Source of the DNA: Cyanophora paradoxa CCMP329
Taxonomy: Eukaryota > Plantae > Glaucophyta
Assembly: GCA_004431415.1 (NCBI GenBank)
Contig: QPMI01000661.1
Location: 1 to 33,116, forward strand
Direction: 5' to 3'
Length of the DNA stretch: 33,116 nucleotides
This document shows, piece after piece, positions 1 to 33,116 of the stretch. The notes under the pieces were generated by a model. The model was not told where the DNA came from. It saw nothing but the letters and a program-made list of their open reading frames with translations, and did not search any database. Made by a program: the position numbers and the translations under genes. Numbering within the stretch: position 1 is the first letter of the stretch; each line of letters opens with the position of its first letter.

Positions 1-43
1 CCCCCGCCCCTCGAGGCTCCACCCTGACCGCCGCCGACCGCGC

Positions 44-415
44 GGCGGGCGCCTGCGGAACGCGGACCCGGGGAAGGTCTCGGGGCGCGCCAAGGCGCGC
101 GGCGTCTCCCAGATCGGCACCCTCGGGGCCGGCAACCACTACGCCGAGATACAGGCCCGCCCCCGCCCCGCCCCGCCCCGCCCCCTCGCCTCGTCTCCCG
201 CCTGACGTGCGTCGCTCGCCTGCAGTTCGTGGACGAGATTTTTGACGAGGCGGCGGCGCGCGCGATGGGCATCACCTTCGTCGGCCAGGCCCGCCCGCGC
301 CGCCCCTCCCCCGCGAGCCGACCCGTCGGCTGAGCGGGGGCGGCGCAGGTGGTGGTCATGCTGCAACTGCGGCTCCCGCGGCCTCGGGCACCAGGTCGCC
401 ACCGACGCCCTCCAG
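44..415 (+). CDS. rtcB: Host RNA-splicing ligase RtcB, partial; exons ~44-154, 226-288, 349-415
   Basis: Spliced translation [37 protein letters not shown]|[21 protein letters not shown]|VVVML(H)[16 protein letters not shown] carries the RtcB motifs GTLGxGNHY and [10 protein letters not shown]. One extra A at ~365 shifts exon 3. The 5' boundary of the first exon is approximate. Confidence 0.93.
155..225 (+). other. Spliceosomal intron, GC-AG type (71 nt)
   Basis: Donor CAG|GCCCG, CCCCG repeats, branch-like CTGAC at ~202, acceptor TGCAG. Removal restores the RtcB frame. Confidence 0.88.
289..348 (+). other. Spliceosomal intron, GC-AG type (60 nt)
   Basis: Donor CAG|GCCCG, CTGAG branch-like site, acceptor CGCAG. 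Removal joins GQ to VVVM, colinear with RtcB. Confidence 0.88.
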
Positions 416-730
416 GCCCGCCCGCCGTCCCCCCGCCCCCCGCGGCTGGGGCCCCGGCGAGAAAAAAAATGAGATAATGGGGATTCCAGCCCACCCCCCT
501 CTTTCTCACCCCCACCCCTCCGATTCCACCAAAACACCCACTCCAACGCCTTCCCAACCACCACTTCCAGACACACTCTCACAACGTCTACCACCCCCAC
601 CTCTCCAAGCCAACCAAACAGCATCCGCTAGGTAGTATCTAACGTCTAGTCCGATCGATTTGCAAAAGATATAGCAGTGCTTTTAGGCGGACCCCCAAAG
701 CGCCGGTCTCAGAATAATCTTCAGATACAG

Positions 731-875
731 CTAGACGTTAATTTGTGTACTTTGAATCTAACAGAGAAAACACGTTTAGCTCAATTCTAGACGATATTAA
801 TGAGTACAATGAAGCTAACAGAGGAAACACGTTTAGCTCAATTCTAGACGTTAATTGTGTGTACTTTGAATCTAA
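731..875 (+). repeat. Subterminal ~57-bp imperfect tandem repeat
   Basis: CTAACAGAG(A/G)AAACACGTTTAGCTCAATTCTAGACG at 758-793 and 815-850. CTAGACGTTAATT..TGTACTTTGAATCTAA at 731 and 844. Confidence 0.8.
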
Positions 876-969
876 AAAACAAAGAGGTTTCAAGGGTTAA
901 GCTACACGTAATTACTATATCATCGGAATCTAATTACATACTCGAGTTCAGGTTCTAGCTAGACGCTAA

Positions 970-1650
970 TTATTCCCACCGATGACGTAGTCCAAGTTTA
1001 GTGAATCCACTTAACATTGGTTTGTATTCGATCGACGGCCCGACAGGATCAGCGCTGCTAGAGGCGATGCGCAAGATCGATGTGTTTGCTACAGGTAATT
1101 CGCTAGCATTCTCATCCACCTCGGGGATTGCGACGATCGTCTTAGCAGGAACAGCAGATGATGGAGGAGAAAGCTTTTTTTCAATTTTGGTCTTAACAAT
1201 CGGTTCGTTTAAAATCTTGTTTTCCATTTTAGTCTCAACCGCTATACCAGCAATAAGATCACAGCACGCTTCTTTGAAATTGTTTTTCAACCCAGTCACT
1301 GTTTTAATGAAATATCTGCTGCGATTACCAGTCTCAGATACATACAGCGGACCATCGTCAGTATCTTTAAGTTTACTAGTTTTGCTTTTCTTAGTCCGCG
1401 AATTTGGGATCTTATCTAGAATAGCGTTTTCGTCAGCAGTAAGAGCAAAATCGATAGATGCTCCCTCACCACCAGCAGTCCGACGAACTAAAGGATACGA
1501 TTCAGTATCACCACTCAAAAATTCAATATTATTCTTTTTATTGGGTGAGTTTGTAAGTTTTCTAGAAGCTGCGCCTAAGAGCCACTTGTGCTCCGCACCA
1601 TTTGTTTTAAATAAGGAACAGAAAAAAGTCGACAGACAAGCCAAGCGCAT
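970..1650 (-). CDS. Hypothetical protein (basic, hydrophilic)
   Basis: 226-aa ORF co-oriented with and directly downstream of the penton gene. No recognised motif; start uncertain. Confidence 0.4.
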   Translation of the reverse strand: MRLACLSTFFCSLFKTNGAEHKWLLGAASRKLTNSPNKKNNIEFLSGDTESYPLVRRTAGGEGASIDFALTADENAILDKIPNSRTKKSKTSKLKDTDDGPLYVSETGNRSRYFIKTVTGLKNNFKEACCDLIAGIAVETKMENKILNEPIVKTKIEKKLSPPSSAVPAKTIVAIPEVDENASELPVANTSILRIASSSADPVGPSIEYKPMLSGFTKLGLRHRWE

Positions 1651-1664
1651 TCGCGAAAGTGAAA

Positions 1665-2533
1665 TTAAGCAAAACTGCGATCAAACGGATGAAACTCACT
1701 ATCTGTGTTTCTGATTGACGAGCGAAGTGATGCCTTTGTGTATGAAGAATCTTCAATTTCGAACTCGATAACGAATGAGAATTCAGTGTTAATAGCTGCA
1801 GTAAATCCATTAAAATAACGTATTGACATCAAGTTGCTCTAACTCAGAATTATGATCGACGGAAACAGGAACACGTTCATCAGATGTATATTTGATTAAG
1901 CTCTCCAAATTTTCGCATCGATATGAATCTTTGCCAACGATGTGTTTGACCAGTTATTTATTGTTGAATCGAACCACGAATCTGATCGATATGTAGAAGA
2001 GATAAGTATGGTAAAGAAGATCAACAGGTATATCGCCAACGATAGCAAACGCATAATCAACAGCATCAACTGTGATTGGAGTATCCAGCTGTTCTGCGGA
2101 ATCTGTAACAGCCTTTGTGAATCGAGCAGATTTGCGAGTTCAAGAGTGGAAACGTTAGAGTAAACTCCGATTCACACAAGATGGTGATTTTCATTGACAC
2201 ATCATCAAAAACTGTTAAGAACTTTCGCTGGTAGTACTCCCAAATAACTGTATTGTTGCGTTTTCAAAAGACATTCATGTAATTCGTAAGAGATGTTTGG
2301 TGTGTATGATCCAGCTCGAAATAGGTTCGATCTGGTTTTAATGACGTTGCTAGGATCGAGCGTAATGGTTGTTATTGAAGCATCAGCAGCAAGATTATAC
2401 ATATTATGAAAAAGTTCTAGCGATCAATTCTAGCCGACTTCACGTTTGCTAACGCCCGAGGTAGATTAATTTTGAAATTCGAGGACGTGCCTTCGAACCG
2501 ATCTCTAGAATCAACATTTACGCGGAGTTTCAT
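1665..2533 (-). pseudogene. Minor capsid protein (penton, single jelly-roll), frameshifted
   Basis: Manual translation gives N-term VNVDSRDRFEGTSSNFKINLPRALANVKSAR and C-term LAKIHIDAK..GELIKY...INTEFSFVIEFEI...FHPFDRSFA*. These match the pentons at 20199-21131 (VNIDSRDR..., NSFQLEFIE) and 21140-22169 (ends LHPSYPVITSFA*). Confidence 0.75.
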
Positions 2534-2577
2534 CTTTACAACAATATACGTGAAAATATTCTGTAATATAATATCAA

Positions 2578-3795
2578 ATGGCGCAAGCAGGAACTACTCT
2601 GAAAAGAGCTCCTAACAACCAAAGGATCGAACGAGCTATATCTATCACAGGTCTAACTGTCGTGTTAGTCCAAAGTTTAAGCCTTTCCTTGAGACGATCC
2701 GTCCGCGATGGTAACTCATACGGATCGCACAAACTGCCGCTTTCGACCTTCCGCGCAAGCAACTTCTAAACGGTGTTTCCCTATATTTTAAGTCACAGTC
2801 GCTGGTGGAGCTGCCGCTCAGTACTACAAATGGAGCTGTGCATTTATTGAAAACGTACGCTTTGTTCATGATCCTTCAAGATGGTGATACCTGGAGATTG
2901 GTTAACTGTGAACGCGCTAATCGATAATAGCGTCTGCATCTGCCAAGCTTTTGCTAGCAGCTACGGATTTGGAAAAGACGCTGCTCTAGAGATTCTCGAT
3001 GCTAGCCGTGAGTATGTACTGAAGATCCCCTCCCAACTCTGGGACAATTCCTACTTTCCTCTGCTAGCATTGGCTGACATGCCCACCGTCGAAATCGACT
3101 TCCGTTCGGCTGTTGTGGTTGGAACCGTCGCTAGTGCTGTTGCAACTCTAACGGATTGTGCGCTTGTCTGCCAGTTCGTGAACATCCCTAGCGAAGAGGC
3201 TGAGTCTATGCTTAATCGGCAAACGAGAGCGGTGGTATTCGTATTCCTTTACCGAGATTATTTCAAAGCGCTCGAGGCAGTTAAAGACTGACGATGCGGG
3301 TAATGCAGTAGAATATCCCTTGCCAACGTCAGCGGCCTTGTGCACGCGATCTGATGACAGTTGCGTAATGCGAATCACCTGGGCACTCACAATCACAATT
3401 CATTTGCTGCAACGAAATGCGCTTAAAATCGATTCATTTGAGATCATGCACAACAACCGAACTCTCGACATCAGCAATAAGCCCATCTCTGGTTTTGTAT
3501 CGTCATGCTATCACATCCCAAACAATACCGCGGCGCAACCACTGGTAATTCAGCCCTAGGTTTCGAGGATGGAAACGTCTATGGAATTGTGCTTTCGAAA
3601 TCTGGAAAGGATTCGCTACATAACGCTGTTCTTGGTTATACCGATTTCTTCAATTCCAGTAGCAGCTATTGCTCCCTCACAGTTACAGGTTGTACAAAAC
3701 ACCGCACCAGCTGTCGTTGATTTCCATGTCCTACGCACAATGTTCTAGTCATAAATTCGTATCAAATGTCTACTCTAAAAGTAAGTAACTTCTAG
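2578..3795 (+). pseudogene. Major capsid protein (double jelly-roll), several frameshifts
   Basis: Fragments align by eye with the MCP at 22223: YVLKIPSQLWDNSYFPLLAL vs FFVEIPVPWLNHYLPLGAL, and LGYTDFFNSSSSY vs SGFVDLTNSSSSF. Same position upstream of the ATPase. Confidence 0.75.
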
Positions 3796-4480
3796 ATGGA
3801 TATTAAATTGTTTGATCGACGGAAATAAAACTTCCTAAACGGTTCTTGTTTGTCGGCCCCACCAACTCGGGCAAAAGCACCTACGTAAAACACGTATTAA
3901 ATGCAGTATCAAATCAACTAGACGATATTTACGTCTTTAGTACAACAGCATTTACTGGACAGTGGGATGATACGACTCGCAAGAGCAATATTTACGAAGA
4001 ATGGATCCGGTTTCGGTTGAGAGTCTTCTAGAGCGTCAAAAAAGAAAGACGACGCAAGAAAGATGAGCGCAAGATTGGCAATCGTTCTAGATGATTTGCT
4101 CGATAATGACCTAGTAAACGTCCACAGCGATCGATTAATGCAAAAGCTCTTCACATCGGGCCGTCATTATAACATGAGCCTTTTATCACGACGCAACGCC
4201 TTTGTGGCATCAGTCCAACGATACGAAGGAATTGCGAATATGTGTGCTTTTCGTCGATTCTCTCGAATATCAAAGAGTTCGATTGCGTCTTTGCCGAATA
4301 CAACGCCGGAGCGAATCGAAGCAGTTTTAACGCGTCTTTTCCTTGAATGGGTCACAGCTATCAGGTTTTGATATTTGAAGCCGTGAGCGCGGACCGCGTC
4401 TACTCTGTTGATAAATCTTCTGGAGATTTTTCGGCTCTATCAAAGTTTTTACACGTAAAAAAGCGGCGCGATCAAAATCC
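3796..4480 (+). pseudogene. A32/FtsK-like DNA packaging ATPase, frameshifted
   Basis: Walker A GPTNSGKS, Walker B AIVLDD and the KLFTSGRHYNMS arginine motif, spread over shifted frames. The 3' end is approximate. Confidence 0.88.
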
Positions 4481-4704
4481 GGTAACCAATCCTGTCTAAG
4501 CAACCAAGCTGTATACTCTGGTTTAGCTGAGGCAATCCACAATATGAGGATCCTTTGTAAATGCCAAACGAAATAAGATGACTTGGTGAAAGTTGTGATC
4601 TACCGGCCAATAGTCTTCTAGATTCAAATCTTCTTCAATATCCATCAAAAAATAGTCGGCAGACAACCTGCCTCGGCTGCGCCCACGGGTGTTATTCCCT
4701 TCAA

Positions 4705-5238
4705 TTAAACCTGTGGAAAGTTCAGACGCAAGAACGGCTTGTCTACCTCAGAAGTATGTTCGAGAACGTAAGCATCGCGGGCTTTAGCAGCAGCTTCAGC
4801 AGTAGTAAAGTATCCGATGTTCTTATTGCGACCATTTATCCGATATCGCGCCTCCCATTTTCCACGCTGCTGATGGAACGATACACCAATGAAACCTGAT
4901 GTGTTATTTTGCCGCCGGTTTTGGTTCAGTTGTTGCTGCCGCTTTGTTGCAAGTCGAAGATTTTCGCGACGATTGTCAAGCTTGTTCAGATTTATATGAT
5001 CAACTGTCAAACCATTCTCCAACTCACCGCTGATGAAATTATGCAAATACACGGTCTTTCCATTGATCATGGTTTGAGCATATCCACTATGTAAACTCCA
5101 GCGAAATCCAAGAACGCGCTCAGCGTCATCCTGTGAAACAAGAGCGTAGGCGACAACGACTCCATATCGACCATTGCGGTGACCAGTAATTGGAATCAAC
5201 GCAACACCTTCAGGAACATCTGGAATTGCGACCTCCAT
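4705..5238 (-). CDS. HNH endonuclease with C-terminal AP2 DNA-binding domain
   Basis: LHNFI...TVDHINLNKLDNRRENLR (HNH_3), followed by NTSGFIGVS..KWEARY..IGYFTTAEAAAKARD (AP2). Intact ORF. Confidence 0.92.
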   Translation of the reverse strand: MEVAIPDVPEGVALIPITGHRNGRYGVVVAYALVSQDDAERVLGFRWSLHSGYAQTMINGKTVYLHNFISGELENGLTVDHINLNKLDNRRENLRLATKRQQQLNQNRRQNNTSGFIGVSFHQQRGKWEARYRINGRNKNIGYFTTAEAAAKARDAYVLEHTSEVDKPFLRLNFPQV

Positions 5239-5349
5239 GTCTCTTCTTTTTCGTTACATTTACAGATTACATTATCTTTAAGCCTAAAAAGTCGCGCTAA
5301 TTTGTTATAAAAGGATTTATGTCTCATATTATTGAGAGATAAGCGAACA

Positions 5350-5658
5350 ATGAGTTCTGCAGATTATACTGCTGTAAAGCGTAGCCGTGGACGTCCGCCA
5401 AAGGTTCGTCTTTTGACAATGGATTCATATGAACCAAAGAAGAAGGGTCGTAAGCCGATAGAGGTAACACCGGAGATTTTAGCAGAGCGACGCAGAAAGA
5501 ATGCTGAACGGAATCGTAAACTACGTCATACGAACGAAACATATCGTTTGAAACAGCTTGCCATCACAGCAAAATATCGAGCTGAAAATCCTGATCGTAT
5601 TCGGGAGTACCACAGAAATGCTATTTCGCGTAGATGTCTTGCTATAGACGTTGCTTAG
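5350..5658 (+). CDS. Small basic putative DNA-binding protein with AT-hook-like motif
   Basis: RGRPPK and KGRKP motifs, then an R/K-rich helix. Divergent from the HNH gene. Confidence 0.6.
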   Translation: MSSADYTAVKRSRGRPPKVRLLTMDSYEPKKKGRKPIEVTPEILAERRRKNAERNRKLRHTNETYRLKQLAITAKYRAENPDRIREYHRNAISRRCLAIDVA

Positions 5659-6567
5659 CACCAAGTATAAGCTTTGGCTCTCCTGCAATCTCAAGCTTCT
5701 TGAGCTCTCGATACTGCCGGCTTTGGCCGCTGTATTTTTTCGTTTCGATCAATCCCTCGCGTCTCAATCGTCTCTGCTGTCGCATTTTCACTTCTTGCGC
5801 AGCGAGCTGCTTGTCTGCGACTTTTTCGATTCGTGTTTGAGGTGCAAGCTTACGCGGTTGACGTATTTCCGATGGTTTAACACGTCTAGAAATTTCCACA
5901 CCCTGTTTCGTAACGAGTCGAACACGGTTCTTGTCTGCGCCAGCAACTATGTACGTCTCCTTGCTTGACTTTGTGGTTCCCTTCGCAAAAACGCTTGGCT
6001 TCGGCTCCAGGACTTGCACTTCGGTCCCTGTGCGCGGTATGTTCGAATTGTCTCGTTCAATATCGTTCTGTCGCTGTCTAACATGATGCAGCTGCTCGGC
6101 TACCTGTGTATTTTCACGCATCCACGTTGGTGATCGATCTCCACCAAATGCATTGTGTGCTGTTTCATTGTACGCCTTCAAAATCGCAGGCAAGCGTGAG
6201 AGGAAATGCGGGGAGCCGCGTGCCTCTGTGTCGGCCTGGATCAATGCTCGCAATGTCCTAGCGAACCTGTCGATAATTCCAAGTTTGTTACCTTTAGAAA
6301 TGTGGTCATCTTTGGCAACATCAGTGTGCATTTTCAACGAGTTCTCTTCAGCCATTGCCCGAATTGCTGCTGTGTTGAAGCCGTTGTCTCCTGAAAAGCC
6401 CCATATTCCAGGTAGCTGCTCGATCATTTTTGGAAGCTGCTTAAAGTCTCGAGCTTACGGACCACAGCGAAACGGGTTGCAATCTCGACCGCTGCGAACA
6501 GGCGAAATCTCCCAATGAACAGCACGTCAATTTGCCACGCACCCGGTGGCGCAGTAATCTGGTACAT
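5642..6567 (-). CDS. Retroviral-type (rve) integrase, one frameshift at ~6430
   Basis: MYQITAPPGAWQIDVLF..AAVEIATRFAVVRKL (first D), FSGDNGF (second D), KLGIIDRFARTLR (D at the usual E position), AYNETAHNAFGGDRSP, and an SH3-like GTEVQV..YIV C-terminus. Confidence 0.85.
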
Positions 6568-6576
6568 CTTTGTAAA

Positions 6577-8698
6577 TCAGGCGCGATTTTTATAATGTCC
6601 AATCGCTAGGGTGTTGATCCCGTCAGTCTCGAGGAAGCGTTTGGTATCAAGGGGATGGAGAGCCTGACGCGAGGTTCGTTGTAAATAAATCTCATGTCGT
6701 TTCGAGCGGAAACCGAGAATTCCTTTGATGTCATACGATTGCTTTTCTCCCTCTTTAGGACAGACGCACCGGAGGAATACATCCCGTGTGAGTCTGTTGT
6801 AGTACGTTTTTTGAATACCTTGCATACCTGTTTATCGTTGAATCTTCACGTGAATAATAGTAAGATTTCGGCCGGTTAGCGATCCACTCTGTCATTTGCA
6901 TACCATGTAGCTCATCTTTGAATAGTCCAGGAGTTTTGCTCATTAATCTTAGAGCATTTATTTCTCCATTGCTTAAACCTGCAAATAGCCTGTGTCCTCT
7001 CGGATATTCACTCACATCAAGCTCGTATCTGATCGATCGTAAATCCACATAGATATCCTTGGTTTTTACTTCAATAATAAGGCTGTCCGTATCAGTTCCA
7101 AGTAGCTTTAACGCTGACCCCAAAGCGGCTTGAGCATCTGGTAGTAAAAGCGGTACATGTGCAGTTTTGATAATTCGAGGATAACAAATCCGCAGTATAT
7201 AGGTTTATTAAGATTATACTCACTTTTACGCTTGGAAACAAATACGAGATTCTCTTCATATTTAACTACCTGTTTTAAACGATTAGGCTCACTGTTTATC
7301 TTTGCCAAACGATCACCAGATGTAACAAGCTCAGAGAAACAGTGTTTTCTCACGTTCTCCATCGTCTTTCCGAATACACTGTTATTCATTAACTTGAAGA
7401 GATCCTGTTTGTATTTGTGATCAGCACGCTTGCGTTCACTTGTATTTAGATCGATGAAATCGTTCAGCCATGCACTTTGTTCGTACGATAAAACTCGATG
7501 GATGTTGGTTACTATCATTCCCAGTGTTGTATAAAGCTTAAGCAAACGCCCATCAACAACATAATTCTTCTTTGGCAACAGGTTTGGAACCAATTTTGGG
7601 GTTCGTTCGACTGAAGTAAGCTTTTCTTTGTTAATCATATCCTGCTGTTGCTTCGATAGATGATCCATGGACACGCACATTCGTTCAGGAGCCAGTGGAT
7701 AATCTGAGAACTCATCGTGGAGATGGTCAGACATGTACATATCAACTTCGAGAGCATAGCCACGAGGACCATCAGCGTCAAGGTTTCCAACGAACTGCAT
7801 AGCATCAACATCTTGATCGAGTTTTTCCCAGCGGAAACCTCCAGTGGGGAGTTTCTGTTTCATAGCAACGCCATACAGATTATTCGCATCAAGGTACATC
7901 AGCCATGATTCATTGCCTGTTTTTTCGTAATTTTGCACACATTCAATCTGGGTTGTTGATTCATCAGCATGCGTATATTTTCCAAATTTCTTTAAAATTG
8001 CCGCTGCTTTTGCCGCTTTCTTTTATTCTTTGCAATCACTCTTGAACTCATGTATTTTACGTGTTTCAGGAACTCGTTATTAGCTTTAGCATATCTCTTT
8101 GATATCATACTGATACCTCCCTGATTCCTGATTCTATAAATCTGTACATATCCTGCTGTCCTCGTGAAAGAGCTCAAGCTTAACGCCTGTGCGTTTAAGA
8201 GCAGCCTGCCAAGCGAATCCTGGGGATGACATGAAATAGCTTGGATCTAAGCTATACGTTTCAATACATGTATCGCGATAGTTTTCGAACACGTCTGCTA
8301 GTAACGTGATATCTGTCATCATATACTCCATTGTATAGTCTGATATCGTTCTGCAGCCGAGCTCTCGCCAAACATCCTTGGCATGCGCGTATTCATCTTT
8401 CGAGCATTTCTTCTGTTTAAGTTGATTTTTGAAATAACAACGTGCAGGTAGTTCAATCTCTTGTAAACGTTGCCAGCTTGATATATAGCTATATGGATAT
8501 ATTCCCTTGCTTGTCATCAACTCGAATCTAGTATCATCCGGATACATTGTGCGTGTGATCTTCTTCTTTTCCGCGGGAACCGCTTTCGCTAGATCATCCA
8601 AACTAGCATTCAAATGTTGCATCGAATCCCGAAGTACATAAATTCCGTACTTAAACTGTGATATCTTCTCGCTATTCTGAAAGGTCTGATCAAATTTG
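6577..8698 (-). pseudogene. polB: Protein-primed family B DNA polymerase, 5'-truncated and frameshifted
   Basis: KGIYPYSY, YMMTDITLLADVFENYR (Exo III), LDPSYFMSSPGFAW, GGISMISKRY, YLDANNLYG, KLMNNSVFGKT, GTDTDSL. Homology stops upstream of QNSEKISQF..LRDS at ~8690. Confidence 0.92.
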
Positions 8699-8982
8699 AC
8701 ACATAGTAAAATGCGGAGTTTTAACCCTCGGCTTAATCTTAATTGATTTTGTTGATATATCTCGTATATTCTATTTCAATCAATCGATAATCTGTGTATA
8801 TCTTATCGAATATTCATTTATTTCGATTATTTTGTATTCTTTTCGATATTTTATCGTAAATTTCTCTTATTTTCCGATTAGTCTTACTGAGTTAATCGAT
8901 AATCTGTATATATTTCCGAATAATATAACTGAATCTCAATTAGATCTTGCCTCTGGTTAAAACTCCGCATTTTACTATGTGT
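8699..8982. repeat. Perfect 28-bp inverted repeat flanking a 228-bp AT-rich spacer
   Basis: ACACATAGTAAAATGCGGAGTTTTAACC (8699-8726) and its exact reverse complement (8955-8982). Confidence 0.92.
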
Positions 8983-9232
8983 GATTGGTCTGTTTGTTAA
9001 TTGATTTAATCGATATTATATTCATGTACTTTCTCGATTAAATTTAATTAAATTTAATTCATTTAATCGGAAATATATCGCTAAACTCGATTAAGATCCA
9101 TAAATGATTCATTTGTTAAATAAACAAATCGATCTCTTATTGAATCCAATCGTAATTATACATGAAACTTATATGTTTTTATCATGTTTTAATGATTCTA
9201 AGGGGGGACCCTTAGGATTTTTGAAATAATTG

Positions 9233-9353
9233 GGTGTGACAGGTGTGACAGGTGTGACAGGTCCATCCCAAGGAAAGTCCTAGTGAGAAATTGATTTTGA
9301 AAATCCACGGGATAGACCTGTCACACCTGTCACACAAACCATATTCAGTAAGG
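9233..9353. repeat. Iteron hairpin, copy 1 (putative replication origin)
   Basis: (GGTGTGACA)x3-GGTCCATCCC-39 bp-GGGATAGACC-TGTCACACC-TGTCACAC-AAACCATATTCAGTAAGG. 27-bp stem with one mismatch. The origin role is inferred. Confidence 0.85.
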
Positions 9354-9826
9354 ACCTCATATATTGGTAAAATCTCAGTGTTAGTTGGTGTAGTTGATTC
9401 AAAAAATGCATTTATACTCTGATTCATTGTTATTTCCTGTGAAATTTGAGTCAACTCAACCCACTTAGTCAACCCTTGCATTGAATTCGTAACAAAATCC
9501 ATATACTTTTACTACTTTTACGATTAATATGAGTCAACCTTGAGTCCACTTAAATATAAATATTATATAATAGGGGGAATCAAGGGGAGATGCTGAGTGT
9601 TATTGTAAGGAAATCGAATAGTATTCGAAATACTTGACATTGCTTAATGTAGGGTGCATTCATATTTCGGCTACATCATACAGTAGAATTCTATTGTAAC
9701 AAAAGCTACTGTAGAAAGAAAATCATTGTAGAAAGCTATTGTAGGAAAGGATATATTATATCCTTTTTTAACGATTGCCATTGTAATAAAAAAGGTAAAT
9801 TACCCTGTTTATCATTATAGAAACCA

Positions 9827-10223
9827 TCAAAACGGGAATCTATCATGTTTATGTCTCTCAGTCTTCTCAAATGTTAAGAAATTCATTGTTTTATCGATCT
9901 CATCTGCAACTGCTTGTGTTTTATGCTGAGCTTCTTTACCACAACTGAATATATCAATTGCTAACATGCCTTCATTGGAATAACAATGAGCTGTGCAATG
10001 GCTTTCATCTAATAGCAGAACCAATGCAAAACCAGGAGGTGATAGTTTGCCATCAAATATCTCACAATGCTTATGAACAATCCTAATACCTTGTCTCAAT
10101 ACTGCTTGTTCAAGGTTCCATAATCCAATTACCTAGGAAGCTAACATGCTCATAACCTGTTGCTATAGCTGATTTAGCCTTGTAATCAAGCATAACATGA
10201 AAGCCTCTGTATTTAGTCTCCAT
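9827..10223 (-). CDS. S-adenosylmethionine decarboxylase proenzyme (short prokaryotic-type family), one frameshift
   Basis: N-term GFHVMLDY. PPGFALVLLLDESHCTAHCY..GMLAIDIFSCG contains the ESH self-cleavage site and the DxFxCG motif. Confidence 0.85.
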
Positions 10224-10246
10224 TAAGAATACCTTAGAAAAATTAA

Positions 10247-10519
10247 CTAGTCAAACCTAATGCAAATATCCCTATACTCTACTCTGATTGATGAAGTAGC
10301 TCTTTTCCTGTGTGCTTGACTCTTTCTTTTGTTACAGTCCCTGCAACCTGATCCCTTCACATGATTAAAGGGATAGGTAAGGATCACCTTATTACACTGC
10401 AAACATCTCACAGATACTTTCTCTTGAGCTTTGATGTAATGTGTCTCACTGTAATCGAATTTATCTTTACCATGAACTGTCATAGCAGCATCAATAAACT
10501 TTTTTGTTTTACTATCCAT
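10247..10519 (-). CDS. DUF723-like zinc-ribbon protein
   Basis: FIDAA..VHG.KFDYS..YIKAQEKVSVRC..C...PFNHVKGSGCRDC pattern, seen in viral endonuclease-associated repeats. Confidence 0.7.
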   Translation of the reverse strand: MDSKTKKFIDAAMTVHGKDKFDYSETHYIKAQEKVSVRCLQCNKVILTYPFNHVKGSGCRDCNKRKSQAHRKRATSSIRVEYRDICIRFD

Positions 10520-10541
10520 ACTCTATATATAACCAATATTC

Positions 10542-11374
10542 TTATGGAGCAGTATCCTGTCCAAAAATGGGGAAATATCGATTTGTGCCATAATACTCAG
10601 CATAGGTATTCTGCCTTGCAATAAAATCGGTTCTCTCTGCAAACATCACACACTTGTAGATACCAAACTTGGTGGCTCTCACTAAGAACTGATAGTCTTC
10701 CAAACCGAAATTGACTCCATGATAAGCAATTCCGAAATTATCATATGGGGTGATCACTACTGCAAAGTTGGGAGTTCCACCTTCAACTTGGCATACAGCA
10801 TAAACATCTGGTGGGATATCCACAACAACCTTGTAGTGATCACCAATCTCAACAAGAGAGTCTACTACTGCTGTTTGTTCATTCACAACAATGGGGAATA
10901 TCTTGATTATATAGGGGCATTCATGCTGGGGACATAGGTTCGAATTCTTGTGTTGGGATCAATGGGATTGGGTTGATCATTCACAAATAAAGGCGCTCCA
11001 ACAGCCCCACCAACCCTAAGACCATCACCAATATAAGCTCCCCCCGATTTGCAGTTAATAGCTCCCGACCTAGATTCAAAAGAATAAGTAGACAGAGGAT
11101 CTCCATAGCTATCTGGGTCTCCATAATGAGCAGAAAAGTTTGCATTTGTGACAAGTAGCTTAGTTGTCTTAACTATTCCATTATTTTTATCACATCTGAG
11201 TTCCTGTAATCTCAGCTTGTGGGTGGAACCAAATGTATTCATTGTAGGTTGGACCTCTGTGGATTGGAGACCCTCAACATCATCAAAAGTAGCATGCTGC
11301 AGAACATGGTTTGCTGGTGCAGCTAATGAAAGCTGAGGTGTAATAATTCGTTCAAGTGGGGGTTGCTCAGCCAT
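10542..11374 (-). CDS. Putative fibre/virion protein, paralog 1 (two ORFs joined by a frameshift at ~10910)
   Basis: Colinear with the 11398 ORF over both halves (ELRCDKNNGIVKTTKLLVTNANF; YDNFGIAY...FAERTD). The structural role is inferred. Confidence 0.6.
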
Positions 11375-11397
11375 TTTACATTAAAGGGATATATCTT

Positions 11398-12243
11398 TTA
11401 TGGGGTTGGGTCATCAATTACATCTGGCTCCATGTAAAACCCTGTAACTGAAAGAGTATCAGGAGTTACACCTCTAAGAGCTGATACAGCGGCTATATCT
11501 GTTCTCAAACCGATAAGAGTTATAGTATATAACCCAATATCTGTAACAAACAAGTCAAAGGTGAAATTATTATTATAAACACAGTAGCCATAACCGAAAT
11601 GATTGTATCCCTGAACATTGAAATAGTATTTATGACCTACTTGATTGTTGTTGGCTCTACAAAGGGAAAGCATTGCAGATGGAATCGCAAGACCTCTCAG
11701 TACTCTTTTGGTTCCTTCAATTAATTCCGAGTTTTCAAGAGTAACAGTATATCCAATGTAAAATTGAATTAATGGCTGCTGTGCAACAGGAGTATATAAT
11801 CGAATTCGTTGGGGGTCTTCAACATTCTGTTCAAGAGTATCTGGGACATCATTATACGAAATTGAGGATGAAAGCTGACCTGAAACTCTGCAACCTCCAC
11901 CAATAAAAGCTCCTCCTGATCTCACAGTAACAGCAGCAGAATTCTTATCGAAATCAAGGGCTTTCAGATCAACACTGTAAGCATCTGGACCTCCATTAGT
12001 AGGTTGGAAGAAGTTTGCATTTGTGACAAGAAGTCGAGTTGTTTTCACCACACCTGAATTCTTATCAGCTCTCAGCTCTTTAACTCGAATAATCGAATTT
12101 TTATCAAAGGAGTTACCATTGGAGTTGGGTCTCTCTGTGGATTCTAAACCACGAACCTCATCATTTACTTCATGCTGGCGAAAATGCATTGCAGGGGATC
12201 CAAGGGAATATATAGGCAGTTGAACTCGATTATATTCACCCAT
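11398..12243 (-). CDS. Putative fibre/virion protein, paralog 2
   Basis: ELRADKNSGVVKTTRLLVTNANF, GGAFIGGGCRVSG beta-repeat and YNHFGYGY...IGLRTD. Start taken at MGEYNR. Confidence 0.6.
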   Translation of the reverse strand: MGEYNRVQLPIYSLGSPAMHFRQHEVNDEVRGLESTERPNSNGNSFDKNSIIRVKELRADKNSGVVKTTRLLVTNANFFQPTNGGPDAYSVDLKALDFDKNSAAVTVRSGGAFIGGGCRVSGQLSSSISYNDVPDTLEQNVEDPQRIRLYTPVAQQPLIQFYIGYTVTLENSELIEGTKRVLRGLAIPSAMLSLCRANNNQVGHKYYFNVQGYNHFGYGYCVYNNNFTFDLFVTDIGLYTITLIGLRTDIAAVSALRGVTPDTLSVTGFYMEPDVIDDPTP

Positions 12244-12282
12244 TGCTTCTTTTACTAAGAAGGAAAGAAAAATAAACTGCAA

Positions 12283-12588
12283 TCAAGCCAAAGTGATTAA
12301 ATTCGATCCAAGGGATTGGTAAACAGTTGAAAGAACTTGCAGGTTGGATGTCATTGCTTTGATGTTGTTATCACATTCAGTGTATTTAGCAACAGGGTCA
12401 CCATATGCAGATTTGGCAAGGACATTAACCAAGAGGTTTTTATACTCATTTACAACTGGTGAGAGCTTGTTAGTTTGCTGAATCGTTTTTTCAACTGTTT
12501 GTAATGCGTTTACAAGGGTGATTGTGTCAAAAGAAAGCGCAACAGGCTCAGTTGAATAGGTGGTTCCACCAAGAGGATAGGTCGCCAT
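12283..12588 (-). CDS. Hypothetical helical protein
   Basis: Intact 101-aa ATG ORF packed tightly behind the fibre gene. Confidence 0.6.
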   Translation of the reverse strand: MATYPLGGTTYSTEPVALSFDTITLVNALQTVEKTIQQTNKLSPVVNEYKNLLVNVLAKSAYGDPVAKYTECDNNIKAMTSNLQVLSTVYQSLGSNLITLA

Positions 12589-12591
12589 TTA

Positions 12592-15500
12592 TTATACTTT
12601 GACATTTTTAATTTGGTCTATTTGATCCTGTTGATCTTTGCATTTTTGGGACAACTCCTTCACAGCTTCAATGAGAACTGGAATTAAACCTGTGTATTCA
12701 AGAGATAGGTAGCCATCGTCTTTTTTAACATTAACTACCTCTGGTATTACCTTTTCTACATCTTGCGCAATTAAACCTAATTTCGTTCCATCTTTTTCGC
12801 TTCCAATTCGTTTAAAACTCACTCCTTCTAATTTTTCGATTGCTGAAAGAGCGCCGGATATCTTTTTAATGTCGGTTTGTATCTTATGTCACTTCCTTGT
12901 GTTAAATAACCTCCAATCCACATCCATCCTCCATGATACATGTAACAAATATCAGTATCTTGTTCATTTCGGAATACAAGGGGAATATCTCCCCCTCCTT
13001 TCAAATATGTAGAAGTTTGGTTACCGAAATGGATACGATTATATCCATCACTGGAATTAAACCAAGTCCCCACAGTTCCTGTTAAGATATTTGGTTTACT
13101 ATAAACGTTATTCCAATGAATATAGCCGGTGTGACCACCATAGCTATGCCCAACCCATATTTTCATGTAACTTATACCCATAATGTGAACTCTTCCAATC
13201 TTTGGTCTAATTCGAATTGTGAGAAATCGATTACCAAGATGTATCGGAACATTATTTAAACCACTGTGGTTACCATCAGGCGATGTGGCGTATGGTTGAT
13301 AACTATTCACTGATGTAATAAAAACTTCATTCCCTTGTCTATTAACTCCCCAAATTTCAAAAACTCGTGAGCTTACCCAAGGTAAATAAGTTAAAAATGC
13401 TGTTCCTGTCAGGTATCCATCGGGTATATCGAAGTCCATCCAAGCGGTAGAAGTTTGGTCATCATATTGATCATTATAGACATATGAACCATAATTATAA
13501 TATGGATCCCATGATGTCCCCCAGTGATAGCTCCAACCCTGAGAACATCTATTAAACTCAATTGCTCCTACTGTTTTATCTGCTGTGTGAAACTTTGGGA
13601 CATCATTACCGTTTATTTGGAGTTTGGTAGTAGCATTAATAGTGGGTGCTGTAATAGTGTTATTCACCCAAAAGTTACCATTACCATATGATTTTAAGAT
13701 TGCTGCATCCGCTGAGTTTCTAAATTCGACAGATACACCATCGCCATTTTCATAGCCTCGAATATATGTAGTTTGACCATTTCCAAACCAAATTCGCTCG
13801 ACTGCATCTACTGATTTTAACCATGCATTTGTTGCCCATGTTGCGGTTTGTGGAAGGTCTGCGGCTGAGTAAAATGATGGTTTACTAAATATATTATCCC
13901 AAGAGATCATCCCAACCTCATTATCTGTTGCCCTCTGTCTACTCCACCCAAAAACACCTGTAAGATGGATTCTACCTTTTCGACCTTGAACATATATTTT
14001 TGTGTAAAACTCACAGTTAATAGAGATGAAAAGTATACTGGATTGTGTTCCATCATGTACTGATGCTTGAATACCTTGATAAACATTTAAACGCCGAAGG
14101 AAATGTTGATTACCATTAGCTGTTTGACCATAGATGTCAAAATATCTACAATTAGACCAACACATGGTTTGAATATAAAACGTTTTCATTCCTGTGGGGA
14201 CATTCCACCTCATCCAACAAGCGCTACAATCTTCATCATTTTGTGGTGTTGTATAACATCCTGTTTGTCCGGTTCTTGGTGTCCATCCTAAGTTCCAATT
14301 ATTTGCGCTTCTATCTGTCGAAACCACATCTAATTGGTCGAAATCGTAACCTTTTGGTATTGTGGTTCCACCAATTTGTAAAGTGGTAGCATTCACAGTT
14401 CCTGTTACAGTTCCACCTGTTAGAGGTAAATAATTCCCAAGAGCTGCTGTTAATTCGGTATCTGTTACAACATCTGTAAGAGCTAATTGTAATTCTGTAT
14501 TTGTTACATAATCTTTGTTTTCTAAATAATCATCTGTAACAACACCAGAGAGGGTCTCATTGTGTAAGTTTTTTGCTGCCATCCTCTGATTGACTTCTAA
14601 GGCTCCTCCTGCTAATGTTTTAATCCAGGACATTTCGCATTTCCCATAGTTATCTGATGGTTGTCCCACAAGTGGGACATAATTGAATTTGGATCGACTG
14701 AATATTATTTTAGGTCTGGAGCCATCAGTTGCACTGACATCTGTTACATTTACTTGCATAATGGCATCCTTATCATCATATGCTGCTGGATCAGATGGGA
14801 GAGGTGGTAATCCTGATGTCAATGTGATGTCCTCATTATAATAACTTGTTAAGAAGATGCCTGGTTTGGTATCAATCACCCCAACACCACCTGCTGAAAT
14901 CATTTGGATTCTTGTTGGTTGTTTGATGTATAATTCACCTTCCATTGTGGTCCCTGCATCAATGCCTTTTCGATTGACATAATAATCATTTAGTTGTAGC
15001 CTTTCAGGTATGGTATTACTCTGGTAGAGACTCACACCATTTGTAAAGTCTGTCAAAATATTGCCTGATGATGCAAAAGTTGGTTGTTCATCTATTTGAC
15101 TCCAAGGGTGTCTGTGGTTGCTATTGGTTATTGTTGAGTAATCATGAGTGTGTGAATCAGGTGGGAAGGTTAATGGAGGATTTGTGATATGCTCCCATAA
15201 ATGAGTATGGGCGAAATCTGTGATCTGATCTTTGGTGTGAGTATGGGCAAAATCTGTGATCTGATCTTTGGTGTGAGTATGGGCGAAATCTGTGATCTGA
15301 TCTTTGGTGTGAGTATGGCAAAATCTGTGATCTGATCTTTGGTGTGAGTATGGGCGAAATCTGTGATCTGATCTTTTGTGTGAGTATGGGCGAAATCTGT
15401 TATTTGGTCTTTTGTGTGAGTATGGGCGAAATCTGTTATTTGGTCTTTTGTGTGAGTATGGGCGAAATCTGTTATTTGGTCTTTTGTGTGAGTATGGGCA

Positions 15501-18500
15501 AAATCTGTAATCTGGGCTTTTGTGTGAGTGTGATTTTGAATCCAACCTTGAACCACATTAGAGGTTGGATGATGTGGTAAATTTGCATTGCTTGTAACTG
15601 TAAGGTAATCTATTACAGTATCAGGTGAGGTTATTTTTAATCCTCTGTAAATATTCAGAGTCTGGGTATGAGTGAATCCATATTTTTGTTGAATGTAATA
15701 CCTCACAGCATTCTTTTCAGAAGTTGTCAAAGCCCTATTGAAAACAATCAACTCGGAAATACCACCATTCACAATATTACCAAATCCGAAATGATTGACA
15801 GTATTATCTGGTAGATAATTTGTTCCTACAAGTGTTTCAATATCTACTCCATTTAACCCGACTGTGTAGCTGCTGGAAGTAATTGTTTGGTCAGTGTAAT
15901 ACCATGTATTTATTAAAGAAGGAACCGTAATAACTGGGCGGGTTTGGGATGCTCCATTAATAGTGAACTGGTTCATTCCAATAGCAGTAGAAGATGTTGC
16001 CCCATAATAACAATATCGTGATGGAAAGGCGCTTCTGTAAAGTCTCAAGTGAACTTGCATAGAAGAGGCAGTTGGATGATATTTTCCCACAAAGAAAAAT
16101 GTAAGCCCATTTGAGAAATCAATAGTTCTTGTAGCAGAGGTATATGCATAAAAAGTGCCTGTTGGGCTTGAAACACTAACTTGGTTGTTGATTTCGGGAT
16201 TGGTGTAATAGGAACTGGCTCCGGAGATAAACAAGTCTGGAACAACTGAATTCGGGACTCTGCTTACTATAGTTGTATACATTGCTGATTGACCTGGTAC
16301 TCCTGATGCCTTCCAAGCAAAAATGCAGTTCGAGATATTTGATGCTGGATCAAAGCTTGGTGGGACATCATACCATTCTTCGTAAACCTGATTCATGGTA
16401 TTGAAATTGCAAGAGCCAATTGTGAGGATTCCATTTACTTTTAGGTTGCTGGTCTCTATATTGCTGCTGTAAATATTACTATTAACTGTGAGGTTTCCTG
16501 TGATTGTCCCACCCACAAGAGGGAGATAATTGGATAGTTCTGCTGCAAGTTCAGCTTCTGTAATAAATTGATCAAGCATAGCAAGGGTTACAAAATTAAC
16601 AAGGATTACTGCAGTAAGGTAATCCTCTGTGACCACTCTCGAAATATTTTCGTTGTGTATGTTTTTTGCAGCCATCCTCTGATTGGCTTCCAGAACCCCA
16701 CCATAATCTGTTTTAATCCATGCAAGCTCTGCCCTCCCATAATTATCATTTGCAGTTCCCACTATGGGAATGTAGGAATATTTATCTCTGCTGAATACTA
16801 TCATTGGTCTTGAGCCATCTAAACTGCTTACATCTGCTACATGAACCTGTATAGCAGAGTTGAAATTTTGGTAGGTTGCTGGGTCTGTTGGGACTCTGAA
16901 TGTATCTGTGGGAATGTCAGCCTCCATGTAGCTTGACACAAAGATATTTGGTATGGTTGCTCCTGGTTCAGGTGGTGGATCATAAGAGCCTGGTAATGTC
17001 CTAATATGAAGTGGTCCTCTCATAGCTGAATTTGCAAGTGTCCCATTCACATGTACATAGTGTTCATTCAAAAAGATTCTTTCAGGGACATTACAAGTCT
17101 GATAAAGAGAAACCCCCAGGGTTGCCAAAGGCTCCACCTTTGCAAATTCTGGTTGGTCATTGATCTCATCCCAAGTATGTTCATGTTTGCTTGGTGGGAA
17201 CTCAGTTGGAATCCCATCAATTTCTCCCCAATCATGTCTGTGATCCTCTGGTGGATATTTCTCTGGTTTCCCTAAGATCTCATCCCAATCATGATTGTGA
17301 TCCTCTGGGGATACTTTGCAGGTTTATTATTAATTTGTTCATAATCAGGAAAGAACTCCCAGATCTCAGGTCGAAATCCATCTGGTAATAATTCCTCATG
17401 GGGTTCATAAGGTTGCTCATAATCAACAGCTGGTGGATCATGCCCATCTGGCAAATACTCCTCATCAGGTTCATAGTTCTGCTCATACTCAAACTCTTGG
17501 GGATCTAAGCCATCTGGTAGTATCTCCTCCTCATTGGGATCAAACTGATCATATTCATATTCTTGTGGGTCAAAACCATCTGGTAAATACTCTTCCTCAT
17601 CTGGAACGAATTGATATTCATCAAGCTCTAATATATCGACTTCAGGAGGTAAATACTGCTCATCTATTTGCTTTCTTGGTTCAATTATAGGTTTATTGCG
17701 AACTTGCTCCCAACTAACAATGTGTTGCCCAAAAGGAACTGTCTCATCTGCTGTGTACTCTCTGCCTGGTTGCTTTTTCGGTGTTAAATCCGGTGGATCC
17801 CATGGAAGAGGGAAGGGAACTGGGACAGGTCCATAATACTCAAAGATCTCTCTTATGGTCTTCTCACTTACAAGCTTCTCACCATTTGCATACACATTGC
17901 TGCCATGGATATTTCGCCATTGCCTGGTTCGAATTCCAAGGTCTTTCACATTGCTATACAAAGGCAAAAGGTGCCTATCCATTTCAACAAGATCAGGATG
18001 TAAATGGATTGCTACTGGCTGACTGGGGCTACTGTTGATTGTAATTGATGGCTTTTTTTGATGGACATCTTTTGGAGTAAAGAACCCAAAAGGCTCATTC
18101 CTTGCAAAGTCATATGTAATATCCTTGGGGTAGACATCATTTGTGTAGGAGACCTGATTTGTGTTGGCAATGGGACCCACTTGCAATACTTGGGGGACCT
18201 CAGCTTTTGCAGTGCTGCCCTCATTGTAAATTCGCAAACCTGTGTTCTGTTTGCCCTGCTCATCTTGAACATTGAAAATCAATCGACCACTATCAAACCT
18301 GGAAGGTATATCTGGATGAGTGCCACTGGTTTTGAGTTTCCTAGGTCTCCTTCTTGTTGCTTTGATCTCTGCCACTTGGTTTGCTTTCACATTACCCAAG
18401 CTAAAAGCAACACTAACTTCCTCCTTATCTGGATCGGTTTGATTCACAGATAAAGCATGCTCCCTTGATTGAGTCTTGGATGAATTATCGGAACTGTGGT

Positions 18501-18609
18501 CAATCGAAACTGAACCCTTTACTTTAATATTATCAAAGTTCACATGCTTGGTGCTGCTTGCATTATCATCTTGAATGGTTTCTAGATTGGGTGGGTAATT
18601 GAAGCTCAT
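12592..18609 (-). CDS. Giant modular tail-fibre-like protein (~2000 aa) with C-terminal peptidase S74 chaperone; about four frameshifts
   Basis: ORFs 17272-18609, 15170-17137, 12828-15545 and 12592-12822 are bridged by continuous motifs: PPxxHxHxWxxI repeats, YLPLxGGTxTG, a LamG-like block (GGISELIVFNRALTTSEKNAVRYY), HTHTKDQITDFA repeats and SDIRYK...GLIAQDVEKVIPEVV..LEYTGLIPVLIEAVKEL. Confidence 0.8.
15200..15532 (-). repeat. 36-bp coding tandem repeat, nine units (HTHTKDQITDFA)
   Basis: Unit GTGAGTATGGGCGAAATCTGTGATCTGATCTTTGGT on the + strand. One unit lacks a G at ~15318, producing the frameshift. Confidence 0.95.
17370..17660 (-). repeat. Acidic ~20-aa coding repeats (EExLPDGxDP)
   Basis: EEYLPDGFDP, EEILPDGLDP, EEYLPDGHDP, EELLPDGFRP. 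Confidence 0.8.
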
Positions 18610-18652
18610 GGCTTTTACTATATGGATTTATAAAATTCCTGATAAGTAAAAG

Positions 18653-20209
18653 ATGCCCTTGAAAATCTGCCTGTCTTTATCAGGGGGAGGTGCAAGGGGC
18701 ATTATCATAACCAGGCTGCTAAAAGAAATCGAAAATCGAACTGGCAGGAGAATAATCGATCTTGTGGATCTTGTGAGTGGAACTTCCACTGGTGGGATCA
18801 TTGCAATAGGTTTGAATATAAGGCATCCTGATAAACCAGGTGAACCTAAACTGACAGCAAACGATTTACACAATATTTACCTAACTCAACTGCCCTTGAT
18901 TTTCGCAAATCCTCGAAATATAATCGAAAATGCCCTTTTTAATACAAAGTATGATGTCGGACCCTTGGAGACTGCAATCAATTCAGTTACTGGTGAATCA
19001 CTAATACAGGATTCCCTTAAGGACATTGTGATCACATCCTTTGATACTCAGAATATGAAACCAATATTTATCACAAATGACAACAATTACAACTTTATGC
19101 CTTGTAAGATTGCTGCTAGGGCTACTTCTGCTGCTCCTACATATTTCTCTCCTGTAAGCATTGTTGATTTCAATAGGGGAGTATATGTCTGTCTCATTGA
19201 TGGTGCCATTTCGGGAAACAATAATCCCAGTGTGTGTGGTTACAGCCATGCAAAGAAGATTTACAGTGATGATGATGACATTATAGTAATAAGCATCTCT
19301 TGTGGTGAGGTGGACCCACATTTAGAGTCTGATTATGTGGGTTATGCTTATGAGACTGTAAACAGCTGGGGCATTCTCTCATGGATTGCCTCAACAGATG
19401 GAAGCCCATTGATTAACATGCTCATGGCTGCAAGTGAGCTTTCTGCCCTTGATAAAATGGAGGAGCTTTTACCCTACAACTATGATCAGGATTATGGGAG
19501 ATACTATAGGCTATCAGTCCCTCTTCCAAATCACATAGTAAGCTCCCTGGATGACACATCTAAAATCCCAGACATGCTTTCCTTCACTGAAACTTACATA
19601 GCAGCAAACAATGATATGATTAATAAGCTTTGCAGCCTACTAGTAGCAAACTATGAACTAAAGAACCCTTCAAAGGCTTACATTTCATCCACTCTCACTA
19701 CATCACCTCCTTTGGATGCCAATTGGTATCAGCTTGCAGATGATGCCTTTACTGCCTCATCCTCTGTGACAGGTAAAGAGCCTTTCATGGCAAGACCTTC
19801 AGCATTTGGCTGGGAAGCTGGAGCCTATGCTCCTGAACAGATATGGGAAACTCCCACTGAATACCTTCAAGTTGCTTTCCCATATACTTTTGAACTCTCC
19901 TCTGTGATTGCCTATGGATCAGGGGACACCAATGCTTTTATTAAGACTTTCAATGTGGCAACATCCACTGATGGGATCAACTGGTCTTTTATTCGATCAG
20001 ATGGGCAGAACAAAATGTATATGTGTGAGAACATTAACAATGCTCACAACTCTGGTGATGTGGCTCTATTGAGTGGATTTCCTCTCAGCATCAAGGATGC
20101 TTTTTACATAGGTTTTTCTCTCAGAATCAAGTATATTCGCATTTATCCCCTTGTGTATGTGAATGCTCCCACAATGAGAGTGGACTTTACAGGTGCCTTT
20201 ATTCGATAA
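18653..20209 (+). CDS. Patatin-like phospholipase fused to a C-terminal discoidin (F5/8 type C) domain
   Basis: LSLSGGGARG, GTSTGG (catalytic Ser), ATSAAPTYF, IDGA (catalytic Asp). C-term EYLQVAF...IKTFNVATSTDGINW...KYIRIYP...MRVDFTG. Intact ORF. Confidence 0.92.
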   Translation: MPLKICLSLSGGGARGIIITRLLKEIENRTGRRIIDLVDLVSGTSTGGIIAIGLNIRHPDKPGEPKLTANDLHNIYLTQLPLIFANPRNIIENALFNTKYDVGPLETAINSVTGESLIQDSLKDIVITSFDTQNMKPIFITNDNNYNFMPCKIAARATSAAPTYFSPVSIVDFNRGVYVCLIDGAISGNNNPSVCGYSHAKKIYSDDDDIIVISISCGEVDPHLESDYVGYAYETVNSWGILSWIASTDGSPLINMLMAASELSALDKMEELLPYNYDQDYGRYYRLSVPLPNHIVSSLDDTSKIPDMLSFTETYIAANNDMINKLCSLLVANYELKNPSKAYISSTLTTSPPLDANWYQLADDAFTASSSVTGKEPFMARPSAFGWEAGAYAPEQIWETPTEYLQVAFPYTFELSSVIAYGSGDTNAFIKTFNVATSTDGINWSFIRSDGQNKMYMCENINNAHNSGDVALLSGFPLSIKDAFYIGFSLRIKYIRIYPLVYVNAPTMRVDFTGAFIR

Positions 20210-21131
20210 ACTCCAACTGAAAAGAATTGTCGATTCCATTCATATCAATCAGTTCACCAAAGTAATCTTTAAACTCCACAGTGAGTTCCCTTATCACCAG
20301 GTTTCTGTCATTTATCTGAATGAATTCGGCATGCTCACCACTATGGTAAACATAGCCGCCTATATCTTTACTCAATTGCAGTCTAAGGATTGCCCCCTGG
20401 TTATGTGGTTGCGATTTCGGGATTATATTGTGTCTGCTGGCAAAGGGGGACAGCTCTTTAATATGCATGTACAGATACTGCTCAGCATTCATATCAGACA
20501 TCTTCCTGCTGTCAAAATAATATTGCAAGGGCTTTGAGGAGAGTCTGGGTCCTGAGAAGGTGATTCCCCATGCTGGGTGATCAGGTGTAATAGGTTTGCC
20601 ATCATACTTTAAAAGGTTCTCAGGTCGATAGGGAGATCCACCAGCAGGAGGAGTGCTATAATAACCATTGGTGTATTCAGTAGAACTCACACCCAAAAGC
20701 TTCCCTATTCTCTGGTTGCTTGCAATAAAACGAAACTCATGGTTACTGTAAAACTCCACTTTATAGGTAGTTGGGTTATAGAATATCTTGAACTCAAAAG
20801 CTACTGTTTTGCCTGCAATGGTTTGGAAGCTTGAATAGTTCAGCCCATAATTATAAGGGTGTGTTACCCCAAAATGACCCTGGTTAATGTAGCCACTGGG
20901 AAGGGGATACACTTTCTGTGTGATGATTTCATTGTATGAACCATCTTGGTAATTAAACTGAACTGTTAGATGATCAGTTCCCACACTGTTATAGATACTG
21001 TTTGGAATCTCTGCATAGAGAACCCTACATTCCCTTGGTCTCTCTACTGGAGTTGTGAGAGTGACCCTGTAAGAGTTTTCATTTTGTCCTTGGCTTCTAT
21101 CCCTGCTATCAATATTAACAAGCCGGTTCAT
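20199..21131 (-). CDS. Minor capsid protein (penton) 1
   Basis: LVNIDSRDR...YRVTL..RVLYAEIPNSIYN N-terminus. YLYMHIKEL and IRELTVEFKDYFGELIDMNGIDNSFQLEF C-terminus. Confidence 0.8.
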   Translation of the reverse strand: MNRLVNIDSRDRSQGQNENSYRVTLTTPVERPRECRVLYAEIPNSIYNSVGTDHLTVQFNYQDGSYNEIITQKVYPLPSGYINQGHFGVTHPYNYGLNYSSFQTIAGKTVAFEFKIFYNPTTYKVEFYSNHEFRFIASNQRIGKLLGVSSTEYTNGYYSTPPAGGSPYRPENLLKYDGKPITPDHPAWGITFSGPRLSSKPLQYYFDSRKMSDMNAEQYLYMHIKELSPFASRHNIIPKSQPHNQGAILRLQLSKDIGGYVYHSGEHAEFIQINDRNLVIRELTVEFKDYFGELIDMNGIDNSFQLEFIE

Positions 21132-21139
21132 TTTAATAT

Positions 21140-22169
21140 ATGAATATAGATAAAAGAAGAATGCCTGTGGATTACATCGAGGTTAGCTCATTTAATACAA
21201 TCTCTGGTGATGGTCCCACATCAAGCTTTGTGGCTAGACTCCCAAGTTCTTATGAGAATGTGAGGGCTGTGAGACTGGTATCAGCCGAATTTTATAACAG
21301 CATCCCTATGGTGAGTGGTGAAACCAAAGTTGGAGATGTGACAGTTGACAATGCATTTAGCATTTATTATTCTGAACAAACTCCTGGAGCTGGAAGCTCA
21401 GGAATTCCAACAGTTCGCCCAGCTGCTGACTATGAACAATGGAAACAATTCATTATAAGTCGAAACACCCCATCCAAAGCCACCAACAACTGGTGAATGT
21501 AATTAACTCTAAATTCGAAGGCAGAAATCCCCAACCATCCATTCGCTGCAAATGGGATGAATCACTGAAACGAATTATATTCCACTCAGCAGTACCATTT
21601 TACTTGGCTTTCTCAGTAGCTGTGAACCCAAGCCAACAAACAATCCAAAAGCTGTTGAGTTCAGCTAGACTGCTGGGTCTTGATCCTGGAAGATATGGTA
21701 ACTCCCCAATCCAATCACAGGTCTATGATGCTCTCACTGATGGAATCTTTACTGGTGGTCGAGTGAATGGCATTATATCTTCTTTTGAGCCTGAGAAGAC
21801 CAGGGACAGTGTTTTGTTTGTGAGAGTAAAGGAGCTGGGTGATCTGGTGCAATGTGGGGATGGTCTTCTGACTGGTTACTTCCATAAATAGTGGTCCCTG
21901 ACAAAGATTATGGTGAGCATGTAGTTTACAATTCGACAGAGGCTCATCCACTTTACAAATACTATAATAAGAAGGTTGGATTATCCACTTTCTCGGTTGA
22001 TATTGTAAATGCTATTAATGAACCAATTGATTTTGAGGGTCAACCTGTTCATCTGACCTTTGAAATTCGCTATGGTGATGAGCCAGCAGGAGACCCAGTT
22101 TATGAATACTTTAAGATGCGAATGTCACAGCTTCACCCTTCCTATCCAGTAATTACAAGCTTCGCATAA
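21140..22169 (+). CDS. Minor capsid protein (penton) 2, two frameshifts
   Basis: SFVARLPSSYENVRAVRLVSAEFYNSI, ARLLGL, VLFVRVKEL, LSTFSVDIVNAINEPIDFEGQPVHLTFEI. Same pattern as penton 1. Confidence 0.75.
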
Positions 22170-22222
22170 ATTAAGGATCATTGGTAGATTTTTTATGTTG
22201 CAGTATAATAAAAGAGATAATC

Positions 22223-23590
22223 ATGGATATCACTTCCACTCTTCAAAGACTTTCGCTGAAAGAAGCCCTAACAACCCCAGAGGAGGCGAAAGCCTTTTTC
22301 CTGGATAACTCCCTTATGCTTGGACTCGAATCCAAGTCTAAGCCAGTTCTAGTTGTTGTGAATCCCAGCAATACTTTTGAGAATAATGTTGGAAATCGCA
22401 TTTCCTTCAAGCTACCTCGCTACAATTTCTGTGGAAAACTCGAACTTGCTTTCGACCTACCAGAAATCACTTTTGCTGGTGAAGATCTAGTTCGCAATGG
22501 ATACACTCGCCCAGTTGGTGCTTTAGTTCAGCGACTTGAAATTACCTATGGATCTTACACCTACCACATCCCTTCTGATTTCCTTGCTCATTTCCCCCTG
22601 GTCTATTATTCGGAGGATCAACTAGCTAAAAAGAAACGCTCAATGGGCATGGTTCATGGTATCCCTGCTCATGGAACCAACCGACTTGGTGGCTCATTCT
22701 TTGTTGAAATCCCAGTGCCTTGGCTAAATCACTATCTTCCCCTTGGTGCTTTATCTGGTGAAATGGTTGTTACTGTTTGGTTTAAGGATGCTGGAAAGGG
22801 TTATGTTGAAACTTCCTATGGTGGTCGCTCTCTCCCTGTTGTTGGTGGGACAGCTGCTGATAAGACAGAAGATGATGGTCTTGGTGATACTGCTAATGCT
22901 ACACTTGCCCATGTTGGTCAAAACATCACCACTTTCAGTCTTGGTGCAACAACCCCTGCTATTTCAATTACTTCTCCTCGCCTTTACATGCATGCTATTA
23001 ATGTTTCTGATGAGCTTTTCGCTACTGTAATTGAAAAAGTAAAGACTACTGGCATGGCTATTCCCTCCCTTGATATTGGATTTGTAGATGCCATTGCTTT
23101 CCCTGCCAAGGGCAATGCCCAGCCCAATCGAATTAACCTCTCTCAAATCTCAGGTCTTGTCTATGCTCTGCTTGTTTCAGTTCGTGATTATGAGACTGTT
23201 GACAAATCCAATGGCTCCCACAGTGTTCTTAAGACCTATGCCAACTCCAAAGAGATAACATTCACAACTGAAATAAATGGACAGCGACTTTTTGCCACTG
23301 AGCCAATTTCTCTACTCAAAGGAGCTGAGCTAATTGCTGATGCCTTCAAATGCTCTAACATGGATAAGGTTGCAGATAAATATGTCCTTTCAGGACTCCC
23401 ATTCTGCCTTGATGGAGAAAAGGCAATTCGAAATATTGCTCAAAGTGGATTTGTAGACCTGACTAATTCCTCATCTTCATTCCTCACACTCTACATGCCC
23501 ACAGATAAGACAATCAATGTTCAAGTTCGCGCTTTAATGCATAGTTTCCTCATTATAGACGGTTCAGGTGTTCGTAGAATCAATTTATAG
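22223..23590 (+). CDS. Major capsid protein (double jelly-roll)
   Basis: Intact 455-aa beta-rich ORF between penton and ATPase. GNRISFKLPR, LVQRLEITYG, VEIPVPW..YLPLGAL are typical DJR strand patterns. Confidence 0.85.
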   Translation: MDITSTLQRLSLKEALTTPEEAKAFFLDNSLMLGLESKSKPVLVVVNPSNTFENNVGNRISFKLPRYNFCGKLELAFDLPEITFAGEDLVRNGYTRPVGALVQRLEITYGSYTYHIPSDFLAHFPLVYYSEDQLAKKKRSMGMVHGIPAHGTNRLGGSFFVEIPVPWLNHYLPLGALSGEMVVTVWFKDAGKGYVETSYGGRSLPVVGGTAADKTEDDGLGDTANATLAHVGQNITTFSLGATTPAISITSPRLYMHAINVSDELFATVIEKVKTTGMAIPSLDIGFVDAIAFPAKGNAQPNRINLSQISGLVYALLVSVRDYETVDKSNGSHSVLKTYANSKEITFTTEINGQRLFATEPISLLKGAELIADAFKCSNMDKVADKYVLSGLPFCLDGEKAIRNIAQSGFVDLTNSSSSFLTLYMPTDKTINVQVRALMHSFLIIDGSGVRRINL

Positions 23591-23649
23591 ACCATATTCA
23601 GTCTCCCTGCATTATTTTTATCTGTCTTTATTTAGGAAGATCTACAACA

Positions 23650-24344
23650 ATGCAAGATTTAGAAGAGTTTAATGTTTCTGAAATGATAAAAGGTGTTTTC
23701 AGAGCCATTTTTATAGGCAAAAGTTGTACGGAAAAAGCGAATGTGTAAAGTATTGGTTAAAGCAATTACATGATGCCAAAGTTATTGATGTTGTCCTAGT
23801 TGTGAGTGGGACCAGCTTTAATCATTTCTGGAGAGAGGTTGCAACAGTAGAACTTGGTAAATGGGATGCTGGTTACATTTCAAAGCTTTTGGATGAAAGG
23901 CAGGAGAAAATCGAAAAAGGTGAACCTGTGAACCACATGTGTGTTGTTTTAGATGATTTAATTGATAATGAGATAATTGATTTAACCAGAGACAAGGTGG
24001 TGTCATCTCTGTACAGTAGGGGCAGACACTCGAAAATATCCATTATCTGCATTACACAGAAACTCAGAAAAGTCTCTTCCACTATTCGAGTTAATTCTGA
24101 TTATGCTGTTTTCCTGAGTGCTGCTAATCGCAAAGAACTTGAAGCCATAGAGGAAGAATACAATATAATGCGAAACAAGGAGGACTTTTACAAAATGTTT
24201 GAAGAATATGTCCACTCCTATCAGTATATCGTTTGGTCCTCTGCTGGCTACTCAGTTAAATACTTTGTAGATAAAGCTGAGCTTGTCAAAGACTTCCCAT
24301 TTCCTCGCTTCCACAGAAAGCCAAAAAGAAAGAAGATGAACTGA
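23650..24344 (+). CDS. A32/FtsK-like DNA packaging ATPase, frameshift in Walker A
   Basis: RAIFIGKSCT/GKS, CVVLDD, LYSRGRHSKISIICITQ, IRVNSDY. Confidence 0.9.
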
Positions 24345-24457
24345 AACCACCAGAGAAAGAGGAAGCCCCAAAGAAGTGAAAAGCCAAGTCCATAGCAATA
24401 AATTGATGCGATATAAACGCGGTTTATAAAATTATCTCTCATTCTAATAAAGATACA

Positions 24458-25190
24458 ATGCCTCCCAAACGAAAGATAGGGATCCCAGCTGGGGCTGTTG
24501 GCTATTCAGGTGGTGGAAACAATGGATCTATTAACACTGAACCAATGAAATTCAATGGTATGAACGAAATCAAACCCTCACAACCCCAAGAAGACCCCCT
24601 TAATGCTGCCTATGAGGAATCAGTCGATGACAAAGCCCCACAAAGTTCAACTGCTGACCAACTGAACATTTCCCTGAGACAGCAAAGATGAAGTCTGTTG
24701 CTGAGGGTGCCAGGCGAATTATTGGGGCTGCTGATGACAAAGGTTTAGGCTTGCAAGATCTTTCACTGGCTCGCAAAGGTGAGGGTCTTAGTAAGGAATC
24801 AGACAAGGTAATTCAGTCTATGGCTGGTGAAGTCACATACAAGACTGCTCCCACTCAAAATATTCATCGAATTCCCAAGGCTCAATGGATGAGATGACTG
24901 CTAAACTCAAAGATCTGGAAGCCAAATCAAGTGCCTTGGAGCAGTATGTTACTGAGAAGAAAGAGAGAGCCAAGCTAAAGGAGATGCTTCGAAAGGAAGT
25001 TTATAAAATGGGAATCACTGGTGTCCCAGATAAACAGTTTATTGCTAAGAAAGAGAACCAAATCGATGAGCAGGCAGTAGATGAAATGAAAACAAAAACC
25101 CAAAAGGGAACCATTGAACCTGGTGCCACCAAAGCTGAAGTAGAAAAGGGAGTTGCCCCAACAGTATATAAAAGACGAGTTTGGCTTTAA
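24458..25190 (+). CDS. Hypothetical protein (three overlapping ORFs, probably one frameshifted gene; possible core protein)
   Basis: MPPKRK start, overlapping consecutive ORFs, K/E-rich coiled-coil C-terminus. Confidence 0.45.
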
Positions 25191-25211
25191 TTTCTCTGTT
25201 TTATTAGAGAT

Positions 25212-25484
25212 ATGGACATAATACGAAAGTTCTTCGAGATGTTCAGTCTGCATGTGGTGAGCAATTGCCACAGTGGATGTTGTGAGACAACAGTGGAGTT
25301 TGAGATGTCAGATAATGAGGATAATGCCTCAGAAGCAAGAGAGAGAAGGAGATCAACAGTTTCTGTGGAGTCAATGCCAGCAGACCCCACAGAGTATACA
25401 TATGAGCAACAGGAGTATCCAAGGAGAAGTTCTTTGCCAGGCGAAAACGTTTTCTCAGCAAATATTAATGGAGGATACAATTAG
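25212..25484 (+). CDS. Hypothetical small protein with CxSxCC motif
   Basis: 90-aa ATG ORF co-oriented with the structural block. Confidence 0.45.
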   Translation: MDIIRKFFEMFSLHVVSNCHSGCCETTVEFEMSDNEDNASEARERRRSTVSVESMPADPTEYTYEQQEYPRRSSLPGENVFSANINGGYN

Positions 25485-25799
25485 TTTGATCGAGTTTACT
25501 AGTGATGAGCCTTTAACTGAGGGTGCTATTAGACACATTCTAGCAAAGCAGAAACGATATAGAGAGGACCCAGCATATAGAGAGTATAAGAAACAACAAG
25601 CCCTGGCATCCTATTATCGCAGAAAAGCCCAAAAAGAGGAGCAGAGACCCAGAGGAGACCGATTAAATATTATTTGCCTACTGATAGTAGCAATGGACCC
25701 CCAGGTCTATAAGATAATTGAGAAAAAGCGGTCTCAGTATGCTACTGAGGCAGCTATAAAAATATATACAAAGGAATTGGCTTTATACTTGCAATCAAG

Positions 25800-26021
25800 T
25801 CACAGATAAGTTTTGTAAATATGCTTTTGTTGTTTTTTGTTTGCATTCTCAGACACTGAAACAGTAATGTGAATGTTTACTGATCTATTTCTCTTTGGTT
25901 TAGCTGCATACATATTGTAACCTATCAATCTCTGTGACATTTCGATATATGCCCCTATATCTCCATGCTTTATGCATTTATCTAACTCAGTCATGGTCAT
26001 CTCATCAAGAGTCTTTGCCAT
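25800..26021 (-). CDS. Hypothetical small protein
   Basis: MAKTLDEM... ORF preceded by the shared YTTAARG..TATA motif. Confidence 0.5.
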   Translation of the reverse strand: MAKTLDEMTMTELDKCIKHGDIGAYIEMSQRLIGYNMYAAKPKRNRSVNIHITVSVSENANKKQQKHIYKTYL

Positions 26022-26088
26022 TTTGTCTTCACTATACACAATCAAGTAAGCCTTAAGTATTCTTGTCAAATTTTGGTCATTTTCGATA

Positions 26089-26209
26089 GGTGTGACAGGT
26101 GTGACAGGTGTGACAGGTCTATCCCATCGATTTTGAAAATCAACTTTTCACCAGGGCTTTCCTTGGGATGGACCTGTCACACCTGTCACACAAACCATTT
26201 TCAGTAAGG
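26089..26209. repeat. Iteron hairpin, copy 2 (putative replication origin)
   Basis: (GGTGTGACA)x3-GGTCTATCCC-39 bp-GGGATGGACC-TGTCACACC-TGTCACAC-AAACCATTTTCAGTAAGG. Lies ~40-60 bp past the helicase stop codon. Confidence 0.85.
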
Positions 26210-26249
26210 CTATAAAATATATGTAAATCTCAATCATTAATCGTTTTCT

Positions 26250-28567
26250 TTAATATTCGGCATCATCTTCATTGTCTTCCTGAACCCTTGTTATCTTTCG
26301 AATCCCAATATATCCTCTGGCAAGAATACCATTAACTCGTTTTCTTTCTGATTTAACATTGAAGATCTCCCTTACTCTTTTCATAACAGATACACATTCA
26401 ACTTTATCATCAACACTTTTGTATGATTTGTAAATGATATCACTGGAAACAAAGTCGTTAGCATTATGTGTAACCTCGAAATTATCTCGAAGCCATTCAC
26501 CAATCTTATCATTTTCAGCTATAAAGTTAATTCCCTGTTCAATAATCGATTGAGGGGACTTCTTAAGATCTCTTCAACCTCTTTGTTCTTCCACATATCC
26601 AGTAATATCTTCATGTGAGCCATCTTATACTCATCATCATTGTGTAGAAGTGTGAACAGAGTTGGGTCAGCTTTCTTTTGACCAGCTTCTGGCTTCTCTC
26701 TGAATATATTATTGAATCTCTGATAGGAAAGTCTTCTTTGAATTGCAAAGTCTGGTTTATTTATAGTCAAATTGTCATTAGTTGTAATGTAGACCTGAAA
26801 CATTGGGGTAAGGATAACTGGGTCTTTGAACAAGGCTCTCACAGTCATTTCATTTCCACCTGTGACCTCCTTAATCTTGGAGATCTGCAGTTTATCACCA
26901 TCTTCAGCCTCATTACTGAATACAAGTCGCTTTCCAAGGAGTTTGGCAAGTTCAGGAGTAGCCTCTGATGAGTTCTTTTTAGGCTTAGTCCAATAGGATA
27001 TTTCGAGAGGGCTGTAATAGCGACCAGATATCTGTTTGCAGTATTCCTGAACAAGTGATTTACCATTAGCACCAGCACCAGTCCACATATAGAACTTCTG
27101 GGATTTAGTTGATCCACTAAGGCAATTGCAATGGATGCCAGAAGATACTTTCGCTCTGCTGGATCATCCACAATCTCTTTATAAATCTGATTGAGATGCT
27201 CTATTTTCTTGGGTCTACATTCTCAGTATAATCATAACCCACAGTCTTACTCACCATATCTTCCAGTTTACCCTTTCTGAAAGTCATAGTGGTCAGATCA
27301 AATACACCATTTTCGAATCCAATCACATATGGAACTGTGTCAATCTTCTCAAGAATTCATCATCATTCAGCAGTGGGACAAGTCAGTCAGAAGGGATTTG
27401 CGAAATCCTGATTGTTTAAGATTTTGGCAATGGTCATCAATGTTTTGGATCTTTCTTCGAAAGCTGCTTTGTTTCCTCATCCTTTAAAGCTCTTTGACTA
27501 TAATGCACAGCCCTCCAAGGTATTGGGGGACAACAAGACGGCTTATATCTAGGTAAATCTTTAGGTTTGTGTCATCAAGCTCCCAAATCCCAGTATCAGT
27601 ATTGAGTTTGAACCATGACTTTTTGGAGTATCTCCAAGTGTGTTTAAGAACCTCTTTGCATACTAAACTCACATCATAATGAGCGCCACCAGAACCAGCG
27701 GATTTATCTATAAGATTAAAGATATCAGATTGCATTCCAATGCAGATGAATCGTTTTTTGCAATTTCCACTGTAGCTTGACACAATGTATTTGTTATCAT
27801 CTCCTTTAGCTTTCATAACAAACCAGTTATTCGATTCATGTGAACCATTGCAGCATGGGCAATTGAGTCCCTTGTTAGCAGCATCAAAGTTAAAGCCAAG
27901 TTCAGTTTTAGAGATTATATTGGATGCATAAATCCCATATCCACCAGCTCTTTGATAATATTGTTTTCCAGTTCATCATATGAGGTAGCATTAGCAGTAT
28001 ACTCACTCTTATAGATGTAATTATCTATAATCCACTTTTTGAAGTCATCAGTAGGCTCATTGAAATCACAGGTATCATCCCATGGGGAGATCACCCAAGC
28101 CTTGTTGACACTGGGACAAACATTAATTAATCCAGAAGTTCCAGTTCCAGTGATTGTTTTCAGGTCAACCTTTTCAAAGCCTTTAAAGCCTGGAGCCTTA
28201 TCGGTGATTTTGAGTTTAGTGAACTCCTCAGGTCGTTTAAAGTAGACATGATAGCCTTTTTTAGTTTTTGCCATGGGCTGATTGGCATCAAAGTCATCAG
28301 GAAACATATCCGGAATTTGTCAAAGTCCTCCTCATCATCAAAGTCAATAACCATCATGTTGTCTGAGAGCAGAATGCCCCAAGATACATACTGATTAGTT
28401 GCCAGCGCTTCCTCATACTTTTCCCAGGACCAAGCACCTCCCTTATGCTTGAAAACAGGGTCTTTGCTGTCAGGTTTCACTGGGATAATCATGTTTTTGG
28501 CTAGATCCTCATCAGATCTGAGCCAGTTAGCGAGCGATTTGAGCGATTTAGTCTGTTTGGCGTTCAT
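26250..28567 (-). CDS. Bifunctional primase-polymerase (PrimPol/AEP) fused to D5-like SF3 helicase, several frameshifts
   Basis: IIPVKPDSKDP, WGILL..MVIDFDD, TKKGYHVYF (PrimPol); IGFENGVFDL (D5_N); GAGANGKS, LVFSNEAE, IKEVTGG..VRALF, ITTN, AIQRRL (SF3); winged-helix-like C-term (IGEWLRDNF...RGYIGIR). Confidence 0.9.
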
Positions 28568-28574
28568 TTTCAGC

Positions 28575-28635
28575 GATTGGGGTCCCTTTTATATATATAG
28601 AAGATTTTTCTTTAAGTAGTTTTGGGTCCCCAATC
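28575..28635 (-). promoter_or_regulatory. Putative promoter of the primase-helicase, bracketed by a 12-bp inverted repeat
   Basis: Minus strand CTTAAAG-N10-TATATATA. GATTGGGGTCCC (28575-28586) and GGGTCCCCAATC (28624-28635) are inverted with one mismatch. Confidence 0.55.
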
Positions 28636-28777
28636 ATTTTTTGTTGGAAATCGAGAAAGTATCCCTACGAAATTTATCCACATGATATATCGAGTGGTTT
28701 AGATACAAAAAGGATGAATGGGTATTTCAGCGAATAAACAGCATATCCCAGCCTAGTAATATGCTGGGAAAAATAAT

Positions 28778-29032
28778 TTAGACATGTTTCAATTTTCTCC
28801 CTCTATTTGAGTAAGGGACATCATACAAATACTTGACAAAGCAGACTGCATTGGCTGCATACTTTCGCTGACATGAACTTGCTATTTTCATTGCTCTATA
28901 GGTATCATCGGTTTGATATAGATCTCTAAGCTGTGTGGCTATTTTTTCGTTAAACTTTTTGATTTGAGCCTTACCTTTTTCAGTTTGCTGGTACCTCTTC
29001 ATAGCTCTCTTCTGGGCTTCACTGAGTGGCAT
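28778..29032 (-). CDS. Small basic putative DNA-binding protein
   Basis: MPLSEAQKRAMKRYQQTEKGK pattern, common in small viral DNA-binding proteins. Upstream TTTAAAG..TATATATA. Confidence 0.6.
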   Translation of the reverse strand: MPLSEAQKRAMKRYQQTEKGKAQIKKFNEKIATQLRDLYQTDDTYRAMKIASSCQRKYAANAVCFVKYLYDVPYSNRGRKLKHV

Positions 29033-29074
29033 TTTTCCTCTGTCTCTCTTAATATATATAGAGAATTCTTTAAA

Positions 29075-29713
29075 TCATTTTTTGTTTTGTGGTTTCTGGA
29101 TATTTCTTTGAACAATATGTAAGCAACATTTCTTCAAACTCCTCAGGGCTTGCATGTTGTTTGCAATCACATGTTGCTGATGGCACAGGAAAGACTTTGG
29201 GCAGATTGGCTTTTTACAATCACATTTGTACATGTGGTATTCATTGTGTTTGCGATCACTGAACATTTTGATGACATCATTCGCAAATTTGTTTTTAAAC
29301 TTTCATATTTTTTCCAATGGAGCCTATCACACAACGGAATATAATTATAGAACTGATTTGCATCCGTCAAATAATGACAAAGACCAAGATCATAGAAATC
29401 ATCTCGAAACCAGACTTGCAGAGAGTTGTTCAAGAGGTTTTGTGTGTGAATCCTTGCAATGTATGAAAGAAATGAATATTCACACCTGCAAAGAGGACAT
29501 GATATGCAATAGTTGCTCTCTGCAAGCATCATTTCTGGGTATCCTTCAAACTGTCTGAAAGCTTTTTGTGCGCAGCAGTAGAACGGGATACTCATTAGAG
29601 TCATGAACCTTATATATATACTTTATAATGCAGGCTTCACAAAAGAAATGCTCACAAGCAAGCTCAATGATTGTATTCCTTTGAATAGTTTTGAAACAGA
29701 TTGGGCAGGACAT
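29075..29713 (-). CDS. RING-HC (C3HC4) finger protein, frameshifted
   Basis: Manual translation MSCPICFKTIQRNTIIELACEHFFCEACIIKY, continuing in another frame to CISCPLCR. Cys-rich C-terminus; 3' end uncertain. Confidence 0.8.
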
Positions 29714-29787
29714 CTTTGATATATCTATATAGAAGATATTTCTTTAAATCATTTTTTTGTTGCTCAGCCAAATGTAATGTTTCAACA

Positions 29788-30077
29788 TCACATGCATTGT
29801 AGTCCAGAATGTGAATAAGGTGAACTCTGATACTGTAATGTGTTTCTACAGAATGGGCATTTTGTATTCCGACTATTCCTCTTGCTGTTTCATGCATCTA
29901 TACAGACTGTCTTGAAGCATTGATCACATACAAACTGATCATAGCTAGTCTCATCACATTTACATAAACTGCATAGAATGCGTTTATATTCTGAGTTTTC
30001 ACAGGTTTCATTTCTTTCTTTAATACTTCTCATGAATGGCTGAAATAGCTAAGCGTTCTTTGACCGTCCGGATTCAT
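29788..30077 (-). CDS. Second RING-like (all-Cys) finger protein, frameshifted
   Basis: Manual translation ILCSLCKCDETSYDQFVCDQCFKTVCI.C....KCPFCRN across shifted frames. Confidence 0.65.
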
Positions 30078-30187
30078 TCTTGCTATTTGGCTTCTATATA
30101 TATACAATATAAAATTCCTTAAGTATTTTTCGCGTTCGGAATATCCCCATTTAAAACCTCCCTTTTATTAGGAACAAGTTAGGAACA

Positions 30188-33116
30188 ATGCCCCGAATTA
30201 GCAACAGACTCATTAGAGAGAAGAAATGGGAACTCATGGGATTACTGGGAACACTGTATGCAGCCCATGAAATCACAGAGGCTGAATATGACCGGGAAAT
30301 CGGATTTATTTCAAGGGGCAGACCCACTTTAGCAAAATTAACCAGAAAAGCCAATAACCTCTATGACAAAGTTGAGACTCTTGATGAACTCGATCGCCTG
30401 AGGCAAATAGAACCAGAGGAGAAGATGGAACAGCCATGAATGAATTATATCGCTGGCTCACATACAGAGCCAGAAGGGAAGTTGTGGTAGATGTGATTGA
30501 ATATTTAGATAGAATTGCAACCTCTCTACCAAAACGTTTAAGAGATAGTCTGGATCAATTCAGGGCAATCAAAGTTCGCTTGTCGTTTATCTGCAAGTTC
30601 GTAAAAGTCAGCAATCCACAGGTTTGGATATCGAAATACATTTACAGCGATTATTTTGTATTAACCAAATCGAGAAATATTCGAACTGAGCTGAATAAAG
30701 CAGCCCAAATGTGTCAGGAACAGATGAATGTTGTGATAGCTATCGATTGAGAGAATCGAAATGCTAAGAGTTGCTATTATGAGTTATGCCCCAACTGGTG
30801 GCTGCTATGTTAAAACACCAGAATCAATTGCAGCTAAGAAAGCCACAGTGAATATTCGAAATATTGATGATTCTTGCTTTGAAAATGCCATTTTGGCATG
30901 GATCCATAGGAAAGATGTAATTCCCACAAGAGAAGAGTGAGCTTACACAATATCGCAAATGGAAATACTCACCAACCACATACAATCCTTTGGCTCTCAA
31001 TTTTCGACAATATCCCATTCCCTGTTCCTGTGGATGCTGAAATCATTGATAAATTCGAATCTCAAAATGCAGGCATCAGCATAAACATATTTGGAATGGA
31101 TGAGGTTATATATCCCCTGCATCAATCCAGCAACCCAGGCAGAGAAAGCAAAAGATTAATCTAATGCTCATTCATGATGATGAAGGGAATGGTCACTATA
31201 TTACTATCATGTCCCTTTCAAGACTTCTCAGAGTTGCCCTTGATAAAACCAAGGATCAAAAGTTACACTACTGTGATACATGCTTATCTCGATTCAGGTC
31301 TGAGGCTAAACTCACTGCTCATGTGGACTCAAACAGATGCATTGATTGGAGACTCTCAAAGGGAATCACCCTAACCTGGACACCACATAGAGTTTGGACT
31401 GAAAAACCTCAGGAAAACTGTCTGGCTTCCTGTTTGTGGTTACTGCAAGATTGAACATAGAAGCATCCCCATTGATGCATCGAAATCCAAGAGAAAGTCT
31501 CAGCAGTCAACTAGAATAGTCACTGGGGCAGATGTTCAGGAGTTTCGATTTGAGGGTCAGGATCCAATGGGAGGTCTGTTTGAATGCTTGGAGTCCAAAG
31601 CAAGAGAGCTAATCGATTTCCTGTTTCACCAATATTCCATGAATGAACTCACAGATGAGCAAAAGGCTTTTACAGGCTACAAACACTGTTACCTTTGCAG
31701 TGAGGTTCACCAAGGAAAACTTCAAATGCAGGGATCATGATCACCACACAGGTCATTACATTGCACCTGCATGCAGAAACTGCAATCTCCATAGGAGAAT
31801 CTCAAAGCAAACAAAGTAGCAGTGGTTGTTGACCAAATGGATGACTGTGGACATTCATTTTCAGAAAAATAGCAGGCATGGGTGATAAAAAGCGAATCGA
31901 AATCCTTTCGAAAAACTTTGATCAATACCTTTCATTGCAATGGGTTCTTTACAAGTTCATTGATGCAAGTAATTTTATGGATTTGGGCTGCTGATGTAGA
32001 TGAGTTAATGACAAATTCCAGGCTTTAGAAGGCTTTCACACTCAGTATATGGACTTGACCCAGTTCATTATGTATCTGCACCTGGGTTATCTTGGGATGC
32101 TATGCTTAGGACCACCAAGGCAAAAATAGAGCTTATAAGTGATGTAGAGCAATACGAATTTGTTGAGAGGGGAATCAGGGGTGGCTTTGCAACAATGCCT
32201 TGTAGGTATGCTGAGGCTGATGGTGAGAACTCCCATATAATGCTGTTTGATGCTAACAACTTGTATGGCTACTGTTTGAGTCAGCCAATCCCAGTTGGTG
32301 ATTTTAGATGGGAGACCGAATTCAACCCACAAGATAACAGATCCAGTTTCCTGGAAGTTGATCTGGATTACCCAATTAGGCTATATCTAGACCACAGTGA
32401 TTTCCCCCTAATTATTAACAAGAAAATAGTAGAATATGCAGAATTATCACAATATCAAAAGAGCCTATTAGATCTCTCAGGAGAAGAGCTTGATAAAACC
32501 CCTAAGCTAACTGCAACCTTTGGTTCTGTGACCAACTATGTGATTTCTGAGCCTCTTCTACAGTATCTGTTGGACAAAGGGTGAAACTAAAGAAGGTTCA
32601 CAGGGTCCTATCATTTACTGTGGCTCCTGTAATGAAACCCTACATTGAGCTGAATACTGAGATGAGAAGGAAAGCAGTGAATAAATTCGAGGCTGATTTC
32701 TATAAGCTCATGAATAACTCAATCTATGGGAAATGCATTGAATCTGCAGAGGTAGATCTGTGGTTAAGATTGCAAACAGTGAGAAACTGTTTATGAAATA
32801 TGCAGCCTCCCATTGGTGAAATCAACAAGTCCCATAAACGAAAAAGCAGTTGCCTTTGAGTTTTACACAAAGCATGTGAAGCTAGATAAGCCAGTTGCTA
32901 TTGGGGCTTATGTTTTGGATGCAGCCAAACTGCATAACTACAAGTTCTTCTATGATACTGTAAGGTCCCAATGGACAAAAGCAAAGTTACTATTCCATGA
33001 TACTGACTCCTTTTGTCTATATATCGAATCTAAGACCCTACAAAAAGATATAGAGAATATATCTTATGCTTGGACCTAGGGGATCTAACAGAATGACCCC
33101 AGGTAAATACAAAAAT
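30188..33116 (+). CDS. polB: Protein-primed family B DNA polymerase (Polinton/adintovirus-type architecture), frameshifted, runs off window
   Basis: GGCYVKTPESIAAKKATVNIRNIDDSCF, GHYITI..CDTC..H (C2H2), RDHDHHTG..AC..CNL (EndoVII-like), GLDPVHYVSAPGLSWDAM, GIRGG, FDANNLYG, KLMNNSIYGK, HDTDS. The N-terminal 30188-30750 ORFs are tentatively included. Confidence 0.9.

Follow-up and report, generated by a model that had tools for sequence, protein, structure and literature searches.

Two decayed polinton-type elements behind three rtcB exons in Cyanophora paradoxa, the younger probably lodged in the polymerase gene of the older

Two decayed polinton-type elements lie behind three exons of the host gene rtcB in the window, by which we mean the whole 33,116-nt stretch of Cyanophora paradoxa CCMP329 DNA analysed here. 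With somewhat better than even confidence we read the arrangement as nested: a younger, high-copy element (B) likely sits in the PolB gene of an older one (A), and A likely sits in an rtcB intron. Integration of a B-family element into an older A is the simplest reading of the join between them, and a likely one. The window shows the left junction of B in A only, without the right end of B, a target duplication or the remainder of A, and its right edge falls within B's own PolB.

Polintons/Mavericks are self-synthesising elements with a protein-primed PolB and an rve integrase, and their PolBs are adintovirus-like; their other marks are terminal inverted repeats, a 5-6 bp target duplication, a double jelly-roll MCP, a penton and a cysteine protease. 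Element A is a dead element of this type, with the following features:

460-970: left terminal region, from repeats and composition; C-rich over 460-640 (53.6% GC), then AT-rich with three 57-nt repeats at 744-883
1700-2533 (lower bound approximate), minus strand: penton-like pseudogene, from frames and similarity to B penton 1
2872-3759, plus strand: putative MCP pseudogene, single frame with 7 in-frame stops
3816-4478, plus strand: packaging-ATPase pseudogene (tblastn with the B ATPase, E 1.2e-10)
4705-5238, minus strand: HNH-AP2 ORF, intact, 177 aa (HNH_3 E 1.6e-11; AP2 E 5.4e-6, below cut-off)
5642-6427, minus strand: divergent rve-like integrase, C-terminal two thirds (homologues P0003-P0008)
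6830-8697, minus strand: protein-primed PolB, cut at 8697 on its N-terminal side and interrupted by stops and one or more frameshifts

The HNH-AP2 ORF, which joins an HNH endonuclease to an AP2 DNA-binding domain, is the sole unbroken gene named in A. The penton N-terminus at 2533 runs for 38 open codons before stops and frameshifts set in, and is 32% identical to B penton 1 over a stretch of 37 aa (pairwise E 8e-6; tblastn E 0.006). In the MCP pseudogene the N-terminal ~110 codons were not found; residues 113-191 and 387-448 of P0001, a relative of B's MCP, match it collinearly (E 5e-4 and 0.04), and B's MCP itself gives weak collinear matches. The ATPase is laid out as a Walker A part, a frameshift and a C-terminal part, with a weak P-loop match (AAA_7, E 4.4e-4), and is assigned to the A32 type by homology to B's Pox_A32-positive gene. 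The initial annotation had given A an rve integrase, and the ORF is a candidate for that family: the best of six homologues is 36% identical (E 2.6e-25), with rve found in five of the six and rve_3 in four, though none of these matches reaches the curated cut-off (E 8.6e-5 to 0.03). The ORF itself has no Pfam match, and its N-terminal ~117 residues are decayed, homologue residues 118-339 mapping to 6406-5744. A also has a protein-primed family B polymerase gene, broken and incomplete: the ORF at 8137-8775 aligns with positions 47-170 of the 468-position DNA_pol_B_2 profile (E 6.1e-6) at 25.8 bits, exactly the cut-off score, and the ORF at 7111-8022 shares 44-48% identity with PolBs of the polinton/adintovirus type, which are 1000-1300 aa long (best E 2.2e-66). 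Of the 7996 candidates scored for it, 6874 had E <= 1e-5, among them one that bears the name PolB of a coral adintovirus. No adenovirus-type cysteine protease was detected at E <= 0.001 among the 52 stop-to-stop ORFs of at least 60 aa in 973-8775; it may have decayed past recognition.

Element B begins at 8699 and has the following features:

8699-8982: left terminus of B, a 284-nt foldback (inverted repeat I2)
9243-9335: palindrome of ~93 nt (repeats I1, I4, I5, D2, D5)
9830-10132, minus strand: S-adenosylmethionine decarboxylase gene fragment (AdoMet_dc E 4.1e-11), its N-terminal part in another frame
10907-12243, minus strand: two paralogous ORFs of 155 and 281 aa with no assigned function (44% identity, E 1.8e-38)
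12595-17023, minus strand: two paralogous fibre-like genes, 705 and 617 aa (42% identity, E 3e-47)
18653-20209, plus strand: patatin-like phospholipase and discoidin fusion, intact, 518 aa (Patatin E 1.4e-20; F5_F8_type_C E 1.9e-6)
20199-21131, minus strand: putative penton-like protein 1, intact, 310 aa, from Atlas neighbours and gene position
21140-21891, plus strand: putative penton-like gene 2, split by a frameshift, from frames and weak similarity
22223-23590, plus strand: putative MCP, intact, 455 aa, from relatives, Atlas neighbours and position
23650-24344, plus strand: A32-type packaging ATPase (Pox_A32 E 9.7e-9; 35.5 bits, cut-off 22.8)
26240-28567, minus strand: D5-like primase-helicase in at least four pieces (D5_N E 2.9e-8 in one frame, DUF5906 E 4e-8 in another)
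29170-29743, minus strand: RING-finger ORFs (zf-C3HC4_2 E 5.9e-7 at 29549-29743)
30910-33116, plus strand: B's own protein-primed PolB, from DNA_pol_B_2, tblastx to A PolB and frames

The palindrome has a second copy at 26099-26191 with its core oppositely oriented, the two folding at -33.6 and -35.6 kcal/mol (z -7.4 and -8.4). The first fibre-like gene has an endosialidase-chaperone domain in a separate frame (Peptidase_S74 E 1.2e-12 at 12595-12888), the second a tandem repeat of 36 nt x 9. The MCP and penton identities are putative, drawn from weak similarity and language-model neighbours. Penton 1 has viral Atlas neighbours; a Sputnik V18/19 minor-capsid cluster is among them at a score of 0.97, which we take as a lead and no more. 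Penton-like gene 2 is weakly similar to penton 1 (E 0.013) and to the A penton N-terminus (E 1.4e-4). The MCP lies between the penton-like genes and the ATPase and shares 58% identity with a EukProt protein of Cyanophora paradoxa; it has only two relatives among 1.84 billion representatives and no sequence match in Pfam or PDB, in the Atlas it falls next to viral Capsid_N/Capsid_NCLDV clusters (score 0.98, with weaker recognition than usual), and its AlphaFold model is too poor for use (pLDDT 44.7). The packaging ATPase is frameshifted, with its N-terminal P-loop part in another frame. B's replication module comprises both the primase-helicase (D5_N 34.5 bits, cut-off 22.4; DUF5906 34-38 bits, cut-off 27.6) and the PolB, both broken. 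The PolB, on the plus strand at the right end of the window, had escaped the initial annotation, as had the pseudogenisation of both elements; it matches DNA_pol_B_2 at 32012-32581 (E 1.3e-5, profile 174-316) and 32551-32793 (E 5e-4, profile 338-385) with 24.7 bits, just under the cut-off of 25.8, carries many frameshifts and stops, and is cut by the window's edge at about position 385+ of the 468-position profile. As had been stated before, no integrase is visible in B within the window: none of the 113 stop-to-stop ORFs of at least 60 aa from 8700 on has an integrase domain, and A's integrase family gives no tblastn match to B, whose right end is outside the window.

A and B are two different elements meeting at 8698/8699. 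GC content is 79.5% in the host part (1-459), 43.1% in A (460-8698) and 39.0% in B (8699-33116), and the observed/expected CpG ratio is 1.07, 1.19 and 0.33, respectively. The ratio is alike in the two halves of B (0.34 for 8699-26230 and 0.33 for 26231-33116), which fits a single element distinct from A. In X1, depth is 54-78 on host contigs, 633-2821 in A bins and 3078-30540 in B bins, and 105-222 contigs per public run fall on 801 bases at the B terminus; B is a CpG-depleted PLV lineage, apparently of very high copy number. The two elements had earlier been described as keeping a common order of penton (minus), MCP (plus) and ATPase (plus) with homologous but divergent proteins. The order holds in A (2533, 2872 and 3816) and in B, where penton-like gene 2 on the plus strand intervenes, and homology is solid for the ATPase and for PolB (31-41%); for the MCP and penton, by contrast, the similarity is weak.

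The minus-strand frame of A PolB is open up to 8697 and B starts at 8699, in agreement with the initial annotation's break at ~8698. This break falls in mid-domain, near position 34 of the 468-position Pfam profile; because the relatives are 1000-1300 aa long, roughly half of the A PolB gene is missing. On the other side, 8699 is a real mobile-element terminus, because the same end is joined to three different flanks in public runs: three loose ends before 8698/8699 (two in X1, one in X14; two of the four runs) join it to flanks of 67%, 47% and 73% GC (30 nt each), which are host-like. The summed word depth in X1 is 0-5458 in bins 8300-8677 and climbs to 8366-57103 in bins 8678-8812. The terminal foldback has 28 identical inverted terminal bases (two exact matches, zero expected), folds as DNA at -45.8 kcal/mol (z -9.9) and is bordered by TGA on both sides. 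A search of viral and metagenome contigs for B's terminal 27-mer gave no match.

A possible objection is that the 8698 junction is an assembly chimera of two repeat families, both families being multi-copy. We regard this as very improbable: A and B have no shared sequence at the junction to lead an assembler astray, and the join coincides exactly with a biological terminus. A more serious objection, though still an unlikely one, is that A and B merely adjoin, the right end of A having been lost by deletion or recombination with B at the scar, or a deletion having followed B's insertion. The junction is visible from its left side only, both elements are old and rearranged, and B-family variants of other architecture exist (an X15 contig links 9594 to ~19671-20000 on opposite strands); against this, the break lies exactly at the first base of a terminus used at other loci, which plain integration predicts and random deletion does not.

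There is also a small chance, lower than that of mere adjacency, that the foldback at 8699-8982 is an independent MITE-like insertion and that the DNA from 8983 belongs to another element, one that has no terminus in the window. The foldback has both terminal orientations and TGA on either side, and loose ends behind 8984 in X1, X8 and X14, three of the four runs, lead to other sequence; because other sequence also adjoins 8984, the foldback can stand alone as a MITE-like unit. However, X2 and X8 contigs of depth 1100-4545 run from 8962/8963 to 9022-9027 over 8982/8983 (with only ~20 nt on the left side, under the 31-nt bridging rule), and because these deep contigs cross that point the foldback plus body is itself multi-copy; moreover, the DNA 3' of 8982 is not A PolB. 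We retain integration of B into A as the likely reading. Two motives once proposed for that insertion find no support: none of the three other flanks resembles A's PolB, as targeting of the polymerase would have it, and in the case of a live competition between A and B, the A integrase has lost its N-terminal part and B itself is decayed. Borrowing of A's integrase, a third proposal, is conceivable, but an integrase of B's own could sit at its right end, beyond the window.

On the left, the window opens in the host gene:

53-154, plus strand: host rtcB exon (Pfam RtcB E 1.7e-8, profile 128-160), with a GC donor at its end
226-288, plus strand: host rtcB exon of 21 codons, from sequence reading, between 71-nt and 60-nt GC-AG introns
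349-415, plus strand: host rtcB exon of 67 nt (Pfam RtcB profile 184-201 at 350-415, frame 350, E 0.008)
416-459, plus strand: start of the third rtcB intron, 44 nt, from direct repeat family D3 and sequence

The second exon is too short for a Pfam match, and the two complete introns (155-225 and 289-348) likewise come from sequence reading; all three donors have GC instead of GT. The GC-rich opening of the third intron matches the starts of the other two through direct repeat family D3. With this intron starting at 416 and A at 460, A does begin 44 nt into an rtcB intron, as first described. That description also had a >32-kb insert in a gene with introns of 60-71 nt; the intron sizes are right, but the picture of a host gene with a 32-kb intron is doubtful. 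In exon 3 the frame shifts by +1 against the one conserved in RtcB (the first five codons are in frame 349, the conserved part in frame 350), and no open reading frame runs across the exons. Because of this frameshift the supposed giant-intron gene may be a dead copy; this rtcB may be a pseudogene, or the shift an assembly indel error. No rtcB exon 3' of the insert lies within the window.

It is accordingly a substantial possibility, somewhat short of an even chance, that we see here a duplicate or an allele of rtcB that is dead, with a functional copy elsewhere, rather than a working gene tolerating a 32-kb intron. Besides the frameshift, the sole run contig over 79-109 shows six differences from the window, three of them at third codon positions, as expected for a second, selected rtcB copy or for another strain. 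On the other hand, the indel is of a single base within a 2-base run and could be an assembly error, and a second copy was not directly seen.

At 460 GC falls from 80% to ~43%. The initial annotation had asked whether this junction is spanned, and contigs spanning it occur in all four public runs: one contig per run covers 451-455 (depths 54, 49, 38 and 15), beginning at 391 (420 in X15) and extending beyond 460 by its distance-from-end values, and X15 record 17 covers 420-730. The runs, which differ from the window by six changes in 79-109 and two in 451-455, possibly come from related cultures, and their support for the junction is thus not clearly independent. The exact start of A is not sharp: a loose end in X15 at 619, near A's left end, suggests that other A copies diverge left of 619. 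An X14 contig links 868 back to 467 at depth 386, and the first 28 nt of A occur once in the window.

If the nested reading holds, A and B would both have been inserted by an integrase as linear, protein-primed genomes, B without targeting. Beyond B we would expect A to resume, with the N-terminal half of the PolB gene and a right terminal repeat, followed by the next rtcB exon; no part of this copy is likely to be active now.

Among known systems, A is closest to Polintons/Mavericks, by its PolB piece at 44-48% identity to the polinton/adintovirus family, its partial rve-like integrase, its A32-type ATPase and its MCP and penton remnants in the usual block. It differs in having no detected cysteine protease, an integrase family under the Pfam rve cut-off and an extra HNH-AP2 gene, in that every core gene is broken, and in its missing right end.

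For B, one source lists endogenous PLVs of glaucophytes (Cyanophora paradoxa), and reports a patatin-discoidin fusion for Glaucocystophyceae and Rhizaria PLVs (PMC12220804). B resembles the glaucophyte PLVs in this fusion, in its fibre-like proteins and in its MCP; unlike them, it has a frameshifted ATPase, primase-helicase and PolB and no integrase in its visible part, and 58% MCP identity marks a different lineage.

Nesting of PLVs and virophages (bioRxiv preprint 10.64898/2026.07.28.741278) and virophage insertion into host exons and introns (PMC8547959) are already published for other protists. The preprint reports five PLVs and nine virophages lying inside other viral elements in Halocafeteria seosinensis, their boundaries marked by TIRs and target duplications. 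We propose the same kind of arrangement here, a viral element within a viral element, but in an alga of very high GC content, between two decayed partners, and with the nesting visible from one side only. The EMALEs of Cafeteria burkhardae (PMC8547959) occupy 15 sites within host genes (13 exonic, two intronic) and are broken up by Ngaro retrotransposons, many remaining intact and reactivatable. These are likewise integrated small DNA viruses that disrupt host genes and are themselves disrupted by mobile elements; in C. burkhardae the invaders are Ngaro retrotransposons, whereas the likely invader in our window is a second PLV, and no part of the insert looks active.

The first 459 bases (GC 79.5%) encode part of the host tRNA ligase RtcB, in three exons:

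53-154: rtcB exon 1, matching positions 128-160 of the Pfam RtcB profile (E 1.7e-8)
226-288: rtcB exon 2, 21 codons, read from the sequence
349-415: rtcB exon 3, 67 nt, with 350-415 matching positions 184-201 of the Pfam RtcB profile (E 0.008)

The two complete introns measure 71 and 60 nt, in agreement with the range of 60-71 nt given in the initial annotation. A third intron starts at 416, and at 460 the composition shifts abruptly (GC of 460-8698 is 43.1%), so the earlier observation that element A starts 44 nt inside an rtcB intron is correct. All three introns have a GC donor rather than GT (155, 289 and 416); their openings are alike and GC-rich (repeat family D3). The initial five codons of exon 3 are in frame 349, continuing exon 2, and frame 350 holds the conserved RtcB part after them, a +1 frameshift. 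No alternative acceptor was found between these two frames of the exon; thus either this rtcB copy is frameshifted (a pseudogene) or the assembly carries a one-base error. Whether the host retains a working rtcB may deserve a look given a whole genome.

Contigs of the public runs also appear to cross the 460 junction. Roughly half the words in 1-10000 occur in these runs, which carry the same species label and differ from the window by six changes in 79-109 and two in 451-455. In all four runs one contig lies over 451-455 (depths 54, 49, 38 and 15), a count to be read with the possibility that the runs are related cultures. These contigs begin at 391 (420 in run X15, where record 17 covers 420-730) and, judged from distance-from-end values, run beyond 460. 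A joint in run X14 leads from 868 back to 467 at depth 386, suggesting that a repeated unit begins near 467, and a loose end (a contig leaving the window sequence) at 619 in X15 indicates that other copies of A differ leftward of that point. On composition and the X14 joint, we place the left boundary of A at 460-467, with some doubt. The left terminal region of A holds three tandem 57-nt units at 744-883, in which the motif CTAGACG recurs; X15 carries a copy of this region without two of the units.

Element A is a decayed Polinton/Maverick-type element whose core genes are all recognisable and all dead:

2533 (start), minus strand: penton-like gene, first 38 codons open, then stops and frameshifts
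2872-3759: major capsid protein (MCP) gene, a single frame with seven in-frame stops
3816-4478: packaging ATPase, Walker A part and then a frameshift
4705-5238, minus strand: ORF with HNH_3 and AP2, intact
5642-6427, minus strand: integrase ORF, with no Pfam match of its own
~6830-8697, minus strand: PolB, interrupted by stops and by one frameshift or more

A profile search of the ORFs of A found no protease. The 38 open penton codons share 32% identity with the penton of element B (pairwise E 8e-6), and the two ATPases match at E 1.2e-10. P0001, a relative of the B MCP, matches the MCP of A at E 5e-4, and other weak matches are collinear. A and B had been described as carrying recognisably homologous proteins; this holds for ATPase and PolB, which are clearly alike (31-41% identity), but not clearly for the other proteins.

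The integrase ORF of A has six homologues, between 225 and 421 aa long, the best of them 36% identical at E 2.6e-25. Five of these match rve and four match rve_3, all below the curated cut-off, and only residues 118-339 of the homologues map on A. On this sequence evidence, the ORF appears to be an rve-like integrase of divergent sequence whose N-terminal third is gone. The assignment of an rve integrase to A finds some support in these homologues, but not in a Pfam match of the ORF itself; a PDB sequence search with the ORF gave chance-level matches only. One piece of the A PolB has 44-48% identity to polinton/adintovirus-type PolBs, a very large family whose members measure 1000-1300 aa (E <= 1e-5 for 6874 of the 7996 candidates scored). 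The frame of the A PolB is open to 8697 and the Pfam match places the break near profile position 34 of 468, confirming that this gene is broken at ~8698. About half of it is absent, including the N-terminal exonuclease part.

A and B are different, and 8699 is a real boundary. The CpG observed/expected ratio is 1.07 in the host part and 1.19 in A, and within B it is 0.34 on the left and 0.33 on the right; the PolB genes of the two elements run in opposite directions. B is CpG-depleted (0.33 observed/expected), yet its terminal 534 bases are CpG-rich (2.05), owing to ATCGAT motifs.

B opens with a 284-nt foldback (8699-8982), the 28 terminal bases of which have an identical inverted copy at 8955-8982; the DNA fold of the foldback has an energy of -45.8 kcal/mol (z -9.9). 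TGA adjoins this unit on either side. Three loose ends, two in X1 and one in X14 (two of the four runs), halt just before 8698/8699 and pass into three different sequences, with GC of 67%, 47% and 73% by our own count, and contig depth over 8300-9100 leaps at 8678-8731. These flanks and the depth leap establish 8699 as the terminus of a mobile family present at other, host-like sites. None of the three flanks resembles the PolB of A, a pattern that suits plain untargeted integration and leaves the proposed targeting of the polymerase unsupported. Within 8300-9100, no contig in the four runs lies over 8462-8677, so the 8698 junction itself is neither confirmed nor contradicted by them. The terminal 27-mer of B was found neither in viral contigs nor in metagenome contigs.

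The foldback can also stand alone, MITE-like: in X1, X8 and X14, loose ends past 8984 lead from the 284-nt unit into other sequence. The same loose ends would fit a foldback that is an independent MITE lying between A and B, although contigs running from 8962/8963 to 9022-9027 at depth 1100-4545 join the foldback to the body of B. Those contigs have only ~20 nt on the left side, under the 31-nt bridging rule; their depth indicates that foldback plus B body is also a multi-copy arrangement. We consider an independent MITE quite improbable, and take the foldback to be the terminus of B itself and the source of the solo units. This terminus, also found alone, may deserve a look given a whole genome.

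The gene order of B, from left to right, is:

9830-10132, minus strand: SAM decarboxylase gene fragment, broken N-terminally (Pfam AdoMet_dc, E 4.1e-11)
following: two small paralogues
following: a pair of fibre-like paralogues; the Peptidase_S74 chaperone domain of one is in another frame
between these and the next gene: ORF of 445 aa
following: patatin-discoidin fusion, intact
following: penton-like gene 1, intact
next in order: penton-like gene 2, frameshifted
following: MCP, 455 aa, intact
after the MCP: A32 ATPase, frameshifted, then small ORFs
following: primase-helicase of D5 type, split into four or more pieces, then RING-finger ORFs
right end, plus strand: B's own PolB, much broken, leaving the window; its profile match attains position 385 of 468 at 32793

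The Peptidase_S74 endosialidase-chaperone domain lies at 12595-12888 on the minus strand (E 1.2e-12), in a frame different from that of the 705-aa fibre ORF, which would be expected to end in it; the two overlap by ~58 nt. In the 617-aa fibre-like gene, the C-terminal part contains a 36-nt tandem repeat in nine copies (15202-15529, 95% matches), that is, a repeated 12-residue unit. As the initial annotation stated, B has no visible integrase in the window: none of its 113 ORFs of at least 60 aa from 8700 onward has an integrase domain. Scans of the DNA for tRNAs and with Rfam gave no matches.

Two relatives of the B MCP, and no more, emerged from a word-indexed search and from an exhaustive one covering 1.84 billion representatives; the closer is a EukProt protein of Cyanophora paradoxa with 58% identity. 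No relatives were found in viral contigs or in metagenome contigs, and the MCP profile gave chance-level matches only in a PDB sequence search. The AlphaFold model, from a three-sequence alignment, is poor (pLDDT 44.7). B has in common with polinton-like viruses (PLVs) of Glaucocystophyceae and Rhizaria the patatin-discoidin fusion reported from them (PMC12220804). Together with the Cyanophora MCP relative, this fusion marks B as a putative glaucophyte PLV, of a known group but a sparsely sampled lineage.

A palindrome of ~93 nt made of 9-nt GGTGTGACA repeats occurs in B in two copies, 9243-9335 and 26099-26191, with DNA folds of -33.6 and -35.6 kcal/mol (z -7.4 and -8.4). Its core is opposite in orientation between the copies (flip/flop) and its right flank is direct. 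We rejected the idea that the two copies bound an inner element of 17 kb as its inverted ends: they cannot decide it, because each is itself a palindrome, making direct and inverted matches equivalent. A third element at 26.2-33.1 kb is likewise unsupported: GC and CpG depletion equal those of the left part of B, and there is no second terminus. TATA-like motifs, analysed upstream of genes for B's unity, are present in both halves and do not discriminate. An X15 contig ties 9594 to 19671-20000 on opposite strands, and thus B-family variants of different architecture exist.

Host-part contigs have depths of 54-81 (contigs placed on 1-20000). Summed depth in X1, which is not equal to copy number, is 633-2821 in the bins of A and 3078-30540 in those of B, and X7 and X14 show much the same proportions; the difference suggests that A-like copies number in the tens and B-like copies in the hundreds. 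Given a whole genome, this seemingly very high abundance of the B family may deserve a look.

Both A and B are fossils. B nested in A, visible on one side only, is the most economical reading and probably the right one. A wider joint reading, which we think unlikely, is that B represents a glaucophyte-restricted PLV lineage at hundreds of genomic copies whose foldback is also mobile alone, MITE-like; that older polintons such as A offer it landing pads, through their AT-rich remains, in a genome of 80% GC; and that the palindromes at 9243-9335 and 26099-26191 are cis-acting replication or resolution sites.

The locus adds a case, in an alga of very high GC, of endogenous polinton-type viruses that have piled up in one another and in a gene of the host. 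The probable nesting, of which the window shows one side only, is comparable to that in Halocafeteria, where five PLVs and nine virophages are reported inside other viral elements (preprint 10.64898/2026.07.28.741278). The position of A in an rtcB intron is comparable to the host-gene insertions of Cafeteria EMALEs, whose reported sites are 13 exonic and two intronic (PMC8547959). That such viruses have invaded protist genomes en masse is already described (PMC10120064); with invasion, nesting and exon or intron insertion all published, the locus adds detail to these known systems rather than a new principle.

Follow-up and report, generated by a model that had tools for sequence, protein, structure and literature searches.

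A candidate helicase-linked iteron hairpin origin and a second copy with a reversed core in a likely Polinton-like virus of Cyanophora paradoxa

In a 33,116-nucleotide stretch of DNA from the alga Cyanophora paradoxa CCMP329 (contig QPMI01000661.1; hereafter the window), two hairpins with putative iterons lie 17 kb apart, the second of them directly behind a helicase gene with a likely primase part. We favour, at a probability of roughly 0.6, a reading in which the adjacent helicase likely uses copy 2 as its replication origin. Copy 1 would then be a duplicate of this unit near the probable left end of the element, and the reversed core that distinguishes the two is likely a past inversion between the arms that became fixed, not a switch. 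The putative origin is of a known type in variant form, and is not a hairpin-terminus flip/flop system.

The two hairpin copies and the element around them

Both copies have flanks in direct orientation that surround a core reversed between them. On the left of each stand three direct copies of GGTGTGACA, 9-bp repeats that are putative iterons (copy 1, 9233..9259; copy 2, 26089..26115; both plus strand), and within the window, with its ~30 genes, this repeat is confined to the two hairpin sites. The palindrome of copy 1 (9243..9335) has 27-bp arms with one mismatch, a 39-nt loop (9270-9308) and two inverted repeats (9319-9335), and that of copy 2 (26099..26191; loop 26126-26164) carries the core inverted. 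To the right of both copies, the two inverted repeat copies are followed by AAACCAT.TTCAGTAAGG; the right flank of copy 1 (9336..9377, plus strand), which starts with AAACCAT, is homologous to the 58 bp (26192..26249, plus strand) that separate the arm of copy 2 from the stop codon of the helicase gene, and the direct match extends to ~9377/26232. Identical flank bases in direct orientation number 31 and 28. When 9243-9335 is compared with the reverse complement of 26099-26191, 86 of the 93 positions agree, and the loops share 32 of 39 nucleotides inverted against 14 of 39 direct, an inverted identity reached by 0 of 100,000 shuffles. The CC/CT mismatch in the stem changes arm between copy 1 and copy 2. 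The initial annotation had described both the reversed core between shared flanks and the swapped mismatch, and both descriptions hold. Each copy folds to a 27-28-bp stem (z ~ -8 against 200 shuffles). Opposed iterons in a 3+2 arrangement were likewise borne out, but the AT-rich spacer said to separate them is only mildly so, with a loop AT content of 64-67% against 60% in the element body. An assembly artefact is ruled out, as short-read contigs contain both cores, and the copy 2 core in them departs from that of copy 1 at exactly 7 positions.

The adjacency to the primase-helicase gene that had been claimed for one hairpin stands for copy 2, whose arm ends 58 bp and whose flank ends 40 bp from the helicase stop; copy 1 lies 491 bp from a SAM-decarboxylase gene with no helicase beside it. 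A tblastn search found no helicase remnant next to copy 1, where DNA similarity past the shared flank reached only p ~0.07.

The surrounding element is likely a multi-copy Polinton-like virus (PLV) integrated in the genome of the alga. Its genes include an A32-like packaging ATPase (23682-24344, E 1e-8), a D5-like helicase, probably a protein-primed family B DNA polymerase (pPolB; 30155..33079, plus strand, in several frames) and a putative major capsid protein (22223-23590) that lacks a family match and takes its label from gene context. The closest relative of the putative capsid is a Cyanophora paradoxa protein; only two related proteins occur in a library of 1.84 billion, and searches for capsid relatives with DNA context found none. 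Between the hairpins lies a module (9827..25809) of SAM decarboxylase, fibre-like genes with S74 chaperone, patatin lipase and putative minor capsid genes, the capsid labels in it being presumptive and drawn from gene context. To the left, 534 bp from copy 1, an inverted repeat (8699..8982; arms 41-48 bp, AT-rich loop) sits where the pPolB of the neighbouring element breaks off and is a possible left end. The pPolB probably belongs to the same element as the hairpins, which may therefore combine two replication systems, helicase and protein-primed polymerase; with this polymerase apparently in the same element, the earlier contrast between a helicase-bound origin and the protein-primed origin expected of Polintons was drawn too sharply. 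A scan with a bacterial promoter model, ill-suited to this host, stayed at chance level.

A candidate origin behind the primase-helicase gene

The gene next to copy 2 encodes a D5-like SF3 helicase (26250..28588, minus strand, in several frames in the assembly; DUF5906 E 4e-9), the SF3 part of which has a PHROG primase match at E 2e-34. Its N-terminus is likely an AEP/Prim-Pol primase, judging from weak PHROG primase matches (E 0.009 and 0.071) and from DxD and GxH motifs recognized by eye; BLAST gave no match to P0001. The C-terminal piece (26253..26573, minus strand) is predicted to fold as an RFX-type winged helix, in a model with a pLDDT of 89.5 whose best structure matches are RFX5 (E 1.6e-4) and RFX1-DBD (E 3.6e-4), and is our candidate for the iteron-binding domain.

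An origin of the pRN1/SaPI/P4 type is expected directly 3' of an SF3/D5-like helicase gene, a position that copy 2 has and copy 1 lacks. It should have opposed repeats, two or more per side, or a large stem-loop, represented here by the 3+2 repeats and the 27-28-bp stem, and a helicase that ends in a winged helix, as does the predicted model. The iteron of phage P4 is TGTTCACC, letters for which the literature search returned unrelated entries only; read on its opposite strand, the repeat described here is TGTCACACC. Both systems have a D5-like helicase with a winged helix (predicted in our case), through which the P4 alpha primase-helicase binds its ori according to a passage in PMC4234260. 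The primase of alpha is a Toprim one, whereas that of the present helicase likely belongs to the AEP type; the candidate origin here is a compact palindrome.

The Sulfolobus plasmid pRN1 depends on a 100-bp stem-loop located 54 bp downstream of the gene for its primase-SF3 helicase, ORF904; a putative origin in phage BIP-1 is treated alongside it (PMC4234260). In that account, as here, a stem-loop of ~100 bp with GTG triplets in its stem lies ~55 bp past a primase-SF3 helicase-winged helix gene, of which the primase is likely and the winged helix predicted in our case, the dimensions being 54 bp, a 21-nt stem and a 58-nt loop in pRN1, and 58 bp, a 27-bp stem and a 39-nt loop in copy 2. Within the relevant part of PMC4234260 the pRN1 origin is without iterons, unlike the arms here, which are made of 9-bp repeats; the likely eukaryotic host and the second, inverted-core copy 17 kb off are further differences. 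In SaPI origins, as outlined in part of PMC9371898, a winged helix binds iterons that oppose each other, two or more to a side. Those of SaPI/PICI elements with Rep or PriRep5 resemble copy 2 in having at least two opposed repeats per side of a spacer, directly 3' of the helicase gene, and a C-terminal winged helix, here a predicted one. They use 6-12 penta- or hexamers in the same account, against five repeats of 9 bp here, where moreover the spacer is barely AT-rich, the element is eukaryotic and capsid-coding, and binding is presumed. Because the layout of copy 2 is that of pRN1 and SaPI, an origin function is likely, with helicase binding as a putative part of it.

Together with the position 3' of an SF3 helicase and the predicted winged helix, an enrichment of arrays in relatives points to copy 2 as a helicase-linked origin, as the initial annotation had proposed. 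Of 77 viral loci with a related helicase gene, 21 have opposed repeat arrays whose start falls between -50 and +450 bp from its stop, compared with 9 among 1031 other bins of 500 bp; the loci are related and hence non-independent. This is the association which that annotation had expected of related viruses; at 56 of the 77 the detector used found no array. A similar iteron palindrome follows the D5 gene at seven giant-virus-type loci of one D5 clade, most of which carry the same ATGGTYT motif as here beside two repeats of 9-bp period, and the repeat letters track helicase subclades in a tree without support values. What the window and these palindromes have in common is the layout and the ATGGTYT motif only, and comparison of their loops gave no convincing similarity (|z| at most 3). 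No close relative with the same hairpin was found in the viral contigs, metagenomes or prokaryote genomes searched, and a pattern search returned 4 loci, none with a match to the proteins of the window.

In the mechanism we propose, the opposed 9-bp repeats would be the binding target of the winged helix. Two helicase hexamers, loaded head to head, would then open the loop, and the likely primase would prime in both directions.

The PLVs treated in PMC11296320 include polymerase B and helicase modules within one lineage, and the end modules, Gezel-14T direct repeat and replicon-replacement model presented there resemble our case, in which a repeat lies behind the primase-helicase module and possibly also in the terminal region; the portion of that paper concerned describes no iteron hairpin or core inversion, and no tyrosine recombinase was found here. 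It is conceivable, if rather doubtful, that the element is a PLV caught in the middle of a replicon takeover: pPolB would have been kept, while an incoming primase-helicase planted an iteron origin in the terminal region as well as next to the gene that encodes it, and the palindromes would be fold-back hot spots that repeatedly reverse cores, extend arms and connect a single capsid module with a range of replication modules.

Orientation and remodelling of the two sites

Core orientation was read from short-read contigs against contig graphs simulated at k=31 with and without flipped isomers. Without isomers, the core contig is predicted to be 97 nt long and the right contig to start at 26162; with them, the core contig is 91 or 88 nt and the right contig starts at 26169 or 26171. 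Run X4 gave a core contig of 97 nt (depth 1007.5) and a right contig start at 26163 (depth 1071), and both of these site-2 contigs fit the graph without flipped isomers. The 89-nt core contig of run X2 is one letter too long for a flipped site 2, and the right-side starts of X17 and X2 (26172) and X1 (26249) match no simulated case. Among the 32 pieces listed in each of two comparisons, with 19,210 and 498 more beyond the lists, and in contigs that drop rare variants, site 2 shows one orientation wherever they are informative; site 1 is less covered, by a depth-21 contig on the left and by contigs with 2 other letters on the right.

Our best reading of the inversion is a fixed template-switch event, and exchange between the arms, one of the routes initially suggested, is supported. 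Template switches that invert a loop form an established class of mutation (PMC8794818, in part), in which, as here, the loop is reversed between the stem halves and its length is unchanged; the cases in that part of the source are rRNA hairpins, unlike a viral putative origin. A template switch within the 21-bp perfect arms would have reversed the core, at little cost because an origin of this kind is symmetric, and the copies would then have drifted apart by 7 substitutions.

The sites nevertheless look dynamic across the family. A strand-changing joint from 9227 to 9319/26175 occurs in 4/4 runs (depths 1520, 852, 579 and 925), which implies that the sites have been remodelled more than once. 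The most plausible reading is that the left repeat array, copied in inverse orientation, precedes the two repeats and AAACCAT, giving a fold-back-like and abundant form that may be near-symmetric. Several different sequences follow CAGTAAGG within the same runs, where different cores and left flanks also occur. Such variety, with the 31 and 28 identical flank bases in direct orientation and with some structural-gene contigs whose depth is 2-4 times that of the helicase end, would suit sites that serve mainly in recombination, by which the 17-kb structural module would be excised, exchanged or joined to different replication modules. We judge this improbable. None of the 15 joints listed connects the two sites, where a crossover in the 31-bp left flank would be undetectable at k=31, and the X4 contig is unbroken near 26171, where a crossover between the two right arms is predicted to break it. 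Near-identical contigs of the fibre region, which lies within the module, have depths of 1237-1803 against 1947 at the helicase end in X1, 621-948 against 1071 in X4, 746-1064 against 1216 in X2 and 446-738 against 707 in X17, summed contig depth not being equivalent to copy number; being no deeper than the helicase end, they argue against an amplified circle.

Repeated inversion during replication, by hairpin transfer, cruciform resolution or strand switching at initiation, would leave flip and flop coexisting at each site. Hairpin termini in flip and flop forms are found in parvoviruses. They are also described for poxviruses, asfarviruses and phycodnaviruses (PMC11788076, in part), and like them the hairpin here is an imperfect palindrome in two reverse-complement forms, its mismatch swapping arms exactly as in flip/flop; but those are closed genome ends where both isomers are remade each round. 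Both copies here are internal, with contiguous flanking DNA in the window and contigs that run past both right flanks and the copy 2 left flank, and the copies have diverged by 7 substitutions, which speaks against fresh exchange. The strand-changing joint in 4/4 runs might favour recurrence, as might the palindromes of relatives, whose orientation to the D5 gene varies (L035, L029 and L033 against L048 and L111), a variation that speaks for our favoured reading too, but L111 and L034 reverse the entire unit, not the core alone. The X4 site-2 contigs and the 89-nt X2 core contig are also contrary to it. A family scan of 52 ORFs from the window, beyond which the element extends, matched none to an HUH nuclease, a protelomerase or a tyrosine recombinase. 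Ongoing flip/flop of the core is not supported, nor is the initial idea of live isomers, as at parvovirus or poxvirus ends, given the single orientation of site 2 in the informative contigs, which may miss rare isomers, and we give recurrent inversion little chance.

There is a similarly small chance that nothing was inverted. A symmetric ancestor with an AAACCAT flank on both sides could have been duplicated in reverse, each copy then losing one flank and gaining a third repeat. The palindrome of L048 is symmetric, with ATGGTCT on both arms, the joint form may be near-symmetric, and there is a weak similarity between the left flank of copy 1 and the right flank in reverse (76% over 41 nt, of which the arm makes up about half). 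Both copies would have had to change in parallel, however, whereas one inversion accounts for the common 3+2 repeats and the right flank to ~9377/26232.

Very unlikely, finally, is a terminator, regulatory operator or selfish miniature element: hairpins terminate transcripts in some large DNA viruses, both copies are located 3' of minus-strand genes, and copy 1 has no helicase neighbour, but the repeats occur at two places only among ~30 genes, D5 genes show an enrichment of arrays of this sort on their 3' side, and an Rfam search gave no structured-RNA match.

Meaning for the replication of Polinton-like viruses

The literature searched, with few subscription journals covered and its sources consulted in part, yielded no description of iteron hairpin origins in Polinton-like viruses. 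For helicase-coding PLVs, a replication start at terminal repeats has been proposed, as a hypothesis, in part of PMC11296320. Here the question can be addressed with a candidate origin of 93 bp, well delimited, and with a predicted binding domain of small size. The core flip, probably an ordinary mutation, is the less surprising for it. As the likely host is a laboratory alga, binding is directly testable, and the second copy, near the probable end of the element, could test the model of polymerase-to-helicase replacement.

The hairpin pair and its reversed core

The two iteron hairpins, copy 1 (9233-9353) and copy 2 (26089-26209), are real, and their layout in the initial annotation is borne out in full by the window sequence. 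Compared as reverse complements, the palindromes at 9243-9335 and 26099-26191 share 86 of 93 positions, and the loops agree at 32 of 39 positions when inverted versus 14 of 39 in direct orientation, with 32 matches reached by none of 100,000 shuffles. Both copies keep the third left repeat, like the right flank, in direct orientation, and the sole stem mismatch switches arms between them. Within the window the 9-mer repeat is confined to these two sites, and each copy has a folding z of about -8. Since direct similarity on the right side continues to about 9377/26232, ending no more than 18 bp from the stop of the D5-like SF3 helicase gene (26250-28588, minus strand), copy 1 appears to duplicate a helicase-linked hairpin unit. 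Directly left of copy 1 are two more small palindromes (9030-9073 and 9195-9220), and contigs carry several deletion variants at 9216-9227.

As the copies differ by 7 substitutions, the reversed core is most simply explained by one past inversion inside the perfect 21-bp arms; template switches that invert a loop are a mutation class already described (excerpt of PMC8794818). Among the viral loci compared, the loop of L048 matches those of L035 and L029 only when reversed (1/1000 and 0/1000 dinucleotide shuffles, respectively), and the L033 loop compared with the reversed L048 loop gave 21/1000. The entire hairpin unit is reversed in L111, as read by eye, and L034 is reversed relative to L040 across about 790 bp. 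Judged from these sequences, either orientation of the palindrome to the D5 gene is tolerated in relatives.

The copies had also been proposed to be live flip/flop isomers. We simulated k=31 graphs with and without flipped isomers at either site, and read orientation from assembled short-read contigs of four sequencing runs (X1, X2, X4 and X17), among the 32 pieces listed per query. The isomer-free simulation yields, at the place of copy 2 (site 2), a core contig of 97 nt, with the right contig beginning at 26162. With site 1 flipped these values become 91 nt and 26169, and with site 2 flipped, 88 nt and 26171. In X4 the core contig is 97 nt long (depth 1007.5, three repeats, 7 differences from copy 1) and the right contig is unbroken over 26163-26519 (depth 1071), matching the isomer-free graph and arguing against live isomers, with the proviso that contigs omit rare variants, so a minority isomer could escape. 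The X2 core contig, at 89 nt, speaks against a flipped site 2, and right-side contig starts at 26172 (X17, X2) and 26249 (X1) are uninformative on orientation. Site 2 thus shows a single core orientation in the X4 and X2 contigs; at site 1 the material is thinner, a contig of depth 21 for the left side and, for the right, contigs that deviate in 2 letters. A flip/flop hairpin terminus was rejected for the pair, the copies being internal with one isomer seen.

An origin-like hairpin behind the helicase

The arm end of copy 2 lies 58 bp from the helicase stop. The SF3 part of the helicase matches DUF5906 and PHROG primase families, and a profile built from this part together with related sequences hits ASFV C962R and poxvirus D5; a primase domain beside the SF3 helicase is tentatively suggested by sequence. 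The last 107 codons have a predicted fold (pLDDT 89.5) whose sole matches at E <0.001 are RFX winged helices. Replication of pRN1 requires a 100-bp stem-loop located 54 bp past orf904 (excerpt of PMC4234260), a position similar to that of copy 2, and the layout at copy 2 is also like that of the SaPI ori (excerpt of PMC9371898).

By analogy, copy 2 would work like a pRN1/SaPI/P4-type origin, as its position, opposed repeats and the predicted winged helix all agree. Such origins have an AT-rich central spacer; the hairpin loops here have 64-67% AT against 60% in the element body. The proposed origin reading thus holds for arrangement, from which we infer function: copy 2 is likely the helicase's replication origin, and the hairpin unit a likely variant of this known type. 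We put the probability of such an origin combined with a fixed past inversion of its core at about 0.6. Among the papers that our literature searches listed, none describes, by title or main-text excerpt, an iteron hairpin as an origin in PLVs.

We surveyed arrays in the best 80 of at least 545 viral loci with an SF3-domain relative, 77 of them with a full bin. The initial annotation had proposed seeking iteron hairpins 3' of SF3 helicases in related viruses. Opposed tandem arrays are enriched there: they start -50 to +450 bp from the helicase stop in 21 of 77 loci versus 9 of 1031 other bins (Fisher p = 3e-19, overstated because the loci are related). A comparable palindrome follows the D5 gene in seven giant-virus-type loci belonging to a single D5 clade; in most of them the ATGGTYT motif of the window adjoins two 9-bp-period repeats, and the repeat letters track D5 subclades. 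The GTGTGACAG array is matched in 12 Microbacterium phage records, the 10 that were listed all lying under an annotated primase or primase/helicase gene, and in one of 22 loci examined (L011) the array adjoins a weak match to the window's helicase. In three giant-virus-type loci (L033 5797-6283, L111 1614-1934, L046 6299-6537), part of the D5 C-terminal region is present a second time, downstream of the gene; in L033 this partial copy is joined to the palindrome.

Variant sites and the 17-kb module

A strand-changing joint from 9227 to 9319/26175 is present in all four runs (depths 1520, 852, 579 and 925) and is best read, by geometry rather than letters, as an inverted copy of the left array standing ahead of two repeats and AAACCAT. 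Loose contig ends lead from CAGTAAGG into several different sequences; they also show alternative cores following the repeats, and alternative left flanks. Given this joint and these variants, several versions of the hairpin site exist in the element family, a variety consistent with fold-back remodelling and perhaps with the exchange of modules.

Excision of the 17-kb module between the copies, also proposed, is not supported: none of the 15 joints listed for the four runs directly connects the two sites, the X4 contig that a right-arm crossover would break is intact, and in 4/4 runs the contigs of the fibre region, which lies within the module, do not exceed the helicase end in depth. A crossover in the 31-bp left flank would leave no trace in these contigs.

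An inverted repeat at 8699-8982 (28-bp perfect stem, AT-rich loop with nested palindromes) sits where the N-terminal part of the first element's pPolB is lost, and may be the second element's left end or a small inserted element. In an excerpt of PMC11296320, mobile helicases are proposed to invade terminal repeats of PolB elements, and a direct repeat of Gezel-14T is noted both within the terminal repeat and following the helicase module. Lying 534 bp from the possible end at 8699, copy 1 would fit.

The element family and its host

GC-rich DNA (~1-600) is followed by a first element that has ATPase and HNH-AP2 genes and whose pPolB breaks off near 8700; 57-bp tandem repeats (731-883) lie near the left end of this element, adjoining the GC-rich DNA. 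The second element carries SAM decarboxylase, fibre-like genes, patatin lipase, a putative capsid gene, A32 ATPase and the helicase, with another pPolB further right. Tandem repeats of 36 bp coding HTHTKDQITDFA-type units lie in the overlap of two fibre-like ORFs (15144-15574), and the ORF that follows holds 66-bp repeats (17375-17621). A TATA...CTT(A/T)AA motif, a possible early promoter, stands at 26033, 28590, 29053, 29722 and 30095, upstream of minus-strand ORFs, helicase included; being common to both sides of copy 2, it suggests that these ORFs belong to one element.

For the putative major capsid protein (22223-23590), a set of 1.84 billion representatives contains only two relatives (~58-59% and 37% identity), and by sequence the protein represents a little-sampled lineage. 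Since the closer relative is a Cyanophora paradoxa protein, and PLVs or adintovirus-like proteins in this alga are mentioned in excerpts of PMC12220804 and PMC8502044, an algal host is likely for the second element.

More than half of sampled window words are present in 20 of the 21 runs listed, all from one organism. The element is a multi-copy family, as the contigs listed for four runs range in depth from hundreds to thousands and include many variants. In all four runs, summed contig depth over the fibre-like genes (12464-16621) and the ATPase region (23750-24343) is well below that of neighbouring structural genes, as if these regions vary between subfamilies. All 12 indels listed (of 37) between contigs and window are single bases, several at ORF breaks; because much of the contig depth contradicts those at ORF breaks (9823-25190), many frameshifts in the window are probably long-read sequencing errors, and the element family may be largely intact.

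Follow-up and report, generated by a model that had tools for sequence, protein, structure and literature searches.

We found that the pPolB gene of element B, at the end of the 33,116-nucleotide stretch of Cyanophora paradoxa DNA analysed here (the window), belongs to a lineage of virus-like, protein-primed DNA polymerases whose exonuclease was probably lost in an ancestor: the loss appears to have been handed down under tolerant selection, a sequencing error being an unlikely cause, and the window copy would be a later dead copy. Judging from its sequence, the enzyme of this lineage would be polymerase-active and proofreading-inactive. Family-B polymerases almost always retain proofreading. 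The copy in the window is itself dead and cannot encode an enzyme.

The gene starts at 30188 on the plus strand, as do all features given here unless stated, and continues beyond 33116, past the window end. A frameshift-aware alignment placed it on residues 1-967 of its closest relative, P0003 (score 1882; 436 of 942 aligned positions identical), and tblastn of P0003 against the window returned two chains of pieces (E 1e-93 and 4e-48) in frames 1, 2, 3, 2, 1, 3 and 2. The gene is colinear with its relatives, with an N-terminal region, a zinc finger, an HNH insert, an exonuclease remnant and a palm. The N-terminal region (30188..30750) corresponds to P0003 residues 1-200, with 65 of 184 aligned positions identical, and is likely a terminal-protein-like D1 domain by analogy with the D1/TP assignment in a section of PMC11161782, from which the name of the vOTU-like domain is also taken. 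This domain and the C2H2 zinc finger that follows it (30761..31364) are identical to P0003 at 103 of 189 positions and contain five frameshifts; the vOTU-like Cys is found at 30875 within DDSCFENAIL, and the finger, HYCDTC...AHVDSNRC, lies at about 31263-31340 with the family-invariant H384 retained at 31320.

In the exonuclease remnant, the Exo I position (31441..31455) reads YCKIE where relatives have YADFE, with the catalytic Asp substituted, and the Exo II position (31816..31854, VAVVVDQMDDCGH) reads VVVDQMDDCGH where relatives have (I/V)FHNxxxYDxH; both readings agree with the preliminary description. The Exo II Asn and Asp are both replaced, the catalytic Asp being Gly in the window and in P0003, and the family-invariant H552 is Asp in the window copy. 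Just upstream of the Exo I codons lies a loose end at 31440, and since the length varies there in some of the other copies, the literal YCKIE reading is perhaps private to the window copy. Between Exo I and Exo II we identified the HNH (Endonuclease VII-like) insert (31706..31807, FKCRDHDHHTGHYIAPACRNCNL); CYLCS ... KCRDHDHHTGHYIAPACRNCNL at 31680-31807 fits the CxxC ... DH(C/D)HxTG ... CN pattern of the HNH-bearing pPolB subgroup. Further downstream, KFIDASNFMDL (31953-31985, frame 0) stands directly before the Exo III helix remnant AADVDELM (31987-32010, frame 1), followed by YGLDPVHY in frame 2 (32048..32071), where the polymerase (palm) part begins in the alignment. About 95 residues are absent at this deletion junction (31953..32047; deletion site at about 31984-31993), including KG(V/I)YPY and the Exo III Tyr. 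Where the preliminary description had seen a few codons between KFIDASNFM and ADVDEL...YGLDPVHY, the alignment rows count about 20 positions from FIDASNFM to YGLDP. The comparator used in that description, the PolB of element A, does carry KGIYPY and an Exo III motif with its Tyr (Y-M-M-T-D), and its interval counts about 115 residues; it is a 5′-truncated fragment in five frame pieces at 8137-8775 on the minus strand. Altogether, the window copy lacks the exonuclease patterns DxE (Exo I), Nx2-3(F/Y)D (Exo II) and Yx3D (Exo III).

The polymerase motifs, which had been described as intact, are all present. Motif A, FDANNLYG (32246..32269), retains the invariant D693 and Y698; motif B, KLMNNSIYGK (32704..32733), retains K848, N852 and G856; and motif C, HDTDSF (32996..33013), retains D947, T948 and D949. 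They match the family-B patterns Dx2SLYP-like, Kx3NSxYG and DTDS, respectively, and the window copy retains 19 of 20 family-invariant residues. The window piece 32581-32796 alone scored 19.7 bits on PF03175, below the cut-off of 25.8.

Compared with P0003, the window gene carries 16 frameshifts and one in-frame stop codon (31372..31374) over 30188-33061, and is therefore not a working gene; the exonuclease remnant holds 6 of the 16 frameshifts and the stop. The motif pieces sit in different reading frames, which the preliminary description had overlooked. Programmed frameshifting or another genetic code was set aside as an unlikely explanation, given 16 shifts in both directions and one stop only. 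At 12 of 12 listed indel sites, one or more of three other DNA runs yielded short-read contigs with the window state, indicating that the breaks in the window are real variants. For annotation, the window copy should be treated as a dead copy and not called as a gene.

P0003 is an intact relative of 1083 aa, a single sequence on one 6.3-kb contig. It gave the best match to the window gene, with 52% identity over 179 aa, while the next relatives reached 42-43%, and nothing closer was found in the protein database. A search at near lengths (98-314 aa) returned no member of the window's own family among the 145 proteins listed at E <= 1e-20; identity peaked at 43% where most of the query was covered, and a few rows reached 52-55% over about half of it. 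P0003 matches PF03175 with 63.8 bits (cut-off 25.8) and PF02945 at residues 496-537 with 24.0 bits (cut-off 23.6). Its Exo I reads IYAQIK and its Exo II VHDLATYGHG (IIVHDLATYGHG at the Exo II position). Moreover, P0003 has 24 residues between FIDSxxF and YxLDP, compared with 115-160 in 24 of 26 aligned relatives, and its deletion is colinear with that of the window. A tree of the palm part alone places the window copy as sister to P0003 (SH-aLRT 100). Identity between the two is 54% in the palm, 39% in the exonuclease remnant and 35% in the N-terminus. The palm is the most conserved part in this comparison and the exonuclease remnant the second least conserved.

The AlphaFold2 model of P0003, which leans on an alignment of mostly canonical relatives, has a mean pLDDT of 89.4 and a pTM of 0.84, with residue blocks 401-630 at 84-97. 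Foldseek matched it to phi29 DNA polymerase (PDB 2PYJ, 1XHX and 2EX3) at E 1e-17 with TM on target of 0.66-0.68. In a whole-chain comparison of this intact relative, in which the subdomains (exonuclease, palm, TPR1, TPR2, fingers and thumb) were taken together, model residues 420-1062 aligned to phi29 chain positions 5-575 with Z 19.1 and rmsd 3.0-3.5 A over 482-483 residues. The predicted model keeps a phi29-like body, including an exonuclease-like fold. About 200 residues of exonuclease remnant and HNH insert are present in the window copy, and their P0003 counterpart lies inside the phi29-aligned span. The window copy does not fit a truncated pPolB of the mavirus type (TP-vOTU-PALM), in that most of its exonuclease domain is not physically absent.

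The pPolB family of the window is high-copy: each DNA run yielded 259-525 contigs over the 2.9 kb of the gene, with summed depths in the thousands. The preliminary description had considered that other reads might contain the missing ~285 bp. Two contigs bridge the junction, a 118-base contig of run X3 (31940-32053) and a 337-base contig of run X16 (31913-32245), with no insert reported, and neither a joint nor an inserted segment at the deletion site is reported in contigs of the other runs. The DNA-run contigs over the repeat, at most 831 bases long, showed no uninterrupted copy from this organism. Substitutions among copies were analysed for 40 of 76 sites, 38 of them in aligned codons: 27 of these 38 are synonymous, where 9.9 would be expected (binomial p 9e-9), and 28 of the 38 fall at codon position 3. 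Of the five sites listed from 31754 to 31976, four are synonymous. Contigs of X15 and X16, whose status as RNA runs is a guess, cover 31240-33116 and give no firm word on expression. It had also been asked whether relatives share the deletion with purifying selection on the palm. P0003 does share it, and the variation among copies is biased towards synonymous changes.

Since P0003 and the other read copies from the same organism also show it, the loss is likely inherited rather than a read error. An error is nevertheless suggested by some features of the window: most listed length differences, among them several 4-to-5 homopolymers elsewhere in the window, are single bases missing beside an identical base, and at some positions the short-read contigs of some runs all disagree with it. 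However, if the deletion or the frameshifts had arisen in an unpolished long-read assembly of repeated DNA, with the true copy being complete or open, the deletion would not be expected both in short-read contigs and in P0003, the window state would not recur at the listed indel sites in other runs at substantial depth, and five ORFs of 445-905 aa would hardly stay open at 12.8-23.6 kb, where the DNA is equally repeated. We consider this explanation quite unlikely. Plain pseudogene decay, in which the copy died first, then lost its exonuclease motifs and the 285-bp segment and has no bearing on a working enzyme, is in keeping with the frameshifts, the stop and the lower conservation of the exonuclease remnant relative to the palm, but it does not account for an intact P0003 that has a colinear deletion and has likewise lost Exo I and Exo II, for the bridging of the junction in contigs of other runs, or for the synonymous bias that extends to the sites between 31754 and 31976; P0003 already refutes most of it, and it is very improbable.

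A further alternative is that the lineage is no longer a polymerase and was kept for another role (priming or terminal protein, OTU or HNH activity, or host domestication), with an inert palm. PMC5499653 and passages of PMC11161782 describe inactivated pPolB derivatives in related elements, and the gene studied here still has its vOTU-like Cys and its HNH DHDH motif. Yet motifs A, B and C, catalytic Asp included, persist in the window copy as do nearly all invariant residues, the motifs are retained in P0003, P0205 and P0220, and it is the palm that is most conserved, so that we regard an inert palm as rather unlikely. The earlier proposal of an evolved exonuclease-minus polymerase rather than a read error holds in part: P0003, the bridging contigs, the synonymous bias and the invariant residues argue against both a read error and private decay, while the window copy itself, with its broken frame, is no evolved working enzyme.

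For inherited loss, the following course may be proposed. An ancestor shared by the window family and P0003, and possibly by P0205 and P0220, would have lost 3′-5′ exonuclease catalysis, while the exonuclease domain may have been kept as a structural scaffold carrying the HNH insert and packing against the palm. The lineage would then have continued to replicate its element with a low-fidelity, protein-primed polymerase under purifying selection, and the window copy would have died later, with broken states common to other copies of the repeat.

The wider family was surveyed through its 151 best members from a HMMER search of 1.84 billion proteins. All five exonuclease catalytic residues are retained in 144 of the 151, and each of the Exo I catalytic columns, D and E, in 146. 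The FIDS-YGLDP interval measures 102 to 160-169 residues in 147 of the 151 and is short in four only, P0003 (24), P0220 (36), P0205 (42) and P0184 (57); the last three are further intact proteins with similar losses. A one-clade (AU) test did not reject a single origin of the exonuclease-less proteins, on a tree with two long stems where long-branch attraction may act. An HNH His-to-Cys change was dropped as a marker common to these proteins because 43 of the 151 family members carry Cys. No short form was identified in a metagenome scan with P0003 across 10 loci, of which only L001 and L007 span both anchors; these two are canonical, with 120-121 residues and KGIYPY (L001) or KGVYFY (L007). 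Scans of viral contigs yielded no loci with P0220 or P0205 and one locus with P0003 (30% identity), on the same contig as L008, which has KGVYPY. The ESM Atlas returned general Endonuclease_7/DNA_pol_B_2 clusters only.

The canonical zinc-finger/HNH pPolBs of animal genomes (such as P0010; P0109 from Cydia fagiglandana; P0124 from Planococcus citri), which combine PF03175 with a PF02945 insert, have the same order of parts as the window gene at 28-37% identity, from the N-terminal region through an OTU-like CFxW motif, a C2H2 finger, Exo I, the HNH insert, Exo II, FIDS and YGLDP to motifs A, B and C. These proteins keep DxE, HNxxxYD, KGVYPY and YxxxD, whereas the window copy and P0003 keep none of them. 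P0109 is named an uncharacterized protein by its source. Phi29 DNA polymerase, of about 570 residues, has the same overall fold as the P0003 model but has active Exo I, II and III and is without the terminal-protein/OTU fusion, the zinc finger and the HNH insert. Exonuclease-minus laboratory mutants of phi29 polymerase still polymerise. The Polinton pPolB1 and pPolB2 of nematodes and other eukaryotes are likewise protein-primed PolBs of integrated virus-like elements; the part of Jeong et al. 2023 (PMC10748475) considered here describes an HNH insert in pPolB2 of nematodes and oomycetes and conservation of Exo I-III in the surveyed pPolBs, unlike the window family.

Loss of the exonuclease with retention of the palm is also found elsewhere in Preplasmiviricota, in the mavirus-type pPolB and in the pPolB-S1H fusions of PLVs and transpovirons. 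Sections of PMC11161782 and PMC13215967 already describe this loss in mavirus and PLV pPolBs, together with helicase gain, and suggest a lower fidelity for the mavirus pPolB. Those enzymes have shed most or all of their exonuclease domain and acquired a helicase, whereas the window lineage lost only the Exo III segment and the catalytic residues, keeps the exonuclease fold with its HNH insert in the P0003 model and has no fused helicase. Tentatively, an old clade made up of the window family, P0003, P0205 and P0220/P0291 might have switched proofreading off once, kept the domain as a pseudo-enzyme scaffold, replicated with an error-prone replicase under purifying selection and, in one host or more, expanded until its depth was about 50-100 times that of the least-covered bin. 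If true, Preplasmiviricota polymerases would have lost the exonuclease by a third route as well, one without a fused helicase. It would also offer a natural exonuclease-minus, strand-displacing, protein-primed polymerase to characterise, a test of the proposed idea of exonuclease-helicase compensation and a means of studying how virus-like elements spread through genomes under different mutation rates.

As to the surroundings of the gene, a Polinton/Maverick element would combine pPolB with a retroviral-type integrase, double jelly-roll capsid genes, a protease, a packaging ATPase and terminal inverted repeats. Pfam scans of the window ORFs found no integrase, capsid or protease beside the gene, and no Rfam family reached its gathering score in the window. 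A broken DUF5906 gene, of interest for the compensation idea, occupies 26253-28588. A low-depth bin (29125-29791) parts the pPolB gene from the upstream repeat, and an A32-like ATPase lies at 23682-24341.

The protein-primed family-B polymerase (pPolB) gene of element B runs on the + strand from 30188 (MPRISN...) to beyond the window end. No single frame is open, and the ORF listing gives the gene as pieces of 40-160 aa spread over all three frames. Every motif string that the preliminary description had read in this copy was recovered in place on the + strand: YCKIE at the Exo I position (31441-31455), VAVVVDQMDDCGH at the Exo II position (31816-31854), KFIDASNFM (31953-31979) with AADVDELM (31987-32010) almost directly after it, YGLDPVHY (32048-32071), and polymerase motifs A, B and C, beginning at 32246, 32704 and 32996. 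Sequence comparison shows that Exo I and Exo II have both had their catalytic carboxylates replaced and that the segment with the Exo III Tyr is gone, while the polymerase motifs are intact.

A search with the 179-aa open piece at 32045-32584 gave 1224 candidates, of which 720 were longer proteins matched at E <= 1e-3. Most of these were ~1200-1350 aa, with PF02945 (Endonuclease VII) in many and PF03175 in some; named matches came from Paramuricea clavata (coral), Cydia fagiglandana (moth) and Leptopilina heterotoma (wasp), and further named relatives from Planococcus citri (mealybug) and Aphis glycines (aphid). The best match, P0003 (52% identity over the query, next 42-43%), is an intact ORF of 1083 aa on a single 6.3-kb Logan contig, and the ESM Atlas clusters closest to it came chiefly from eukaryotes, among which arthropods were the most frequent phylum. 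Its Exo I reads IYAQIK, where 24/24 alignable other relatives carry D and E in the catalytic columns, and its Exo II reads VHDLATYGHG, where nearly all other aligned relatives have HNxxxYD. The interval from FIDSxxF to YxLDP is 24 residues in P0003 and 115-160 in 24 of the 26 aligned relatives; the 26th protein, P0142, was not alignable around the Exo motifs. A frameshift-aware alignment of the window copy covered residues 1-967 of P0003 at 46% identity (436/942 aligned positions), with 16 frameshifts and one in-frame stop at 31372, and the deletion junction was colinear between the two within 1-2 residues. Both also carry Gly for the Exo II catalytic Asp, and they were sisters (SH-aLRT 100, stem length 0.95) on a palm-only tree, from which the exonuclease columns, the trait itself, were left out. 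The colinear deletion and the sister position argue that the exonuclease loss is inherited and older than the death of the window copy. The earlier proposal of an evolved exonuclease-minus polymerase, rather than a read error, therefore stands for the lineage, since P0003 shares the losses, but not for the window copy, which is frame-broken.

To place the loss among relatives, we used P0003 in a HMMER search of 1.84 billion representatives, which returned 18,960 hits at E <= 1e-3. P0003 was isolated among them, the runner-up having 36-37% identity and 456 bits, versus 2503 bits for P0003 itself. In a survey set of 151 proteins (the best 150 of the 18,960 plus P0010, a canonical relative with exonuclease motifs), all five exonuclease catalytic residues were retained in 144, and the FIDS-to-YGLDP interval was 102 to 160-169 residues in 147. 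The interval was short in four (P0003, 24; P0220, 36; P0205, 42; P0184, 57), all of them intact ORFs (1051-1083 aa) in which motifs A, B and C are present. The Exo I DxE is also gone in P0205 and P0220, and the Exo II Asp in P0220. P0184 (XP_065182354.1), which its source names an uncharacterized protein, comes from the sponge Sycon ciliatum; its Exo II is retained, but the Exo I segment is missing and so is the Exo III Tyr, and judged from its sequence it is a separate, partial loss. P0205 and P0220 were sisters on another long stem of the palm-only tree (SH-aLRT 100, length 0.94). A tree forcing them together with the window copy and P0003 had a log-likelihood 68 above that of the free quick-search tree and a p-AU of 0.994, so that a single origin was not rejected. 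Attraction between the two long stems may unite the pairs, and we thus put the number of independent losses at one to three.

We then examined the other copies in sequencing runs, 14 of which, from one organism, contain roughly half of the words sampled from the stretch. Over 30188-33116, 259-525 contigs per run aligned in three DNA runs, with summed depths in the thousands and lengths of 91-248 bases among the pieces listed. The entire 20 kb of 13117-33116 was high-copy (2338 and 3465 contigs, summed depths in the thousands), with no contig longer than 831 bases among the pieces listed. Its sole low-depth bin was 29125-29791 (depth 115 and 338), and the pPolB gene bins had ~30-60x that depth, a crude ratio and not a calibrated copy number. 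A RING-finger ORF (29546-29713, -) lies inside this bin. Copies retaining the missing ~285 bp, which by the preliminary description would have refuted an evolved exonuclease-minus polymerase, were looked for in the contigs and were not found among the loose ends listed. At the deletion site, contigs aligned on the window gave no reported joint, the loose ends listed indicated no inserted segment, and two contigs bridged the site, one of 118 bases from DNA run X3 (31940-32053) and one of 337 bases from X16 (31913-32245). X15 and X16, runs guessed to be RNA, had contigs of up to 1305 bases over parts of 31240-33116 at depths of 3-53, each with several gaps relative to the window copy.

The frame breaks themselves could be genuine or products of assembly. 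Comparison of the contigs with the P0003 alignment showed length differences in other copies that would offset the break at 9 of the 16 sites. Most length differences among those listed were a single base beside an identical base, a pattern that would fit replication slippage and long-read assembly error alike. At 12/12 sites listed, one or more of three other runs had short-read contigs with the window's own state, and the neighbouring, equally repeated stretch has five open ORFs (445-905 aa); because of these two observations, we read the frame breaks as real states common to part of the copies. The variants listed point to a few local frame changes beyond those called in the alignment, which makes 16 frameshifts a lower bound. 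Elsewhere, at 21137-22166 (+) and at 28627, a length difference of one base at a 4-base homopolymer joins successive ORFs; the window is one base shorter there than most or all of the short-read contigs, possibly through assembly error.

Substitutions among the copies were assessed on 40 of 76 differences listed, 38 of them in aligned codons. Synonymous changes made up 27 of the 38, whereas 9.9 would be expected given the codons and the transition/transversion mix observed (binomial p 9e-9), and 28 of the 38 fell at codon position 3. Within the HNH and exonuclease remnant (31754-31976), 4/5 sites among the differences listed were synonymous. The window copy retained 19 of 20 family-invariant residues, the sole change being the Exo II His. 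Its identity to P0003 was 35% in the N-terminus (P0003 residues 1-200), 54.5% in the OTU-like/zinc-finger region (201-395), 39% in the exonuclease remnant (396-623) and 54% in the palm (624-967). Copies of the family are under purifying selection. The synonymous excess, the invariant residues kept and the regional identities argue that, when the family diverged, it was coding and had already lost the exonuclease motifs, with the remnant under weaker constraint, yet not unconstrained.

An AlphaFold2 model of P0003 from a 72-row alignment had a mean pLDDT of 89.4 and a pTM of 0.84, with 84-97 in 10-residue blocks over 401-630. Foldseek matched the model best to chains of phi29 DNA polymerase (E 1e-17, target TM 0.66-0.68), and VIA-align placed model residues 420-1062 onto phi29 5-575 (Z 19.1, rmsd 3.0-3.5 A, 482-483 residues). 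An exonuclease-like fold is thus predicted to persist in P0003, an outcome favoured by the mostly canonical relatives in the model alignment. The absent segment follows the strand that ends in FID and precedes the helix normally bearing Exo III. In phi29, exonuclease-site mutants retain polymerase activity, and Exo III mutants affect strand displacement. We propose that the lineage's enzyme would polymerise by protein priming without 3'-5' proofreading, that the exonuclease remnant would act as a scaffold, carrying the HNH insert and packing onto the palm, and that the element would tolerate, or gain from, a higher error rate. The model's N-terminal domain (P0003 residues 87-216) resembles the Y-family little-finger domain (Dpo4 241-341, Pol eta 120-508) over ~100-108 residues at Z 9-9.7, values common by chance; this part may be a terminal-protein-like D1 domain.

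The order of parts agrees with the layout TP-vOTU-EXO-PALM given for polinton-type pPolBs in the available text of PMC11161782, to which the family adds a C2H2 finger and, between Exo I and Exo II, an HNH insert. An HNH insert is known in pPolB2 from the accessible part of PMC10748475, whose survey of polinton pPolB1/pPolB2 describes Exo I-III as conserved across its whole set. Exonuclease loss within the realm is already in print: the accessible portions of PMC11161782, PMC13215967 and PMC12721341 describe exonuclease absence from PLV and transpoviron pPolB-S1H fusions, and tie the mavirus and PLV/transpoviron losses to helicase gain. Whereas a helicase was gained in those pPolBs, as far as these portions go, the window's family keeps the predicted exonuclease fold without a fused helicase. 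A literature keyword search gave no paper describing an exonuclease-inactivated member of the zinc-finger/HNH pPolBs. Upstream of the pPolB gene lies a DUF5906 (helicase-associated) gene (26253-28588, -), split into at least five frame pieces, with the domain at 26522-27163 (E 4e-9); its product is probably a primase-helicase, judging from this domain. The low-depth bin lies between this gene and the exonuclease-less polymerase, and their linkage is putative. Their adjacency in the window bears on the published idea of exonuclease loss with helicase gain.

The PolB of element A, the comparator of the preliminary description, does bear KGIYPY and Y-M-M-T-D in the matching interval, in a fragment at 8137-8775 (-). 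The whole (6586-8775, -) is in five frame pieces (-3,-1,-3,-2,-3) and aligns only to P0010 residues 661-1274; it therefore lacks both Exo I and Exo II, along with the HNH insert between them, and is a broken copy truncated at its 5' end. At 12595-17323 (-), a tandem peptide repeat, HTHTKDQITDFA and variants, is common to two long ORFs of fibre-like type (905 and 655 aa), which are followed by a Peptidase_S74 intramolecular-chaperone domain (12595-12888, -; E 1e-12). Virus-like genes include an HNH_3-AP2 endonuclease (4708-5253, -), an AdoMet decarboxylase fragment (9830-10132, -) and a patatin phospholipase with an F5/8 type C domain (18650-20206, +), and there are two A32-like packaging ATPase matches (4021-4368 and 23682-24341, +), one a mere fragment. 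Positions 1-1000 have a GC content of 0.60, versus 0.32-0.47 elsewhere in the window, and may be flanking host DNA or another element.
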